NCBI GenBank assembly: GCA_965262755.1
Contig: OZ253557.1
Span: 718,619 to 782,618 of the forward strand
DNA length: 64,000 bases
Direction of reading: 5' to 3'
Source of the DNA: Alphaproteobacteria bacterium
Lineage (GTDB): Bacteria > Pseudomonadota > Alphaproteobacteria > UBA828
Below are positions 1 to 64,000 of this stretch, in pieces. How positions within the stretch are numbered: the stretch's first letter is position 1; the number at the start of each line of letters is the position of its first letter. The translations under genes and the position numbers were made by a program. The notes below the pieces were generated by a model. The model was not told the DNA's origin. It saw nothing but the letters and a program-made list of their open reading frames with translations, and ran no database searches.

Positions 1-530
1 GCGCATCGAGGGGTTGTCGGATGAGCCTCGGCCGGGACGGCCGCGAACGCTCACGGACGGTCAGGTGGCCAAGGTTGTCGAGCGGACGCTCACCGCGACG
101 CCGGCGGACGCGACCCATTGGTCGTTGCGCTCGATGGCCAGGGAAAGCGGCCTTTCGCACACGACGATCTGGCGCATCTGGGGCGCCTTCGGCTTGCAGC
201 CGCACCGCTCGGAGACGTTCAAGCTGTCGGGCGATCCGCACTTCGTAGACAAGGTCCGCGACATCATAGGCCTCTATCTGTCGCCACCGGACCGCGCACT
301 GGTGCTCTGTGTCGACGAGAAGAGCCAGATCCAGGCGCTCGACCGTACACAGCCGGTCCTGCCGATGTTGCCGGGCATGCCTGAGCGGCGCACGCACGAT
401 TACAAGCGCCACGGAACGACCTCGCTGTTCGCAGCCCTCGATGTCGCTACCGGCTTCGTCATCGGCAAGTGCTACAGGCGCCACCGGGCCAGGGAGTTTC
501 TCGACTTCCTGAAAGAGATCGACCGCTCGG
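1..530 (+). pseudogene. IS630-family transposase, truncated at 3' by a 92-bp MITE and open at the window start
   Basis: Translation has IS630 motifs ([44 protein letters not shown]); similarity stops exactly at TGTTG (531). Confidence 0.9.
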
Positions 531-622
531 TGTTGTTCGGCGCACTGGTTGGACGCCGATCGGCATCGCAACACATTGATTCAACTCGTTTCCGAGGGGT
601 CAGACACTCACGCCGAACAACA
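531..622. mobile_element. 92-bp IS21-like-ended MITE, copy 1
   Basis: Perfect 12-bp terminal IR TGTTGTTCGGCG/CGCCGAACAACA; internal GGACGCCGATCGGC and GGGGTCA motifs; IHF consensus CAACACATTGATT; aligns without gaps to copies 2-4. Confidence 0.85.
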
Positions 623-706
623 CAACAGGACCAGACCACCGTCGGACGAAATCAGGCTACCCCCGCAATCGGCGGTTAAAGGCTCTGCGCTTAACGACAC
701 TTGGTT

Positions 707-848
707 CTACAATGAGGTCCGTCTGCACAGTTCGATCGGCCAGAAAGCCCCGATTGAACTTGCCAGCCCTTCTGGGCTGGCATGCCGGCCCTGAGGCAAA
801 CGAATCGTGATTTTCTCGGATCCGGTGATCCAACATCGGCGCAAGTCC
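707..848 (+). pseudogene. IS3-family transposase 3' remnant with right end
   Basis: YNEVRLHSSIGQKAP (integrase-core C-terminal motif) followed by GGTGATCCAA...CA end-like sequence. Confidence 0.6.
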
Positions 849-1150
849 ACCACAACTCCCGGTAAGGCGCGATCCGAACCTATTAGTGGAGGCAGGTCAC
901 CTCGTCGTCGAGAAAAAGCTAACGGCCATTGCATTTAGTCTCCAGCCCTCCCGTGTAAGCGTAATAGGCAGACTGGCTATAACGCTTCTCCCACAACGAT
1001 TCCGCTTCTGCTTCGCTATCTCCAAAAGCAACCGAAGGCGGACCGTCGTCTTCGTCGTAGTAGGTAATGCACCTATGATTTATGGGAATTATATCGGAGA
1101 GTCACATTCGGGCGGGGGATGCGGCCTCGCCGGCAGAAGCGCTTGACGGT

Positions 1151-1585
1151 CTAGGAGGACTCCGACCTGAAGAATAGCGGCTCAAGCGCCTTCTGACTCA
1201 CCTGCCAAAGCTCGTGCGGCTCGTCGCCAATGAAGAGATCGCATTTGCACTCGCTTTCGTTCCAGCGGGGCGTCACAGAGAAGCCATCATCGCGATTGCG
1301 GCCGCGAGTGCGGCTAACTCGTAACTCAAGGGGCAGCATTTCAAATCGCACTGTCGCGACTGGGCTTCCGTTCATCTGACGGGCTACCGAGAACATCGGA
1401 ACAGCACCCCCATACTCCTTCTGCACGGAGTATTTGAAACGACCTTCTGTCAGCGTATCAATCCCGTTGGCCTGCTTGGCATCACGCTGCACCAGGCCAA
1501 AAAGAGCCTCGAACGTCAAGTCGAGATTGCAGTCGGCGCGAGCCTTTACCCAGTTCGGCGGCTCGCTGAAGACGTTCGACGACAT
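1151..1585 (-). CDS. hypothetical protein
   Basis: Protein-like ORF (MSSNVFSEPP...), downstream of and co-oriented with 1618-1836; start could be 1621. Confidence 0.6.
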   Translation of the reverse strand: MSSNVFSEPPNWVKARADCNLDLTFEALFGLVQRDAKQANGIDTLTEGRFKYSVQKEYGGAVPMFSVARQMNGSPVATVRFEMLPLELRVSRTRGRNRDDGFSVTPRWNESECKCDLFIGDEPHELWQVSQKALEPLFFRSESS

Positions 1586-1617
1586 CACGGACTCGTTACG
1601 CCAAGACGCCCATACCG

Positions 1618-1836
1618 TCAAGCGTCGTCTGATTCCTTCACGACCACCGACCGCATGACCGCATCCCGCAGCCCCTCAGGCGTCGCCTTCACGCTCACGT
1701 CCGCCTCCAGCTCCGCCTTGCTCGGCTGGTAGTTCGACGGCTTCACCTTGACGTGGCGCAGGAAGGGCGGTGTGCCGAGCGATGCAGATGCTTTGCCCTT
1801 GTCGGCTGGGCGGCTTCGGCCTCGCTTCTTGTCCAT
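1618..1836 (-). CDS. small hypothetical protein
   Basis: MDKKRGRSRP...KPSNYQPSKAELEADVSV; GAGGGAG RBS upstream. Confidence 0.6.
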   Translation of the reverse strand: MDKKRGRSRPADKGKASASLGTPPFLRHVKVKPSNYQPSKAELEADVSVKATPEGLRDAVMRSVVVKESDDA

Positions 1837-1934
1837 GTTTACTCCCTCACACGCCTGCCCATGATGCCATGCGGGGCTGGCGTTGTCTCGTCGCTTCGCC
1901 CACACTCGTTCTGCGGCATACGGGGAGACTGGCC

Positions 1935-2243
1935 ATGCGAGCGAGCGCGATCCTAATCATCACCACCCTCGTGATTCTCGTTTCGGCCCCCGCGCACGCG
2001 ACGCACAAGTCGTGGATCATCTGCCCGAAGGAAGTCATCGCCCTCCTACTCGGCTCTGTACCAGACGACGACTCCCCGCGCTCCGATGAAACTAGGCGGT
2101 TGATACGCGAGGCGTGGTGCTACGATTTAACCATGCCCCATGAGCGAACTGTTCCTGCCTCGCCCGATCGGCCCGAATGGGTGATCCCTCATGACGCTAT
2201 CGACTGGATCGCGTTTGAAATCGAGAACATGCCTGCCGAGTGA
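1935..2243 (+). CDS. putative exported hypothetical protein
   Basis: GGGGAG RBS; signal-peptide-like MRASAILIITTLVILVSAPAHA. Confidence 0.55.
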   Translation: MRASAILIITTLVILVSAPAHATHKSWIICPKEVIALLLGSVPDDDSPRSDETRRLIREAWCYDLTMPHERTVPASPDRPEWVIPHDAIDWIAFEIENMPAE

Positions 2244-2381
2244 AGTGGCTACTTGCCAGGGATTAGGGGCCTTTCTCGGCCGGCCAAGGCCAGGAAAGTC
2301 TACTCGCTGCGCTGTTGGCGCTCTAGTTTCCCGATCTTTGCGCTGTAATCCGCATCCATGTCCTCAACGTGGCGGTTTAGG

Positions 2382-2473
2382 TGTTGTTAAGCCCGCAGAT
2401 TGGACGCCGATCGGCGTGGTAACACGTTGATTCGCTTTGATTCCGGGGGGTCAAACGGCGATGCCGAACAACA
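2382..2473. mobile_element. 92-bp IS21-like-ended MITE, copy 2
   Basis: TGTTGTTAAGCCCGC...ATGCCGAACAACA, exactly 92 bp, same internal motifs, IHF consensus TAACACGTTGATT. Confidence 0.85.
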
Positions 2474-2751
2474 CGCTGATGATGAACCGGCCGGAGCCCG
2501 CGTCGCCGGCGGCTTAGCCTCCCGCCGGCGCGCCACGCCCGGCATCCCTCGAAGCCTTCCGATCTCCATGGGACCGGGGCGTCCCACCGGCGCCCGGCCG
2601 TCCGCGTCCCGCCGCAATCCGTTTGCTGCGCCGCGCGGGCGCGCCTGAACGCCGGCGAGAGCGAGAGGCTGGCCGGGAGCAGGGCGGCGGTGCGCGTCCA
2701 GGGAGAGGGCGCCGCCGCCGTTTCCACTCACCAGCCAGCGGGAGGCGGCAT

Positions 2752-3072
2752 ATGCAGATCAACGGCACACTCCAGGGAAACGCCCGGACTTATCTCACCC
2801 ACGTATTCGGGCGGGGGTTGGACGACGAGCGATACCTCGTCGAGAGGTTCCTCTCGGCGGCCGACGGAGACATCCGCCCCTACGGCGCCACCGAGCGCGC
2901 TAAGCGCGGACGGAAGCAGCCGCGCAAGGTGATGAGCCTGCGCTCCGTTCAGCGCCTGCGGCCCGGGCGCGACGAGATCATCGTCTGCACCGGCGTCACC
3001 CTGAAGGACTCCGGCATGCAGATGTGGGGAAGTCTCGCGACCATGCTCTTCGTGGACAGCAGGCGCCGGTGA
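2752..3072 (+). CDS. hypothetical protein (leading region)
   Basis: GGGAGG RBS, MQINGTLQGN..., high-GC codon usage. Confidence 0.65.
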   Translation: MQINGTLQGNARTYLTHVFGRGLDDERYLVERFLSAADGDIRPYGATERAKRGRKQPRKVMSLRSVQRLRPGRDEIIVCTGVTLKDSGMQMWGSLATMLFVDSRRR

Positions 3073-3146
3073 GCGCTGTTCGGCGGGGCGTCCGACCCGG
3101 GCGCCCCGCCACTCCTTCGCCTCTACTCCGACAGGGAGGATGCCGG

Positions 3147-3956
3147 ATGCCTTTCAGGAACCCCGACGAGAACCGCGCCTGGGGGCGGCGGCGCTACCGG
3201 CGGGTCACCGCCGGGCGCGTTGCCCTCGGACTCTGCCCCAGATGCGACCACCGCCCGCCCGAGCCCGGCCGCCGGCTGTGCGCCGATTGCGGCGAGCAGC
3301 GTCGCAGGGTGGACCGCGACCGCTACGCGCGCGCCAGGGCCGAGGGCAGGCTTTACGGCGGAAAGGCCGCCGAGGCCAAGCGGCGGGCGGGGCGCGCCAA
3401 CACGAAGCGCCGCTACGACGCCCGCCACGCTGCCGGGCTCTGCACCAGGTGCGGCAGGCACGAACCGGTTCAGGGCGGCATCGCTTGCGAGGGTTGCCGC
3501 GACCGGCGGCGCGTCCGCGAGCGCGACATCTGGTCGGAGCGGCGGGCCGAGAGCCTCTGCGGCGCCTGCGGTGCGCCGGCACTCGACGGGGGAGCGAGAT
3601 GCGACCCCTGCACCGCATTGCAGACCGGGCGCCCGTCGAGGAAGGAATACGGCCGCAAGATCTACGCCCGGCGGCGCGCGCGCAACCGTTGCACCGATTG
3701 CGGGGCCCGGTCGGGCGACGCGGCGCGGTGTCCGGGGTGCGCCCGGCGCTCCCATGCCCGCTCATCGGAGCACAGGGGGCTGCCCGCGTGGCCAGCGCGC
3801 TACACCGTCATCGCGATCGCCACGGGCGAGGACCTGGGCACGTTCGAGAGCGCCGCCGAGGTGGCCGGCTGTCTCGCCTTCTCGAAGCTCGCGGCGGACG
3901 ACGTGGAGATCGTGTCGGACACCTCCGAGATGGCGCGATACGCGGCATGGACCTAG
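3147..3956 (+). CDS. Arg/Cys-rich protein with four tandem CxxC-x(~10-11)-CxxC putative Zn fingers
   Basis: CPRC/CADC, CTRC/CEGC, CGAC/CDPC, CTDC/CPGC; GGGAGG RBS. Confidence 0.75.
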   Translation: MPFRNPDENRAWGRRRYRRVTAGRVALGLCPRCDHRPPEPGRRLCADCGEQRRRVDRDRYARARAEGRLYGGKAAEAKRRAGRANTKRRYDARHAAGLCTRCGRHEPVQGGIACEGCRDRRRVRERDIWSERRAESLCGACGAPALDGGARCDPCTALQTGRPSRKEYGRKIYARRRARNRCTDCGARSGDAARCPGCARRSHARSSEHRGLPAWPARYTVIAIATGEDLGTFESAAEVAGCLAFSKLAADDVEIVSDTSEMARYAAWT

Positions 3957-4320
3957 AGCGTGCGCGCCTCGCCCGCCGGGGCCGCGCGACGGCCGGGCCC
4001 CCACCTTCGATTGCCGCGCGAGCATCGCGCCCCACCCCGCTTCCACGCGCGGCGCTTCGCGCCCCGCCGGTGCGATCCCTCGCCATCCGTCGCTTCGATC
4101 CGGACGCCGCGCTCCTGACGTCCGACGCCGGCGTGCCGCACACCGCGACCGAATTGACCGCGCGAACGGTCGTGAGGTCTGCGGCTATCCGGCAGACGGC
4201 GAGGCGGACGGCAGGCCAGAGTTGGAGGAGGGCCTGGAGAAGGGTGAGCGGGGAAGGGGTCGAGAGAGCCCGGACCCGCTCGGCAACCATCGTCAGAACC
4301 AGGAACCATAGGAGACGATC

Positions 4321-4782
4321 ATGAGCTTCGGATTGAATCGCGCGGAAGTGATCGGCCGCCTCGGCGCCGATGTGACCGTGAATCATCTCGCATCGGGGGG
4401 CCGCGTGGCCAACCTGAGCATCGCCACCGACGAGAGCTACATCGACAGGAACGCCGGCGGCGAGCGGATCGACAAGACCGAGTGGCATCGGGTCGTCACC
4501 TTCCAGGATGGGCTGATCGACATGCTGGGCAAGCACGCGAAGAAGGGCCGTCTGGTCTACGTCGCGGGCAAGATGCAAACCAGGAAGTGGCGCAAGGACG
4601 GCGAGGACAGCGACCGCTACTCGACCGAGATCCTGCTCGTCCCCGGTGGGCGCGTTCAGTTCCTGGATCGCCCCGCCGGCGCCAACGGCAACGGCGCCCC
4701 GGCGTCGAACGGCGAGGCGGCCCAGCCCGCCGCGAGCGGCGACGCCGATCCCGACCACGACACGAGCCACATTCCTTTCTGA
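4321..4782 (+). CDS. ssb: single-stranded DNA-binding protein
   Basis: LNRAEVIGRLGAD, TEWHRVV, KGRLVYVAGKMQTRKW, C-terminal IPF. Confidence 0.97.
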   Translation: MSFGLNRAEVIGRLGADVTVNHLASGGRVANLSIATDESYIDRNAGGERIDKTEWHRVVTFQDGLIDMLGKHAKKGRLVYVAGKMQTRKWRKDGEDSDRYSTEILLVPGGRVQFLDRPAGANGNGAPASNGEAAQPAASGDADPDHDTSHIPF

Positions 4783-4806
4783 CGGGTCCCTCCCGCCCGT
4801 CGACCT

Positions 4807-4850
4807 GGGCCGATCCCACCCATCCCCTGGGCTTCGGGATCGGCCCTTTT
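4807..4850 (+). terminator. putative intrinsic terminator after ssb
   Basis: GGGCCGATCCC...GGGATCGGCCC followed by TTTT. Confidence 0.6.
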
Positions 4851-4925
4851 CTCTGTCAACGAACGGGACGCGGCAGGCCGCTTCGACGACCGTCGCCGCG
4901 TCCCATGCCTGGGGAGGTATCGATC

Positions 4926-5225
4926 ATGTCCAGCTGCGGCTTCAGCATCCACGACATCCGGTTCCGCAGGACCAGCGACGACGAATGCGCGATCGTCGTC
5001 CACGGCCAGACCGTCGGCACCGTCATGCGACGGCCAGACATCGCGAACCCCGATGGCGGCTTCTTCTACGCCGTCCACCTGATGGACGATTTTCGTGGGC
5101 CTCGGCTGGTCGATCATCGTCACGAGGTCCGACCGGTCGCCGCCGCGATGATCGCCGAGCGCGATCTCGCGCCCTGGACCCCGCCACCGGTCCATCCGGA
5201 CTTCGCCCGGCACCGGCCCGCGTGA
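4926..5225 (+). CDS. hypothetical protein
   Basis: GGGGAGG RBS; MSSCGFSIHDIRFRR... Confidence 0.65.
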   Translation: MSSCGFSIHDIRFRRTSDDECAIVVHGQTVGTVMRRPDIANPDGGFFYAVHLMDDFRGPRLVDHRHEVRPVAAAMIAERDLAPWTPPPVHPDFARHRPA

Positions 5226-5927
5226 TCTTCAACCTCCCGCCCGCCTCGGGGACGTGTCCTCCGTCAACCTTCGACGGCGGCCGTCCCCATTTTTGTGCAG
5301 CCAGGCCGGAGCCCCCTCACGCCGCCATCTCTCCCGCCACACCGCTGGCGACGACAACAGAAAAAAGAGAGCCCGCGTGTGTGGGGAGGGGGGGGCATCT
5401 CGTCGTGATCTTCCATTGTGCCACGCGTGCTCATTCCAGCAACCCTCCGGGTCCTCCGCTGCGCTCCGGCCTGGCCCAAGCAGGACTAGGGCGGGCCGTG
5501 AAAGTCGCCGACCGTGAAGTTGGGCTTGCGAGAACTCCCCAAGACCTCGCGTGTGGCGCGCCGGCCCCTGAAGCGCGGGGCCGGCGCGTCGGCCCGGCGC
5601 TCCCAAGCGGCCCGGCGCACGGCAGCCAGCACCCAGAGCCCTGCCAGGATGCACCATCGTGAATCGCTCCCGGCGCCTCGTACCGGGGCGGCTGCTGCCT
5701 GCCGCACGCCTCGAATGCCTACTTGAAACGCGGCTCAACACCACGACCCCGCGCCGGACCTCCCCAGACCGAGAGACGCCCAACTTCCGCACCAAGATCG
5801 CCGACTTTCCGCACCAACCCCCGCCCAAGACCTGCTAGGGCCAGGTGCTTCCACTGCGCGCGCGTGACCCAAAGGAACATCACGACGGGGCAGACCGCCT
5901 CGGAGGATGAACCGAAAGGAGATCGTC

Positions 5928-6845
5928 ATGCGCGACATCATCGAGACCGCAACCGCTTCTTCCACCGCAGCCGTCTGTGAGAGCCTCGCCCTTTACGGCG
6001 GAAGCCCCGAGCGCGGCGAGCTCGACAGCCGCGACGTCTGGGACCAGGACGACGCCACCGAGGCGCTCGGCGAGGCCATCCGCGTCATCGTGGGCGGCGT
6101 CACCGTCGAGGGGACGCAGCTCGCCGACGAGCGCGAGAGCCTGCTGTGGGGCTTCGTCAATATGCTGCACAGCCAGGTCGCCCGCCTCGACCGGACCGTC
6201 GACCGTATCGTCCCGGAGATGCGCGACCTCGAGCGCGCCCAGGACGGCACCGAGGTGAAGGCCGTCGAGCTTGAGACCCTGACCGATCGGGCGCGCAACC
6301 TCGGCGATCGCCGCGACGCGTTCGAGAAGATGCGCGACACCGCCGCCGAAGCGTACCGGGTCCACACCGGCGATATCTGGCGCCCGCGCCACGGATCGCA
6401 CGCCTCGCGGACCGGATCGCTCACCTCGGCCGCCATCGACGCCCGCGACTTCCGGCGCGCCCGCAAGGACCGCGAGACCCGCGCGCACCTGCCCGAGGGC
6501 ACCCTGGTTGCGGTGACCGGCGGCAAGCAGGTCGCCGATGCGGACGGCGTCTGGAGCACGCTCGACCGCACACGGGAGAAGTACGGCGACATGGTTCTGC
6601 TGCACGGCGGCGGCCCCGGCTACGAGAAGATCGCCGCGAGTTGGGCGGACGCGCGCGGAGTCGATCAGGTGATCTGCCGCCCGGACTGGAACGCCCACGG
6701 CAAGGCCGCGCCATTCCGGCGGAACGACGAGCTGTTGAACCTGCTCCCGAAGGGCGTGATCGCGTTCCCCGGATCGGGCATCACCGGGAACCTCGTCGAC
6801 AAAGCCCGCCAGCTCGGCATCCCGGTATTCAGCGTCGCCGCGTGA
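5928..6845 (+). CDS. DUF2493 / YspA-like SLOG-domain protein of alphaproteobacterial mobile elements
   Basis: LLWGFVNMLH, GTLVAVTGG, LLHGG, DWNAHGKAAPFRRND, FPGSGITGNLVDKARQLGIPV; AAGGAG RBS. Confidence 0.9.
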   Translation: MRDIIETATASSTAAVCESLALYGGSPERGELDSRDVWDQDDATEALGEAIRVIVGGVTVEGTQLADERESLLWGFVNMLHSQVARLDRTVDRIVPEMRDLERAQDGTEVKAVELETLTDRARNLGDRRDAFEKMRDTAAEAYRVHTGDIWRPRHGSHASRTGSLTSAAIDARDFRRARKDRETRAHLPEGTLVAVTGGKQVADADGVWSTLDRTREKYGDMVLLHGGGPGYEKIAASWADARGVDQVICRPDWNAHGKAAPFRRNDELLNLLPKGVIAFPGSGITGNLVDKARQLGIPVFSVAA

Positions 6846-6869
6846 CTGAGGCGCTCCCGCAACCCATCA

Positions 6870-6912
6870 GGGCCGGTCCTTCGCTTCCGCGAGGGATCGG
6901 CCCCTTTTTTTT
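6870..6912 (+). terminator. putative intrinsic terminator
   Basis: GGGCCGGTCCTTCGC...GCGAGGGATCGGCCC followed by T8; related to the 4807 hairpin. Confidence 0.7.
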
Positions 6913-7209
6913 CGCCGTGCCCGGTGTCGCGCATCGCGGCGGCGGCGCTCCGCGCCGCCGCCGCTCGTGCTCCCTGCACCGCCCCCCTGCAACGCGCCGC
7001 CCGCGCGGCCTCGCGTCCGGATCTACGCTTTCGCCGTCGCCGGATGCTTGCCGTCTCAATCCCCCCCCCCCGATCCGTATCCGACACCGCCAACAGCCCA
7101 TTGTTTCGCGCCTGGTTTCCCGTGTGGCCCGTTCGCAATTGTGGCCGACGACGACCCGATATCGCCCTCTGTCCGACCGGCATGATCGGGGCGCCGGGCT
7201 CTATTCCGC

Positions 7210-7600
7210 CGGGCGCGGCTTCGCCCCGCCCGGCTCCACGAAGCCCGCTGACGCGGTCTTCGCCCTTCGGGTGACGATCCCTGTCGCCTTCGCTCGCTCA
7301 CGCTCGCTGCGCGCTACGCTTGCAGGTGCAGGCTTCGAGACCGCGCCCGGCTCGCGAGCGTGGCTCGGTCGCTTCGCTCCCTTCACCCGCCCGCTCTCTG
7401 ACCCTCCGAGCCGCGCTTCGCGACGCGGCGCTTCGCACCGCCGCCACTCGTTCCCCTGTTCTGCCTTCCCGTCAAAGGCCTCCGCCTCGTATCCGGCTCG
7501 GCGCTCCGCGCCATCGCGCCCGCGTCCGCTCCGTTGCCGTCCTCTCCTCATCTGCCCGCCTGTCTCGCTTCGAGCCTGGCGCTTCGCGCCGACGCTCTCC
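7210..7600. other. non-coding hairpin-rich tract (ssi/sso-like)
   Basis: Many short GC stems with CTTCG/CTCCG/CTACG loops, pyrimidine skew, no credible ORF, next to the mob region. Confidence 0.45.
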
Positions 7601-7646
7601 GCTCGTCCAGGCTCCTCTCCAACCCTTTCAACAGTGCTCTGCCCTC

Positions 7647-7952
7647 CTAGAAAGGATCCCCTCCCGATTCCGTCCCCGCCGCCTGCGCAGCCACCTTGGC
7701 AGCTTTCCGTCCCGGCAGCGCTCCCTTGTCTAGGAACGCCTTCAAACTTCGCTCGCCGATCTCGATACCCCGCGATTTCAGCACCTCGTGCATCTGCACC
7801 ACGGTCACGCCCTTGGCCCGTTGCTCGAGCATCCGCTCTCGCAGACGGTCCAGCACGTCCTTCAGGCTCAGCTTTGGCGGTGCCAACTTCGCCAGATCGC
7901 CGTCGATCGCCTCGAAGTCGATATCCGCTTCATTGAATCGCCTTGCCACCAT
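7647..7952 (-). CDS. mobilisation accessory (MobC-like) small DNA-binding protein
   Basis: Divergent from the relaxase; helical HTH-like segment (GVTVVQMHEVLKSRGIEIGERSLKAFL). Confidence 0.65.
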   Translation of the reverse strand: MVARRFNEADIDFEAIDGDLAKLAPPKLSLKDVLDRLRERMLEQRAKGVTVVQMHEVLKSRGIEIGERSLKAFLDKGALPGRKAAKVAAQAAGTESGGDPF

Positions 7953-8094
7953 AGCGTCTCCCTTCCCGCTCGACCGCTACATCTAGTAGTCTCGCATGAT
8001 CGCTCTGCGGCCCCACTGTGTCAACGCCGCGCTCGTATCGGCCTCGATGCGCGCCAACCCGGCGCCGCCGCGTCTTGTCCCTGCCATGGATTCT

Positions 8095-8210
8095 CTGATA
8101 TGCATTGAATCCCCTTGTCGCTAACCGTGTAAGTGATAAAAAGCCTTTGCACACCTGTGCAAGCTGGCGCTTGTGGGATCAAATACAGGGACGTACAATC
8201 TGCCACAGAG
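8095..8210. promoter_or_regulatory. candidate oriT / divergent promoter region
   Basis: AT-richer intergenic segment between the accessory gene and relaxase; perfect hairpin TTGCACA-CC-TGTGCAA at 8147-8162. No nic site identified. Confidence 0.45.
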
Positions 8211-8357
8211 AGACGACATCGCAAACCGGATGCAGATCACGCCCCGAGTTCTCAAGGTGCTAATCACTGATCTCATGAGGCGGATAGTGCCGAACCTCCA
8301 GAGCCGATGCCGGAAGCCGATAACCGCTCTCTCGCGTAGCGTTGAGGCGCCCTCGCC

Positions 8358-11300
8358 GTGGTAGCCTCCATCGGCCAGATGGCGTCTGCCGAGTACTACC
8401 TGGAGAGCCAGCGCACCTTCCGGCATCCCAACGAGTACTACACGGCGGGCGAGGAGCCGGACGGCACCTGGTTCAACCCCAAGGGGCTCTTCGGCCTGGA
8501 GGACGGCGTCAAGGTCGACGCCGGCCACTTCCAGCGCCTTTACAACGGCTTCGCTCCCGACGGGTCGGGCAAGCTGGTACAGAGGGCCGGCAACCCGGAC
8601 CGGTCTCCGGGCGTCGACATGACGTTCTCCGTGGACAAGAGCGTGTCGGCTCTGTGGGCTCTCGCCGAGCCGGAGACGCGCGAGCGGATCGAGGCGATGG
8701 CCGTCGCCGCCGCGCGGGCGGCGCTGGAAGACTCGGTCCTCAAGTATTGCAGCTACACCCGTGTGGCAGAGAAGGGCGTCACCCGTCCGGTGGAAGCGGA
8801 TCTGATGGGCGCCACCTTCGTTCACGGCACCAGCCGGGAGAACGATCCCCAGCTTCATGTCCACTGCGCGATCTTCAACTTCGCCAGGACGCGCGAAGAC
8901 GGCAAGTGGCGGGCGCACCACCAGTACCCGGTCTACAGCTGGAAGAAGGCGGCCGGCGCGCTGTTTCGGGCCTACATGGCCTGGGAGCTGCAACAGGGGC
9001 TCGGCGTGCGGATCGAGCAGTACGGCCCGAACGCGGAGTTCACCCGCATCGCCGGCATGCCGGACGATCTGAAGGCCTTCTGGTCGAAGCGGCGCAAGGC
9101 CATCGTGGCGATGGCCGGCGAGCTCGGCATCCCGGCGCTCGGCAACGCCTCCCGCATGGCGGGCGTGAACAAGCTCACGCGGGAGGGGAAGTCCCACGAC
9201 AACGACCCCGAGGTGCGACACCGGCGCTGGCGGGAAGAGTCTTCGTCCTTCGTCGAGCGCGAGAGCCTGATCGCCTCGGTGACCGGGCATGACGTGAAGA
9301 TCCCGCGCGAGGCGATCCGGGAGCTCACCGATCGTCTGGACGATCTCCCCGCCCATTTGGCCCGCGAGGAAGCTGTGTTCCGGCGCCCGGACATGGTGGA
9401 GGCGGCGGCGAACGCGGCGGCGGGTCTGATGGGCCGCGACGCGGTGGGGACGACGATCGAGCGGCTGCGCCGCAACCCCGAGATCGAGCGGCTGGAGCCG
9501 AAGAAGCCAACGGCCGAATCCCGCGCCGGCATGGTTCACACGGAAGTCTATTCCACCCGCCACAATCTCGGACTGGAACAGGCGGTCCGCGACATGGCCG
9601 AGGCCATGAACGCCGATAGCAGCCACGGGCTGCCGGCCCAGGCGATCGACGACAAGGTCCATGACCTTCTGGAGAAGGGCTATCCGCTGAGCCAGGAGCA
9701 GTCGCTGGCGATCCGATACGCCACCGCGCGGGGCGGGCGGGTGGCGGTGATCGAGGGCGCGGCGGGCTCGGGCAAGACCACCACATTGCGGCCCATCACG
9801 GACCTCCACAGGGAGCACGGCTACGAGATCGTGCCGACGGCGGTGGCGTGGCGGACGGCGGTGGCGCTGGGCGACGACTGCAATGCGCGTCCTTACTGCG
9901 TCGACAAGCTCCTCAAGCTTGCCGCGAAGGGCCAGGTCGAGATCGGCAGGCGCACCCTGATCGTGGTGGACGAGGCGGGAATGCTGTCGACCCGCCAGGC
10001 GCACCACATCCTTCAGCTCTCCGAACGCCACGGGGCGAAGGTGGTGTTCGCGGGAGACACAAGGCAACAGCAGCCGGTGGAGGCGGGGCCGGGGCTGCGG
10101 CTGATCCGGGACGTCGCCGGCAGCGTCCGCGTCGACCGCATCAGGCGCCAGAAAGCCGACCTCGAAGACATCCTGGTTCATGTGCACGGGGAGACGCCCG
10201 AGCAGGCGCGGTTCCGGGCGGGGCTGACCAACCCGCAGGAGCGGGATTCCATCCTCGCGGACTACGAGGCGATGGACCGCAAACCGGTCTTCACGCCGTG
10301 GCAGGTCTCGGTCTCGGAGGCGCTCAGGGACGGGGAGGCGGAGCAGGCGATCGAGGCGTGGCGGCTCAGGGGCCGACTTCATCTCTGCCATGACGAGGAG
10401 AAGACGCTGACCCGTCTGGTGGACGACTGGGAGCGCCATGTTCGCGTGGAACCGGACGCCGCGACGGTGGTGCTCGCGCGCACCCGCGCGGAGGCACGCG
10501 CACTCTCGTGGCTGATGCGGCAGCGGGTGCTCGCGCAGACGCCCGAGGCCAAGCGCGCCGTCATCGAGGTGAGCCGGGACCTGGACGGGCGCCTGACGGA
10601 GCCGCTCGAGATCGCCGTCGGCGACCGTCTCAGGATCGGCGCCACGCAGTGGGACAAGCAGCTCTTCAACGGCACGGTGGTCACCGTCGAGGGCATCGAG
10701 ATGCACCCGGAGGTCCGGCGCGACGACGACACCTCGGTGTCGCGCAAGGCCCGGAACAGGCAGGCCGCTGGGCGCAAGGACGGCAAAGCGAGCGAGCCCA
10801 AGAGTTCGGGCGACGAGTCCCCGGTCCACATCACCGCGCGCACCGACGACGGGCGCAGGGTGGCGTTCCGCCACGACGAGATCCGCGACTACAAGGACAA
10901 CATCCGCATCGACTACGGCTATGCGATGACCATCGCCTCCGCGCAGGGGCTCACCGTCGACCGGGCCTTCCTGCTGGTCGACGACAGGCCGGCGCGGGAG
11001 ACTATCTATCCCGCCGCGACACGGCATCGCGAGGGCATCGATATCTATGTCAACCGGGCGCCGATCGTCGTCGACATCGCGGACAGGCGACCGGAAGACC
11101 GGGCGGATATGCCAGTCACGGACAGCGATGTGCGTGCGTATCTGGCCGAGCGCTGGTCGCGCTCCCAGCCCAAGGAGGCGGCGCTCGACTACGTCTCGGA
11201 CGGTGCGTGGCGCGATCCGAGGGAAGAGCCGCCGCATCATGACCGCAAGGCCGGCGAGACGCGGGAAGAGGCGGCCGAGCTGCGCGAAGCAGCCAACGAC

Positions 11301-12323
11301 AACGCGCTGGTCCGCATCGCTCAGGAGATGCGACATGCAGTCAACGGCTGGCGTCACGGCGCCACCGTGGACGCCTTCGCGGCCGAGCGCAGTGAAGTGC
11401 TGGCGGCGTGGGACGAGCTCCGCGCCCGCACCCGCGACGAGGGCGAGTCGGTGGCGCTGAGCCCCGCCTTCCGCGAGACCCTCGATCGCCACGGCGCGCT
11501 GATGAAGCAGGCGGCATCGTTCCGGTCGCGCCCGCGGACTTATCAGCGCCTGCTGGCCGATCGCGCCGGCATCGGCGAGCGCGATCTGGAGGAACTGCGG
11601 GAGGTGCATGCCCGGGCCGGCAGGTACCGGCGCTCCGCCGCCGGCAGAGCGGCGCAGGACCGGCAGGGGGAGCGGGTTGCGGAGCGCTCGCAGGAGCACG
11701 AACCGGCGCGCGAGAAGGGCATCGACGCTGCGGAAGCCGCCTCCGTTCGCCCGCCGGCCGGAGAGCCCGCCCGCGGCCGGACCCAGGCGCCGGAGCTTTC
11801 CCAGGCGGCCTATCGCCGGCTCCGGCGGGAGTGGCAGGAGCATCTCCGCCAGGCGGAGAGGCAAGGTGTGCATCCCTTCGACCTCGACGGCGCCGCCGGG
11901 CTCGTCGAACGCATCGGCGCCTTCGCCGGCAGGGAGGGGCTGCCCGCCGAGCCGCGCAGGCGTCTCGAGGAGACCGTCGTGCAATACGGCACGCATGCCG
12001 GGGCGCGCGACCGGCTGCGGGACCATATGCGGGACGTTGAACGGCACTGGCGGCGCTACGAGAGCATCGTGCGCAGGGCCCGCGCCCTCGACCGGCGGCC
12101 CGAGGACTCGCCGTCCTGGCGGAGCTGGCTGGAGCGCAACGAACGCCTGCTCCGGGCCGGCCGGGCGATCCTCGACGATCCCGGGACCTACGGCCCGCAC
12201 CTGGACCGCGCCGACGACGGCGGGGAGGGTCTGCGAAGCGCGCTGTCCCGCATGGAGCGTTTCTCGTCGGCGCAGCGCACGCAGTCCCGGTCCCGCGACC
12301 GGGGGCCCACGCGGAGCCTGTAG
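8358..12323 (+). CDS. MOB-F (TrwC/TraI-type) relaxase-helicase
   Basis: N-terminal EYYL...EYYT tyrosine pairs, DMTFS, HGTSRENDPQLHVH (HUH), Walker A GAAGSGKTT, DEAG, YAMTIASAQGLTVD. Confidence 0.95.
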   Translation: MVASIGQMASAEYYLESQRTFRHPNEYYTAGEEPDGTWFNPKGLFGLEDGVKVDAGHFQRLYNGFAPDGSGKLVQRAGNPDRSPGVDMTFSVDKSVSALWALAEPETRERIEAMAVAAARAALEDSVLKYCSYTRVAEKGVTRPVEADLMGATFVHGTSRENDPQLHVHCAIFNFARTREDGKWRAHHQYPVYSWKKAAGALFRAYMAWELQQGLGVRIEQYGPNAEFTRIAGMPDDLKAFWSKRRKAIVAMAGELGIPALGNASRMAGVNKLTREGKSHDNDPEVRHRRWREESSSFVERESLIASVTGHDVKIPREAIRELTDRLDDLPAHLAREEAVFRRPDMVEAAANAAAGLMGRDAVGTTIERLRRNPEIERLEPKKPTAESRAGMVHTEVYSTRHNLGLEQAVRDMAEAMNADSSHGLPAQAIDDKVHDLLEKGYPLSQEQSLAIRYATARGGRVAVIEGAAGSGKTTTLRPITDLHREHGYEIVPTAVAWRTAVALGDDCNARPYCVDKLLKLAAKGQVEIGRRTLIVVDEAGMLSTRQAHHILQLSERHGAKVVFAGDTRQQQPVEAGPGLRLIRDVAGSVRVDRIRRQKADLEDILVHVHGETPEQARFRAGLTNPQERDSILADYEAMDRKPVFTPWQVSVSEALRDGEAEQAIEAWRLRGRLHLCHDEEKTLTRLVDDWERHVRVEPDAATVVLARTRAEARALSWLMRQRVLAQTPEAKRAVIEVSRDLDGRLTEPLEIAVGDRLRIGATQWDKQLFNGTVVTVEGIEMHPEVRRDDDTSVSRKARNRQAAGRKDGKASEPKSSGDESPVHITARTDDGRRVAFRHDEIRDYKDNIRIDYGYAMTIASAQGLTVDRAFLLVDDRPARETIYPAATRHREGIDIYVNRAPIVVDIADRRPEDRADMPVTDSDVRAYLAERWSRSQPKEAALDYVSDGAWRDPREEPPHHDRKAGETREEAAELREAANDNALVRIAQEMRHAVNGWRHGATVDAFAAERSEVLAAWDELRARTRDEGESVALSPAFRETLDRHGALMKQAASFRSRPRTYQRLLADRAGIGERDLEELREVHARAGRYRRSAAGRAAQDRQGERVAERSQEHEPAREKGIDAAEAASVRPPAGEPARGRTQAPELSQAAYRRLRREWQEHLRQAERQGVHPFDLDGAAGLVERIGAFAGREGLPAEPRRRLEETVVQYGTHAGARDRLRDHMRDVERHWRRYESIVRRARALDRRPEDSPSWRSWLERNERLLRAGRAILDDPGTYGPHLDRADDGGEGLRSALSRMERFSSAQRTQSRSRDRGPTRSL

Positions 12324-12329
12324 CGGCCC

Positions 12330-12892
12330 TGCGGACAACGGAGCGTCTTCGTACCCTGGCGCCGCTACAACGGCTGGGAGGGCACCGGGTGCCGCGCGCT
12401 GACCGAGGCGGAGATCCGCGCCATGCGCCCGCTCGCCGCGCCCCACCATCCGGCGTGGGAGCGCTGCCCGGCCAGGGTGCGGGACCTGCACGCCCGCAAC
12501 GTCGCCGTGGTTCTCGGGATCGACATGCGCCAGCCGGTGCATGCGATGCTGTGCTGGAGTAATGTTGCCGGCAACATAACTGGTCGAGGAAGGGGGAGGA
12601 CGCCGGCGGCACCGGGATGGCGATCCGCCTCGCGCGGCATCACCGGATCCCGGTGCTCAACCGCGCCGCGCTCGACGCACGCGAGGCGTTGCGCCGGCTT
12701 GACGGCATCGCCGCTTCCATCGTTCCGGCGCCCGACCGCCGGCAGGACCGGAGCCTCGACGAGCGATCCGGCGGAGCGGTCCGGCCGCAGCCGGACAAGG
12801 GCGACAGGGATTGGTGGCGAGGGTCCGGCGACCGGCTTCCGCACGGCCAGGAGGTTCGACCTGCGGGCAGACGGCGCTCCATGCGTCCCTAG
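12330..12892 (+). pseudogene. frameshifted DprA-like/SLOG domain remnant
   Basis: Across frames: VPWRRYNG...HHPAWERCPARVRDLHARNVAVVLG...VHAMLCW / GGTGMAIRLARHHRIPVLN. Confidence 0.65.
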
Positions 12893-12977
12893 AAAGTCCG
12901 TCCGGGGCAGTGCCGCGAAGCCGGGTCCCGAACCCGGGCATGCGCGGGACGCGCATCCCGGGCCGTCTCCGGCGGCG

Positions 12978-13700
12978 TCACGGCCGTCTAACGACGAGCG
13001 GGCAGTTCACCCCGGCATTCGTCCGCATCGCTTCCGCCGCGCAGTCGACGATGGTGCGCCCGTAGTTGTCCCAGACATGGCCGCGCCAGCCGCCCGTCGG
13101 GTCGTGCAGGGGGATGACCTGGAATTGCTGCTCGACCAGCAGCCCGAGCAGGAGGGCGGCCGGCGCGGCGATCGCCACCGCGACGGCATACCAGCGCCGC
13201 CGCCGGCGCCGGTCGGTTTCTATCCAGCGGTGCATGTCCGCGGCAGGGACCGGGACGATCTCCCGGGCAGGCGCGGCCTCCGCTGCTAGCGGTTTCTCCA
13301 CGCCGAGGTCGTTCAGAGATTCCAGCAGCGACCGTGTCTTCGCGCTGTCCGCGCCGAGGCCGCCCATCTCTTCGAGCAGCTGCTCGAGGTTCTCGTTCAA
13401 CCGCCGCAAGTCGCCGGGCGCATCGACGCCGGCGTCCGCGGGCGGCGCCGCCGCCGGATCGGCCATCTCCCCGGACGGCGGCAGGTCATGGACGGGCGCG
13501 GTTTCGGCACCGGATCCCCGGTCCACCGCGCCCTCCTGTCCGGCCTCCGGGTCCGCATCCACTGCCGCCTCGGGGGCGGGTTGCACCGCATCGCTCCCGG
13601 CCCCGCCGGATTGTTCGGCGGTGAACAGGGGTCCCGCCGATTGCCCGGCCGGGTCGCCGGCCCTCGTTTCGCTGCCCGGCGGCGTCTTCTTCGCCGTCAT
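12978..13700 (-). CDS. hypothetical membrane-anchored protein downstream of the coupling protein
   Basis: AGGAGG RBS; one TM segment after an Arg run; start overlaps the T4CP stop. Confidence 0.7.
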   Translation of the reverse strand: MTAKKTPPGSETRAGDPAGQSAGPLFTAEQSGGAGSDAVQPAPEAAVDADPEAGQEGAVDRGSGAETAPVHDLPPSGEMADPAAAPPADAGVDAPGDLRRLNENLEQLLEEMGGLGADSAKTRSLLESLNDLGVEKPLAAEAAPAREIVPVPAADMHRWIETDRRRRRRWYAVAVAIAAPAALLLGLLVEQQFQVIPLHDPTGGWRGHVWDNYGRTIVDCAAEAMRTNAGVNCPLVVRRP

Positions 13701-15685
13701 GTGGTCCTCCTTGCCAGTGCGGCCCGCGGGCGCAGCCCCGGCCATCTCCTATCCCCTCCGTCCGATCCCCTGGCCGCGCGCTCCTTGCGGAGGACGAATG
13801 GGTTGGGATCGGCGTGAAATTCGGCGTCGGGGCGACGCCAGTAGCGGGCGTGGTGCAGGTGGAACGCATCGCGCGGCATGTCCTTGGGCGCCGCTATGAC
13901 GTATTGCCGGTCCGGCCCAAGGGTCATCAGCTCGTCCGGCGTCGCCAGGCGCTCGCGCACCAGGGATGTCGACTCCCCTGCCTGCCACTGGGTGTTGGCG
14001 GTGACGATGCGGCTCTCGGCGACGGTGCCTGACTTGCTCTCGGTCCGGCCCTCGAATGTTGCGGTGCCGATCGCCTTGGAGAGCTCCTCCGCGCCTTCGG
14101 CGTCGGTGCGGGGGAAGCCCAGCACCTGGACGACCTCGGCGAGATGCAGCAGCGTCCTGCGGTGCTCCTTGCCCCAACTGGAATCGAGGGCCGAGATGGA
14201 CTGGGCGAAGCACCAGAAGTGGACGCCCTTGCCGGCGGCCATGGTGTAGCCGTCCATGACCGGCTTGAGGAAGCCGATCCGCGGCATCTCGTCGATGACG
14301 ATCAGCATGTCCTTCCTGAGCGGGCGCAGGTCGGCGACGGCGTTGGGGATGGCGACCCAGAGGCGGAGCCAGCCCTTGACGTGCTCGATGGCGCGCTCCG
14401 GCGCCACCACGAACAGGTCGACGTTGCCCTGGGCGAGGTCGAGCGGGTCGAAGCTCGACGTCGCGGTGTTGGCCAGCAGCCTGGGATAGGTGAGGAAGGC
14501 GAGCTGGTTGGCGATGGTGGTGAAGTTGGAGCCGCCTTCCTCGTCGCCGACCTGGGCCTGGCGTTCGACGGCGATATGGGCGAGGCCGCCGGCGAAGCGC
14601 TCCAGCGCGGCGACATGGGCGGCGAACTCCTTGCGCCTGTCGGGCGGCTGCGAGAGCAGCTCGTGCACGCGCGCCAGGGTGCGGCGGGCCGGCGTCTCCT
14701 GAAACCGCACCCAGGCCATGTAGCCGGCGACGATGGCGCGGGCGGATTCGTAGAAATGCCGGCTGTTGTCGTGGGCGCCGGGGCGGGGCGGGGTGAGCAG
14801 GGCGTCGAGCAGCACGTTGATGTCGCTGACGGCCTCGTTCTCGTCCTCGCGGATGAACTGCAGCGGGTTGTAGGTGGCGCTCGTGACGTCGGGCAGGTGG
14901 CATTCCGGAAACGCTTCCCTGTGCCCCTCCACCACGCCGAAGGGATCGAGCAGGATGGCGCGGCGTCCCATCTGGCGGCGCCGCCTGGCGGCGATGCACC
15001 AGAGCTCGCCGCGCGGGTCGATGGTGACGGTCGAGCCGTCGAAGCCCCGGTAACCGGGCGACAGCAGGTTGAGCGCGATGATCGCGCCCTTGCCGCTTCG
15101 GGGCGGGGCGACGGTGATGGCGGAGCCTTCGAGGGACCAGCCGATGAGCCTTGCGTTGCGACCGGCGCCCCACTGGCCGAGCAGAATGCCGCGGCGTTTG
15201 GCCAGTCTTCGCAGGAAGCGGCGGCCGAGCAGGCTCGCCCTGCCGTGGAGGTCGGACTCGGCGCGCTTCCGCCGGTCTCCGCTCTTCAGATGCCTGAGGC
15301 CGGCGAGCGCCACCTCCAGCCAGAGCACGGCGAGCAGGGCGACGGCCGGTCCCGGCACGACGAACATGACCAGCCACAGACCGTCCAGCGCCCCGAGCCA
15401 GGCCATGACGGCGCCGAGCGAGGGCGCCCCTTGCAGCGGCCGCACGGCGCCGGTCCAGAGCGAGGCGGCGGCCACCGCGAGCGCCCCGCCGTAGAGCCCG
15501 AAGCGCAGCCACAGCGCGGCGTCCTTGCGGTCGGTCACCATGTAGGCCGCGAACGACGACGCCACGGCAAGGCCGAGACCGGCGGCGGAGACATCCACGG
15601 GCCGGTATCCGGTGACCGACCACGCCGACCAGGCGCCGCCGGCCGCGAGCAGGAGGGCGCAGAGCCCCGGTCCCACAATTCTCAT
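13697..15685 (-). CDS. virD4: type IV coupling protein (VirD4/TraG family)
   Basis: N-terminal TM helices, Walker A APPRSGKG, DPRGE, YNPL, Walker B IVIDEMPRIG, QSISAL. Confidence 0.92.
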   Translation of the reverse strand: MRIVGPGLCALLLAAGGAWSAWSVTGYRPVDVSAAGLGLAVASSFAAYMVTDRKDAALWLRFGLYGGALAVAAASLWTGAVRPLQGAPSLGAVMAWLGALDGLWLVMFVVPGPAVALLAVLWLEVALAGLRHLKSGDRRKRAESDLHGRASLLGRRFLRRLAKRRGILLGQWGAGRNARLIGWSLEGSAITVAPPRSGKGAIIALNLLSPGYRGFDGSTVTIDPRGELWCIAARRRRQMGRRAILLDPFGVVEGHREAFPECHLPDVTSATYNPLQFIREDENEAVSDINVLLDALLTPPRPGAHDNSRHFYESARAIVAGYMAWVRFQETPARRTLARVHELLSQPPDRRKEFAAHVAALERFAGGLAHIAVERQAQVGDEEGGSNFTTIANQLAFLTYPRLLANTATSSFDPLDLAQGNVDLFVVAPERAIEHVKGWLRLWVAIPNAVADLRPLRKDMLIVIDEMPRIGFLKPVMDGYTMAAGKGVHFWCFAQSISALDSSWGKEHRRTLLHLAEVVQVLGFPRTDAEGAEELSKAIGTATFEGRTESKSGTVAESRIVTANTQWQAGESTSLVRERLATPDELMTLGPDRQYVIAAPKDMPRDAFHLHHARYWRRPDAEFHADPNPFVLRKERAARGSDGGDRRWPGLRPRAALARRTT

Positions 15686-15729
15686 GGCCAATTCCTTCCT
15701 TCTGTTCATGGAATGCATTGCGGGCACGG

Positions 15730-16450
15730 TCAGCTCCCGGCCCCGCCGCGCCGGCTCCGGGCGCCGATGCGGACGGCGCCCATGCGCGAGATGCCGGCCA
15801 CCGCGGCGCCGCCGGTGCGCTCGCTGCCGTCGTCGCCCGCGCCCGCGCGCCCGCCGATCCAGTCGAGGACGGCCGAAGGCAGCAGGTCGATCAGCTTGAA
15901 GGAGGCGTTCATCAGCCCGTAGGCGACGATGACGTAGAGCGCGAGCATGGCGAGGAAGCCGACCGGCCCGAGGCCGCCGGAGGCGCCGGCGTCCCGCATC
16001 TGCGGCAGCCACACCTGGTTGAAGAGCCCCATGGCGGCAAGGAACACGAAGTAACCGAGGATCAGCCCGAGCAGCATCAGCGCGGGGCGCAGCACCAGGG
16101 CGGGGAGGAACAGCCAGCCCTGGCGGGTGGCATTGGTGACCAGTCGGTTGCCGTCCTCGCGGGTAGACGGGGGTGCCGGACACGTAGTGGGCGGCAAGGC
16201 GGGCGGCGATGGCGCGGATGGCCGGCAGGAGCCCGGTGAGCGCGCGGCGGTGCCCTTGCGCGGCGACGCCGGGCGCGCCGTCCGCCTCCAGGCCTGAGAA
16301 GCGGATCGCGCCGCACATGCCGTCCGGCATGCCGCGCCCGTCGCCGTCGTAGTGGAACGACAGCGTTCCGTCGTCCTCGTCCTCGTCGATCTCCACGTAG
16401 GGGTCGTCGCCGGCCAGCGCCGCGCTCTCGTTGGCTGCGCGCATGCAGGT
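15730..16450 (-). pseudogene. DotA/TraY-family inner-membrane protein remnant (internally deleted)
   Basis: C-terminal QGWLFLPALVLRPALMLLGL...SFKLIDLLPSAVLDWIGG, plus a CGAIRF-containing piece in another frame. Confidence 0.7.
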
Positions 16451-16504
16451 CCCGGCAACGGAAAGTTTTTTTTGCCCGCCCCGCCATTCCCGCACCCGGG
16501 ACGC

Positions 16505-16714
16505 TCACGCATCCGTCGACTCGCCCGTGAAGCGCCGCTTGCGCTCCTCCACCCAGCTGTCCAGATCGGCCGGGTCGTAGACCACCCGCCGCCCAAGCTT
16601 GCTGTAGCGCGGGCCCTCGCCGCTCACGCGCATCCTGTTCAGCGTGCTCGCGCCGATGCCGAGATAGCCGGCGGCTTGCCTGGTATCGAGATAGCGCGGG
16701 GCGTCGTCAGCCAT
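16505..16714 (-). CDS. AlpA/RdfS-like helix-turn-helix (excisionase-type)
   Basis: YLDTRQAAGYLG...TLNRMRVSGEGPRYSKLGRRVVYDPADLDSW. Confidence 0.88.
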   Translation of the reverse strand: MADDAPRYLDTRQAAGYLGIGASTLNRMRVSGEGPRYSKLGRRVVYDPADLDSWVEERKRRFTGESTDA

Positions 16715-16999
16715 GGCCCGGGCTCCTTCAAGTGAGAGGAAGCCCATTGAAGCGGCCCGCGCCGGGACCGGGCAGGGAGGGAGTCGGCCAACGCCGGAAT
16801 CTCCCCCCTCGAGCCGCGCCTTGCCGCGCCCCGCGGTGACGCGGGCCGACGGCCCGTCCCGCCGCACCCGGGACCGCCGCCTGCCGGCATAGGCGCACCC
16901 TGGAAGGGCGGTCACCCGGCGTGAGTTCGGCCCGCTGCCCTCGATCGGATCCGCGTCATCCGCCGCGCGCAGCGCGGCCGCGAGCCGCCGAAGCCGTCA

Positions 17000-17724
17000 C
17001 TACTCCATGAGCAGCGCCCTGTAGCCGCCTTTCATCAGCGCGAGCGACTTGTCGACACGCCAGCGCACCCGCGCCCTCATCGCGCCGTCGGAAGACCACT
17101 CCCTGGCTACCCTGGCCTCCCCGTACAGGTCGATCGCGATCAGCCGCAGGCTCCTGCCGGCGAGCTTGCCGTCGAGGACCATGAGAAGCTCATCGTCCGT
17201 GATCCGGGCACGTCTTGCGCTTCTGTTTTTTTCTCCGCCGCCGCTGCGATGGGCCAAAGATCGGCGGCCCGGCGCAGACGCAGGCCCAACTCGAGCTCGT
17301 TATCGAACCCGTAGACGATCCCGCCCGCCGGATCGAACGACGCCCCGTCCTCGATCCGCAGGTGGACCGCCGCATCGCCCTGCGCGATCCTGACGATCGC
17401 CGTGCCCGTCTCCAGGCGCAGGCCCGACAGCCGCACGCCCGGCCCCTCCAGCAGCTCCGTGAGCGGCGGCGCCCCCGGCACCGGAAAGCCTCTCATCGTC
17501 GGCGCCACCGTCCAGAAGGGCGACGCCGCTCCGTCTGCCGCAACCGGATCTTCCCGGGCCATCAGGCCCCAGGCCGCCGCCTTGCGGTCCGCCGCCGTCC
17601 GCGCCCGTATGGGGAAGGGCGCCGTCTCATCCGGCGCCGCCCCCGGCGCCTTGCGCCAGGCCCCGATGTAGTGCGGGTTCCGCTTCAGGAACCGCCAGGC
17701 TCTCGTCCCGCCCGTGTTGCTCAT
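17000..17724 (-). CDS. FseA-like activator (DUF6499 + DUF2285), split into two frames at an A7 run
   Basis: AWRFLKRNPHY...AWGL...EDP in ORF 17140-17724; LDGKLAGRSLRLIAIDLYG...W...LMKGGYRALL in ORF 17000-17257; frames overlap at T7 (17226-17232). Confidence 0.8.
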
Positions 17725-18002
17725 GATCCGCTCCCTCTGTCGTTGCCTCCTCACGCAACGGACCCCGGCCGGCCCTCCGCGCGGGGAGGGCCGTTGCCGG
17801 GGTCCGGCAGACCGTTCGGCATGCAGCTGTGATCGGGGTCATCGGACAGGGAGCGCCGGGGCGGCGAAGTCCCTATTGGGGGTAAGGGCGCCGGGCGCGC
17901 CCAGGGATCGGCGCTTCTCCGGCCGCGCGGGCGCGGACACACCCGCGCAAGCCGCTGCGGCGATACCAATTGGCGCCCGCTATACCGGGATTGCCCCGGC
18001 CG

Positions 18003-21000
18003 CTACCAGCGGATCGAGCCTCGGAGCATCAGGCCGTGTTGCGGTGCTTCGTCGGCGTTGGCGGCCTCGCTGCGCGTCGCATCGAGGTTGATCTCGAAGC
18101 CCGGGCCGCCGCGCCGCGCCGAGGTCAGACGCCAGCCGAGCCGGTAGTCGCGCCCGGTGTCCGAGAGCCCGACGCCGAGATGCGGGGTGCCGGTGAAGCC
18201 GCCGCTGAACATGGCGATGCCGTAGCCCAGCTCCGCCTCCAGACGGCCCGCGCTCGCGGTCGTGTCGCCGTTGTCGTTGGCGGCGAGGCCGTCCAGGGTC
18301 TCGCGGCCCAGCAGCGCGTCCATGCCGCCGGTTGGCGAGCCGCCCCAGGACTGGCGCAGCGTCAGCGCGAGCCCCCGGTCCGTCGACGGCCGCGGGTCCC
18401 AGGCGAGGGAGGCGCTCGCGCCCCATTCGCGGAAGCCCGGCGCCTGGTGGGCGACCAGCCCGCGCGCCTTCAGATCGAGCGCGATACCCTGCTTCGGCGC
18501 CGCGAAGGCGAGCCCGCCGCCGAGGTCGACGCCGAGCCCGGTCTCGGCGTCGCCGCCGTCCAGCCGGACCCCGATCTCGAACGACGGCGTCAGCACCAGC
18601 CCCGCGGCAGCGCCGCCGGGCGCGAAGCGCCGCGAGCCCTCGATCCCGGTACGCACCAGCCACACGTCGGCGGTCGCCGCCGCGAGGTTGCCGCCCTTGG
18701 CGTCCTTCGTGGCCTCCGACGCGGTCCGCGTGAGGCGCGCATCGCCCTTCAGCGCCAGCGCCAGCCCGCCCTCCGGCGGTGGCGTCAGCACCTCGCCCCG
18801 CATCCCGGCCGCGCCCATGGCCATCGTGAGATCGGCCGTGAAGGGGCCGTCCGTCTCGCCCCCGGGCGTCAGCGTGAGCGAGCCCGCGCCGTAGCCGGCC
18901 GCCGCCCAGGCCGTGAGCCGGTCGGTCAGCGTCAGCCCGGCATAGGGCCAGACACCGGTCAGCGTCGCCTCGACCTCGCCCGCGCAGCCGCTGGCCCCGT
19001 CGCCGCCGGCGCCGGCCGTGCAGTCGCCGCCCTCGCTGTAGCCGCCCGTGCCGCGGGCATGGCCGATCGCCAGCCCCGCCGTCCAGCGTCCTGCCCCGGA
19101 CCCCGATCCGGGGGCTGCCGCCCAGTCCGCGCCCATCAGCCCCGTGGTGACCTCGCCGTCGAGCGTGAGGTCGCCCTCGCGGCCGTCGAAGCGCGAGATC
19201 GCGCCCCGGCCCCACAGCGCGGCATAGCCGCCCGCCTCGGCCGAGCCGCCGGTCAGCGCGAACGACGTCCCGGTCAGGAAGTCGCGCCCGGTCAGCTCCC
19301 GCGACTGCACGAGGTCCGCGCGCTGCGAACCCTCGCCCGGAGCACGCCATGCGCCATCGGCCCCGGCATGCGCCATCCAGTCCCGGATCGCCGTCATCGC
19401 CTCCCGGTCCCGGGCATCGGCCCGGAGCGCCCGGTCCGAAGCGTCGGCGTTGTCGCCGGCGGCGGCCTTCGCGGTGTCGTTGGCGCCGTCCCAGGACGGC
19501 AGCGCCTGGCCCGCCAGCGTCGCCCGAACGCCCGCCGTGCGCGGCGCGGCCAGCCGCGCCTCCACCACACTCAGCACCTGGTCCGTCACCGTGCGCCCGA
19601 ACCGCGCCAGCCACGCCGCCGGCATGTGGTCCGTGTTCTCGATCGTCCCCGTCGCGACCCCGTCCGCGATCACCGCACCCGTCGCCGCCGAGAGCCGCAG
19701 CGTCAGCGTCTCCTCGCCCTCGTCATGGGCGTCGTCGAGCACCGGCACCGAGACCGTCTTCGCCGTCTCGCCGGTCGCGAAGCTGAGCGTCCCGCTCGTG
19801 GCCGTGTAGTCCGAGCCCGCCGTCGCGCTGCCGTCGGCCGTCGCATAGGCCACCGACACCGGCGCGCGCGACGCCCGGCTCAAGGTCACCGCGAAGTCCA
19901 GCGTCACGTCCGACGCCTCGCGCACACGCGCATCCGCCACCGAGAGCGCCACCGGTCCCAGCACCGTCGTCGAGATCGTCGCCGACAGCGCCCGGCCGTC
20001 GCCGGTGCACACCGCCCCGGCCGTGCCGCAGGCGCGCCCGCCCGCGAGCGTCACCGTCACGTCGCCAAGCGAACCCGGCTTGACCGTCACCTTCCACAGG
20101 TCCTTGCGCCGGTCCACCCGATTGGCGTTCTTCACGCTCCCGCCGGACACCGACAACGACTGGTCGCGGAACGTCCGGAAGCCGATCGAGATGCCCTCGC
20201 TGAACGCGATCCTGAGCTTGAACGCCGTCTCCCCGTCATGCTCATGGGGCGCCTCCACGAAACTCGCCGTCAGCACCGCGGGCGCGTCCTCGTCCACCGG
20301 GCCGGCCACCGTCGCCGTCGCCGTGTTGGTCAACTGCCTACGGTCCCCGCCCCGGGTGCAGATCGCCCCGGAGACCGCGCACTCGCGCCCCGCCGCCAGC
20401 GTGACCGTCACATCGCCCTCGCCGTCGGGCTCGACCGTGATCCGCCACAGGTCGTGGCGCCGGTCCACCCGGCGCGCCCCGGTCACCTCGCCCCCGTCCA
20501 CCGTGAACGAATCGTCGCGCATCGACCGGAAGCCGATCCCGATCTCCTCGCTGAACGCCACCCGGAAGTGGAACCCTTCCTCGCCGTCATGCGCCTCAGG
20601 CAGGCCCTCGAAGCTCGCCGTCAGCGCCGGCTCGGTCTCGGGACCCGGGCCGGGCACGATGTGCGCCGGCACCACCGACAGGGCTCGGCCGTCCGATGTG
20701 CAGACCGCGCCCTCCGCCTCGCAATCCTCCGTCCGGGCCAGAGCGATCGACAGATCCTCGCGGCTGTCCGGCGTGACCGTGATCTCCCACACGCCGCTCT
20801 CCCCGTCGACGCGGGCCGCGCCGGTCGCCGCGCCGCCCGCCACCGTCAGGACGCGCGTACGCATGGCCTCGGGCGTGACCGCGACCGCCTCGCTGAACCC
20901 GAGGCGGAAGCTGAACGCGGTCTCCCCGTCGTGCGCCTCCGGCAGCCCCTCGAACGCCGCCGTCAGCGGCTCCGCAACGGCCGCCATGGAGCTCCCCGAC

Positions 21001-24000
21001 TCGTTCCAGCAGCGTACCCCCGCATCCTCGCCGTGCGAGCAGTTGTGCAGCCCCCAGCCCGCGTGCCCGCAGTGAGCCAACGGCGCCGGCAGCGCGCCCA
21101 CCGTCAGGTTGGCTTCGCCCGCCACGCACGTCATGTCGTCGACCCAGATGGGCAGCGGTCCATGCGCCGGGTAGGGGACGTCCGCCGAGTAGTAGGTCAT
21201 CTGCGGCCCGGACGTTTGGCTCTCCCCCGGCTGGCCGAAGCCCGACGCGTATTCGCCGGTGTCGTAGCCCATGGACTGGCAGACCAGGGCGGGCGCATCG
21301 TTGGCGGGTTCAGTTTCCGTGAAGGTGCCCGTTGGGTCGCCGTCCGCATCCAGGTCCGGGACGAACCTGAAGGTATTCTCCTTCGAGAAGCCGTCGCTGC
21401 ACACCGTGCCCCAGCGCTCGGCGTGGAATATCTCCACACGTCCCGCGACCCCCTCATACCCATCCGGGTGCGTGTACGGTTCCTCGTCCGTCAAGCGCAG
21501 ATCGCCCTCGACGCCCGCGTCCACGGCGCGGCGCGTCACCGTCACCGTGTAGGTCCGGGTGGTGATACCGTCCTCGGCCGTCACCTTCACCTTGATGACG
21601 TTGTCGTCCTCCTCCAGCGTCACCTGAGGGACGGTATCCGAGGTGTCGGCGTCGGTGAGCGTCACGTCGTCCCCGTCGAAATATCCGATCGTCGCCGCGG
21701 CATGGGTCGTCGTCGGCGTCACCGTCACCTCGGCGACGGCGTTCGCCACCGACCCCGTGTAGGCGGTGGTGCCCGGCGCGAAGAACGGGCTCAGCGGCAC
21801 CTCCGAACTGCCGTAGGTGACGACCAGCGCGCTCAGCGTCGCGTCCGTCGAGGTCACGCGCCGCGAGCCGTCCACCTTGTTGCCGGACAGCGCGCCGAGC
21901 TCGGCATGGGTGAGATCCGCCGCCACGGTCGTGGCCACGCTCGCGATCGTGCCGTTCTGGGGGTTCGAGTTGCGGTCGCCGACCAGCGTCCGGTCCTGGT
22001 CCCCGATCCAGATGCCGTCGTCGTCGCTGTCCCCGGTCTGCACGGTGTAGCCGAACACCAGCGTCGCCGTGCCCGAACCGCGCAGCAGCGGCGCGCGCTT
22101 GGCCCCACCGACGGACAGCACGAAGTCCGTGCCGGTCGTGGCGGTCACGGGCTCGTTGAAGATCACCGAGACCTCGATCGTCTCGCCCTCCCCGTAGGTG
22201 TCCGGCGTCGACCCGACCGACGAGGTCAGCAGCGGCGTCGACGTCACCGCCACGTCGTCGATCGTCGGCGGGGTCAGGATGGCGCTCGGCGTCACCGGCC
22301 CGTCCTCCGCGGCCGTGCTATTGCCGTCGGCGCTCACCGCGCGCAGCTCGAACGTGTAGGCCGTGCCGCCGGTCAGCCCCGTCACCGTGAAGCTGGCCTC
22401 GTTGGCCTCGCCCGGCGCGCTGTCGGCGATCTGCTTCCAGTCGTCGAGATACTCCCCGCTCGTCTTGTACTGGTACTCGTGGCGCGTCACCCCCGAACCC
22501 GACGCCGGCGCGTCCCAGGTAAGCGCCACCTGCAACTCGCCGGCCGTGGCCCTGAAATTGGTCGGCTCGTCCGGGCCCGGCCGCGCCACCCCGGAATCGT
22601 TCTTCACCGCGGGAACGCCGTCCTCGCCGGTGGTGAAGGAATCGGCGTCGTCACCGTCGCTGTCCTGGATGGCGGCCGCGTCGTCGCCGGAGGTCGGGTC
22701 GGTGTAGGTAACGGTGACGGTCTGACCCCGGTATATGACGCGATCCAAGCTTAGAAACTGGATCCGATCCGGAGTGAGGGTCGTGAGCACGATGCTGCCC
22801 ACCACGATGGACGCGCCGTCGACGCTGACCGAGAAGGCGCTCGCGGGTGGCCTAGCTGCCGCCGAACTGTCCAGGTTCTCGCTAAAGTCCAGCGCAATTC
22901 GGTCGCCGCCGAAGCCCGCCACCGCACTGCTGAGCGTCGGCGGGTCGATCGTGGTGGCGTCGGCGGTGCCGGACGCCACCGACGGGCCCCCGACGTTGAT
23001 CGCCGAAACCCGGTAGTGCCGCGTGTCGCCGGGCGAAAGCCCGGTATGCGAATAGAAGGTGTCGGTATTGCCGGTGTCGGCGACGAGGTCGTCCCAGTCC
23101 GTGCCGCCGTCCTCGGAGACCTCGATCCTGTAGCCGGTGATGGCGGAGCCGCCGTCCGACGGCGCGTCCCAGGTGAGGTCGATCTGCGTGGTCCCGCTGG
23201 CCTCGGCCACGAGGTTCGCGGGCTGGCCCGGGACCCCCAGCCGCAGCCGCAGCGTGACGTAGGGATCCGACGACCAGTCCAGGCCGGTGCGCTCCCAATT
23301 GTAGGTATTGAAAACACTTGGACCGGTCGCAGCGCTGAGCGCGAACGAGGCGCTGCCGACATGCAACACCAGTCTCGCCTTGTCGGCAGCGCTGAGCGCG
23401 CTGGTCAGGTCGAAGAACAACTTGCCGGCATTGGCGCCCGTTCCAGTCCAAACACCATCAATCGTGTAGCCGTCGAATGTCTTGTCGGACAGGTTGCCTT
23501 GAGCTGGAGCGGTTAAGAAAGGTGGAATGAATCCGTAGATTCCAGAATCTCTATTCCCCACCGTCACCACGCCGCACCATCTGTCGCCGGTGTTCAGCGT
23601 GCAGCTCGTGGCCGTGGTGCCGGAGACCACATCGGAGGCATCCGAGGTGCCCACGGCGTTGATCGCCGAAACCCGGTAGTGCCGCGTGGAGCCGGGCGCA
23701 AGCCCGGTATGCGGATAGCGCGTGTCGTCGTTGCCGGTGTCGGCGACGAGGTCGGTCCAGTTCGTACCGCCGTCCGTCGAGACCTCGATCTTGTAGCCGG
23801 TGATGGCGGAGCCGCCGTCCGACGCCGGCGCGGTCCAGGAAAGGTCGATCCGCGCGTCGCCGCTCGCCGACGCCTCCAGCCCGGTCGGCTTGCCCGGTGC
23901 GGTGCGCAGCACCGTCGAATTGTTCGCCGCCGCCCGAATGCCGTCCTCGCCGCTTGTGAAGGATTGGTATTTGTTGCCGTCCTTGTCCACGAGGCCGGCG

Positions 24001-26438
24001 GCGCTGTCGTAGCTCACGACGACGGCCTGGTCCTTGTAGATCGGGGTGGGCAAGGTGACGTCCAGAATGTTATCGCTGGCCCCCTGCATGATGCCCGTTA
24101 TCTGGCGTTCGACGCCGTCGGCGGTGACCGTGAAGGCCGCGACCGCCGCGGCCGACAGCGTCCCTGTGCCGGACGGGAATTGGGCTTCAAACTGGAGCAC
24201 GACGGTCGTTCCAATCGTCTGCACCGTCGCAACCCTAAGCGTGGGGAGTTCGCGGGTCACGGTCACGGTGTAGGTCTTCTCCGTCATCCCGTCCGGCGCC
24301 GTCACCTTCACCTTGACGGTGTTCGGGCCCACCGCCGTGGCCACCTGATGGCCTTGGGCGAGGACCGACGTGCCTGTGGTGGCGTCCTCCAGCTCCATGT
24401 CGTCCCCGTCGAAATAAGCCACCGTCGCGTCGGCATGGTTCACGGCCGGCATGAACGTGACCTGATTCTTGGTGAACGCCAGCGACACGCTGTACATCTC
24501 GATTCCGGGATCGAACGCCGGGGACAGGTCGACAGTCTCCAACGCAGTCTGGTCAAAATTCCGGACGCTAAAGATCAGCCCGCTCAGGGTCGCGTCGGCC
24601 GACAGCTGGGTCGAATCGTTGTCGACCGCGGGCACCCCGCTCGCGCCGGTGGTGAAGTCGACGACCTCGTTGCCGGCGGCGTCGTCGAGGGCATTCGTGC
24701 CGGCGGCGGACCGGTCGTAGCTGACGACGACGGCCTGGTCCTTCAGGATCCTGGACGACAGGGCGATCTGCAGGCCGCTGCTGCCGGCCGCCGCCAGGCC
24801 CGCAATCTCCACCGTGTCGCCGGCGGCGGTGACCGAGAAGGCATCCTTGAGCGCCGCCGGGATGGTCGCCGGAAGGTCGAGGTCCTCGCCGAAAGCGAGT
24901 TCGATGGCAACGCCGGACGACGCCACCGTCGCGCCGGTGAGCTCGGGCGTGTAGTCCACCTCCGTGTACGCCAGCCGCACGTCGACGGTGTCGCCCAAGT
25001 GCCAGGTCAGGCCATCGCGGTTGAACTCGAAGGACGTCTTGGTGCGCGGGTTATTAAAGGAAAAAGACCTGCTGCCGAGGTAGAGTTTAAAGTTGTTGCC
25101 GCCGAAGAAGCCGTCGGCGGGCTCGGAGCCCGGGACCTGAAGATAGAAATGCAGTTTGTTGTTGCTGAAGCCGTAGGCGAGACGGAGGAGGTACGCAGTA
25201 TTGGAGCGGTACTGGAAGCTGGACGGGTCGATGTCCCCGACCGTGGAGCCCGCTATGAACCGGTATCCGGTGATCGGATCGCCGACACCGGTGCTGCCCT
25301 TGCCGACTGTGAGGGTGGAACTCCAGGTCACGGTGCCGTCGATGGTGTCGGGGGCCGCGTGATGGGAGGGCGGGTCGGTGGTGGCGTTGGCGGTGCCGGA
25401 GGCCGAGGACGTACCGATCGAGGTGATGGTGGACACCCGGTAGTGCCGGGTGGAGGAAGGGTTGAGTCCTCCGTCGGAGTAGCGGGTGTTGCTATTGCCT
25501 GTATCGGCTTTGACGGTGAACCAGTTCGTGCTGCCGTCCCTCGAGGCCTCGATCTTGTAGCCTGTGATGGGCCGCCCGCCTGTGTCCACCGGGGCTGTCC
25601 AGTTCAGGTTGATGCCCGCCTTGCCGTTGGCCGCGGCTGACAGGCCGGTCGGCGGATCGGGGTTGACGGGGTCGGCGTCCGAGTTGTTCAACATCTCCAC
25701 GTTGGCGAACGAGGCGGCGTCGTTGCCGGCCTCGTCCTGGATGGCGATGGTGTCGTCGCCAGGGCTCGGATCGGTGTAGGAGACGGTGACGGTCTGGCCC
25801 TTGCGGATAAGGGGATCCAAGTTGCTTAGCTTGAGCTGGTTGTCATCGACCGCAAAGCTGGCACCCATGCGCGGGTGCGCATGGCCGTCGACTTTGAGGA
25901 TGACCTCCGAGCTGCGCAAGGTAATGCTAAGGTCCTCGGAGAAGGTGAGCGTGACCCCGTTGCCGCCGGACCAGACAAAGCCTCCCTCAAGAGTGGGCGG
26001 GGTGATGTCCTGCGCGTTCACCTCAGCGGCGAAGGCGAGGGCTCCGGCCAGCGACAGGCACGCGGCAGCGGCCAGCGCACGGGCGGACCGGACGAGCCCG
26101 CGCCGCGCGCCGCCGAGGCGCGCGAGACCCGCCGGCCGGGCGGCGGCGGAATAGGTCTTTGAGGAAGGAGAGCCGCCCCGGCGGGGCGGCAGGCGGTCAG
26201 GCGGCGATGGCGGGTCGGCTTGCTCCCGCGGCCGAGGCGCAGTCATGGCCTCGGCGCTCGGCGCTCGGCGCTCGGCGCTCGGCGCTCGGCGCTCGGCGCT
26301 CGGCGCTCGGCGCTCTATATTAAGGGTCGCACAGACAGCTTCCAACCACTTCGCACAATTCGATACCATTGCCGCGCCGCTCCCGGTTCGCGCCAGCCAA
26401 GTCCCCAGCGGTGGCGATGGCCATGGCAGCACCGCCAA
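18003..26438 (-). CDS. giant autotransporter-like adhesin: SwmB-like repeats, FN3 repeats, cadherin-like beta-sandwiches, SRCR, 3 Cys-containing Ig-like repeats, Calx-beta, C-terminal beta-barrel
   Basis: FN3 (LSWTAP..GGSAITGYKIEVS..TRHYRVSAIN), VSYTDP...DAAGN repeats, KVTAEDGITTRTYTVTVTR, GRVEIFH..WGTVC..NCSHGEDAGVRC, ATADGSATAGSDY, terminal ...GSIRW. Start may be 26246. Confidence 0.92.
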   Translation of the reverse strand: MAVLPWPSPPLGTWLARTGSGAAMVSNCAKWLEAVCATLNIERRAPSAERRAPSAERRAPSAEAMTAPRPREQADPPSPPDRLPPRRGGSPSSKTYSAAARPAGLARLGGARRGLVRSARALAAAACLSLAGALAFAAEVNAQDITPPTLEGGFVWSGGNGVTLTFSEDLSITLRSSEVILKVDGHAHPRMGASFAVDDNQLKLSNLDPLIRKGQTVTVSYTDPSPGDDTIAIQDEAGNDAASFANVEMLNNSDADPVNPDPPTGLSAAANGKAGINLNWTAPVDTGGRPITGYKIEASRDGSTNWFTVKADTGNSNTRYSDGGLNPSSTRHYRVSTITSIGTSSASGTANATTDPPSHHAAPDTIDGTVTWSSTLTVGKGSTGVGDPITGYRFIAGSTVGDIDPSSFQYRSNTAYLLRLAYGFSNNKLHFYLQVPGSEPADGFFGGNNFKLYLGSRSFSFNNPRTKTSFEFNRDGLTWHLGDTVDVRLAYTEVDYTPELTGATVASSGVAIELAFGEDLDLPATIPAALKDAFSVTAAGDTVEIAGLAAAGSSGLQIALSSRILKDQAVVVSYDRSAAGTNALDDAAGNEVVDFTTGASGVPAVDNDSTQLSADATLSGLIFSVRNFDQTALETVDLSPAFDPGIEMYSVSLAFTKNQVTFMPAVNHADATVAYFDGDDMELEDATTGTSVLAQGHQVATAVGPNTVKVKVTAPDGMTEKTYTVTVTRELPTLRVATVQTIGTTVVLQFEAQFPSGTGTLSAAAVAAFTVTADGVERQITGIMQGASDNILDVTLPTPIYKDQAVVVSYDSAAGLVDKDGNKYQSFTSGEDGIRAAANNSTVLRTAPGKPTGLEASASGDARIDLSWTAPASDGGSAITGYKIEVSTDGGTNWTDLVADTGNDDTRYPHTGLAPGSTRHYRVSAINAVGTSDASDVVSGTTATSCTLNTGDRWCGVVTVGNRDSGIYGFIPPFLTAPAQGNLSDKTFDGYTIDGVWTGTGANAGKLFFDLTSALSAADKARLVLHVGSASFALSAATGPSVFNTYNWERTGLDWSSDPYVTLRLRLGVPGQPANLVAEASGTTQIDLTWDAPSDGGSAITGYRIEVSEDGGTDWDDLVADTGNTDTFYSHTGLSPGDTRHYRVSAINVGGPSVASGTADATTIDPPTLSSAVAGFGGDRIALDFSENLDSSAAARPPASAFSVSVDGASIVVGSIVLTTLTPDRIQFLSLDRVIYRGQTVTVTYTDPTSGDDAAAIQDSDGDDADSFTTGEDGVPAVKNDSGVARPGPDEPTNFRATAGELQVALTWDAPASGSGVTRHEYQYKTSGEYLDDWKQIADSAPGEANEASFTVTGLTGGTAYTFELRAVSADGNSTAAEDGPVTPSAILTPPTIDDVAVTSTPLLTSSVGSTPDTYGEGETIEVSVIFNEPVTATTGTDFVLSVGGAKRAPLLRGSGTATLVFGYTVQTGDSDDDGIWIGDQDRTLVGDRNSNPQNGTIASVATTVAADLTHAELGALSGNKVDGSRRVTSTDATLSALVVTYGSSEVPLSPFFAPGTTAYTGSVANAVAEVTVTPTTTHAAATIGYFDGDDVTLTDADTSDTVPQVTLEEDDNVIKVKVTAEDGITTRTYTVTVTRRAVDAGVEGDLRLTDEEPYTHPDGYEGVAGRVEIFHAERWGTVCSDGFSKENTFRFVPDLDADGDPTGTFTETEPANDAPALVCQSMGYDTGEYASGFGQPGESQTSGPQMTYYSADVPYPAHGPLPIWVDDMTCVAGEANLTVGALPAPLAHCGHAGWGLHNCSHGEDAGVRCWNESGSSMAAVAEPLTAAFEGLPEAHDGETAFSFRLGFSEAVAVTPEAMRTRVLTVAGGAATGAARVDGESGVWEITVTPDSREDLSIALARTEDCEAEGAVCTSDGRALSVVPAHIVPGPGPETEPALTASFEGLPEAHDGEEGFHFRVAFSEEIGIGFRSMRDDSFTVDGGEVTGARRVDRRHDLWRITVEPDGEGDVTVTLAAGRECAVSGAICTRGGDRRQLTNTATATVAGPVDEDAPAVLTASFVEAPHEHDGETAFKLRIAFSEGISIGFRTFRDQSLSVSGGSVKNANRVDRRKDLWKVTVKPGSLGDVTVTLAGGRACGTAGAVCTGDGRALSATISTTVLGPVALSVADARVREASDVTLDFAVTLSRASRAPVSVAYATADGSATAGSDYTATSGTLSFATGETAKTVSVPVLDDAHDEGEETLTLRLSAATGAVIADGVATGTIENTDHMPAAWLARFGRTVTDQVLSVVEARLAAPRTAGVRATLAGQALPSWDGANDTAKAAAGDNADASDRALRADARDREAMTAIRDWMAHAGADGAWRAPGEGSQRADLVQSRELTGRDFLTGTSFALTGGSAEAGGYAALWGRGAISRFDGREGDLTLDGEVTTGLMGADWAAAPGSGSGAGRWTAGLAIGHARGTGGYSEGGDCTAGAGGDGASGCAGEVEATLTGVWPYAGLTLTDRLTAWAAAGYGAGSLTLTPGGETDGPFTADLTMAMGAAGMRGEVLTPPPEGGLALALKGDARLTRTASEATKDAKGGNLAAATADVWLVRTGIEGSRRFAPGGAAAGLVLTPSFEIGVRLDGGDAETGLGVDLGGGLAFAAPKQGIALDLKARGLVAHQAPGFREWGASASLAWDPRPSTDRGLALTLRQSWGGSPTGGMDALLGRETLDGLAANDNGDTTASAGRLEAELGYGIAMFSGGFTGTPHLGVGLSDTGRDYRLGWRLTSARRGGPGFEINLDATRSEAANADEAPQHGLMLRGSIRW
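26253..26315. repeat. tandem heptamer (GGCGCTC)x9
   Basis: Nine perfect copies, 63 bp, encoding ERRAPSA repeats in the adhesin N-terminus. Confidence 0.97.
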
Positions 26439-26725
26439 TCGGACGAATCATAGACGGCACAGGATGATTTGTGAATAAATTATTGGAGATAAACACTAAT
26501 TTGTCTAATGAACAAAATATATTATCCCAAAGGCGCCGCACCATCACCCTCCCCCGGACCTCCGCTCCTCTTTTCCAGCCACGAATGCAAGTGTAAGAGA
26601 CTGTCCGAGGTCGGCATCAGCTCCGCGACCTCACTCGAGGATACGTGTCATCCTCACAAGTACGTGCGCGCTCATTTCCCACAGCCTTCACGTCTATCGT
26701 CATTGCCAAGCAATCAGGAAGACAA

Positions 26726-27799
26726 ATGTCCAAGCGCAGAGCCGACAAGGAAACAATGCTCCTGCTGTACCAGAAGACAGGTTCGCGACTCTATGGACAC
26801 ATCCGTTTCTACAGGCACCACGTTTCCGGCAAGGCAGCCCCAACCATGCTCAAGGAAAGCCGGCCGTTCGTTATCGGCGAAACCGTTCCAGGCCTCGACC
26901 GGCTAAAAGTATTCGGAAGCGTTGAGTTCCTGGTTGGAGAAATCCGAAGATTGATAGATGAGTTTATTGACTACAACCACAAATGGTGGGCCTCCCGCGA
27001 AAAGATTTCCGATGTCCAAGTCGACTTCGATTATCATCGACATGTCATGGATTTTGTCATTCTGACTTCCACCCACACCAGAAATCTCATTCATATCATT
27101 AAGAGATTAAATGGAAATGAAATCACCAAATTCAACTATGAGGGGCGGCCTGACGGAAAAGTAAAGCTAAGTGAGCTTTTTGATATCTTGATACACAATA
27201 GGTATTACTATTTCGATGGCACTAACATCAGAGATATATTCTCCGACAAAACCACGAAAGCTTCCCCATTATCTAAACATTTCATGGGTTATGGCATTGC
27301 ACTGAACGATTTCATAAACGCTGTTCTCGAATTGATTACCGACGTAAGTATTCGAGATTTATCACAACTTCTACGATGGAAATTCAAAACGTTGAATTCA
27401 ACATCTAGTCCCCAAGACGTTGTTTTTCTTATCCAGAATTTACATTCATTCTCCCACATGATGCAGACCAAAATACCCAAAGCGGGGTACAATTTTATGA
27501 TGAACCTTATGTTTAACGGTGTTGATCTGGCAAGCATTGTAGACGAAACCGGCTCGCGGGTTCGATTGGTATTTCAATCACCGAACATTGCTATTAACAG
27601 CGATCTGACGAAGCGCGCATTCAAGATTTCTGTTCGCTATGCAGATGCCGCGGGAGGGGTGGATATGGCCGGAAACAATCTGAAAAGTCATAGCATAGAC
27701 GTGCCGTACACCGCATTTTTTGACCAGGTCAATGCCGCTTTTGGTGACGACAAATTGCTTCAAGAGCAGAAAATCACCGTCATTCCCGGCAACGACTGA
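26726..27799 (+). CDS. low-GC hypothetical protein
   Basis: Long ORF (MSKRRADKET...) with markedly AT-rich codons; CAGGAAG upstream. Confidence 0.8.
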   Translation: MSKRRADKETMLLLYQKTGSRLYGHIRFYRHHVSGKAAPTMLKESRPFVIGETVPGLDRLKVFGSVEFLVGEIRRLIDEFIDYNHKWWASREKISDVQVDFDYHRHVMDFVILTSTHTRNLIHIIKRLNGNEITKFNYEGRPDGKVKLSELFDILIHNRYYYFDGTNIRDIFSDKTTKASPLSKHFMGYGIALNDFINAVLELITDVSIRDLSQLLRWKFKTLNSTSSPQDVVFLIQNLHSFSHMMQTKIPKAGYNFMMNLMFNGVDLASIVDETGSRVRLVFQSPNIAINSDLTKRAFKISVRYADAAGGVDMAGNNLKSHSIDVPYTAFFDQVNAAFGDDKLLQEQKITVIPGND

Positions 27800-28487
27800 G
27801 CGTCTTCACGACAATCGATCGTGCGGCGATCACGTTATTTGATGGGCTTTGGTCGCTGATCGGGGCGAGGCTGGGCGGGGTGTCGCGAGGCCGTCGGCTC
27901 ACCCGCGACCGGCTCACCCACACCTCCTTCTCCGGGATCAGCGCCGCCGCCCGCTCGACCCCCACCCTCAGCACCTCGTCGTCATCCGCCAGCGACGCAT
28001 AGCTCTCGCCGTGCCGCACCCAGGGACCTATCATTGATCGAGAGGTCAGACGGCTCGTGGTCACTCCCTGAGGCTGTCGCGCGAGAAGCCGGAATTGGGT
28101 TTTCTGTTTGAGTTGGAACAGGCCCTGGCGCAGAGGGAACGGAAGCGGGCGGAGGCACCCCCATAACGGTGCGGCCGAACGATTGCGCTCGATTTCCGAT
28201 CCAATTCGCCAACACCGAACACCGCAACCGGCTTCGTGTTGAGCCGGTGATGAATATCTCAAATCAAGGAAGCGTCCTGAAATTCGTGGTGTCTTCTAAC
28301 GGATTGTTTTGTAATAATTAAATGCGCATCCCGGCTCGGTTCTTCAGAGACATCGCGATGACCGAGCAGCTTTCCGATCATAAGTGGGGTCGCAATGTTA
28401 CGACCGGCGAGGCAATTTCTGCTGCCAAAACCGAGTCATCCGGACAATCTGTGGTTCATCTCAGGACACGGATAGAACGGACGCCTC

Positions 28488-31400
28488 TCAAGCCCGAGCG
28501 CGTCTACGACGCAGAGACATGTACCTTGAGGGCCCCTTTGATGGGACTGATGCCTTGGGGAAACGTTTTCTCAGCCGCCGTCCCATTTCCCCTATGTCGC
28601 CACGGATCCGCAGAGCGGAGTCGACCACCAAAGCAGCCGCCCGGCGGTGCCCGCGACCCTGAGATAGACATATTGCCAGGCTCTCCTCAGCGACCTTGAC
28701 ATCGAGCGCCAAGAGAACGTCCTCCCAATCTTTGGGAGCCATTTCAATGAGAACGCGGATCAGCAGTTCAGCTTCACCAGTATAGTCCCTGTGATAGCTT
28801 GCTATACCGCTGGCAATGACGTCAACGAAGGGCTTCACAGCCGAGGGCACTAGTTCCGGTCGGTCCTCCCCGATCAGCGCAAGCGCCAGGGCTCCGCTCT
28901 CCCATTCGACGTGCCTAAACTTCGCAAGTCGAAGATTCTTGCCCGCCTCTAAGTGCTTAGTCCCCGCCCGGGGTGCCAATAGAACCAGTCGTGGCGGCAT
29001 CTCTAGGATGCGATCCGCCCGCAAAGCAATAAAATCTGAGACCGAAGAACGGCTAGTGTCACTCAAAGACAACGAGCACAGAAGTGCTTCCGTCTCGTGA
29101 GAGGGGTTCGACAAGTCCCTGGTAATTGTGTGACCCAGTTTAAGCCAATCGAGTCGAGCCACAACACTGTCGTATTTCTTGGGCAGGCATCGAAACAAGA
29201 AATACAAAAACCCTGCGGAAGTCTGGAAATCCCTAATGCGGAGGTCGGAAAGTCTACCCGCCACAATTTCCGGATCAAGAACCCTGCAAATACGCCGCGC
29301 TATTGACCATCGCCGCCTGTCAGGCTTCAGCTTGCCTACATATCCGCCCAAGGGGTCGAACACGCGAAGTACCGTCATGAGAAATTCGTGACTGAGTTCG
29401 CCAAATCCCCATATGGCGTCACGAGCAAGAGCTGCCTGAGCAAACGGGCAGAACCGATCAGCCATCTCAAGTGCTAAATCTTCGTCCCAGTACATCACTG
29501 AGGAGCAAAAACGACCGAAGACGTATCCCTCTTCTAGCAACCGCTCGTCGCTTGAAAATTCAAGCAACCGGGCACTGTCGACGTCCGTCTTCATCTTTTC
29601 TTTCAAGAATCCGCTGTCCAGCGAACACAGGGTCCGCATGAGGTCGGCAAGCCCATAGGCGGATTCAACACTCACGTTCGAATAGGCGCATGCGATTGGA
29701 GTAGGATCGACTCCACCAACTATAGCTTCCGCGGTGGGCTTCACCTCGTGGCTCAGATCATTTAGGAGATGTGCAAACCCATAAGCGCCGTCGTCGGGAT
29801 TGGAAATCCAACGCGAGAGGGTTTCGGCGTAAGGATCGATGACGACACATAAGCCATCCTCGGCAAATTTCCACAGTTCAGATAAGACAAGCGCTGCAAA
29901 GCCGCGGTCTTTGCCCTGCGCCTGCCAGCATCTTGTCGCCACAGTTTCAATTGCTGAGCGTTCCGGTAATCGCGACCAGCGGAACTCGTCGATGCCGAAC
30001 CGAAGCTCATGAAGTAAAGTTCGGAGACCGACCAGTGGATATTGGGGATCGATCAAGACCGCATCGATCATACGCCCGATTTGCTGCTGTCCTACGGTAT
30101 CTTGGCCCGCGAGGACTTGGTTGAGCACGACGGCTGCAAACCGCTGGTGAGGAGTTCGACAGTCTCCGAAACCAAGGATCAATCGCTCGCGTTCCAGCCA
30201 TCTGAGATGTCGTTCGACTGCGTCGCTCGAAACGCTTGCCATTTCGGTAATCGGGGCAATATTTTCCAGCCTAGCGATTGCGTCCCGGGAGGCTAGTTGC
30301 CGCATCGCAACTGCCGCCAGTACGAAGTCGGCGCCAGTACTGTGGGCGGCCTCAGACGCCTGCCTTGATCTGCGCCACCCCCCGCCAAGAATGAAACAGA
30401 ATTGCCACGGACGATCAGCAGTCGTCTCCGCGCGGTCTATTCGCAAATTTAGGTCTTCATCCATCATGCGATCGCCCACCCTATCATCCGCAATACGCAC
30501 CGAGGCCAGCGTGCGCGGCAAATCAGCCCGAAGCCCGGACGCAATTGTGTGAACAGCACGCTTTGCGTTTAAAGTCACCGGTCCGCGGTCAGCATCCGCC
30601 CGCTCGATCGCATTATGGATAGACAAAACCGCTACATTAGGCCCGGCATTCTCTTCCAAACGACTGAGCTTTACCGGAGCCATCAGATGTGCATTGTCAA
30701 TGAGCAGAAAGCGCTTGGTTGGCTCTGGTGGCGGAGGGTCGGTGTTCTCAGATTGGGGATCGCTCAAGCGGAAGACTTCGTATCCCGCGGAAGCGTAATC
30801 TCGCGCCACTTGGTACGCGCAAATTGACTTGCCGGCACCGGGCTCTCCCCTCAGGCGCGCCGAGAATGCAATTCTCAATTGCGACACGAGGGTGTCGGCT
30901 TCGACTAATCGTGGGCAGGCAGTCGCATCTGAAGGTCCCAATGGGCGACCCAAGAGGGCAGGCCCGAGCCCACGATCCTCTTCGAAGGTAATCTTCTCCC
31001 ATTTTGCCTCGGAGGGGCGATTGGTTGCTGCCAGTCGTGATTGCCCATAAGGACCGCCCATAAAGCGCGTGAGTTGGGCATTAATCGAAGGGAGCTGTTT
31101 CAGCGCTTCGACTGCCTCTGGAATGTGGTCAGCATGCTCCGGATAAAACTCTCCGATGACTTCCGGATGTTCAGCCATGAGCACCTGTATCTCTTCCCAG
31201 CCTAGGACGTCGACGACAGAAAGATTTTGTTTTTTTCTCTGGGCGGACTGTATTCGTGCGGCCTCTTGCAAACGCCCGTCGACAGGTGCGGTTGTGGCAA
31301 AGGTCCAATGCTCAAGGGCGGGGATGAATTTATCCGCCTTGGCGATTTCAGCCATTAGCTCGTCGGCCGTGGCAGCACGACCGTAGTTGGCATCCTTGCC

Positions 31401-31598
31401 TTTGCACTGAACTGCACGGTATGTGCTTCGGTCGCCGTTGGGAGATCCGAAGACATCGACACCGCATTGCGACTGACCCCTCCTGCCGTTCTTTTGGGCA
31501 AGCGGATCTTTCCAGACCCTTTTGAACAAGGCATGGCAAAGGTCCTCCAAGGTTGCCCAGTCTCTCGGGGGTGCGATCTGCTTGGCACGAAATTGCAT
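28488..31598 (-). CDS. restriction-endonuclease-like (Mrr-type PD-(D/E)xK) domain fused to a P-loop NTPase and long helical C-terminus; putative STAND defence protein
   Basis: DWATLEDLC, NGRRGQSQCGVDVFG, VQCK; Walker A GEPGAGKS; Walker B LLIDNAH. Confidence 0.85.
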   Translation of the reverse strand: MQFRAKQIAPPRDWATLEDLCHALFKRVWKDPLAQKNGRRGQSQCGVDVFGSPNGDRSTYRAVQCKGKDANYGRAATADELMAEIAKADKFIPALEHWTFATTAPVDGRLQEAARIQSAQRKKQNLSVVDVLGWEEIQVLMAEHPEVIGEFYPEHADHIPEAVEALKQLPSINAQLTRFMGGPYGQSRLAATNRPSEAKWEKITFEEDRGLGPALLGRPLGPSDATACPRLVEADTLVSQLRIAFSARLRGEPGAGKSICAYQVARDYASAGYEVFRLSDPQSENTDPPPPEPTKRFLLIDNAHLMAPVKLSRLEENAGPNVAVLSIHNAIERADADRGPVTLNAKRAVHTIASGLRADLPRTLASVRIADDRVGDRMMDEDLNLRIDRAETTADRPWQFCFILGGGWRRSRQASEAAHSTGADFVLAAVAMRQLASRDAIARLENIAPITEMASVSSDAVERHLRWLERERLILGFGDCRTPHQRFAAVVLNQVLAGQDTVGQQQIGRMIDAVLIDPQYPLVGLRTLLHELRFGIDEFRWSRLPERSAIETVATRCWQAQGKDRGFAALVLSELWKFAEDGLCVVIDPYAETLSRWISNPDDGAYGFAHLLNDLSHEVKPTAEAIVGGVDPTPIACAYSNVSVESAYGLADLMRTLCSLDSGFLKEKMKTDVDSARLLEFSSDERLLEEGYVFGRFCSSVMYWDEDLALEMADRFCPFAQAALARDAIWGFGELSHEFLMTVLRVFDPLGGYVGKLKPDRRRWSIARRICRVLDPEIVAGRLSDLRIRDFQTSAGFLYFLFRCLPKKYDSVVARLDWLKLGHTITRDLSNPSHETEALLCSLSLSDTSRSSVSDFIALRADRILEMPPRLVLLAPRAGTKHLEAGKNLRLAKFRHVEWESGALALALIGEDRPELVPSAVKPFVDVIASGIASYHRDYTGEAELLIRVLIEMAPKDWEDVLLALDVKVAEESLAICLSQGRGHRRAAALVVDSALRIRGDIGEMGRRLRKRFPKASVPSKGPSRYMSLRRRRARA

Positions 31599-31687
31599 CT
31601 AGTCTGTCTTGTATGATCTTGCAAACGAGGCACTTGCGGAATGCATTGTTTGACAATACTTCTGCGTTCTAGCCATTACGCTCTTAG

Positions 31688-31863
31688 CCCGCTTCGCCGT
31701 ATCCACGCCGACGATGGTCCTGCTAGTCTTCATCTCGGACCCTCCGGTTTGCCTGGGAAGACACGATCTTTCCCCTTGGTATTTTGATGCCGTCGGCCCG
31801 CGAGGGTCCACCTCTCAGCCCTCTCGTATTCCGACATCAAGGGAAGGAGGCGCCCATTCCATT
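31688..31863 (-). mobile_element. IS110/IS1111-family remnants (5' end, first codons and an end-like sequence)
   Basis: MKTSRTIVGVDTAKR; GACGGCATC motif also present at the 51416 IS110 fragment; GGAGGCGCCCATTCCAT. Confidence 0.55.
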
Positions 31864-31953
31864 TGTCGCGCCGCAGGCGACGCCGCGTCGTCGAAGAGAT
31901 CTCCTGCCCGTATCGTCAGTTCCTCGATCCAATCAGCGATTTTCCGAGCTGGT

Positions 31954-32868
31954 TCACCGGAAGAGCCTCACGAGCGCGTCACGCTGGATCTGGTGCTTCC
32001 GGGGATCCGCTTGCTTGAGCCTCTCCAGGTTCACCAGCTTCCAGCGAACGGCTGGCAGGTCAGCGGCTTCGGGCACGCCGATCAGGTGGAAATCCGGCTC
32101 GGCATCGTGCAGGGAAAGCAGGAAGGCAGCGACGTCGCCAGTCAACCGCGAACCGATGTCGGCATGCAGGCGGCGACGCGTTTCGATCAGGGCATCCCAG
32201 GATACGGGCTGGCGAGTCATCCCTACGAATTCTTCGCCATAGAGCTCCTCCCTAAAAGGCGCCGCCGGCGCCAGCAACTCGTGCATCGGGCGACCGGAGC
32301 TTGCCACATAGACCATGAACGTTCGGAAGAGGTCTGCTGTCAGGCCTTCGTTCTCATACAGGAGCTTCACATCGTAGAGGTCGCGCGGATGCTGGCGATC
32401 GAGTGCCGCAGCAAGTTTCCCGCCGTACAGATCCTCGAACGCCAGTACGGTCGTCTCGACGAATCCGAAGAGCTCCGTCACTGCCTCCGACGCGATCATC
32501 GTCCTCGCCGGACAGACCGCCCCTCGCGCCACCGGGGAGGTCTCGATCTTTATCTGCGTCCGGCCGTCACTCACCATGATGCGCGTATCGGCATCGCCGC
32601 CACCTGCGGCACGGCGCGCCTCGACCCCCGGGTTGCGGCGGGCGATGGCCGTGACTATGCGGCCGAGGGCATCGTCGATTTCCTTGAGCGACGATTGGCG
32701 GTCCGCGACTGGCAGGTAGGTCAGGTCGATATCGACGGACAGCCTCGGCATGTCCCTGTAGAACAGGTTGATGGCGGTACCGCCCTTGAGCGCGAACACG
32801 GTCTCGTTGGCGATATCCTGCAGCGTGCTCAAGAGCAGGCGAACCTGCGCCACGTATCGGTCAAGCAT
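31954..32868 (-). CDS. abiEii: AbiEii/AbiGii nucleotidyltransferase toxin
   Basis: FALKGGTAINLF..RLSVDIDL, KIE, YGGKLAAALDRQHPRDLYD. Confidence 0.93.
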   Translation of the reverse strand: MLDRYVAQVRLLLSTLQDIANETVFALKGGTAINLFYRDMPRLSVDIDLTYLPVADRQSSLKEIDDALGRIVTAIARRNPGVEARRAAGGGDADTRIMVSDGRTQIKIETSPVARGAVCPARTMIASEAVTELFGFVETTVLAFEDLYGGKLAAALDRQHPRDLYDVKLLYENEGLTADLFRTFMVYVASSGRPMHELLAPAAPFREELYGEEFVGMTRQPVSWDALIETRRRLHADIGSRLTGDVAAFLLSLHDAEPDFHLIGVPEAADLPAVRWKLVNLERLKQADPRKHQIQRDALVRLFR

Positions 32869-33709
32869 CGCCGTCCGCCTGTTGCGGTGTCCCGGGCAGG
32901 AATGCTTCGGGCACATAGATGCGGTAGGTCGGGTGAAGTCTGCCGCCCTCCACCAGGGCCCGCGGTCCGGACCCGAAGTCGATCCCTGAGATGTCCAGGT
33001 GCTTGCGCCATGCGTGCCGGTGCTTGTCGGCAAACACAAAGAACAGCCTTCGCACCTTCACGCTGCGGCACGCCGTCAGGAGTGCCGTGAGCTGTCTGGG
33101 TCGGAGCGACACCAGCCCCTCGAAGACTTTGTCGAGGTTCTCGAATGTCGTATTTCGCGGCAACTCGTCGAGGGCCTCGAGGATGGCGCGTTCTGGTGAC
33201 GATGTCTTGAGGGGCCAGCGCCACACGTCCACCATCGGTCGGGTTCCCGCAGCCTCGGGATTGGCATCGTCGATCCCGAGGGGGTCATTGCCGAAGAGCG
33301 TGCGCCGGCGCACGACGATCTCGGTCTGCATGGGCAGCCGCTTGAGCCAGGACGGCACCTCGCCATAGAACTGAACGCGCGATCTTCCTCCGAGGCTCAG
33401 GTAATGGGCGTAGCCCGCCATGTCGAGGGCGCTCTCTCCGCCGAGATGCACGGCGTATTTCATGAGCCATTGCAGGGAGAGAAGCGGGATCGCCCAGGAC
33501 TCCTCGTGGTTGCCCTGCGCGCCTTCGTGTAGCGGACGGCGGTACACGCCGCGGACGACACGTTCGAGCCACCCGCGGGCGACATAGTCGTGGATGGACT
33601 TCGGGTCGATCCCCTGGGCCCTCAGCCATGGTGTGTCCACCATGAAGCCGGGAGGGACGGTATCCAGGAGCGGTTTCAGGCGCGGTGTTCTTTGACGGCT
33701 CATAACCAT
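32861..33709 (-). CDS. abiEi: type IV TA antitoxin AbiEi
   Basis: N-terminal wHTH (GWLERVVRGVY), SSPERAILE, SVKVRRLF; overlaps the toxin start. Confidence 0.92.
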   Translation of the reverse strand: MVMSRQRTPRLKPLLDTVPPGFMVDTPWLRAQGIDPKSIHDYVARGWLERVVRGVYRRPLHEGAQGNHEESWAIPLLSLQWLMKYAVHLGGESALDMAGYAHYLSLGGRSRVQFYGEVPSWLKRLPMQTEIVVRRRTLFGNDPLGIDDANPEAAGTRPMVDVWRWPLKTSSPERAILEALDELPRNTTFENLDKVFEGLVSLRPRQLTALLTACRSVKVRRLFFVFADKHRHAWRKHLDISGIDFGSGPRALVEGGRLHPTYRIYVPEAFLPGTPQQADGDA

Positions 33710-33936
33710 CAAAGTACTCCATATTCAAAATTCCCGCAACATGTTGTTTTATGGAAGACACATATACATGATGTTAAACCATATAATAATGCGTATGTCA
33801 AAATATCAGTGTGCGGCAAGCGTTCAGCTTCGCGGCGGAGAAGTCCGTGTGCCTTGATGTGGCGAAGGGTCCCGCCCCCCGCTCGCAAGCAACGGGCCGG
33901 TGGCGGCTGTCACGCAATGACAAAGCTCGTGGCGGT

Positions 33937-34509
33937 TCATTGTGACCAGCTGCGAGCTCTTCGTGCCTGGGTGGCGACACCGGTCATTCGGAGCCGCCAG
34001 TTCAGCATGTCTAAGCTGACCCCGAAGCTGTTCGCCAGGATTGTCGGGTCACGGGCTGATCGATAGGCAATCGCGAGGCCAGCGCGTGGCACGAGGAGTG
34101 TTCCCGAAAGCCAGTCAGCTTCATCTTCCTGCTCCCGTTCAAATGAGTTGAGCAGCAAGTGCCCTGCCGGAGAGAGATCGATGCGGCCAGGTTCATGGTC
34201 GAGAATGAGGTGGGCAAGCTCATGGGTGAGGCTGCTGCGCTGCCTGGTTGGTGCGTGGGCCGAGTTGACGATGGTTAGGTTGTTGTTGCCGTGTCGGATG
34301 GTCACGGCGGACCAGCTGCCCGAATCATGATTGGTGAGCCGCCGCAGGCTCCCCTTGGATAACTCCGGCACGTCTTCTGGTCGCCAAACGATAACTCCGA
34401 GATGCGCCGCGAGCGCTTTCGGATCTAGTGAGTCTACCGGTTTGAGCCCCAAAGCGGACCGATATTTCTCGGCGGTGGTCTCGCACCACGTCTTGAAGCC
34501 ACGACGCAT
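33937..34509 (-). CDS. ImmA/IrrE-family metallopeptidase (CapP-like)
   Basis: RQRSSLTHELAHLIL, EDEADWLSGTLLVP. Confidence 0.9.
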   Translation of the reverse strand: MRRGFKTWCETTAEKYRSALGLKPVDSLDPKALAAHLGVIVWRPEDVPELSKGSLRRLTNHDSGSWSAVTIRHGNNNLTIVNSAHAPTRQRSSLTHELAHLILDHEPGRIDLSPAGHLLLNSFEREQEDEADWLSGTLLVPRAGLAIAYRSARDPTILANSFGVSLDMLNWRLRMTGVATQARRARSWSQ

Positions 34510-34513
34510 GGAA

Positions 34514-34852
34514 TCACAGTTCGTCCCGCGCAATGAGTGCGCGTTGGGCAGCCAGGATCATTTCCGCCAGCGCAGAAGCAGTCTCAAGCTGCATCGTTTG
34601 CTTTTTTCGGAAATGAACTGCAGCGACAGGTCGGCTGGCGTTGTCGGCGTCGAAGCCGAGTACGGCCGAGGGGTCGACCTTGAGCCACCGGCATATCTTC
34701 TGAAAGTTCTCAAGGTCGGGTAGGTGGCCGTTCTCGACCCGCGAAAGGGTAGCGGGGGAAATTCCGATCTTCGCCGCGGTCGCCCGAACTCCATGGCGTC
34801 CCCGCTTGTCCGCAACCAATGGGCCCAAGGTATCGAGGGAGGGGTGGGTCAT
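34514..34852 (-). CDS. XRE-family HTH regulator (CapH-like)
   Basis: GVRATAAKIGISPATLSRVENG..PDLENFQKICRWL, C-terminal VHFR; GGAG RBS. Confidence 0.9.
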   Translation of the reverse strand: MTHPSLDTLGPLVADKRGRHGVRATAAKIGISPATLSRVENGHLPDLENFQKICRWLKVDPSAVLGFDADNASRPVAAVHFRKKQTMQLETASALAEMILAAQRALIARDEL

Positions 34853-34873
34853 GGCGATCTCCGTGTTGCAGTA

Positions 34874-34932
34874 GTGAAACACAAACCGTTTGACGCTTGG
34901 GACAGTGTTTGATACGGTCGCGTTTGTTTCAC
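34874..34932 (+). promoter_or_regulatory. sigma70-like promoter divergent from the XRE gene, bracketed by an inverted repeat
   Basis: TTGACG (34890-34895), 17-bp spacer, TACGGT (34913-34918); GTGAAACA (34874) / TGTTTCAC (34925). Confidence 0.55.
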
Positions 34933-35241
34933 GGATGAGACAGTTTTGGCAGAACAGCCGCAACGGGTCAAGCTGTCAACGCCGGTTGAAGATTCGGCCA
35001 AAGGGCGGCGCAAAAGACTGCCACCTGGGTTGGTGGTCTGACCTTGGCGTGAGACTGTGAGTCGGAGACGCGGTGCGAGGGTTTTTCGGCGGGAGCGGGC
35101 AGCGGAGCCATGCAGAGCTCAAGCGGTCCGCGCCCGCCGGCCGCCCGCAGGGCGGCATGGTTTATCGGATTGGGGTCAGTCTCGCCACCCGGGCCTTAGG
35201 GGCGCGTTGCCGGCCGGGGCCGAGCGACGGCGTGCCGCAGT

Positions 35242-36006
35242 TCAGCTATCGGCACTGTTTCTGCGGGCGCGGCTTTGGCTGAGGCGGTAGCTGTCGCCGT
35301 TCATCTCGAGGATATTGACGTGATGGGTGAGACGGTCGAGCAGTGCCCCGGTCAGGCGCTCGGAGCCGAAGGTCTCGGTCCATTCGTCGAAAGGGAGGTT
35401 GGAGGTGATGAGCGTGGCGCCCCGCTCGTAGCGCTGCGAGATCAGCTCGAACAGAAGCTCGGCGCCGGTCTTGCTCAGCGGCACGAAGCCCAACTCGTCG
35501 ATGATCAGCAGTTTGCAGGCGACCATCTGCTTCTGGAGCCGCAGGAGGCGGCGCTCGTCGCGGGCTTCCATCAACTCGTGCACGAGCGCGGCGGCCGTGG
35601 TGAAGCCCGTAGAGAGGCCCCTTTGGCAGGCGGCCAGCCCGAGCCCCAGGGCGACATGGGTCTTGCCGGTGCCGGAAGGGCCGAGGGCGATGACGTTCTC
35701 GCGCCGCTCGATCCACTCGCAGCGCGCCAACTCCAGCACCTGCGCCTTGTTCAGCGCGGGGATGGCCTTGAAGTCGAAGCTGTCGAGGCTCTTGGCGACC
35801 GGGAACTTCGCCGCCTTGATGCGCCGCTCGACCATGCGCCGTTCGCGATCGATCAGTTCCAGCTCCACCAGCCGGGCCAGGAACTGAACATGATCCAGGC
35901 CCTCGGCCGCGCATTGGCGCGCCACTTTCTCGTATTCCCGCAGGAAGGTCGGCAGCTTCAGGGCCTTGAGGTGGTGTGCCAGCAGGATGTGGGGCCTGTC
36001 CGTCAT
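35242..36006 (-). CDS. istB: IS21 helper ATPase IstB
   Basis: GPSGTGKT, LLIIDELG, ITSNLPF, LDRLTHH. Confidence 0.95.
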   Translation of the reverse strand: MTDRPHILLAHHLKALKLPTFLREYEKVARQCAAEGLDHVQFLARLVELELIDRERRMVERRIKAAKFPVAKSLDSFDFKAIPALNKAQVLELARCEWIERRENVIALGPSGTGKTHVALGLGLAACQRGLSTGFTTAAALVHELMEARDERRLLRLQKQMVACKLLIIDELGFVPLSKTGAELLFELISQRYERGATLITSNLPFDEWTETFGSERLTGALLDRLTHHVNILEMNGDSYRLSQSRARRNSADS

Positions 36007-37664
36007 GCCGCGTCCTCCGACAGCAGGCACATGTAGCTGGCGGCCGAGGTCCTGCCGACGGTGGCCTTCGGCAGATACGGGTAGACGTCGAGGTCGAGCT
36101 TCGGCGGGCGCTTCTCGACCCGGCACAGCACCAGATGCTTGACCGCGTCGAAGCCGATGGCGCCCAGGCGCAGGGCGTCCTTCACGGCGCCGTCGAGATC
36201 CTCCAGCCCGAAGCTCTCCAGCAGCCGCAGGACCTGCACATACTCCCGCCGCCCCGCCTTGGGCGAGCGCGCCTCCATCAGGCGGCGCAGGGTCTGGAAC
36301 GCGGGCGGCAGCTCCCATCCGGCAAGCGGCGCCGCCTGATCCAGCGCGCCGATCTTCTGCTCGATCAGGGGCAGATAGTGGATCGGCTCGAAGATCGTGT
36401 CCTCTCGCTCATAGGACCGGGGATGGCGGGCGATGACCTCCCCGCCGCAACCGATCACCACCCGCTCGACGTAACCGCGCACCCAGACGTCGCGATGGCC
36501 ATAGGCCACCGGCACCGAGTAGTCGTTGGTCTCGTAACGGACCAGAGACTGCGAGCTGACCTGCCCGGGAGCCTGGGCGCAGGCCTCGAAGGGCGCCGCC
36601 GGCGGCGCGGCCATGGCCTCCAGATCCCGCGTCAGGCGCTCTCCGATGGTCTCACGGTGCCCGCGCAGGATATCGCCCTGGCGGCTGCGGCACTGCTCCT
36701 CAAGCCGCCGATTGAACGCTTCCCAGCTGGCAAAGCGCGGCAGCGGCACCATGAAGTTGCGCCGGGAAAATCCAACCAGACCCTCCACCGCGCCCTTGTC
36801 GTTCCCCTTGCCCGGGCGCCCGTAACGATCGCGCACGAGGTAATGCGACAGGAAGCCGCCGAAGAGCCGCGCCCGCCTGCGCGTCCCGTCCGCCAGAATG
36901 CGCGACACCAGACAGCGGTCGTTGTCGTAGAGAACCGATTGCGGAACCCCGCCGAAGAAGGCGAAGGCATGCACATGCCCGTCGATCCACGCCTCGGCCG
37001 TCGCCGCAGGGTAGGCCCGCACATAGCAGGCGTCGCTGTGCGGCAGATCGAAGACGAAGAAGTGCGCCTTGCGCGCCACACCCCCGATCACCGCACGCGC
37101 CTCGCCGAAGTCCGCCTGCCCATGGCCGGGTGGATGGGTCAGCGGCACGAACATCTCCCGACGCCGGCGGTGGTGCTCGCGCACATAGTCCTTCACGATC
37201 CAGACCGTGTGAAAACGTCATTGAATTCAGATTTTCGAGTGAGTCTGCTTGATTTCTGAAAAGTGCAGCCTGCTAAGTCATTGATTTCATTAACACTGAC
37301 AATTCAACCAATGGGCTGAAATCACATTTCGAGCGATTCTCCGACGTTTTGACACAGTCTGGATCGTGTAGCCGCCGCTGAACCCGTGCTCGGCGCGAAG
37401 CCGGTCGAAAATGCGCTTCGCCGTGTGGCGCTGCTTGCGCAGCTGCTTCAGATCCTCCTTCAGCCACTGGTCGATGATCTCGGTGAACCCGTCCAGCTTC
37501 GGGCGCCGAACCGGTACCGTCCGCCGATAGCCCGGAGGCACCGAAAAGCACAACATCTTCTTCACGCTCTCGCGTGAAATCCCGAAATGACGCGCCGCCG
37601 CCCGCTCGCTCATCCCGTCCCGGCAGGCGAGACGGACCTTCCGATAAAGTTCCACGGTGTGCAT
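36003..37664 (-). pseudogene. istA: IS21 transposase IstA, interrupted by a 161-bp MITE
   Basis: Removing 37201-37365 restores GGYTIVKDYVRE; QADFGE, LYDND, KGAVE. Confidence 0.93.
37201..37361. mobile_element. 161-bp AT-rich MITE with IS1182-like ends
   Basis: 17/19 IR CAGACCGTGTGAAAACGTC / GACGTTTTGACACAGTCTG; GATC target duplication at 37197-37200 and 37362-37365. Confidence 0.9.
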
Positions 37665-38148
37665 GCCCCCGCCCTCCCCGTCGCCGGGAAGGGCTCAAGT
37701 GGCAGAGTTTTGCTCCGCCCGCAGCGAGACAATCCCGCCGCTACCGTGGACTAATTTCGCACCGCCGTTCCCAGCGTCAGGTCGGTGCCAAAATCCTCGT
37801 CAAGAACCGCCATGCGCTCGACGATAACGCATGGCAAAAGGCGTTACCAGCCCCCTTGTGGGGCCTCAATCCGATGGGGATGATGATTCCGACGTCGCCG
37901 ATTCCACGGCCTGACGGAACGTTTACAGTTGGGTGGGCGGCACAGCGAAGCCGGGGAGGAGTCGGTTCTGAGCGGCAATCGCTGGCGATGATCCAGCGGT
38001 CCATGGTGTCCACAATCCGCCGATGGACACTTGCGCAGCCGCAGGTGTAGAGCGACTGGGGCGAGCGTGCCATGGATACCCCGATCCGGGCCAAGGAGCG
38101 ATACTCAAGGTGCGGAGACCGATCATGCACTTTGCGCGTATCCGATGA

Positions 38149-39096
<948 letters not shown>

Positions 39097-39100
39097 GTGG

Positions 39101-39571
39101 ATGACCGCTAGTCGGAGAACTGCACCGATGTCCCATCGAATTTTCTACAACGTCGACTTGGCCGCATGGGTCTACGGAACAATCGAGAAGTGTCTGCAAG
39201 GCGAAGCGTGGCGGCCGGCCTGGATCGAGACATATCGAGCGATCGGGGGCGTATCCGAGTCCAGCGGCAAGAAGCCTTGTCCGATGATTGCGGCAAGAAC
39301 CCTCTACGAATACGGGCGACTCAAGAACAGCGGATTGGCCTTCAAGGAATGCGAGATGCCCGAACTGTGGAATCATTCGCGGAACGGTACGTATGCGATC
39401 CTCGCGACCAGATTGCTACGCGCGGATTCGGGCTTGAACAAGAACACCCTGTGGCGGGAGATTCAACGAGCCGTGAGGCGCGAGGTAGGCGAAGAGCCGG
39501 CTGTTTCGAATCAGGGCGGCCCGACGTTGACATTTCAACTGTGGCACCTCGGACTCATCAAAAAACGCTGA
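39101..39571 (+). CDS. hypothetical protein, DUF6979-like
   Basis: SSGKKPCP...NGTYA...LW...LWHLGLI pattern; 4 bp after the exonuclease stop (alternative start 39128). Confidence 0.6.
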   Translation: MTASRRTAPMSHRIFYNVDLAAWVYGTIEKCLQGEAWRPAWIETYRAIGGVSESSGKKPCPMIAARTLYEYGRLKNSGLAFKECEMPELWNHSRNGTYAILATRLLRADSGLNKNTLWREIQRAVRREVGEEPAVSNQGGPTLTFQLWHLGLIKKR

Positions 39572-39719
39572 GAACTCGAGACCTTCGTGCAAACATTGCG
39601 GGGCGAGGGATCTCACAGCGCGATGAGGCGGGTTCTCCTTCTACTGGCGGCGTGATTCGTGCGGATAGAAGCCGACGATTAGTCGGATGTTCCCATGTCG
39701 TGACGGAGATGAAGCTGGG

Positions 39720-40970
39720 ATGAAGAGTTCGCCAAAGAAGAGCTGGCTTACGGGCACAGCGGTTCGGAAGCGGTTGCCCGAAGTCGACCACCATACGATG
39801 AAGGCTTTGACAGAGGTCTGGGACGAAGTTGTCCATCAGATCATTGAAGAGATGTTGACGTTGTCCGAAACCGATGATGTCGAACTGCACATCAATGTCC
39901 GTGAGGACATGGTGATGGAACTTGCGCGGCTTCAGCATTGGCTGGCCGAGCGGGTTGTCGAGAAGCGGCTCAAAGGCCGAGAATTGTCGTCCATCGAACC
40001 CAAACAGGAGCGGGAGGAATGTCTCGGTTCAAAAGGCGCAGAGACAATTTTCGGCACGGCCCGGATAGTCCATGAGCACATCTGGTCGAAGCGCCTGGAG
40101 GAGCGATGGAAGCCGAAGTCGGTGAAAGCGATCGAACGCGAGGCGAAGCCCAAGAAGGCAACACTTGCAGTCAAGCCCGTCCGAAGAAACCACTTCATTC
40201 CGCGCTGGTTCATCCGTGACCAATGGGCGACCGACGGCAAGGTTCTGCGCTGGCGACGAACCCCCGACGGCTGGCAAGCGTCCAGACGAGGATTTGGCGA
40301 GTGGGGCTATCGGCGCAAACTCTACAGCGATCCCCTCGAAGCGTACTTCGGCTTGCTCGAAGGTGATGCCAAGCGCCCGATCGAAATGCTGCTTGAGATG
40401 CATCCCCTCAACGCTCCTCAGCGGGAAGCGCTTGCGGGGTTCCTTGTCATCCAAGTTTTGCGCAACCCCTACACCATCTCGGCACTGCACGGGGCGCTTG
40501 CACCCCTGATTGCCGATCTGGGCCACGGCGATGATTCCGAGATGCCCCGCAAGGCCTATGAATCCCTGTATCGCAACAACGAGTTCTATAATCGGATCGC
40601 GTCCCCGGTGATGTGGAGCCGTTGGGCGGTGGTGCGTTCCCGGCGTCCCGTGTTCGTTCTGCCCGACACGTTCTGCGCACGGGTCGGCGCGATGGATGGC
40701 ATGCGATTGATAGTGCCGCTGGCGCCCACCGTCTGTTTCGTCACCCTTCCAAGCCTCGAGCAGGAAAAGCGGATCGTTCCTTTCCATGTGCGCGCAGAGG
40801 AAGAGCTCTGCCGACGGATTGCACTGGTATTGGCCCAAGCGGCAGCAGACGAATTTCTGTCGCATCGGGAGTTCGTTCCCGTCGAGGGAGAAGCCGAGTC
40901 GCCGGACGATCTACTAAAGGGCATCGCAGAAGTCGTTGCCGCGACGGCTGAGGACGAGGAAGTCTCCTAG
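39720..40970 (+). CDS. DUF4238-domain protein with N-terminal extension
   Basis: RRNHFIPRWFI, LYS..LEAYFGLLE, QVLRNP, FVLPD, IVPLAP. Confidence 0.75.
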   Translation: MKSSPKKSWLTGTAVRKRLPEVDHHTMKALTEVWDEVVHQIIEEMLTLSETDDVELHINVREDMVMELARLQHWLAERVVEKRLKGRELSSIEPKQEREECLGSKGAETIFGTARIVHEHIWSKRLEERWKPKSVKAIEREAKPKKATLAVKPVRRNHFIPRWFIRDQWATDGKVLRWRRTPDGWQASRRGFGEWGYRRKLYSDPLEAYFGLLEGDAKRPIEMLLEMHPLNAPQREALAGFLVIQVLRNPYTISALHGALAPLIADLGHGDDSEMPRKAYESLYRNNEFYNRIASPVMWSRWAVVRSRRPVFVLPDTFCARVGAMDGMRLIVPLAPTVCFVTLPSLEQEKRIVPFHVRAEEELCRRIALVLAQAAADEFLSHREFVPVEGEAESPDDLLKGIAEVVAATAEDEEVS

Positions 40971-40974
40971 CTAT

Positions 40975-41558
40975 TGGCCCCTTGCCCTGCCCACCGAGGC
41001 GGAAGGCGCCAACGCGCTGCCTCTGCCTGATCGCGACGAGCGATGGGTGCGCGGTCTTTTCGAACGGGCGGTGGGCGGGTTTTACGGTGCGGTTCTGACC
41101 GGGTGGGGATGGCGAGTTGAGCCGGGCGGAAGGAGGCTCGAGTGGCCGGTCGAGCGCAGCACGCCGGGCATCGGCAAGATCCTCCCGGCGATGCTCACTG
41201 ACATAGTCCTCGATCATCGCCCTTCCGGCCGCAGAATTGTCATCGACACGAAGTTCAACTCCATCCTAACCCGCGGCTGGTACCGGGAAGAGACCCTGCG
41301 AAGCGGCTACCTCTACCAAGTGTACGCCTATTTGCGATCACAGGTCGGCCGAGGGGACCCGTTGCAGATCGAGCCGAGGGCGTGCTGCTGCACCCCTCTG
41401 TCGGTAGGAACATCGACGAGACTGCAATGATCCAGAAGCATGCGATCCGATTCGCCACTGTGGATCTGGCGGCGCCAAGCTCAACGATTCGCCGTCAACT
41501 GTTGAGGGTGGTTGAGCCTCCGCTCGACATCCGGGAGCGCGTGAGCCCGGGAAGCTAG
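40975..41558 (+). pseudogene. mcrC: McrC C-terminal fragment, frameshifted
   Basis: LFERAVGGFY, LPAMLTDIVL, IVIDTKF, LRSGYLYQVYAYL; next frame GVLLHPSVG...IRFATVDLA; no N-terminus or mcrB. Confidence 0.85.
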
Positions 41559-41627
41559 GCTCGTGTCGGCGGAGCGATGGCTTTGCAAACGCATAAGCAC
41601 TAGCTCCAGCGTGCTGCACGGTGTGTC

Positions 41628-44600
41628 TTACCGTCGTTCATCGCTACTACCAGCGACGTCTTGCTCGAGCTGTCCGGCCAGCGGGACTCCCAGACCAACA
41701 AGAGCGGAAAGGATGTGACCCACCCGATCCCGTAGCAGAGGGTCCCAGGCGGAGTACGGCTCCCGAGTCCCGATCCTCTCGACAACGACACAAAGGCGCC
41801 GGGCAACTTCGTTGTCCACCCAGAAAATTGTATTGTCGGGATGCTCCGTCAGCCATACCTCGGCGGCCGTGGCGATAAACGAGAGATGCTCGGGCTTAGG
41901 AGAAACTTCGACCAGATCGAGGACGAGACCCGCCACGAACCCGCCCGGACCCTCGATGACTAAACGCTCCAGGACAGGCAGGAACGGTTCGATTCGAGCG
42001 ATACCGGGTGCGAGAAGATAGCAGGAAGACGGCGGCAGCCGATCCCAATTGTTGAAGAAGAATGCGGCGATGGCCGATCCCATATGCACTTCTATCGATC
42101 TGGACGGATCCGAACTCCTCGATCTCCAGTCAGGGGTTTCTGACAGTCGCTCGGCGAGAGATGCGCGAATACGGACGGCCTCTGCTTCCGCCAGACCCCC
42201 GTTCCCGAAATAGACCTGATCCACGCTTCGCAGAAAATAGCCGGTCGCGTCAAAGAACGATTCATCGGGCAATGACCGGATTCGGTCTAGCGCCAGCTGC
42301 TTGATACCTTCTTCCGCCAATCCGGGCAGGCAACGCACGACAAGGTTGAAGTACGCCACATTCCAGTCTGAGGGTTTCCATTCGACTCTGTCGCGCGGCT
42401 TCAGGTTGCGGCCGTTCGCGACCGCCGTCCATTCCGCATAGGATCGGGCGAGGTCCCGCAGCCATGGACGTGCCTCCACATCGAACAGGCTCGACGAGCT
42501 CTTGAGCCATAGGCCTGCGCTTCGGTCGTTTAGAAACTCTTCCGTCCGCGGTCCGGCAGCCGGACGGCTGATCTCTTCCGACAGTTCCACGGCGATGGGC
42601 GGTATCCGCAGACCCTCGGCGCGGGCGGGCGACACCATCGGGAATGCCGGCCAATCGGGTTCATCACCGTGGCCAAACAACCAACTGCATTCTGTGTCGA
42701 TCGCCGACCGGACTCGCCGCTCGATCTCTGCGTGCGGATGGTCTCCGGAATATTCCCGACGCAGGCGAATACAGGACACAAACGCCGTTCGCAGCAATGC
42801 GCGCGGCAGGCGCTCATCCACCCTCGCGATCATCTCGGCGGCCGCTCGGAACCCGGAAGCCGCCAACAAGTCCCGGCGGGACACCGCTCCGAGCAGGGAG
42901 CGGACATCCGCCGGATCGATTCCTCCCCGAAGCAAATTGGCAATGCCGACGAATGCCATCGCAACTGGATTGGATCCGACGTTCAATCCGGGAACGAACC
43001 GGGTGCCCGTTTCGGCAGTGAGCGCTTCCAGGAATACACCTCGCGCCCACTCGCGGTGGCGGGCGCGAAGTTCCCCATCCCCGTCTCGCACCGCGACGAC
43101 CGCCGCCGCGGTTCTCGCCAGGTTACGACGCCCGATGTCCTCCCCGCCGTCACCAACCGTCGGAGGAGCGGGGCGGAGCACCCATTCCATCGCCCGCGAC
43201 GCGAACTCCGACGATGAACGGGATTTCTCTTCCACTGCCGCGGGCAGGGAAAGTTGCATGTCCTGGTCGGCCATGGCTGGAGAAGCTGCGGCCCTTAGTC
43301 TTTCCAGATGCGCCATTTCCTCCGGTGGGGATACGTACTCCCAGGCGCCAACCGACTCGCCACCTGAGCCGATTGTTGATGTCTTCCGCCAATTGGCCGG
43401 ATTCAGCTCGTTCAGCGCGTGGGCAGCCATGAACTCCGGGTGCTGCCTGTCGGCCTGCTCCCCATACGGACCGAGCCGTTCGACGGCCCGTTGGATCAGC
43501 CCCGCAAGCTCAACTCGGAGCTGAGTTGGCCCGGAGACCGCATAGAGGCCGAGAAGGGAATCTAGCGAGAACCGCCGGGAAGGACGCGATTTCAAGCTGT
43601 CGAAACCGGATGAATGACCGGTTGCCCTCAACAATACATCCAGCCCAAGAACGTCCGGTATGGGAACTTGGTCAGCTACCGTCCTCTGAAGATCGAGACA
43701 CAGGAGTTCGGGGCAAGCGAGGAATGGAATCGCCACTTTGCGGGACTTGGACCAATGAGACAGTACGAGATCAACCGCCACGAGCAGGTAAGCGGCCGAA
43801 CCGCCCGCTGGCGGCAGCAATTCGGCGAGCACCGTCTCGACATCCTCACCCTTATCGATCCGGCGGTGCGCCCAGGTCTCCAACGCCATCAATGCCGACT
43901 GGACGCAAGGGTCGCCGTTCCCCCAATCGCGGGACCATGCGTAGGTTTCCGTCAATGAAAAGACGCGCGCGCTATCGGGGAATGCAACCGTCATTGCGTC
44001 CGCACCATCCGCGCGGCCTCTACAACGAACCGATATCGCATGATCGACAAGCCGGCGAACCAGTTTCAATCCGATTGTAGGAGCGTGCTCAAGAAGAGCA
44101 AGAAATGGACCGTGCTCCGGCGATGGCGGAACAAATCCAATATCGTTCGAGTCGAATGGCTCGCGCCTGGGATCATCCCATCTTGATGGGGGCAGGTCAC
44201 TGAGCGATGCGGGCATGCCCAGCGGGTGCGGATATCTCCGGTCTTCCCTCCGTGGGATCAGCACGGCAACGGTCAGCTCCGCAAGTTCCTCGGGCGCCGC
44301 TTGCGCAACGTAGGGACTGAATTCCCAAACAGACCTTATTGCTGCGCCGTGCACGTCACATTGCATCAACAAACGGAGATAGGAAGCGGCAAGCGATGGC
44401 GTGCCACGACAGACGACGAGAAAGCCCGTACGAAGATTGGAAGCGAGAGGATCGGACTGATGCGGATCGATCCCTTCCAGCCGGCGGTAAAACCAATGCG
44501 CCAACAAATCACTGAGTTCGCGGTGGTCGAAAACTCCAACGCACGAAGCCGTAAAGAATTCGGCCGCATCTTCCGTCACGGCCTCTGGAAGATCGTCGCC

Positions 44601-46757
44601 AAGGGCGAGCATCCTGAGGATGAGGCGGGTCCACGAAGGGCCCGATGGAATGTGCAGACCCGCTGCGGCTTCCGGAACCGTGATGTCGGAACCGGCCAGA
44701 TGCGCCGACAACGGTCGGACTTCAACGGCCTTTACCGTTCGGATCAACTCTATGAGCATTCGCGCATCGTCCGCCAACACGGTTGCCGCAACCCGCGTCA
44801 GCAATTCTTCTCCGATTTCGGACCGCACGACCGCAAGCAGAACGGCGCGGCGCCACGAACCATGCATTCCTTCCCGGCTGACATCATGGAGAAGACAGCG
44901 CCAATCGGCATCGTCCGCGCTTCGTTCGAGCTTCATGCGGGCAGCCAGTTCGAAGCCACGCGCCAGTGGGGCGGGCGCAGGACGATCCAAGGGAAGGATG
45001 GCCGCGAAGTTGAGATCCTCGCAGAGCAGACTGGCGACAGCCCAGTCCCGCAATATGTCATGGCGAAATGCCATTCGGTCGCTACCGAGATCGCGCAGTG
45101 TCCCGCTCATGACCAGCGCGTCCACCGCCGCCTCGGGATGGACCTCGGCATTCAGCGGTTCCGCGGCCAACACCTGCCGCGCGAGCGTTCTCAGTATTCT
45201 GGCTCGCTCGCGCCTGCCTTCCATCTTTCCGTCTGCCGTTCGCCACCAGTCCGCCGCCATGTCGATTTCGGTGCGAACCGGCGTTTCGCCAGCCCGTCGC
45301 CGGGCCAGCCGTTTCAATCGAAAAAGGTTCCGAACGACGGCTCTTGCAGGATGAGTGTCGGCCAGGAGCGGCGTGAGCTCGGGTGCAGCGTGGCGCAACT
45401 CGGAGACTTCATCCTCGCTTACCTCTCCGATCGTCACGGGAACGCGGCCAAGACGGTCCAGCGCATCGGCCGGCAACCATTCCGGCTCATTGTCTTCGCC
45501 ACCGAAGCCGCGCCGCGTCGTGGCGACAACTGAGAATCCTGGGATTTCGGCGGCCTCGCGGACAAGGTCGGCAACCGTAAGGCGCTCCTCCTCGGAGAAA
45601 TAATCCAGGCCGTCGACAAATAGAGCCGCGCCTCCACTGGAGGCCAAATCCACCAGAAGCGCGCGGGCCGTATCCCGGAAGGCAAGCGCGGTTCGCATCG
45701 CTCCCCAGCCGCCAGCCCTCACGCGGCCGGGGCTCAATACGACTATGCGCGATTGCGTGGACCGCTCCTCGGCGAGGCGTTTCAACAACCCCGACTTGCC
45801 GACGCCCGGTTCGCCGCGGATCTCCAGGTAACGGCCTTGATCGAGGGCCGTGCGGATCGCCGCCAAATGCTCCCCCCTCACCAACCGGACTTTCCCGACA
45901 CGATCCGCGATGTCTTCGAGCGCATGGCGGGCGTCTTCGGCAATTGCGCTGCGGGCGGACGAATACCGGCGTTCGCCTACCAAACTGAACCCGCTATCCC
46001 GCACCTTCTGCACCAACTCGTCGCGGTCGAACTGTCCTCCACTGGTCGCCGCTTCGATCGCGAGTTCGACAAGATACCGCCAGAGCGCCTCCGCTCTCCC
46101 GGTATCATCGGGATGAAGTGCATGGGCGGCCCGCTCCAGTTGCCACGCTTCGTGCGCCGATCCTTGGGCCGTGAAGTCGAAATGCAGGATTTGGAACCGC
46201 GACAACAGCCGCCAGACCGCCTTGGCGTCACTTGCCGCGCCGGCATTCGCCAGATGCGCCTTGAACGCATCGACGAACCTTCGCATGTCGTCGTTGGCAG
46301 AGTGCGGGCGCTCGATCCGGGCCGTGAATGTATCCGCGGAGCCCACCTGCCGTGCCCAGGTCAGAACGTCCCGGACCGGACCCTGAACATTGAGAGGTGC
46401 CCGCCCCAGTGCGACGGCCAATTCATGACGCCTGTCGAAGAAACCCGGCCGCTGCGATGCTTGGGCAATCTGGGCGACAACATCTCGAAATCCCTGGTCG
46501 GACTTCGTGAAACGGAGGCTACGCTTGGCCTGGATTTCGAGAACAGCGGCACTGCCGTCGGCGTCACGGGCGCGAACGACAATGTCGTCAAGCGGATGAC
46601 CCTCTGGTGCCCTCTGGAACTCGACGCATTCAATCCTCGTGCCAGGCAGCCCGCACGGTTCTGCGCCATTCAGCAAGGTCAACAGGTAGTAGCCGCCGAC
46701 CTGCCCTTCGAAACGGGCACCCGCCGGTCCGGTGGATGCCGGACTGCTCACGGTCAT
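41628..46757 (-). CDS. Cap4/Mrr-like nuclease + STAND-type ATPase + long helical sensor region (Avs-like)
   Basis: STGPAGARFE, HPLDDIVV, EIQAKR; Walker A GEPGVGKS; Walker B LFVDGLD; FRHDILRDWA. Confidence 0.85.
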   Translation of the reverse strand: MTVSSPASTGPAGARFEGQVGGYYLLTLLNGAEPCGLPGTRIECVEFQRAPEGHPLDDIVVRARDADGSAAVLEIQAKRSLRFTKSDQGFRDVVAQIAQASQRPGFFDRRHELAVALGRAPLNVQGPVRDVLTWARQVGSADTFTARIERPHSANDDMRRFVDAFKAHLANAGAASDAKAVWRLLSRFQILHFDFTAQGSAHEAWQLERAAHALHPDDTGRAEALWRYLVELAIEAATSGGQFDRDELVQKVRDSGFSLVGERRYSSARSAIAEDARHALEDIADRVGKVRLVRGEHLAAIRTALDQGRYLEIRGEPGVGKSGLLKRLAEERSTQSRIVVLSPGRVRAGGWGAMRTALAFRDTARALLVDLASSGGAALFVDGLDYFSEEERLTVADLVREAAEIPGFSVVATTRRGFGGEDNEPEWLPADALDRLGRVPVTIGEVSEDEVSELRHAAPELTPLLADTHPARAVVRNLFRLKRLARRRAGETPVRTEIDMAADWWRTADGKMEGRRERARILRTLARQVLAAEPLNAEVHPEAAVDALVMSGTLRDLGSDRMAFRHDILRDWAVASLLCEDLNFAAILPLDRPAPAPLARGFELAARMKLERSADDADWRCLLHDVSREGMHGSWRRAVLLAVVRSEIGEELLTRVAATVLADDARMLIELIRTVKAVEVRPLSAHLAGSDITVPEAAAGLHIPSGPSWTRLILRMLALGDDLPEAVTEDAAEFFTASCVGVFDHRELSDLLAHWFYRRLEGIDPHQSDPLASNLRTGFLVVCRGTPSLAASYLRLLMQCDVHGAAIRSVWEFSPYVAQAAPEELAELTVAVLIPRREDRRYPHPLGMPASLSDLPPSRWDDPRREPFDSNDIGFVPPSPEHGPFLALLEHAPTIGLKLVRRLVDHAISVRCRGRADGADAMTVAFPDSARVFSLTETYAWSRDWGNGDPCVQSALMALETWAHRRIDKGEDVETVLAELLPPAGGSAAYLLVAVDLVLSHWSKSRKVAIPFLACPELLCLDLQRTVADQVPIPDVLGLDVLLRATGHSSGFDSLKSRPSRRFSLDSLLGLYAVSGPTQLRVELAGLIQRAVERLGPYGEQADRQHPEFMAAHALNELNPANWRKTSTIGSGGESVGAWEYVSPPEEMAHLERLRAAASPAMADQDMQLSLPAAVEEKSRSSSEFASRAMEWVLRPAPPTVGDGGEDIGRRNLARTAAAVVAVRDGDGELRARHREWARGVFLEALTAETGTRFVPGLNVGSNPVAMAFVGIANLLRGGIDPADVRSLLGAVSRRDLLAASGFRAAAEMIARVDERLPRALLRTAFVSCIRLRREYSGDHPHAEIERRVRSAIDTECSWLFGHGDEPDWPAFPMVSPARAEGLRIPPIAVELSEEISRPAAGPRTEEFLNDRSAGLWLKSSSSLFDVEARPWLRDLARSYAEWTAVANGRNLKPRDRVEWKPSDWNVAYFNLVVRCLPGLAEEGIKQLALDRIRSLPDESFFDATGYFLRSVDQVYFGNGGLAEAEAVRIRASLAERLSETPDWRSRSSDPSRSIEVHMGSAIAAFFFNNWDRLPPSSCYLLAPGIARIEPFLPVLERLVIEGPGGFVAGLVLDLVEVSPKPEHLSFIATAAEVWLTEHPDNTIFWVDNEVARRLCVVVERIGTREPYSAWDPLLRDRVGHILSALVGLGVPLAGQLEQDVAGSSDERR

Positions 46758-47355
46758 TGATTCAGAATACCGTTTGGTTCCGCCAATACGTCCATGTTCG
46801 GTGATCGCGTCACCGGATCACGCGTACTCTATCGTCGGCATCCCGTAAACGGCTCGTAGCAAGAACCTGCCACATAGGTGCAGCTCACCGTGCCGGCTGA
46901 CGACCCGGTCGAATCTGGCGGTGTCTCCCCAAGTGCGAAGCTATTGTCCGCCGGTCTCCATTCGGGGGCTGGCGCAGGGTCGACTGGTGGGGGGTCTGAC
47001 GGCGCGAGCTGCCTCGCCTGACGGGAATTCCCGCGCCGTCTGACGGCGGATCCTCCGCCTCCCCGAACATCCGTTCCATCCCGTCGAATCGCGGTCCGCG
47101 ATTCGTCCGTTTCGCCACGTGCGGCGACCGCCGGGGCGGGCAATTCGCGCTCCTTCGGGGTGGTCGCCGGCGCGGAGGCGCCGCGACCTGTCATCGTCCT
47201 GTCCTCTCCTGTCCCCGTGAGTCCACTCCTGGGTGGCCGAACCGGGAATCGCAATTCGACCATGCCCGGCGGCCGTTTTTTTCGCTTCGATATCCGCACA
47301 TGCGTCCGCGCCGCCCTGGGCACGGGCGGGGGCCATCGAAGACGAGGAGACGGGA

Positions 47356-47580
47356 ATGACGGAGGACATCAACTTTCTGGACACGCAGCAGGCGGCCCGG
47401 TTTCTCGGGCTGTCGGCGAAGACGCTCGCCCGCTACCGGGTTACGGGCGACGGGCCGGTGTTTAACCGGTTCGGGAACCGGATCCGCTACCGGCGCGCCG
47501 CCCTGGATGCCTGGGCGGACGCGCGCGAGCGCGTCTCGACCGTGGACGACGGCGGCGACCGGCCGGGAGCGGACCGGTGA
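47356..47580 (+). CDS. RdfS/AlpA-like helix-turn-helix
   Basis: FLDTQQAARFLGLSAKTLARYRVTGDGP..FGNRIRY..LDAW; GAGGAG RBS. Confidence 0.88.
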   Translation: MTEDINFLDTQQAARFLGLSAKTLARYRVTGDGPVFNRFGNRIRYRRAALDAWADARERVSTVDDGGDRPGADR

Positions 47581-47921
47581 GGGCGCGGGCGAGGAAGATG
47601 CCGGGCGCCCGTAGCGACAGCGCGTCCGGCGCGCTCGGCAGGATTGCGCTGGCGTCCCTGGCGGTCGCGGCCGTTCTGGCCGGACCGGAGATCGCGCTGG
47701 CCACCACCGACACGACCTTCGGCGATCCGCTGGACACGGTGCAGGACATTGTCGGCGGCACCGGCGGGCAGCTCGCCGCGGCGCTTGCCGTGGGCGCCGC
47801 CCTGGTGGGCTCGGTGCTCCGCTTCAACGCCATGCAGCTGATGGGCGCGGTCGGCGTCGGCATCGCGGCGGGCGCCGGCACCGGCATTGTGACCAGCCTG
47901 GTCGGCACGGCGATCGTCTGA
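47577..47921 (+). CDS. traA: F-type conjugative pilin (TraA-like)
   Basis: Leader ending ALA, then TTDTTF and two hydrophobic helices; immediately upstream of traL. Confidence 0.7.
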   Translation: MRARARKMPGARSDSASGALGRIALASLAVAAVLAGPEIALATTDTTFGDPLDTVQDIVGGTGGQLAAALAVGAALVGSVLRFNAMQLMGAVGVGIAAGAGTGIVTSLVGTAIV

Positions 47922-48040
47922 TGAGCGAGTCCGCCCGCCACACGATCCCGCGCCGGCTCGACGATCCGGAGCGCTGGCTGTTCTGGACCGTCGACGAGGC
48001 CGCCGCGCTGATGGGCCCGGCCCTGCTGGGTCTCGCGGCC
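47921..48040 (+). pseudogene. traL: TraL N-terminal fragment
   Basis: IPRRLDDPERWLFWTVDE motif; similarity ends near 48040. Confidence 0.75.
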
Positions 48041-48184
48041 ATCGTCGGACGGCGAGAAGAACCCGGCCCGGAGAAGCGCGGCGAGTTCATGCGGCTGGAG
48101 GGCGCTGTCTTCCGTCACCAGCGGCATGGCCTCCTCGATCCAGGACCAGGCCTCGCCGGCGAAGACGACGTCGGCCGGCACGTC

Positions 48185-49078
48185 GAGGGTGTTGCTGTCG
48201 CGGACGGCGGTCTCGGAGATCGGCGAGCGGCTGTGGGCAGACTACCAGGAGTTCGCGGCCAGAGACCTGGGCGAGTACGACATCGTCTATCTGTTCGTCG
48301 ACGGCGTTGCCGAGCGCCTCCGCCCCGGTCAGAAGCGTGAGCCGGTGCTGGCGGCCTGGGGCTTCACGGCGAGCGGCGCCAGGGTCCTGCTGCATCTGAT
48401 GGCCGGCTCCAAGGAGGACGCGGAGACGGTGAGCGCCTTCTTCCAGGACATGCGCAGGCGCGGCCTCGGCGATCCCTTGCTCGTGGTCTCGGACGGTGCG
48501 CCGGGCATCATCAAGGCGATCGAGACCTGCTTCCCGCGCTCGGCGCGTCAGCGCTGTCTCGCCCATCGCATGCGCAACCTGGCAGCCAAGGTGCCGGAGG
48601 ACCTCTGGCCCGAGTTCAAGGCCCGGGCCACCGCCGCCTACCAGGCCCCGTCCCGCGCCATCGCCCGCGATCTCGCCACAGGCGTGGTCGCCGATTACCA
48701 GGCCGAGCTGCCGAGCGCGACAGCCTGCTTCACGGATGACTTCGAGGCCTGCATCGCGCACCTGCGCATGCCCATCACCCACCGCCGTGCGATCCGGACG
48801 ACGAACCTCCTTGAGCGGCTGTTCGTCGAGGAGCGACGGCGCCTCAAGATCATCCCCAACGCCTTCGGTGAGAAGGCTGTCCTCAAGCTCATGTTCGGCG
48901 CCATGATCCGCGCCGCCGAGCGCTGGCGGGCCATCCGGGTCAGCGAGCTCGAGCGGCGTCAAATGCACGCCGTCAGAGAGGAGCTCGATCGAGAATACGA
49001 GGCCCACAACGGCCTCGGTGAAAAAACCTCAGCTCCTGCACGCCAAACCAAATTATCCAGCACTTCTCGGACTTGACC
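48185..49078 (+). pseudogene. IS256-family transposase, 5'-truncated, with right end
   Basis: YLFVDG, VSDGAPG, QRCLAH, IRTTNLLERLFVEERRR; end ...CTCGGACTTGACC. Confidence 0.9.
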
Positions 49079-49309
49079 GAGTGACGCTAGGGGTGATCGC
49101 GAATTGCTTGTGTTCGGTCACCAAGCTGAGGGCGGGAGTCGTCAGCTTTGGCCCTGATCTGCTTCAATTCATGGCACTTCATTTTGAGGCGCTCAATTGG
49201 ATCTTCGAAAATTACTCTCTGGACGAAAGGTGCAATGTTAAGATTAGCAGAAAGATCGCTAAGTATTTCAGCGTGTCTGAGCCGGTCTAATAGCCTGAAC
49301 CGGGAGCCC

Positions 49310-49520
49310 TGACCTGCCCCCGTCGACTGGTCCGGTTTGAATGTTAGTGCATTGACGGTTTCTCGGCCAAGCTGGGTGGCCGGCGGAGCGTAGCGGAGCC
49401 GGGCGGCCAGCTTGGCGTGACGATCGTTTCCGGGGCCGGCGGCCGGTATCCCAGGCTGCCGTATGGGCGCACGGCGTTGTAATGACGCCGCCAGGATTCG
49501 ATCAGAACCTGCGCTTCCGA
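49310..49520 (-). pseudogene. IS3-family 3' remnant with right IR
   Basis: EAQVLIESWRRHYNAVRPYGSLGYRPPAP; end GGACCAGTCGACGGGGGCAGGTCA. Confidence 0.85.
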
Positions 49521-49524
49521 CACC

Positions 49525-49630
49525 CTGTTCGACAAACGGCGTCACCAACGACTTGGTGCTGGACTACGACGACCTGGTGCTGCACGGCACCATGGTCAAG
49601 CTGATCCCGCTGTCGGCGCCGAAGTGCTGA
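49525..49630 (+). pseudogene. 3' fragment resembling EipB/DUF1849 C-terminus
   Basis: NGVTNDLVLDYDDLVLHGTMVKLIPLSAPKC-stop. Confidence 0.55.
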
Positions 49631-49636
49631 GCTAGG

Positions 49637-51334
49637 CTAGAGCTGCCAGTCGCGCAGGTCGGCCTCGGCCAGTTCCTCGATCGGGTCGAGCAACTCCGAC
49701 GTCGCGGCCCCCTTCAGCGCCCAGATCAGCAGGTCGGAGAGCGGGAAGTCGATGGCGTCGTCGGCGACCTTTTCGACGATTTTCTCCAGCCGGTCCTTCA
49801 GCCGATCGCGGATCTGCCGGGCCGTGAGCTTGCCGCGCGGCCATGGCATAGCGCCGTCCGGCTGCCGCGCCCGGCCAACCAGCGGGATCAGTGGCAGGAA
49901 GCCGTCGCCGGCTTCCTGGCCGAAGGCCTGCTTCTGTGCGTCGGTCCAGCGCCCGACGAAGATCGGGTTAGTCTCGGCCAGCGCCAACTCCTCGGCCAGG
50001 TGGGTGCGGCAGTTGGCACGGCCCAGCATGTAGTCGTGGCGCCGGTACTCGTCCTCGAAGAAGCCGAGGAAGGCGCTGAGGCCGGCAGTGGCCAGCGCCT
50101 TCTCGCCGCTGATGGTGCCGCGCTGCGGGATCGCCAGGTAGCGCGAGAACACGTCTGGATCGGCCATCAGCAGCAGGTCGGTGGTGGCGTAGCGGCCCTG
50201 GCTCACCAAGCTGGACAGCACCGCCCCGCCCAGCTTCACCAAGCTCTCGAAACGGTCCGGTCCGAGCTGCCCGGTGCCCGGCAACGGGTCGATCAGCATC
50301 ACGCCGCGGTTCGCCTCGGCGCGGTCGCGCGGGTTCCGGCCGGTGACGCCGGCCAGGAACGTGCGTGCCAGCTCGATCGGCTCGTTGTTGAAGGTGCCGC
50401 CATCGACCGACAGGAAGGCATATTCGTCGCCAACGCCGCTGCCGGTCCAGTCGGGGCGTAGCGGTGCCACCTTCACCTGGCCGTCGTCGCCGGGAACGAC
50501 GGCGACGCGGTAGTCGTAGTGCGTACGCGGCCGGCGTAGCCCGACCGCCGGGAAGCCGAGCGGGAAGGCGCCGCTGGCACGCGCGTAGCTGGCGAGCGTC
50601 AACCAGTTGACCGCCGGCGCCTGGCCACCGTCCTGCACGAAGAACTCGTCCGGTCGCAGGCCGCCGGGCACGCCGCCGCCGGCGCCGATGTCGCAGGCGA
50701 AGCGGGCGTGGTCGGCGTGGAAGCGGTAGCTCTGCCGGCCGAGGTGGCCGAAGTCGATTTCGTACGGTACGCCGGTGAGGTTGGCGAGCGTGACGATGAC
50801 GCGGAACGGGTTATCGACGTAGGGCCGCGCCAGCCAGCCAGCCGGCAGCGGACCGCCCTGGAAGGCCGCGGCCGCCTTCGTCGCCTGGCCGATCGCCTTG
50901 CCGTTGAACAGCGACTTCAGCGGCTGGCCGGCGGCGATGTCGTTGGTCTCGACGAAGCCGGCGATGTCCAGGTCCTGCACCCAGGTCTTGTAGAACGGGT
51001 TGCGGTCCCACTCGACCTCAGGCGAGGCCGGCGAGATGTGCGGGAAGCCGAAGGCCAGCGCGCGGGCAAGGATGGCGGCGCACACGCCGCCGCCGGACGC
51101 GCCGGCCGCGACGCGGAGCTTCACGTCGTGGCCGGGCACCTCTTCGTCGTTCGTCTTCGCCACGTACCAGGCGTCCAGCGCCTCGATGAGCTTGTCCAGG
51201 TATCCCGCCGTGTAGGCGCCGGCGGAGACCGTGCCGCCCAGCACCAGGGCGACCTCGAAGGTGCCGTCGGGCGGGCTCGGCGTGGCGTTGCTGTTCAGGA
51301 CCTGCAGGATCTCGTCGGCCGTCGGCATCGTCAT
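49637..51334 (-). CDS. patatin-like phospholipase
   Basis: LVLGGTVSAGAYTAG, GASGG nucleophile elbow, ASGAFP, DGG. Confidence 0.9.
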   Translation of the reverse strand: MTMPTADEILQVLNSNATPSPPDGTFEVALVLGGTVSAGAYTAGYLDKLIEALDAWYVAKTNDEEVPGHDVKLRVAAGASGGGVCAAILARALAFGFPHISPASPEVEWDRNPFYKTWVQDLDIAGFVETNDIAAGQPLKSLFNGKAIGQATKAAAAFQGGPLPAGWLARPYVDNPFRVIVTLANLTGVPYEIDFGHLGRQSYRFHADHARFACDIGAGGGVPGGLRPDEFFVQDGGQAPAVNWLTLASYARASGAFPLGFPAVGLRRPRTHYDYRVAVVPGDDGQVKVAPLRPDWTGSGVGDEYAFLSVDGGTFNNEPIELARTFLAGVTGRNPRDRAEANRGVMLIDPLPGTGQLGPDRFESLVKLGGAVLSSLVSQGRYATTDLLLMADPDVFSRYLAIPQRGTISGEKALATAGLSAFLGFFEDEYRRHDYMLGRANCRTHLAEELALAETNPIFVGRWTDAQKQAFGQEAGDGFLPLIPLVGRARQPDGAMPWPRGKLTARQIRDRLKDRLEKIVEKVADDAIDFPLSDLLIWALKGAATSELLDPIEELAEADLRDWQL

Positions 51335-51415
51335 TCCCCCTTCGCTGCGTACCGCCAACTCTACATTAGCCGACATTCCCCGGATGACCGCCGGTTTCAG
51401 CCGTGATGGTAACCG

Positions 51416-51641
51416 ATGGAATGGACGCCCCCTCCCGACGGCATCGAATCGTGCCAAGGTGGCGGTGGCATCAACGCCACGACGAAGGAGGAGGCGTCCA
51501 TGGATCAGGTTAGCATCATCGGGATTGATCTCGCGAAGCACAGTTTTCAGTTGCACGGCGCGCTGGATGACGGGTCCGTCGCATTCCGCAAGAAGCTGAG
51601 CCGCGGGAAGGTGCTCGACTTCCTCGCCTCTCAGCCGCCCT
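51416..51641 (+). pseudogene. IS110/IS1111-family left end and transposase N-terminal fragment
   Basis: ATGGAATGGACGCCCC end; MDQVSIIGIDLAKHSFQLHG...RKKLSR from 51500. Confidence 0.85.
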
Positions 51642-51803
51642 TCCGTAATGGGGCGTTTGCCGTCAAGCGCGTTTTTTTCATCAGCGATCGCCGCGATCCT
51701 AATTTCGGCTCGCGGACCAAGGTGTTGATCGGCATCGTCGTGTGACCCCTCGGTATCTAAGAGAATCAACACGTTGCCGCGCCGATCACCGTCCAATGTG
51801 CGT

Positions 51804-52041
51804 GCTCTTGAGTAACAGATGCCTAAGCGATTGACAGCATTGGGTTTTGCGTTTCGTCGTTTTGCGGTGCCGGGACGAGTTGGAGCCCGAGTTTTCGGGC
51901 TTAACATCGGGTGCCGCTACAGCACGCCAGTGCGCGAACGGCCTCTTCACCCCACCCGCAGCCACTTCAAGCCCGAGGCGTCGCAGACACAAGCCCCCGT
52001 TACTCCCGCGACCGAGCCGGAGCGACGCGCAGGTGGAAGCT
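51804..52041 (-). mobile_element. mini-IS110 (internally deleted derivative) in tandem with the full element
   Basis: 51804-51902 resembles 52039-52137; 51898-52041 matches 53605-53748 with 4 substitutions; fused at GGCTT. Confidence 0.88.
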
Positions 52042-52057
52042 CTTGAGTAACAGGTGC

Positions 52058-53476
52058 CTAAGCGATTGACAGCATTGGGTTCTGTTTTTCCTCTCCTTGC
52101 ATTTTCGGGACGAGTTGGAGCCCGAGTTTTCGGGCTTGGCGGTCGAGATGAGCGAACTTTCTGTTGAGGCGCCGCTTCTCGTAGGCGTCGATGCCCTGCT
52201 CGACGTATTTCTGGCCTTCGGTCACCATGAGGTAGATCAGGCAGGCGAGTTCGCGGGCGGTCGCCTTGATCGCAACGGGGGTGTCCATTCGGGCGAGCCT
52301 TGCGCGGTGCTTGGCGCCGATGAAGGTCTCGCTGCGGCGCGCGGCCATGGCCGCCATGCGCAGGGCCTGCCCGACGGGGTTGACCGCCTTCGGCGACTTG
52401 CCGGGGAGGTTCTTGCCGCCGCTGATCCTGGTTCCCGGCGCGAGCGCAAGCCAGGAGCAGAAGTGCTGGGCGGAGGGGAAGGCGGAGAAGTCCGGGCCGA
52501 TCTCCGAGGCGATCACCAGTGCGGTACCGGGACCGATGGTGGGGATCGCGGTGAGGTCGACGCCCATCATTCCGCGCAACGCCAGGGCCTGGATGCCCTC
52601 CTTGCCGGTGTAGTTGCTTGCGGCGTTCGCAGAGCGGCTCGACGCGGTTTCGGAGGTCGTGCCGGGGGCAGGGTCCGGCGCGCCGCCGTCCGGGAGATCG
52701 TCCGGCGGTGCCAGGCGCTCGATCTCGGCCATCACCCGGACCTCGCAGTCGTCGATCTGCTGGGTCAGGAAGTCGTAGCGCTGCATGGCCTGTTCGAGGG
52801 CGAAGAGGTGCTCCTCGCGCCACGTCCCCTGAAGGCTCGCGGCGATCGTATCGGCGTCGGCCTTGATGCCCCGGTGGCGGAGCGTCGCCAGGCGCTCTGG
52901 GTCACGCTCGCCGTCGATGATCGCGCGCAGGATGCGCTGGCCGGTCAGTCCCGTGATGTTGGCGATCACCGAGTCGAGCTTGACGTTCATCTCGGTCAGC
53001 GCCTTCTGCATGTGCAGGACGCAGCGGGAGCGGTCCCTGGTCAGCCGCCTCATCTGGCGTGCGTAGGAGCGCAGCGGGCAAACCTCGTCGCCCGGACGGA
53101 ACGCTCCCCGCAGCAGGCCGTAGGACATCAGCTGCCAGATCCACTGGCAGTCCAGCACGTCGCTCTTGCGCCCGCCGATCTGCTTCGTCATGCGCGGCGG
53201 CACCAGCATCACCTCGAAGCCCGCGCGCTCCAGCGTCTCGTAGACCGGGATCCAGTAGACCGAGGTCGACTCCATCGCGACCTTGGTCACCCCGCACGAC
53301 GCCAGCCACGCCGCCATCTCCTCCAGATCGCGGGTAAAGGAGCCGAACGAACGCACCGGCTCATCGCTGCGTTCCGGGTCGACCGCCACGAAATGCCGGT
53401 CCTTGCCGATGTCGATCCCTGCGCAGTCCGGGTTCACCACCCTGAGGCGCCGGGTTCTTCGAGACTTGCGCGCCAT
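52058..53476 (-). CDS. IS110-family DEDD recombinase/transposase
   Basis: GIDIG, MESTS, KSDVLD, IPTIG, LAPGTRISGG, ATARELA. Confidence 0.96.
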   Translation of the reverse strand: MARKSRRTRRLRVVNPDCAGIDIGKDRHFVAVDPERSDEPVRSFGSFTRDLEEMAAWLASCGVTKVAMESTSVYWIPVYETLERAGFEVMLVPPRMTKQIGGRKSDVLDCQWIWQLMSYGLLRGAFRPGDEVCPLRSYARQMRRLTRDRSRCVLHMQKALTEMNVKLDSVIANITGLTGQRILRAIIDGERDPERLATLRHRGIKADADTIAASLQGTWREEHLFALEQAMQRYDFLTQQIDDCEVRVMAEIERLAPPDDLPDGGAPDPAPGTTSETASSRSANAASNYTGKEGIQALALRGMMGVDLTAIPTIGPGTALVIASEIGPDFSAFPSAQHFCSWLALAPGTRISGGKNLPGKSPKAVNPVGQALRMAAMAARRSETFIGAKHRARLARMDTPVAIKATARELACLIYLMVTEGQKYVEQGIDAYEKRRLNRKFAHLDRQARKLGLQLVPKMQGEEKQNPMLSIA

Positions 53477-53489
53477 GGAACATCCTCCC

Positions 53490-53700
53490 AGGTTTCATCT
53501 CCGTCGCGAGTGGGGAGGAACCATGTTCGAAGTCCCATTCTCTTGAACGAGGTCACGGGAAACCCGCGCCATCAGTGACCGAGGCGACAAAATGGTTCGG
53601 ACCAGGCTTAACATCGGGTGCCGCTACAGCACGCCAGTGCTCGAACGGCCTCTTCACCCCACCCGCAGCCAGTTCAAGCCCGAGGCGTCGCAGACACAAG
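53490..53700 (-). ncRNA. putative IS110 bridge RNA
   Basis: Structured non-coding end with target-matching segments at 53628-53634 and 53606-53613 and a donor-matching segment at 53540-53546. Transcript ends are approximate. Confidence 0.7.
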
Positions 53701-53907
53701 CCCCCGTTACTCCCGCGACCGAGCCGGAGCGCCGCGCAGGTGGAGGCTTAACAACACCCTGACTCTACCCAAGGAAGACCAATGAATGTGTCTTGAATAA
53801 GAATCTCAACTCAGGAAGGCGAACGCCATCTATCCACTGAAGTGAATCTCTTCATTGATTGACCCAGATGCTCAAATTTGCAATTTTATGTACGAACACT
53901 TTTCCCT

Positions 53908-54450
53908 CTATTTTGGCCTGCTAATGTCTTCGAAGAACTCCACCGTACAGTTGATCAAATCCGCTCGCTTCTGCACTAAAGATGAGCTGGCTGGCGCTTG
54001 TTGACTACTAGCGTCAGATCCGTCGCACAGATAGCCGCCATTCTTCCTGTCATCGCACACCGCGTGGACATTGAGCTGCATACTCAACGTCCTGTTATCC
54101 TCATCAATACGAAGGCATCCGGGATACATCTGGGCCAACTTGACTGGAAACCTCGGCTTTTGCTCGATCACAGTAGTAATGTCACAAATACGCAATTGCG
54201 CTGCGGCGCCTTCCAGCGTCCAGCAATCCGGTATTAGCGTTTGATCCTTCATCCACTTCAGACTGCCGCGAGCACAACGATCACCAGGATGGACATCCAC
54301 CGATACCAATTTATCTTCGAAATACCAATCTACTACCTTAGTAATTCCTCCTAATCCAACAAAGCCAACGATCCAAACAAGAATCTTAAAGACCAAGTGC
54401 AGCCGTCCATACCATTTGAGAGCACTACGGAAATTATTCCCGGCGTTCAC
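53908..54450 (-). CDS. low-GC membrane-anchored Cys-rich hypothetical protein
   Basis: N-terminal TM segment and several Cys; GGGAG upstream. Confidence 0.65.
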   Translation of the reverse strand: MNAGNNFRSALKWYGRLHLVFKILVWIVGFVGLGGITKVVDWYFEDKLVSVDVHPGDRCARGSLKWMKDQTLIPDCWTLEGAAAQLRICDITTVIEQKPRFPVKLAQMYPGCLRIDEDNRTLSMQLNVHAVCDDRKNGGYLCDGSDASSQQAPASSSLVQKRADLINCTVEFFEDISRPK

Positions 54451-54480
54451 AGCACGGCGCTCCCTAATACACGTTCTGCA

Positions 54481-55104
54481 TTAGCGGACAGCCCAGTGCA
54501 GCTGTTCACGCAGGTAGTATACAAGGAAATAGTCGAAATCAAACCTGAGAGTAAGCCAGCCGTTCGGATGCACGCCGCATCCGAACCTACCCTCTCCAAT
54601 AAGCTTTCCATCCCCTGGGTAATCGCTCGCGACGAACTTCCTCATGCATGAGTTCAAAACTTCCTCGCCTCTAGCAAGGGTCTCACTAATTTCACTTGCA
54701 AGCTCTTCTCGAGGAATATCGTTGAATTCCCTCAGCACAGCAGCTCCTTGACCCCACATCGTCCACTGATTAAAGTGCTCACTAAACATTCTTGCGAGCG
54801 CGCCATTGGCTTGGCTCTCTGTGAGATTCTTGAGCATTTCGTCAAACTGCAGCTCGCTCTGCGACGCAGTGGTAGACTCAAGAGATTCGATGTCAAACGT
54901 GCACCAGTCACGCTCTTCATCAGTAATCAGGAAGCACTTGGCGGCGTTTGTCACCTCAGCGCCGTCCTCATTGTCGTTCAATTCTTCGAGATCGCACTTG
55001 CATTTTTCTTTTGTTGCGCCCGCATCGGCTGAAGCCGGAAAAATCAAAAGTCCCAGCAGCACCGCAAGCAGGAAGGGGCACAATGCATGCCTCTTTGTGT
55101 ACAT
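54481..55104 (-). CDS. low-GC exported Cys-rich hypothetical protein
   Basis: GGAGG RBS; signal peptide ...LLIFPASADA. Confidence 0.75.
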   Translation of the reverse strand: MYTKRHALCPFLLAVLLGLLIFPASADAGATKEKCKCDLEELNDNEDGAEVTNAAKCFLITDEERDWCTFDIESLESTTASQSELQFDEMLKNLTESQANGALARMFSEHFNQWTMWGQGAAVLREFNDIPREELASEISETLARGEEVLNSCMRKFVASDYPGDGKLIGEGRFGCGVHPNGWLTLRFDFDYFLVYYLREQLHWAVR

Positions 55105-55464
55105 CTTACTATCCTCCAGTTGTCGAAACTCCCGGTTAACTTTCCACTCAGTTAAGAACAGGGATGCAAGCGCCAACTTGGTATACTAACACATGTCAAA
55201 TGTTCCGATTGAAAGTGTTCGTTCTCTAGCAAAGAAGTTTTTTCAAGAATTAGTCTTGTGCGTACTGGACGTGGCGAATAGAGCGGTTCTAGTGAAGCCG
55301 TGCAATAGCGGTAGGTTCCTCTGCGCTAGCGAGATGAACTCGCGCCACACGATATTTGAAGATAGGCGTATACCATTGTGGTTTTTGGAATATCAGTTTC
55401 CAACGGACTGGTCAAGAAATCGGCTGTTGTGGGTGACGTACGCGATTATGTGTCAGGCGGGAAA

Positions 55465-55592
55465 GGGGTACTCCCTGTGGTTGTCCAAGAGCCACGAGCG
55501 GGAGCACCCCGATGCCACAGCGCACTGCGACGATTGAGAGTCTACCGATGGCCTTCGCCGCCGTGAAGGAAATGCAAGAAGAAGGACTGTAG
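55465..55592 (+). pseudogene. possible IS256-type left end and first codons
   Basis: MPQRTATIESLPMAFAAVKEMQEEGL-stop resembles a transposase N-terminus; recognition is weak. Confidence 0.3.
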
Positions 55593-55943
55593 CGCTGTCT
55601 TGCCCTCGGGGTCCTTCACTTCAAGCCAATCGAGAGCGTGCACCAGCGAGAGGACGGCGTCGAGCGGTGCGGTGCCCGAAGTCACCAAACGAGACGACCA
55701 GCCGTTCGAGGAATTCGAGCGGCATCCAGAACCCGCATGGCTAGAACGAGGCAGGCTGAGCAGGAAACGGCGCGCAGGTGCGGCGCCGGTTGACTGGCCA
55801 GGGGCGGATGTGGGGCTTGGCTTCGCCGGGTCCGGTTGGCCTTCAAGGACGCAAGATTGCACGGCTGGCAACAGGTGCGGAATCGCTAGCGCTTCCTCGT
55901 GCTAATTTCACGAAGGATCCGGAGAGGCAGGCTGGGAAGGCTG

Positions 55944-57371
55944 ATGAAGTCGACCGGGTGCACGCGTATCTGGCTGCGAGCGGCGGTGCTGTGGAGCGCG
56001 TTGTGCGTGGCCGTTGCCCTGCTCGTACCCGGTTCGGCGTTCGCCGGAGCGGTCGAGGTCGACGCACGCGCGGCGCACCGGGCGGTGTGGAAGGTATACG
56101 GGGCGGGCAAATCGGGCACGGCCTTCGCCATTGGAGACCACCACTTCCTCACCTGCGCCCACGTCATCAAGGGTTTCGCCGACCACGGCGCGAAGGAGGT
56201 CTTCATCAACCAGCACGGGAGCACGGACGGCCGAAAGCTTCGGGTCAACTACGGTCATGCGGCGCTGACGCTCGTGCAGGACATCGCCCTGTTCACCACC
56301 AAGGAGACGGCGGACTACTACTTCGCCCTGGCGGAATCCGGCGCGTTGGAAGGCGTGGCCGGGCTTCGCATCATGGGCCACCCTGCCGGCCTCCCGCTGG
56401 AGACGCTGCGCCAGATCGACGCCATCACCTACGAGAATGAATTCCAGCTGGAGGTTCCCGCAGACAAGATCACGCGGGGCGGCCTCAGCGGATCGCCGCT
56501 GTTCGGGGATGACGGCAAAGTGGTGGGAATGCACTGCCAGGGCAGCGCCAACATGATCATTGCCGTGAAGGGCGAACATCTACGCCGGTTCCTCGATGGC
56601 GACCTGGCATGGACCGCCTGCAGGGACTATCCGTCGGTGGCGGTCTGTGTCGAGCGGGCGACGAGACAGACCCGAGAGCTGGCCGATGCGGGCGACCGGG
56701 TGGCGCAGTACCAACTCGGACGCGACGACGGCCACCTCGACAAGGACCCATCCATGTTGCGTCGGGCCGCGGAGGGCGGATTTGCGCCGGCACAGTTCTC
56801 CATGGGCATGCTACTGAAGGACCGTAAGAAATGGACGGAGGCGGCCCGGTGGTTCCGGTTGAGCGCCGCACAGGAAGATCCGGCCAGCCTGTACCAGCTC
56901 GGCTTGGCGTACTACAGAGGACGTGGGGTGGCTCGAGACCGCGCGCGGGCCTTCGAGCTCATGCTCCAGTCGGCCCGGAGCGGATACGCCACTGCCGAGT
57001 ATGGCGTGGGATTGCTGTACGAGATGGGAGGCGGAACCACGCGTGATGTGGCGACGGCGCGACAGTGGCTGAAACGGGCCGCGGACAAGGGGCTTGAGGA
57101 AGCACGGGAGAAACTAAAGTCACTATCGACGTCGCCAACGGACGGTGCCATGGAGCGCGGCACGCTGATGTGGGCGGCCAAGCGGTCGAACGTGCGCGCC
57201 GGGCCGGGGACGAGCTACGCGAAGGTGGGCCTCCTTGAGGTCGGACAGGCGGTTCGCGTAATCGAACGGATCGGAGCCTGGTTCAAGCTGCAACCGAAGC
57301 CCGGTCAGCCGGAGCGTTTCGTCTACGCGCCGCTGCTCAGCGAAACCGCACCCACCGCGGGGATCGAGTGA
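55944..57371 (+). CDS. exported trypsin-like serine protease with Sel1 repeats and C-terminal SH3
   Basis: Signal peptide, TCAHV, DIALF, GGLSGSP; AQYQLG/LYQLGLAYYRGRGVARD repeats; NVRAGPGTSY. Confidence 0.9.
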   Translation: MKSTGCTRIWLRAAVLWSALCVAVALLVPGSAFAGAVEVDARAAHRAVWKVYGAGKSGTAFAIGDHHFLTCAHVIKGFADHGAKEVFINQHGSTDGRKLRVNYGHAALTLVQDIALFTTKETADYYFALAESGALEGVAGLRIMGHPAGLPLETLRQIDAITYENEFQLEVPADKITRGGLSGSPLFGDDGKVVGMHCQGSANMIIAVKGEHLRRFLDGDLAWTACRDYPSVAVCVERATRQTRELADAGDRVAQYQLGRDDGHLDKDPSMLRRAAEGGFAPAQFSMGMLLKDRKKWTEAARWFRLSAAQEDPASLYQLGLAYYRGRGVARDRARAFELMLQSARSGYATAEYGVGLLYEMGGGTTRDVATARQWLKRAADKGLEEAREKLKSLSTSPTDGAMERGTLMWAAKRSNVRAGPGTSYAKVGLLEVGQAVRVIERIGAWFKLQPKPGQPERFVYAPLLSETAPTAGIE

Positions 57372-57820
57372 CAGACGTCTTATTCAACGCCGCATCGGCG
57401 ATGGGGAGGTGGCGTTGGCGCCCGAGCTTGGCAGGGGCGTTTGTCCTTCTCCTCGTGAGTGTGCTCGCCTATGGGCCGCCGCACGCGGCAGCCGAGAGCA
57501 TGGCCGATCTCGCGGTCTGGCAGATCGTCAACAAGAAGCGAACGTACACGGGAACCGCGTTCGCCATTAGAGAACGACACTTCCTGACCAATGCCCATGT
57601 CATCGAGGGTTTCGTCGATCACGACTCGAAACAGATCGTACTCAGGCAGCAGGGAAACGCGCTCGAACTCACCGTAAACTACCGCCGTGTAGCCCTCTCG
57701 CTGACTTATGATCTGGCGCTATTCACCACCCGCGAAGCGGTCGAGCACGTGTTGGAGCTCGCGGGACGAGAGACGCCATCCGCGAGTCGCAGCATCGCAT
57801 CGTCGGCTATCCGGGGTCGC
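57368..57820 (+). pseudogene. truncated trypsin-like paralogue
   Basis: GTAFAI, TNAHV, DLALFTT; frameshift before IVGYPG; catalytic Ser region missing. Confidence 0.75.
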
Positions 57821-57941
57821 GGCTTGGAAGGACTTGCGGACTGTTCCGTGACACTCGCGGTAAGGCCGTTCCGATCGACTCTCGCAGTACGGGCGAATGC
57901 AACGCGGGCGGGCCCGGGGAGCGGGGGTGGCAGGTCCGGGC

Positions 57942-58033
57942 TGTTGACCGGCGTCCAATGTTGACCCCTCATAGTCGCGTGATATCAACATGTTAGTGTG
58001 CCGATCGGCGTCGAATCGGCGCGCCGATCAACA
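57942..58033. mobile_element. 92-bp IS21-like-ended MITE, copy 4 (inverted relative to copies 1-2)
   Basis: TGTTGACCGGCG...CGCCGATCAACA, 92 bp; IHF consensus TATCAACATGTTA. Confidence 0.85.
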
Positions 58034-58589
58034 ATGTGACGTCGGGGGGCGCAGTCGCTGCTCCATGGATCGGGTCCCGTGATGGAGGTGCAACACACCC
58101 GCCATCCAGCCGTGCTGGCCCTGGCGGGCCTTCTCTCGCTCGCCGTCGGGATCGGGATCGGGCGCTTCGCCTACCTTATGGGTCTCCGACAGGATGCAAA
58201 CCGGCGTGTATCATCGGCCGCAACTGTCCGGTTTGTGGCCACTTGACGCCGACGTACCCGGGACCATTCGAAGGACAAGCGCACCCTTGTCACCCACACC
58301 CGCGAAGACGGCAGATCATCGCCGGGAGGCTTGACGGCCTTGGTCGTCGCTTCGAAAACGACTGTCCAGGGCGCACTCGGCGCGAATACCTCGACCGCCA
58401 TTTCCCGCTCGGCAGGGGGGGCCGGCTTCGACGCGTCCATGCTCGCGCCCACCCGGTGCCGGCGCCGACCCGGTTCTGCCGCCAGCGCACCCGCACCGGC
58501 AGCGTCGCCCGGCCTTCGGGCGAGGACCCGGCGCCGTTCCAGGCGCTGGAAAACGGGGTGCACCAAGCGGCGCAGGTGCGCAGCGGACG

Positions 58590-59225
58590 GTCAGCGCCGT
58601 CGTTGGAGCGAGGCACGGAAGCAGCGGATCGTAGCAGAGAGCTACAAGGCCGGGGTTCCGGTGTCGGTCGTGGCGCGCCGGTATACGCGCCGCGGCGATC
58701 TACACGCTGATCGGCACCGCAAGGCTCAACGACATCGACCCGCAGGCCTGGCTCGCCGATGTCCTCGACCGCATCGCCGACACGCCACAGACCCGACTGC
58801 ACCAACTTCTCCCCTGGCACTGGAAGACCGAACGCCGGATCAGACTCGCCGCTTGAGAGGCGGTCCTCTTCGGAGGTTTACGCTGAACGCCGCCTGTCGG
58901 GAGACCACGCTCGAGCGCCAGCGCCGGATCGCCGAGCTCTATTCCACTGAGGCCCATATCCGCGGCAGCCCGCCGGAGCGGCGCACCGCCCACCGCCAGG
59001 CTCGCTCCGCGCCCCTGGTCGAGGCTTTCGGCGAACCGCTGAAGGAGCAACGCCCCCGCGTCTCGCCCAAGTCTCGGCTCCGCGAGAAGCTCGCTCACAT
59101 CGCCCACCACTGGGACCGCCTCCGGGCCTTCCTCGCCGATGGCCGTGTCGAGATGCACAGCAACTGTGTCGAGAATCTCGCCCGGCCGATTGCCCCCACG
59201 AAAAACTGCGCTCTTCGCGGATCAC
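58590..59225 (+). pseudogene. scrambled IS66 debris (tnpA HTH, tnpC C-terminus with IR, tnpC core)
   Basis: RRWSEARKQRIVAES..VSVVARRY; LIGTARLNDIDPQAWLADVL..LLPW followed by ...GGTTTAC; DGRVEMHSNCVEN. Confidence 0.85.
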
Positions 59226-59304
59226 GATGACGACGCTATCACTTCCGCACCGAATACGACTGCGCTACGCTCTGTCACTGATCGATCCGACAGGAAGTAT
59301 TACC

Positions 59305-59961
59305 ATGGCAAATATTGACCAACGCCTCAGAAGACTCGAGCTGACTTTCGCGGCCGTCGCAGGTGGAGCAGCAGTCCTCCTGGTACTCGTCCTCGGGTTC
59401 TTCGGCTTTACGACAGCCTACCAAATTCCCAAAGAGGTTAAACAGCAGATCCCAGAAGCGGTTTCCAATGAAATCGAGAAGAAATACCCCAACATTAGGA
59501 CAGAACTGGAACAAAAAATGCTCGAGCTCAGTGACTCCGTGCAGCGCGCGCGCGTCGCCGCCGAAAATCTTGAGAAACTCTCCGTTACCCACGATCAAAG
59601 ACTTGCTTCTCTGGAGACAGCGATAAAGACGAAACGATTTCACAATTTCGGACACATCAAGTGCGGAAAAACAATAACTCTAACTGTCCCCGACGGAACC
59701 ACAGATGACTGGAGTTTGTTCGGCGCAAACCCAAATATATCAGCAGAAACCGCCCCCAGAGCTTCCGGCGACAACGCCCTCTTCTCTATCGAAACAGCCA
59801 TCACAACTCAGGATAACAAAAAAGTCTGGTCTGTAAAATTCTCAGTTTACATCAACGACAGCACCAATAGCAAGGCTAATAACCGACAATTCCAATACTG
59901 CGATTCGAAGTGGTTTAGGTCCACACCCACATTACAAATCCTTGCCGCCAGGATTACCTGA
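59305..59961 (+). CDS. low-GC membrane-anchored hypothetical protein with coiled coil
   Basis: TM segment near the N-terminus; CAGGAAG upstream. Confidence 0.75.
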   Translation: MANIDQRLRRLELTFAAVAGGAAVLLVLVLGFFGFTTAYQIPKEVKQQIPEAVSNEIEKKYPNIRTELEQKMLELSDSVQRARVAAENLEKLSVTHDQRLASLETAIKTKRFHNFGHIKCGKTITLTVPDGTTDDWSLFGANPNISAETAPRASGDNALFSIETAITTQDNKKVWSVKFSVYINDSTNSKANNRQFQYCDSKWFRSTPTLQILAARIT

Positions 59962-60304
59962 TCCCACCGAGTCCTCTCCACCGCGGAAGCATAAGCCGCC
60001 TCAACTCTTACACCCTAGAAAGACAAACCCGCTCTTTGCAGACCATGACGGACGCCCCGCCTCAACAGCCCGCGGTCCTCGGCGCAGGCTTACAAATCGG
60101 CGCCGGCCCGCCGGCGGCTTTAGCCTCCGGCGGACACCGTCAGTGCGGTCGGATAACTTTCGGCGCGTGCGGGCAACCCGCCCCGCCCGATTGTCTTCGG
60201 ACCCGACACCGAACCGCCGCTGTTCCCCGCGCCGACCACCCTCGACGGCTCTGTTGCAAGCTTGGCGAAGGGGCGATGCGTGATCAGGGGGCTTCCTGTT
60301 CACC

Positions 60305-62983
60305 TTATGATTCTGCGTTGGCCAGACGGTCCTGTAGCAACGCCACCGCCTCGGTCAGAGCGCACGGTCCGAGAGCGAAGGCGCGCTCGACGATCCGGGC
60401 CTCGCCGACAATGCCGCCCTGGAGGGCGAACATCCCGGCCTGGCCCTTGCGCAGCGCGCGCATCACCTCGAAGCCCTTGATCGTGGCGTAGGCCGTCTTC
60501 AGCGTCTTGAACCCGCGCACGGGCCGGATCAGCAGCTTGAGCTTGCCGTGGTCGGCCTCGATGACGTTGTTGAGGTATTTCACCTGCCTGTGCCTCGTGT
60601 CCTTCGGGCACTTGCCCTCGGCCTTCAGCTCCGCGATGGCAGCGGCATAGGCCGGCGCCTTGTCGGTGTTGAGCACCTCGGGCTGCTCCCACTCCTTCAA
60701 TCCTCTCAGCGCCTTGCCGAGAAATCGCTTCGCTGCCTTGGTGTTGCGGGTCGCCGAGAGGTAGAAATCGATCGTGTTCCCGAGCTTGTCCACCGCCCGG
60801 TACAGATACGCCCACTTGCCGCGGACCTTGATGTAGGTCTCGTCGACGCGCCAACTCCGCGACTGCGGCCGGCGCCACTGCCAGCGCAGACGTTTCTCCA
60901 TCTCCGGCGCGAAACGCTGCACCCAACGATAGATCGTGGAGTGGTCGACCGCGACGCCGCGCTCGGTCATCATCGCTTCGAGGTCGCGGTAGCTGATCGG
61001 ATACCGGTAGTGTTACGGTAGGAACGCCGGTTGCCCGACGCCCCCCGTGCAGATCCCCGCATGCGCGCTAACGCACGGGGCTCCTACCTCGGGTGTTTGA
61101 CGGCAAACCGCTGTTCTGGCCATGGATGCAGGATTTGCAGCGGCGGCCAGAAAGCCGCCGCGACCCTTCCCAGCTTGTCCAGCTTGGTCCGGTCCATCTG
61201 CGACCGGCGTCTCAAGACACGCAGCCACATTCGTCGGAGTCGAAATGCAAACCGCTTGAGGGACGGGGAACTGGTCGGGACGGCGTAGTAGTGCAGCCAT
61301 CCATTCAGAATCTTCCCTAGCCATTTGGCCACCTCATATGGGTTATGGTGCATCCGCCGACGCAGCTCGGCACCGATACGCCGTAGGGTCCGGTCGACCC
61401 GCTTGCCCACCGGCTTGCGCCCCAGCCCGAACTTCCCGTTCCTCGTCGTTCGGCAGTAGTGCGTGAACCCGAGAAAGTCGAAGGTTTCGGGACGCCGCTC
61501 GCCTCGTGCCCGGCGGTTCTTTTGCGCAAACCGCCCGAACTCGATGAGACGGGTTTTGTCAGGGTGTAGCTCCAGTGAAAACGAGGCCGTCCTTTCCTTC
61601 AGGTCGTGTAGAAACCGCTCCGCATCCCGCTGGTACTGGAACCCGACCACGAAATCATCGGCGTACCTCACGATGATTGTGTTGCCTTCGGCTGTTCGGG
61701 CGCGCCACTTCTTGTGGAACCACAGGTCGAGGACATAGTGCAAATAGACGTTCGCCAGAATCGGCGAAACAATCGCACCCTGCGGAGTGCCCCGAAGGTC
61801 ATCCCGCCATTCGCCCCCTTCCATGACGCCAGCATTGAGCCACTTGACAATCAAGCGGATAACCCGCCTGTCGCCGATACGGTGCTCCAGAAACCGGACC
61901 AGCCAGTCCCTGTCGATTCGGTCAAAGTACGACCGGATGTCCGCATCGACAATCCATCTGACCCCTCGCCGTTCTATCCCGAAAGCCAGGGCGTCGAGCG
62001 CATCATGCGCCCCACGTCCGGGTCGGAACCCATAGCTGAATCCGAGGAACTCCGGCTCGTATATCGGCAAAAGGATGGTCTCCGCCACCGCCTTCTGGAC
62101 AATCTTGTCCTCCACTGCGGCGATGCCCAGCGGTCGTGTTCCCCCGTCCGGCTTCGGTATCTCTACCCGCCGCGACGGACGCGCCCGGTACGCTCCGCTC
62201 TGAACCCGGTCATGCAGGTCGCTCAGCCGTTTGGCCAGACCCTTCCCGTATTCATGCCACGTCACGCCATCCACGCCTGCCGCTGCCTCCTTCTTCAACG
62301 AAAAGTAGGCCGCATCGAGCGCTTCCGTCGTGATGTGGTGCAACAGCGCAGTGAGCTTCTCCTTCGGCTTCCTCGTTGCTGCTTGCCGTATCCGCTCCGC
62401 CGCTTGTGTCACGCGCGCCCGGCGCTGTGTCCGGTGCGTGCTTTGGCCTCGCGGATTCCCCTTGGTTCCAGCCCTTCCCTCCGTCGGCTCCGCCGGAACC
62501 GAGGTCCCTTTGTTCGCCGCCCTCATCGGTACTATGGCCAGATCCGATTGCTCCAACCCGTTCATCATCGATTCGGACTATCTCCTCTCTTCCGCGGCCC
62601 CGGTACGACGACCGGGGCGGATTGGAGCCCTCTCAGGTCCCCTGCGTGGACGTACGTGCGTGCCTGGGTTCTTAGACGCCGCGGAGCCCTCGCGCCCTCA
62701 CGAAAGCGGGCGGTCAGTGTTGCCTTCGGCCGCTGATACAGCCTCGGCACTCCGAATGACCATGTTTCGACGCTCAATAGCCCTGCCCGCACGCGCCGCT
62801 ACCGACACTTCACATGACACCTCACGATGCCCTGCGCACGGCTCGCGGCGAAGGCGGCTCGTTACACCTTTCCTCCCGCCGGACTTTCACCGGCTATCCA
62901 CGTCAGAGTTAGCCTGACATTCACCAGCGTACGGCCCAGAGCACGATCTCCCCCCGAAAGTGACGTCCCTTGAAGTCGCTCAT
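60305..62983 (-). CDS. IS6 transposase, two exons (62983-62923 and 61011-60305), 255 aa when spliced
   Basis: MSDFKGRHFRGEIVLWAVRW + YYRYPISYRDLE; WRVDETY, NTDKAPAY, YLNNVIEADH. Confidence 0.9.
61012..62922 (-). ncRNA. group II intron (1911 nt)
   Basis: Domain V GAGCCCCGTGCGTTAGCGCGCATGCGGGGATCTG, domain VI with bulged A, 3' AAC, 5' GAATG followed by a GGTGAAAGTCC hairpin; removal restores the transposase frame. Confidence 0.92.
61084..62568 (-). CDS. ltrA: group II intron reverse transcriptase/maturase, no endonuclease domain
   Basis: IPKPDGGTRPLGI, SYGFRPGR, GTPQG, RYADD, FDFLGF, domain X GWLHYY. Confidence 0.96.
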   Translation of the reverse strand: MMNGLEQSDLAIVPMRAANKGTSVPAEPTEGRAGTKGNPRGQSTHRTQRRARVTQAAERIRQAATRKPKEKLTALLHHITTEALDAAYFSLKKEAAAGVDGVTWHEYGKGLAKRLSDLHDRVQSGAYRARPSRRVEIPKPDGGTRPLGIAAVEDKIVQKAVAETILLPIYEPEFLGFSYGFRPGRGAHDALDALAFGIERRGVRWIVDADIRSYFDRIDRDWLVRFLEHRIGDRRVIRLIVKWLNAGVMEGGEWRDDLRGTPQGAIVSPILANVYLHYVLDLWFHKKWRARTAEGNTIIVRYADDFVVGFQYQRDAERFLHDLKERTASFSLELHPDKTRLIEFGRFAQKNRRARGERRPETFDFLGFTHYCRTTRNGKFGLGRKPVGKRVDRTLRRIGAELRRRMHHNPYEVAKWLGKILNGWLHYYAVPTSSPSLKRFAFRLRRMWLRVLRRRSQMDRTKLDKLGRVAAAFWPPLQILHPWPEQRFAVKHPR

Positions 62984-63153
62984 GCCTCAACCCCTCTCGG
63001 CAGATCACGCAGACACGTCACCAAATAGCCGGACTTTGCAACAGAGCCCCCGCGCGCACGATCGGCAGGCCGGTGCCGCCGCCTGCTCCGGCAGCTCATC
63101 CTTGGCTGAGCACGCGCCGGCGGGTGGGTTTTGCTCGGCCTGCGCTGGCGCGG

Positions 63154-64000
63154 TCATTCCTCCTCGCCGGAGTACGGGTTGAAATCCTCCTCCAGCTTCG
63201 ACAACAGGAAGAATGTCTCTTCCACCGCATTTGTTATCAGCAGGATGTTGGCCATATCGAGCTTGGGTAATGGCGGATCCGCTTCCAGATATCTGCCCCG
63301 CATCGTGCGCATCAGCTCGCCGCGATCGCCGGTCAGCTGAGTCGCAATGTCCCAGGACTGTCTGTCGTCGCTTTCCATCGCGCTGTCCAGGGACAGGAAC
63401 ACGCTGTCCACGCCCTCGCATATGTTCTCCTGAAACTGCTTGAGGGATGGCCGGTCGCCAAGCTCGACCAGCGCCGCGCACATGACGCCCGTGGCGTCCG
63501 CTATCCACGAAAGAAGTTTTTGGCGATTCATCAGTGCATTGCGGCCTTCCACTCCCTGCATGGGATGAAGCGTGTGCAAGTCCGTCAGAAAATCATTGAT
63601 TTCAGACAGTACCGTCCGGGACACATCCCGAAGCGGGCCTACATCCTTGTTCTGCCGCACGAGCTCGAAGTACCCGGACAACATGCTGAACGCGCGCCTC
63701 TGCTCGAGGTCGACCAGCACCAGAGAGGTCTCCACGTCCACCGAGGCACGCTCGTGGATGAACTCGGTGCGCGAGAGCTCGTCGATCTCCGAGACCGGCC
63801 ACAGCCTCTCGAGAATCCGGCTCGAAACCCCCAGTCCGGCGAGCATGATCGGCACGGGAACCACGGACGGGATCAGGTACACGAGGGCCAGTTGCTGGCT
63901 TAGATCGAAACCGGTCGCGGAGATCAACGCCTTCATCGACGGCACGTCGAGATAGACTTCGGCGTAGTGCAAAGGGATGGTCACCGCACAGATCAGCAGG
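63154..64000 (-). CDS. probable Na/Pi-cotransporter family protein C-terminus (PhoU-like helical domains), partial
   Basis: TM segment followed by two helical domains; ORF appears to run off the window end. Confidence 0.55.
   Translation of the reverse strand, partial: LLICAVTIPLHYAEVYLDVPSMKALISATGFDLSQQLALVYLIPSVVPVPIMLAGLGVSSRILERLWPVSEIDELSRTEFIHERASVDVETSLVLVDLEQRRAFSMLSGYFELVRQNKDVGPLRDVSRTVLSEINDFLTDLHTLHPMQGVEGRNALMNRQKLLSWIADATGVMCAALVELGDRPSLKQFQENICEGVDSVFLSLDSAMESDDRQSWDIATQLTGDRGELMRTMRGRYLEADPPLPKLDMANILLITNAVEETFFLLSKLEEDFNPYSGEEE

Follow-up and report, generated by a model that had tools for sequence, protein, structure and literature searches.

A dispersed family of 92-bp units with IS21-type ends, probably MITEs, at truncation points of neighbouring DNA in an alphaproteobacterial genome

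MITEs are common. The Correia elements of Neisseria contain a central IHF site, vary in length, and show a TA duplication; enterobacteria carry REP, BIME-1, and RIP units, and REPINs are moved by RAYT transposases. The ends of IS21 elements consist of L1/L2 and R1/R2 repeats that are bound by a tetramer of IstA, which acts on single and tandem elements, and integration by the IstA of IS5376 requires two complete repeats per end, according to one report (PMC10122671). REP-type units serve as landing sites of IS110-family elements, as described in two further reports (PMC11208160, PMC12288879).

The window analysed in this study, a stretch of 64,000 nucleotides, contains four copies of a 92-bp unit (Table 1), all of them at the places where an earlier note on this DNA had put them. 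As that note had stated, the copies align without gaps over the unit (mean column identity of 77%), and copy 3 has 92 nt after removal of the inserted 51804-53745; YAANNNNTTGATW is present in all four. A profile built from the four copies recovers them in a search of the whole genome at E = 5e-22 to 3e-26, and the match among them is far beyond chance. On the left flank of copy 1, an IS630-type (DDE_3) transposase frame is cut at the tip, at residue 177, which agrees with the truncation of IS630 proposed earlier, and the right flank, as read from its sequence, resembles the tail of an integrase-type transposase. To the right of copy 2, from 2474 to 21847, a paralogue of a large island at 3.645-3.740 Mb starts; other copies of this island extend further left than the copy 2 junction. 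Copy 4 is bordered on one side by the end of a trypsin-like peptidase frame and on the other by an IS66-type fragment, and in contigs of four public runs, many differing sequences diverge exactly at 57942 and 58033.

Table 1. Coordinates in the window of the 92-bp copies and of the IS110-family units inserted in copy 3
Feature	Position	Strand	Remark
92-bp element, copy 1	531..622	+	Profile and alignment
92-bp element, copy 2	2382..2473	+	92 bp; profile and alignment
Copy 3, larger part (81 nt): right arm, centre, inner left arm	51723..51803	-	
Miniature IS110-family derivative, ~238 bp	51804..52038	-	Head to tail with the full unit
Full IS110-family unit	52039..53745	-	1710 bp including shared core letters
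IS110 transposase frame	52058-53476	-	DEDD_Tnp_IS110 9e-22, Transposase_20 1e-12
Copy 3, last 11 nt of left arm	53746..53756	-	Reads GCTTAACAACA on the + strand
92-bp element, copy 4	57942..58033	-	92 bp

The family is much larger than the four members first proposed. With the HMM from the four copies, the search that the earlier note had suggested gives 107 non-overlapping matches in the 6.17-Mb genome (E<1e-5), of which 68 reach both profile ends, in mixed orientation (58 plus, 49 minus). The family is present in 18 of the 20 other genomes of the same genus that were searched (19 of 21 genus genomes with G000 counted) and, elsewhere in the class, in 4 of a further 400 genomes; a search of a plasmid collection gave no match. 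The fixed length also holds, since 107 of the 117 full copies examined are exactly 92 bp (57 of 67 own copies, 30 of 30 copies from relatives, and 20 of 20 further copies), and this length is kept across three families of bacteria. Pairwise identity among the copies averages 71%; the best pairs reach 98.9% and no two are identical, so there is no sign of very recent copying. Subfamilies are dispersed as whole units into unrelated places, including those that pair arm types that are not complementary. The units are thus short (92 bp) and non-coding, with many dispersed copies (107 matches) in unrelated flanks, as is expected of a MITE.

Each arm is an imperfect inverted repeat of ~27 bp with a TG...CA tip and the pattern TGTTG-N-GCG ... 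TTGAC(C/G)CC; the inverted repeats comprise the terminal 12 bp and a second symmetric motif at positions 19-27 and 68-76. TGTTG is read at 155 of 170 tips, and 168 begin with TG. When 67 full copies are aligned together with 30 nt on each side, the borders are sharp at TGTTG...CAACA and the flanks are unrelated. One clear repeat unit is found per arm, and GATCGGC...TTGA beside the left arm resembles a second one with a spacing 3 nt longer. The same genome contains a 2550-bp IS21-family element whose terminal repeats are matched by the arms; it encodes IstA (rve and Mu-transpos_C_2) and IstB_IS21, has five copies elsewhere in the genome, and carries at each end two direct repeats of the same pattern. 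The left ends in 80 related IS loci read TGTTGTTCGGCG, TGTTGATCGGCG, or TGTTGTTAAGCG; these left-end variants of three IS sublineages are identical to the three arm variants of the 92-bp element. Terminal inverted repeats are therefore held in common with an autonomous element and its relatives. The IS21 in the window, at 34974-37773, carries different ends, from which the earlier note had placed the partner elsewhere; the recommended search for an autonomous IS21 with matching ends led to the 2550-bp element, and the description as an IS21-ended MITE with its partner elsewhere is supported. A relation to Tn3-family ends, suggested by a likeness of GGGGTCA..., was discarded because TTGACCCC of the IS21 repeat accounts for it.

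One of the three intact own copies of the 2550-bp element has an 8-bp target duplication, and 9 of 39 copies of related autonomous IS have one of 6-9 bp. An intact close IstA occurs in 5 of 21 genus genomes (G000 counted), with fragments in five more and also in G035, a member of another family; many genomes that carry the 92-bp element have no intact close IstA.

The centre of the unit is an asymmetric stretch of 38 bp that contains GATCGGC and a conserved TAA-N4-TTGA. The IHF-like motif is its best-conserved part, in line with the conservation claimed earlier; the core positions are kept and the four spacer positions vary. Always at the same position of the unit, 21 of the 67 own copies and 28 of the 50 from relatives match WATCAANNNNTTR, given as the IHF consensus in the earlier note, exactly; the core YAA-N4-TTG is found in 55 of 67 and 47 of 50, respectively. 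Full copies hold 21 of the 82 IHF-consensus matches in the genome. Genes resembling IHF-alpha give 19 matches, two of which are above the cut-off, and several lie on islands near copies. Judged from its letters, the TAA-N4-TTGA region may be either an IHF core or a decayed second IstA repeat, and IHF would be expected to bend the unit if it is the former.

Copy 3 is split by an IS110-family unit inserted in its left arm and not by a rearrangement that the 92-bp element made. This IS110-family element is multicopy, has a non-coding end of 272 bp, occurs in tandem arrays with as many as five units, and targets one arm type specifically. Its insertion point in the arm is fixed, with the outside flank TAACAACA in 28 of 38 non-tandem cases, and its target is the tip of the IS21-type inverted repeat, in MITE copies and in the IS21 element alike. 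In the adjoining miniature derivative, ~99 bp resemble one end of the IS110 element (88%) and 144 bp the other (97%). For an IS110-type recombinase, the 92-bp family is a naturally occurring target with many copies.

The proposal that the copies lie at junctions separating unrelated DNA can now be put more precisely, since the junctions are truncation points of the neighbouring DNA. Paralogues were found for 81 of 134 200-bp flanks, compared with 194 of 600 segments drawn at random. In no case are the two flanks of a copy adjacent in one paralogue, and with a larger gap allowed there are only two loose cases (745 and 1039 bp). For the 42 flanks with paralogues that reach the junction, the paralogues mostly continue beyond it in conserved form. 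In many cases, the flanking DNA comes from the interior of a young IS copy, so that the tips are joined to truncated DNA; junctions fall 250-860 bp inside repeats of 7-31 copies with 99-100% identity. Related loci differ at the tip by offsets of 14 bp, 44 bp, and 70 bp. The copies lie mostly in IS-rich repeated DNA, where they abut gene fragments and take no regular position relative to genes. A peptidase module of 2 kb is bounded by copies at 3117-3119 kb; the version in the window has a copy at one end. A search up to 60 kb past the copy did not recover the missing half of a truncated repeat (nearby matches for 10 of 52 queries, mostly the paralogue itself), and one-ended transposition with a co-moved flank was rejected on this ground. 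A search for a clean empty site in relatives yielded none. One orthologous filled site is common to three genomes; at this site, a fourth genome has a decayed copy 44 bp off and a fifth has other DNA.

The absence of a target duplication, claimed for the window copies, is confirmed for all four and extends to 117 of 117 copies overall. None of the 67 own copies has a duplication (k = 1-8 and 7-200, with shifted borders and gapped flank alignments), and none of 50 relatives' copies, including 11 taken from a genome in which the partner IS has 36 or more copies, has one of 4 bp or more. The duplication at each copy that marks a MITE is therefore not seen. Under every transposase model in which both new junctions are retained, pairs of tips with a common duplication are expected. 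In all-pairs tests that addressed composite transposons, cointegrates, and inversions, duplications common to two different copies showed no excess over shifted controls. Long pair matches are limited to two pairs that are trivially adjacent, an overlap of 70 bp between two truncation points of paralogous DNA, and a single 9-mer pair. The latter is an inverted 9-mer between the left tip at 683023 and the right tip at 684159 of a neighbouring pair, as would be expected if an inversion had occurred by joined ends.

The unit is probably a non-autonomous derivative of one subgroup of the IS21 family, i.e., a MITE served in trans by IstA and IstB, whose junctions arose by deletion. Each arm would represent one ~27-bp terminal repeat of the kind that IstA recognises, closing in TG...CA tips. 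IstA and IstB from the 2550-bp IS21 would bind and cut the tips of the 92-bp unit in trans, and exact 92-bp units would have been copied to new sites in the past. The present junctions would then stem from end-mediated intramolecular events, mainly adjacent deletions in which IstA acts on the ends; the deletion route is reached by exclusion, because the all-pairs tests of the tips gave no excess. Several observations tell against this reading: a DDE transposase should leave a duplication from its staggered cuts, which 0 of 117 copies show; each arm has one clear repeat and a second that is at most decayed, where IS5376 IstA needs two complete ones per end (PMC10122671); intact close IstA is missing from many element-bearing genomes; and no two copies are identical. 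Cutting and rejoining by Ku was also considered; the Ku gene was searched for and not found, which weakens a route of cutting and end joining.

A bolder version of the IstA-dependent reading is doubtful: the normal outcome for the 92-bp unit would be a tip joined to new DNA without duplication, by adjacent deletion or fusion, and not a simple insertion. If this is true, the copies are fixed points at which accessory DNA is trimmed and re-joined and island borders are set, the 92 bp with the IHF-like centre is a geometry that lets ends 38 bp apart meet in one transposase complex, and this mode of MITE action is not known from IS21-type elements.

It is improbable that the family is an old and now inert MITE whose duplications and flanks were erased by unrelated events such as IS insertions, IS-mediated deletions, or homologous exchange. 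The extreme repetitiveness of the genome (194 of 600 random 200-bp segments with a paralogue), the divergence of the copies, and the many element-bearing genomes without an intact partner IstA are consistent with such an origin. However, 67 copies retain both tips and yet abut internal points of IS copies that are 99-100% identical and hence young. Unrelated deletions should not end exactly at the tips, deletions by a neighbouring IS would leave an IS terminus and not an internal point at the junction, and the loss of duplications from 117 of 117 copies exceeds what decay would produce, given that autonomous relatives retain them in 9 of 39.

A similarly low probability is given to a functional site of IS21-end ancestry that is kept by the host or the islands, either as an IHF architectural site or as an IstA decoy that shields nearby DNA. 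REP-IHF-REP units of enterobacteria and target immunity as in Mu provide parallels. The strict length across three bacterial families, the IHF-like core that stands out in the centre against four variable spacer positions, the 21 of 82 IHF-consensus matches inside full copies, and the 19 IHF-alpha-like matches, several of them on islands near copies, argue for such a site. The irregular location in IS-rich repeats beside gene fragments argues against it, as does the dispersal of subfamilies as whole units to unrelated sites, which is how a mobile element behaves.

A crossover site of a dedicated site-specific recombinase, with cassette-like exchange of modules between copies as in the recombination-site option raised earlier, is very unlikely. 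Unrelated flanks on the two sides, the copy-bounded peptidase module, and non-complementary arm types in some subfamilies would fit it. Against it, the arms are IS21 transposase-binding repeats with TG...CA tips, the orientation is mixed, the window holds no regularly adjacent recombinase gene, mixed-arm subfamilies spread whole and are not formed anew at each place, and genes cut at the tips are not what exchange inside the unit would produce.

Other candidates were rejected. Neither strand showed a terminal helix when 67 copies were folded with RNAalifold, and arm pairing is broken at positions 8 and 9 in ~18 of the 67, with no conserved hairpin covariation; Rfam had no match up to E 10 at copies 1 and 2 and, at the gathering score, nothing in the window but one group II intron. 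For a REP/REPIN system with RAYT, PF01797 had 0 matches in the genome, and the control search was positive in 6 of 14 genomes. As for integron attC sites, their consensus has the AAC-type box ahead of the GTT-type box, and the unit shows the opposite order.

A literature search at the level of titles and abstracts found no description of an IS21-derived MITE family. The family offers a natural set of more than 100 variants of a candidate IstA substrate at fixed length. The 0 of 117 duplications would mean either an overlooked outcome of IS21 on short substrates or tips that drive deletions; in the latter case, the units would both mark and promote genome erosion in this uncultured alphaproteobacterial lineage with its heavy IS load. 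For annotation, gene fragments that terminate at TGTTG or CAACA tips are to be read as truncations.

Like Correia elements, the 92-bp units are short, non-coding, and dispersed in many copies; both have inverted repeats of ~26-27 bp at the ends and match the IHF consensus in the centre. The 92-bp family differs in its lack of a duplication and its fixed length of 92 bp. It resembles REP, BIME-1, RIP, and REPIN units in its ~100-bp size, two inverted arms, IHF-like centre, absence of duplication, and use by IS110-family elements as a landing site; unlike in those units, the arms are IS21-type repeats and not REP hairpins, and the genome has no Y1/RAYT gene. The IS110-family element in copy 3 enters repeated palindromes as IS621, ISPpu9, and ISPpu10 do, and differs from them in its target, an IS21-type tip, and in its tandem arrays of up to five units. 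With IS21 and IS5376 (PMC10122671), the 92-bp element shares TG...CA tips and ends made of units of the IstA-binding type. On the other hand, it is gene-free, has one clear repeat per arm in place of two, and shows no duplication of 4-9 bp in any of 117 copies, compared with 9 of 39 copies of its autonomous IS21 relatives.

The four copies of the 92-bp unit in the window, a repeat with TGTTG...CAACA ends, align without gaps at the coordinates listed in the table, with a mean column identity of 77% across the unit, and split copy 3 is 92 nt long after removal of 51804-53745. The earlier note regarded them as a family of four, but a search of the source genome (a single contig of 6.17 Mb, in which the window spans 718619-782618) with a profile of copies 1-4 gave 156 matches at E up to 10 and 108 at E<1e-5, 107 of which are non-overlapping. 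Both profile ends are reached by 68 of these 107 matches; one, 111 columns long, was excluded, leaving 67 full copies for analysis (own copies). The length is 92 bp in 57, 91 bp in 9, and 93 bp in 1 of them, and exactly 92 bp in all 50 full copies extracted from related genomes (relatives' copies), which agrees with the fixed length proposed from the window. When the own copies are aligned with 30-nt flanks, the edges of conservation are exactly TGTTG and CAACA. In four public runs covering 53760-58500, many differing contig sequences break exactly at 57942 and 58033, and in three runs (all but X2) the summed contig depth is approximately 1900-2700 on copy 4 versus approximately 10-260 in the adjacent sequence.

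Features located in the window
Feature	Position	Strand	Basis
Copy 1 of the 92-bp unit	531-622	+	sequence
Copy 2 of the 92-bp unit	2382-2473	+	sequence
Copy 3 of the 92-bp unit, split	51723-51803 plus 53746-53756	-	sequence
Copy 4 of the 92-bp unit	57942-58033	-	sequence
IS21 of the window	34974-37773		IstA and IstB frames
IS6-type transposase part	60305-60973		DDE_Tnp_IS240
Group II intron in the ~2.8-kb repeat	61084-62568; 62667-62887		RT frame; Rfam D1-D4 match

With copy 2 as a BLAST query, the unit is present in 18 of 20 same-genus genomes and in 1 of 20 more distant relatives; in a class sample, it occurs in 4 of 400 other genomes, which belong to two other families. The records of the relatives are uncultured alphaproteobacterial MAGs. 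No description of an IS21-derived MITE family was found in the literature searched at the level of titles and abstracts.

The outer 12 bp of the unit are inverted repeats, and positions 19-27 (TTnGACGCC) are mirrored by positions 68-76 (GGGGTCAA); each arm, an imperfect inverted repeat, is therefore approximately 27 bp long. There are three arm types (TTCGGCG, GATCGGCG, and TTAAGCG), and approximately 18 of the 67 own copies combine two arms whose types mismatch at positions 8 and 9; such mixed-arm forms are subfamilies found at several places. The own copies show no sign of a selected hairpin, and the unit has no match in Rfam. The center, i.e., the stretch between the arms, is asymmetric. 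In the own copies, G29, A30, T31, C35, and A41 are invariant and A42, T47, T48, and G49 are 93-99% conserved, while positions 43-46 vary freely, a pattern that tracks the IHF consensus. The proposed central IHF site is conserved as a core (55 of 67 own and 47 of 50 relatives' copies); the exact consensus as given in the earlier note is matched, at one fixed position, in 21 of 67 and 28 of 50, respectively. Since the genome contains only 82 matches to this consensus on both strands, a large share of these lies in the family. Together with GATCGGC, the motif bases also resemble a second IstA repeat with a spacing 3 nt longer. IHF-alpha-like genes are matched at 19 places in the source genome (e.g., 368241-368516, 711443-721, and 3644367-645); about nine exceed 100 bits, and two pass the NCBIfam cut-off. 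Repeated islands carry several of these genes, and a distance of 38 bp separates one gene from a 92-bp copy.

A genome search with an arm-only profile detected arm-like sequences outside the 92-bp copies, and both ends of a 2550-bp IS21-family element outside the window (the partner IS) carry them; the partner transposase had been suggested to lie elsewhere, and the ends of the window IS21 do differ from those of the unit. The IstA of the partner IS has 520 aa (rve, Mu-transpos_C_2) and its IstB 242 aa (IstB_IS21, 2.7e-75); three copies are intact, and two more have the left end cut by the IS110-type element described below. Its left end is TGTTGTTAAGCGTGGAACATTGACCCCC followed by a second repeat, and its right end consists of two adjacent repeats terminating in TGACA. 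At 80 loci in public genomes, the left ends of related IS are TGTTGTTCGGCG, TGTTGATCGGCG, or TGTTGTTAAGCG, the same three variants as in the arms of the 92-bp unit. Judged by its sequence, the unit is very probably an IS21-type MITE. Identity to the nearest relative is at least 93% for 37 of the 67 own copies and reaches 98.9%, with no identical pairs; copying was therefore not very recent.

The insert in copy 3 (51804-53745) comprises a 1710-bp IS110-family unit and, ahead of it, a 238-bp miniature form made up of both its ends. One end has 57 matches in the genome and the other has 61; 23 of the 61 are tandem joints, and 28 of the other 38 have the outside flank TAACAACA and then unique DNA. 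The opposite side carries inner parts of TTAAG-type arms, which belong to 92-bp copies and to the left end of the IS21. The insertion point is one fixed position in TTAAG-type IS21 arms, which explains many partial profile matches that break at position ~11 or ~80. Tandem arrays reach five units (e.g., genome 2231551-2240368), and the 272-bp noncoding end of the element (53477-53748) may be a guide RNA locus. Other arm-like sequences break after TTGACC, followed by TAG or TAC (genome 1350162, 264548, 3074335, 5156008, and 4431949), which may mark another element inserting in these arms.

The lack of target duplications at the window copies extends to the family. The 67 own copies have no duplications of 1-8 nt or of 7-200 nt, and neither border shifts of up to 4 nt nor gapped flank alignments revealed any; among the 50 relatives' copies, which include 11 from a genome holding at least 36 partner IS copies, none has a duplication of 4 bp or more, and there is a single 3-bp match. 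Among 39 copies of the autonomous relatives, duplications are 6-9 bp in 9, 2 bp in 2, and absent in 28, and one of the three intact partner IS copies has an 8-bp duplication. Passages of PMC10122671 give 5 bp for IS5376.

Paralogues within the genome exist for 81 of 134 200-bp flanks versus 194 of 600 random segments, i.e., approximately one-third in this unusually repeat- and IS-rich genome. The 600-bp flanks are unique on both sides in only 2 of 67 own copies. None of the 67 has its left and right flanks side by side in a paralogue; when gaps of up to 20 kb were accepted, two loose cases of both flanks in one paralogue emerged. Paralogues extend as far as the junction for 42 flanks, and in most of these cases they continue, conserved, past it, which bears out the view that copies lie at truncation points of neighboring DNA. 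Junctions lie 250-860 bp deep within repeats of 7-31 copies with 99-100% identity; thus, the tips (the outermost ends of the unit) abut the interior of young IS copies, and these junctions are recent although copying of the unit is not. The missing halves of truncated repeats were not found within 60 kb beyond the copy. The position of a tip shifts slightly between related loci: the 92-bp copies on two paralogous flanks are oppositely oriented and offset by 14 bp, and two copies cut paralogues of one island at points 70 bp from each other. At an orthologous site, three species have a copy directly against the end of a conserved gene, whereas in a fourth the copy is decayed and sits 44 bp farther away. 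One neighboring pair has an inverted 9-mer at one left and one right tip.

An island at genome 3.645-3.740 Mb and, in part, the stretch at 674-678 kb are paralogous (93-97%) to window 2474-21847, which copy 2 cuts off on the left; the other island copies extend into an IHF-alpha-like gene. A 7-nt unit (CTCGGCG) is repeated at 26250-26322, next to where a 2811-aa repetitive frame on the minus strand (18003-26438) starts. A ~2.8-kb repeat (60243-63049, ~26 copies) joins an IS6-type transposase part to a group II intron, and the same intron occurs alone in the paralogous island at the point equivalent to 18004/18005, where the window site is empty. The trypsin-like/Sel1/SH3 peptidase module at 55849-57809 is 95% alike to genome 3117518-3119482, which is flanked on both sides by 92-bp copies; in run X2 contigs, a 92-bp copy end also abuts 55849.

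By elimination, we infer that the junctions arose as adjacent deletions, in which the tip serves as the active end and one of the products is lost. No Ku gene was found in the source genome, which makes cutting followed by end joining less likely. Models that keep both junctions predict duplications shared by tip pairs, and those common to tip pairs of different copies show no excess over shifted controls, direct or inverted, which disfavors such models. Unrelated deletion would not spare the tips, and deletion by a neighboring IS would leave that element's own terminus at the junction. In adjacent deletion by the unit, IstA would act on the tips of a substrate with one clear repeat per arm. 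According to passages of PMC10122671, IS21 ends are built of L1/L2 and R1/R2 repeats bound by an IstA tetramer, and integration in vitro required two full repeats per end, whereas each arm of the 92-bp unit has only one clear repeat.

Follow-up and report, generated by a model that had tools for sequence, protein, structure and literature searches.

The window (the whole stretch of 64,000 nucleotides analysed here) carries, at 51723-53756, a full-length insertion sequence (IS) of the IS110 family and a 235-bp mini derivative, placed head-to-tail within a 92-bp repeat unit (Table 1). The transposase gene is preceded by 270 nt of non-coding DNA, and only 16 nt follow its stop codon. A preliminary description of this DNA had claimed that excision restores a target inside the terminal repeat of MITE copy 3. 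Removing both elements in silico confirms this on the sequence: GCGTG-CT-TAACAACAC is restored as the end of the 92-bp unit starting at 51723, whose far terminal repeat is TGTTGAT, one mismatch away from TGTTGTT, at position -84 relative to the start of the array. The mini derivative is found in five genome copies (96-100% identity), and its internal junction shows 5 nt of microhomology, GGCTT.

Table 1. Features of the locus, with positions in the window; RNA modules and guides are candidates.
Feature	Position	Strand	Details or basis
Left 84 nt of interrupted 92-bp repeat unit (MITE copy 3)	51723-51806	.	ends GCGTG + CT (51805-51806)
Mini derivative, 235 bp (233 bp + CT)	51807-52041	-	repeat families and genome copies; head-to-tail with full IS
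Mini, right-end part	51807-51899	-	
Mini, internal junction	51894-51906	-	TTCGGG-CT-TAACA
Mini, left-end part	51902-52039	-	retains first RNA module as far as target guide
Core CT, mini/full-IS boundary	52040-52041	.	same sequence form as tandem full-copy junctions
Full IS110-family element, 1705 bp	52042-53746	-	transposase on -; boundaries from flank comparison; CT at 52040-52041 and 53747-53748
Transposase gene, 472 aa	52058-53476	-	domain profiles; residues 1-472 matched by many relatives
Left-end non-coding region, candidate bridge RNA	53477-53746	-	alignment of relatives
Donor-binding module	53519-53597	-	basal stem AACCAU 53597-53592 / AUGGUU 53524-53519; distal hairpin 53574-53548
Donor guide UCAAG-AG	53540-53546	-	same sequence as right IS end + core
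Target-binding module	53600-53650	-	basal stem GGCC 53650-53647 / GGUC 53603-53600; internal loop; distal hairpin
Target guide AUGUUA-AG-C	53606-53614	-	3' strand of target loop; complement of G-CT-TAACA; as DNA, internal insertion site
Distal hairpin of target module	53615-53636	-	UGGCGUG ... CACCCG; contains GCGTGCT
UUCGAG-CA, weak candidate left-target guide	53638-53645	-	5' strand of target loop; variable among relatives
GAGUAAC, 5' part of left end	53706-53712	-	7-nt match; inverted repeat with GTTACTC 52045-52051 (right end)
Core CT + TAACAACA	53747-53756	.	core CT at 53747-53748, then final 8 nt of 92-bp repeat unit

The translated transposase matches PF01548 (DEDD_Tnp_IS110, E 9e-22) and PF02371 (Transposase_20, E 9.6e-13), and scores 263.9 bits against a cutoff of 140 with the NCBIfam model NF033542, 'IS110 family RNA-guided transposase' (E 2e-78). 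Protein similarity to the IS621 transposase is distant (8wt6_A, E 7.4e-8), with an alignment that takes in GIDxxK and ExT; for candidate catalytic D-E-D-D and serine residues, the translation further offers SDVLDC and a serine-rich stretch, GTRISGG. Further traits of the family are the CT at all junctions, the absence of any inverted repeat above 7 nt between the ends, and site-specific insertion. A tblastn search of plasmids returned generic 'IS110 family transposase' names only (best 49% identity) and gave no IS110 or IS1111 subgroup by name. Judged by its protein and its ends, the element is a member of the IS110 family, of the RNA-guided transposase type. It is recently active: there are 47 full-length copies genome-wide, 40 at 100% and 7 at 99.94% identity.

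Repeat units with exact 7-mer ends number 35, of which 33 are 91-92 bp long, and their ends pair; strict matching finds the 92-bp repeat 29 times in this genome. No target-site duplication is evident in the flanks of the units, and 'MITE' is used for the repeat as a description, not as demonstrated membership. The repeat is present in 13 of the 18 same-genus genomes searched, including three (G003, G011 and G017) without a match to the IS and, going by this occurrence, the repeat family predates the IS and has the broader distribution within the genus. As had been described, copy 2 (2380-2474) carries an unoccupied site with one mismatch, GCGGG-CT-TAACA, and copies 1 (529-623) and 4 (about 57946-58036) lack the site.

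Genome-wide there are 56 right ends, 18 of which are tandem junctions. Among the 38 others, 27 read CT-TAACAACA, in keeping with the earlier expectation that the flanks of other copies would be repeat ends; at five the sequence is CT-TAACATCGGG, from the site inside the element itself; TAACAGCA, TAACTGGA, TGACAGG and TTACAGC occur once each; one is aberrant and one belongs to a second element. Over the genome as a whole, the terminal repeat of the 92-bp family is by far the main location, and the form of this terminal inverted repeat that is naturally preferred is a variant, ...GCGYG-CT-TAACAACA. The left target had also been taken to be specified. At the 28 occupied repeat ends, however, the left flanks vary (CGCG 11, CGTG 7, CACG 4, ATCG 2, GACG 2, AAAG 1, GAGG 1), and the sole fixed base is the one before CT. 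Of 65 CT-TAACAACA sites, 28 are occupied; the half-site is insufficient for saturation, because the other 37, together with 50 internal GCTTAACA sites, are free.

Three observations go beyond the preliminary description: tandem arrays of full copies, self-insertions and an effective half-site target. Arrays with at least one full copy number 29, and 12 of these hold 2 to 5 full copies with a period of 1707 (as assembled). The far terminal repeat lies no more than one base from the expected -84, with at most one mismatch, in 18 of 35 arrays. Self-insertion is seen as copies truncated at query position 1567, with flanks GGACCAGG-CT and CT-TAACATCGGG. These insertions at the internal G-CT-TAACA have precise CT junctions, and sometimes the displaced 1563-1705 remainder lies beyond, as at 3791859-3795272. 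An occupied junction reads GGTGGAGG-CT-TAACA.

The preliminary description placed a bridge RNA in the left end and noted three strings on the minus strand, GCGTGCT (53634-53628), TGTTAAGC (53613-53606) and TCAAGAG (53546-53540), all of which are present. It also proposed folding the region and scanning it with RNA models. Folded by itself, the left end does not exceed its shuffles in stability (z -0.09), and an Rfam search, run on 51300-54200 and on the repeat copies at 400-2600, yielded no family, with chance-level matches or none. A structure was nevertheless found by comparison. The alignment covers 79 related loci, whose genome records carry the labels Alpha- and Gammaproteobacteria and Binatia, among others. 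In it the left end comprises two modules of the same layout, a distal hairpin joined through an internal loop to a basal stem. The consensus contains 18 pairs in three helices, and 99.4% of 540 cells are paired; sliding the partner columns reduces this to 31-47%. Both sides have changed at four of the 18 pairs. Helix 1, the basal stem of the target module, is paired in 100% of cells with both-side changes in two of its four pairs; helix 2, the distal hairpin of that module, is nearly invariant (98.9%); and in helix 3, which belongs to the donor module, the pair at columns 106/121 is GC in 16 cases and AU in 9. Compensated variants of the donor basal stem include AAUCAU/AUGAUU, GAUUGCG/CGCAAUC and CACGGU/ACCGUG. 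There are also invariant U-G pairs, in place of which the opposite strand would have A-C mismatches.

Folds of sub-windows had put GCGUGCU into a small alternative hairpin, which the comparative structure supersedes. A scan for sigma-70-type promoters found none. Contigs from four RNA libraries cover the left end; they carry neither ends nor strand, and DNA is a possible source. Two breaks in these contigs coincide with landmarks of the left end, the one at 53546 with the donor guide and the one at 53608 with the core of the internal site.

Guide function was assessed in 72 of the related loci, which comprise 22 target-guide and 8 donor-guide variants. The segment UGUUAAG(C) covaries with the flank at the left end: each locus's own 7-mer is found at the boundary in 44 of 72 cases, compared to 4 of 1,512 tests with the 7-mers of other types. 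The 28 loci without an exact match are mostly one-mismatch sites or tandem junctions. For TGTTAAGC the chance expectation is 0.003 occurrences in 270 nt, counted on a single strand. The second element of this genome, 78% identical to the first, carries CUUGAAG in place of UGUUAAG and is sited at GCTTGA-AG. Together these comparisons support a role of AUGUUAAG / UGUUAAG(C) as a programmable guide to the target.

The same cannot be said of GCGUGCU. In an IS621-type arrangement this segment would be the left-target guide and UGUUAAGC the right-target guide, the two specifying the full 12-nt GCGTG-CT-TAACA. In its favour, there is literal 7-nt identity with left target and core at this insertion, CGTG precedes CT at 7 of the 28 occupied repeat ends, and the order (same-sense segment 5', complementary segment 3') is that of the IS621 description in the parts of it consulted. 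The remaining 21 occupied sites nevertheless lack CGTG, and the string has a chance expectation of 0.038 per 270 nt. It occupies alignment columns 36-42, of which 36, 38, 39 and 40 are paired within the distal hairpin (34-40 with 51-56); a match in a paired stem had been named as evidence against guide function, and among the three strings this applies to GCGTGCT alone (four of seven columns). Moreover, 62 of the 72 relatives contain TGGCGTGC, and 28 of the 72 contain the exact GCGTGCT, irrespective of their targets, which are unrelated; the second element retains GCGUGC, yet its flank is ACCTCT-CT; and the 14 nt between the two proposed guides are too few for an intervening hairpin. We therefore reject GCGUGCU as left-target guide, regard it as a conserved, near-invariant hairpin stem, and consider the two-guide specification of the 12-nt site very improbable. 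Of the guides first proposed, those for the right target and the donor are the ones that covary.

It may be asked whether an RNA is needed at all. A protein, or the DNA structure of the repeat's terminal inverted repeat, might pick the target, with the RNA-like matches arising as by-products such as recombination remnants. Repeat ends are occupied far more often than the 8 other GCTTAACA sites, and something beyond the 8-mer may help site choice; a structural target determinant has been reported for ISPpu10 in the accessible part of a preprint; and the RNA here is a candidate, predicted from sequence. Set against this, 22 guide variants match their own flanks, including those of relatives inserted in sequences unrelated to the repeat; both ends of the repeat are used although the sequence adjoining the site differs; and insertions occur in non-repeat DNA, the element's own internal site, that shares only G-CT-TAACA. 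On these grounds we give target choice by protein or DNA structure very little credence.

If the 3' strand of the target loop is a guide, the question becomes what the 5' strand contributes. Across relatives this variable strand (UUCGAG-C in the present element) agrees with the left flank at 1.81 of 4 positions, compared to 1.09 in permuted pairings (0 of 5,000 permutations as high). The match to the 5' strand does not, however, separate occupied from unoccupied repeat ends (p 0.34). At the copies of one relative (loci L011, L012 and L014-L020) one side shares TTGGA-AG (with one mismatch in L020) and the other side shares nothing. The base following the guide's core complement (the handshake position of IS621), compared with the second base of the left end, is inconsistent by eye across relatives. 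We conclude that the 5' strand contributes at most weakly. One arm seems to dominate targeting, making the target effectively a half-site, although the label 'one-armed' may overstate the case given the significant partial match of the 5' strand. Dominance of one arm is consistent with three features of the genome: left flanks that vary, 12 arrays with full copies in tandem, and insertions that interrupt the DNA encoding the element's own guide.

A different account accepts RNA guidance and has the left flank read by the 5' strand as in IS621; arrays, truncations and minis would then stem from homologous recombination of circles or copies, unequal crossing-over and microhomology deletion, and in part from assembly errors. 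The near-identical copies offer ample homologous substrate, the mini junction has its GGCTT microhomology, the 5' strand fits left flanks better than permuted pairings, and a preprint on tandem duplication of IS110 modules leaves the mechanism open in the portion available. Homology alone, however, cannot make insertions at the internal site with precise CT junctions and a displaced remainder. The failure of the 5'-strand match to separate occupied from unoccupied ends counts against the account, as do many-copy relatives without consensus on the left-flank side. On its left side the mini junction reads TTCGGG-CT, in agreement with UUCGAG-C at 5 of 6 positions, which points to recombinase action rather than random deletion. 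We think this account rather unlikely, and regard half-site insertion, rather than another process, as the probable origin of the arrays.

For the donor, UCAAGAG covaries with the right IS end: the own 7-mer is found in 64 of 72 loci, compared to 6 of 576 tests with those of other types. The variants TCAAG, TCGAG, TCGGG, TTGAG, ATGAA, ATGGA, ATGAG and ATAAG are each accompanied by a matching right end, and TCAAGAG has a chance expectation of 0.011 per 270 nt of one strand. These data support the view that UCAAGAG behaves as donor guide. The preliminary description found no convincing left-donor guide by eye, and neither did we: across relatives the left-end termini vary while the donor loop has an almost unchanging 5' strand, and the start of the left end is no more complementary to the segment preceding the first module than in permuted pairings (5.84 compared to 5.94; 1,505 of 2,000 as high). 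An 11-bp helix considered as the left-donor arm was rejected, being confined to this element and not general in relatives. The ends themselves contain an inverted repeat, set back by 35 nt at one end and by 4 nt at the other; it is 6-7 nt long, a length reached in 204 of 1,000 shuffles of this element; in relatives the end pairs covary (AGTAAC/GTTACT, AGTAAA/TTTACT, AGGAAC/GTTCC, GCAAAC/GTTTG).

The observed anatomy, covariation and site statistics are, in our judgement, probably explained by an active IS110 element with a two-module, bridge-RNA-like left end, 3'-strand guides and near-half-site targeting. The IS would encode a DEDD/serine RNA-guided recombinase acting on a 1705-bp body, with the CT core duplicated at each junction, and its 270-nt left end, read in transposase sense, would encode a two-module molecule, presumably made as an RNA that the recombinase binds. 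The loop of the first module would use its 3' strand, AUGUUA-AG-C, to pair with the CT-containing target strand at G-CT-TAACA; in the second, the 3' strand UCAAG-AG would pair with the right IS end across the core. Most specificity would reside in these two 3'-strand arms, the donor-loop 5' strand being invariant and GCGUGCU being held in a fixed hairpin. A half-site of approximately 8 nt seems to be enough, in which case the right junction of each inserted copy and the guide-coding DNA stay targets; re-usable junctions and guide DNA would explain head-to-tail arrays, nested and truncated copies, and mini elements. Of the earlier proposal, an RNA-guided recombinase working on a multicopy repeat, the IS110 family, the structured left end and the preference for repeat ends stand; the GCGUGCU guide and the specified left target do not.

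More tentatively, and with somewhat less than even confidence, the whole clade of 79 related loci might be natural one-armed bridge recombinases, in which the 3'-strand guide (5-6 nt and the core) does essentially all the work of each loop, the polarity matches that of IS1111 seekRNAs despite the upstream position of the RNA, and GAGUAAC, as a third covarying segment, reads the opposite strand of the right end. Were this so, each insertion would regenerate a target and the guide's DNA template would be a target too; tandem arrays, self-nesting and minis keeping only the target-binding module would be expected, and the 92-bp repeat would serve as a safe landing pad.

For genome biology, the 47 near-identical copies in one closed genome would constitute a record of an RNA-guided IS with an effective half-site, its outcome being repeat sites filled (28 of 65), arrays stacked and the element's own guide-coding DNA attacked. 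For the engineering of bridge recombinases, the relatives offer about 22 target-guide and 8 donor-guide natural variants on one conserved scaffold. The clade also provides a natural test of the recently proposed half-match recombination, and the long arm on the 3' strand bears directly on rules of off-target design.

IS110-superfamily elements aimed at the ends of other mobile elements have precedent, in that IS4321 and IS5075 target the terminal repeats of Tn21. As with such IS1111-type elements, the site of the present one is a terminal inverted repeat that belongs to a different, mobile-type element. The order of segments in IS1111 seekRNAs, with the top strand taken as transposase sense, is top-complementary 5' and bottom-complementary 3' according to the consulted part of PMC11187229; the order here is the same, and a short covarying subterminal inverted repeat is present. 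Unlike IS1111, the non-coding RNA region (270 nt) is upstream rather than downstream of the gene, and the inverted repeat is only 6-7 nt long and asymmetrically placed (the subterminal inverted repeats of that subgroup have 7-17 bp).

Relative to the transposase gene, the core here reads AG, and the 3'-strand guide reads the flank that adjoins the left end. IS621 is presumably the other way round. Shared with IS621 are a recombinase with DEDD and Tnp domains, a non-coding RNA region upstream of the gene, a target loop and a donor loop, a CT core within the guides, a complementary guide on the 3' strand of the loop, and a multicopy intergenic repeat as natural target, here the 92-bp repeat and in IS621 the REP (Durrant et al. 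2024, PMC11208160; Hiraizumi et al. 2024, PMC11208158, in the sections consulted). The same sections give IS621 left guides of 7 nt plus core and a native right-target guide of 4 nt. In our element, by contrast, it is the 3'-strand guides that are long, with 5-6 nt in addition to the core, and that dominate; the donor 5' strand is invariant and the target 5' strand weak. The predicted bridge RNAs across ISfinder in the supplement of Durrant et al. may already contain this architecture.

A multicopy repeat as landing site and an association with genome rearrangement are shared with ISPpu9 and ISPpu10, REP-targeting IS110 elements of Pseudomonas putida, as far as the accessible text on them goes. 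That text reports a target stem-loop beside the site as second determinant for ISPpu10; here, unlike ISPpu10, the repeat ends used differ in neighbouring sequence and have no common stem-loop evident. Since IS110/IS1111 elements targeting repeats or the inverted repeats of other transposons are already described, the present case is a variant of a known concept. Self-insertion of an IS110 element into its guide-coding DNA was not described in the literature searched, which does not establish its absence from print. Half-match recombination and tandem IS110 modules are the subject of two preprints (10.64898/2026.08.31.748434 and 10.64898/2026.08.14.744561), in which, in the portions available, one arm plus core suffices and half-matches are off-target events of a two-armed system. 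Here, it is the natural site preference itself that looks one-armed and, as a consequence, occupied junctions and the guide's own DNA template would be re-used.

The insertion at window positions 52042-53746 is an IS110-family member, both by its protein and by its junctions. The predicted protein carries both IS110 transposase domains of Pfam (PF01548, E 9e-22; PF02371, E 9.6e-13), passes the NCBIfam model NF033542 'IS110 family RNA-guided transposase' (263.9 bits; cutoff 140) and shows distant similarity to the solved IS621 transposase (8wt6_A, E 7.4e-8). The adjoining mini derivative consists of ~96 nt of the right end fused to the final 142 nt of the left end. As claimed in the preliminary description, and as the window sequence bears out, removal of both elements restores a target in the terminal repeat of a 92-bp unit: the sequence becomes ...GCGTG-CT-TAACAACAC, one end of a unit starting at 51723. 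The same description had picked out three strings in the 270-nt non-coding left end (53477-53746, - strand), namely GCGTGCT (53634-53628), an 8-mer (53613-53606) and TCAAGAG (53546-53540), and a sequence check found all three correctly placed.

Features of the element (window positions) and helices of its predicted RNA (columns of the left-end alignment)
Feature	Position	Strand or sequence	Remarks
IS110-family element	52042-53746	transposase on - strand	1705 bp
Transposase gene	53476..52058	-	472 aa
Core CT	52040-41 and 53747-48		both element junctions
Mini derivative	51807-52041		235 bp; left of full element
Basal stem, module 1	columns 19-22 with 68-71	GGCC/GGYC	two pairs changed on both sides
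Distal hairpin, module 1	columns 34-40 with 51-56	UGG(C)GUG with CAC-CCG	nearly invariant
Distal hairpin, module 2	columns 99-107 with 120-128		columns 106/121: GC 16x, AU 9x
Basal stem, module 2		AACCAUG with CAUGGUU	compensated variants AAUCAU/AUGAUU, GAUUGCG/CGCAAUC, CACGGU/ACCGUG

BLAST of the element against the genome, in which the window lies on a single contig of 6.17 Mb, recovered 47 full-length copies (40 at 100% and seven at 99.94% identity), copies cut at query position 1567 (four) or 1479 (one), five 235-bp mini copies and one 78%-identical relative. These matches group into 35 arrays, of which 29 hold at least one full copy; in 12 of the 29, two to five full copies stand head to tail with a period of 1707 (the element plus CT). 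There are 56 right ends, 18 of them tandem junctions. The remaining 38 read CT-TAACAACA in 27 cases, CT-TAACATCGGG, a sequence found inside the element itself (53607-53618), in five, and TAACAGCA, TAACTGGA, TGACAGG and TTACAGC in one case each; one further end is aberrant and the last is that of the 78% relative. The left flanks vary: the G immediately before CT is the sole base constant among all genome copies, and at 28 occupied repeat-end sites the four bases before CT are CGCG (11), CGTG (7), CACG (4), ATCG (2), GACG (2), AAAG (1) and GAGG (1). The far terminal repeat of the 92-bp unit lies at the expected -84 (+/-1 base, at most one mismatch) in 18 of the 35 arrays; together with the right-end sequences, this shows that the IS resides in terminal repeats of the 92-bp family across the whole genome and not just in the window. 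The core is doubled (CTCT) at three junctions (genome 2233257, 3074303 and 4337671), and (AG)n runs of up to ~30 nt often follow the right IS end in relatives (loci L034, L037, L040, L051, L056, L059 and L060); recombination thus seems to reiterate the core dinucleotide.

The genome contains 35 units with exact 7-mer ends (TGTTGTT...AACAACA), 33 of them 91-92 bp long. A stricter pattern, with 29 matches in the source genome, is present in 13 of 18 same-genus genomes and in one of the 12 other genomes searched, while the reversed-pattern control gave no matches in these genomes. Since three congeners (G003, G011 and G017) have the repeat but no IS match, the repeat is the more widespread partner. 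Most unit ends have the form TGTTGTTCGGCG; the IS inserts at the variant TGTTGTTAAGC, which it uses at either unit end. No target-site duplication was seen around the units, and 'MITE' is therefore only a description; an Rfam scan of the repeat matched no family. The sequence GCTTAACA occurs at 128 genomic sites: 50 are intact internal guide-coding sites of the element, 34 mark the right junction of an inserted copy (in two cases with a variant left end), one is a mini-element junction, 35 are unoccupied repeat ends and eight lie elsewhere. Repeat ends are preferred over these last eight, and 37 repeat ends and 50 internal sites stand empty, so that context or history probably contributes too.

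The surroundings of the occupied unit have features of their own. The N-terminal part of another, putatively IS110-type transposase (MDQVSIIGIDLAKHSFQLHG..., + strand, 51500-51640; family by motif reading) breaks off just before the repeat, and Pfam gave no match for the 109-aa ORF at 51416-51745. Directly right of the repeat end, composition shifts sharply to AT-rich (53757-55200, with - strand ORFs at 53908-54450 and 54481-55176); from its sequence this stretch may be a foreign island bounded by repeat and IS. Farther away, long internal direct repeats at 20000-26300 (periods ~340-350, 660-700 and 1320 nt; families D1-D7 and D9-D14), together with a 14-nt tandem repeat at 26250-26322, are probably part of a gene that encodes a large repetitive protein.

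The left ends of 79 related loci (56-96% protein identity, from many metagenome-assembled genomes) align well, and a consensus structure was obtained from RNAalifold and a separate pair count. Given three RNAalifold helices and the compensated second basal stem, the left end is predicted to comprise two stem/internal-loop/hairpin modules in series. Pairing in the three helices reaches 99.4% of 540 cells, compared to 31-47% with partner columns slid. Several U-G pairs are invariant and would become A-C on the opposite strand, which indicates the transposase-sense strand. A single-sequence fold of the left end was unremarkable, a sigma-70 promoter scan of it found none and an Rfam scan of the element region matched no family. 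The left end is covered at 90-99% identity by contigs assembled from four RNA libraries, which belong to four studies; the contigs define neither ends nor strand and possibly include DNA.

Some left ends are rearranged. At locus L013 a segment of ~120 nt upstream of the transposase is apparently duplicated, with its junction at the AG of the target-guide coding site, and resembles the non-coding repeat-unit expansions described in an IS110 preprint on tandem modules. Loci L001 and L002 (transposase 95-96% identical) share no sequence with the element on the upstream side of the donor-guide segment TCAAGAG; breaks in metatranscriptome contigs fall at 53546, at this segment, and at 53608, at the internal core site, and one loose contig end at 53546 matches L001-type sequence. 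In these two loci and the contigs, modules may have been exchanged at guide-coding DNA.

In loop 1 the 3' strand differs between types (UGUUA-AG in the element; CUGCA, CCCAU, UUGGA, UCUGG, UUCUG, GCAGG, AUAAG and others in relatives), and in nearly every type it repeats the flank adjoining the left end, with AG after it. In loop 2 the 3' strand likewise repeats the right end plus AG (TCAAG, TCGAG, TCGGG, TTGAG, ATGAA, ATGGA, ATGAG, ATAAG). For a test independent of boundary definition, each locus's own target-guide 7-mer was sought in a 100-nt window around the left-end boundary; of 81 loci, seven without recognisable segments and two with too-short windows were set aside, leaving 72. The own target-guide 7-mer was present at 44 of 72 loci, whereas 1512 tests with 7-mers from the 21 remaining types gave 4 matches; the 28 loci lacking it are mostly one-mismatch sites or tandem junctions. 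The own donor-guide 7-mer was found at 64 of 72 loci, against 6 of 576 tests for other types. Because own 7-mers match and those of other types rarely do, both the right-target guide and the donor guide TCAAGAG are upheld. The 78%-identical second element, a single copy of the same clade (G000:C1:1321252-1322833), has target guide CUUGAAG (CUUGA-AG); its insertion site, GCTTGA-AG-AGAGG, is not part of a 92-bp repeat.

The proposal that GCGTGCT is the left-target guide did not survive. GCGUGCU occupies alignment columns 36-42, within the stem of the module 1 distal hairpin; of 72 relatives, whose targets are unrelated, 62 have TGGCGTGC and 28 have the exact GCGTGCT (chance expectation 0.038 per 270 nt). 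The second element retains GCGUGC and is flanked by ACCTCT-CT, and CGTG precedes CT at just seven of the 28 occupied sites. The segment that would correspond to a left guide is the loop 1 5' strand (N6-CA, here UUCGAG-CA at 53645-53638), which varies between types. It matches the other flank at 1.81 of 4 positions, against 1.09 when permuted (0 of 5000 permutations as high; 26 types, non-independent), and close relatives with UCGUGC and UCGCGC in place of UCGAGC are located at repeat ends with CGTG-CT and CGCG-CT. Multi-copy relatives without a flank consensus on that side show no such match, and it does not separate occupied from unoccupied sites in this genome (p 0.34). No left-donor guide emerged from the aligned left ends and termini of relatives, in agreement with the preliminary description; the 5' strand of loop 2 is nearly invariant though left-end termini vary. 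A further segment of the left end, GAGUAAC, lies 35 nt in from the terminus and is the inverted repeat of GTTACTC at the right end; the two covary in relatives (AGTAAC/GTTACT, AGTAAA/TTTACT, AGGAAC/GTTCC, GCAAAC/GTTTG). They would be short subterminal inverted repeats, or else GAGUAAC would be an additional guide that reads the right end's opposite strand.

The effective target is probably one-armed, approximately G-CT-TAACA. The junction LD-CT-TAACA of an inserted copy would remain a target, allowing copies to stack, and guide-coding DNA would itself be targeted, as in the nested arrangement at 3791859-3795272 and at the flanks GGACCAGG-CT and CT-TAACATCGGG. A one-armed target would thus explain variable left flanks, stacked copies and hits in guide-coding DNA together. 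Truncated-plus-full structures without a displaced remainder (for example 4337671-4344358) fit, we infer, deletion between donor and internal target within an array. At the mini-element junction TTCGGG-CT-TAACA the left side agrees with the 5' strand UUCGAG-C at five of six positions and the right side is the guide site; one mini copy has a full IS inserted at this junction (5495405-5497346). Such a half-site mechanism is plausible because preprints from 2026 describe both half-match recombination and tandem modules in other IS110 elements (10.64898/2026.08.31.748434, 10.64898/2026.08.14.744561), and for the same reason it is not new.

From its sequence, the element is predicted to work like a bridge/seekRNA system. 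Its left end shares the overall two-module plan described for the IS621 bridge RNA. With CT as top strand, each of its 3'-strand guides equals CT and the right-hand arm in reverse complement, the form and loop position described for the IS621 right-target and right-donor guides. In contrast to IS621 as usually described, its 3'-strand arms are long and dominant and its transposase gene is oppositely oriented relative to CT. It falls short of the full IS621 definition (two covarying arms per loop) and differs from the IS1111 definition (RNA region downstream). IS4321 and IS5075 reportedly target another transposon's inverted repeats. With transposase sense as top, the segment complementary to the top strand comes 5' and the one complementary to the bottom strand 3'; this order is reported for IS1111-type seekRNAs and not for IS110-type ISEc21 (PMC11187229), a comparison that takes 'top' in that paper to mean transposase sense. 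Multicopy repeats are known targets, as in the case of REP sequences by IS621 (PMC11208160, PMC11208158) and ISPpu9/10. Targeting of repeats and of other transposons' ends by IS110 elements is therefore already known, and the element described here is a variant of it.
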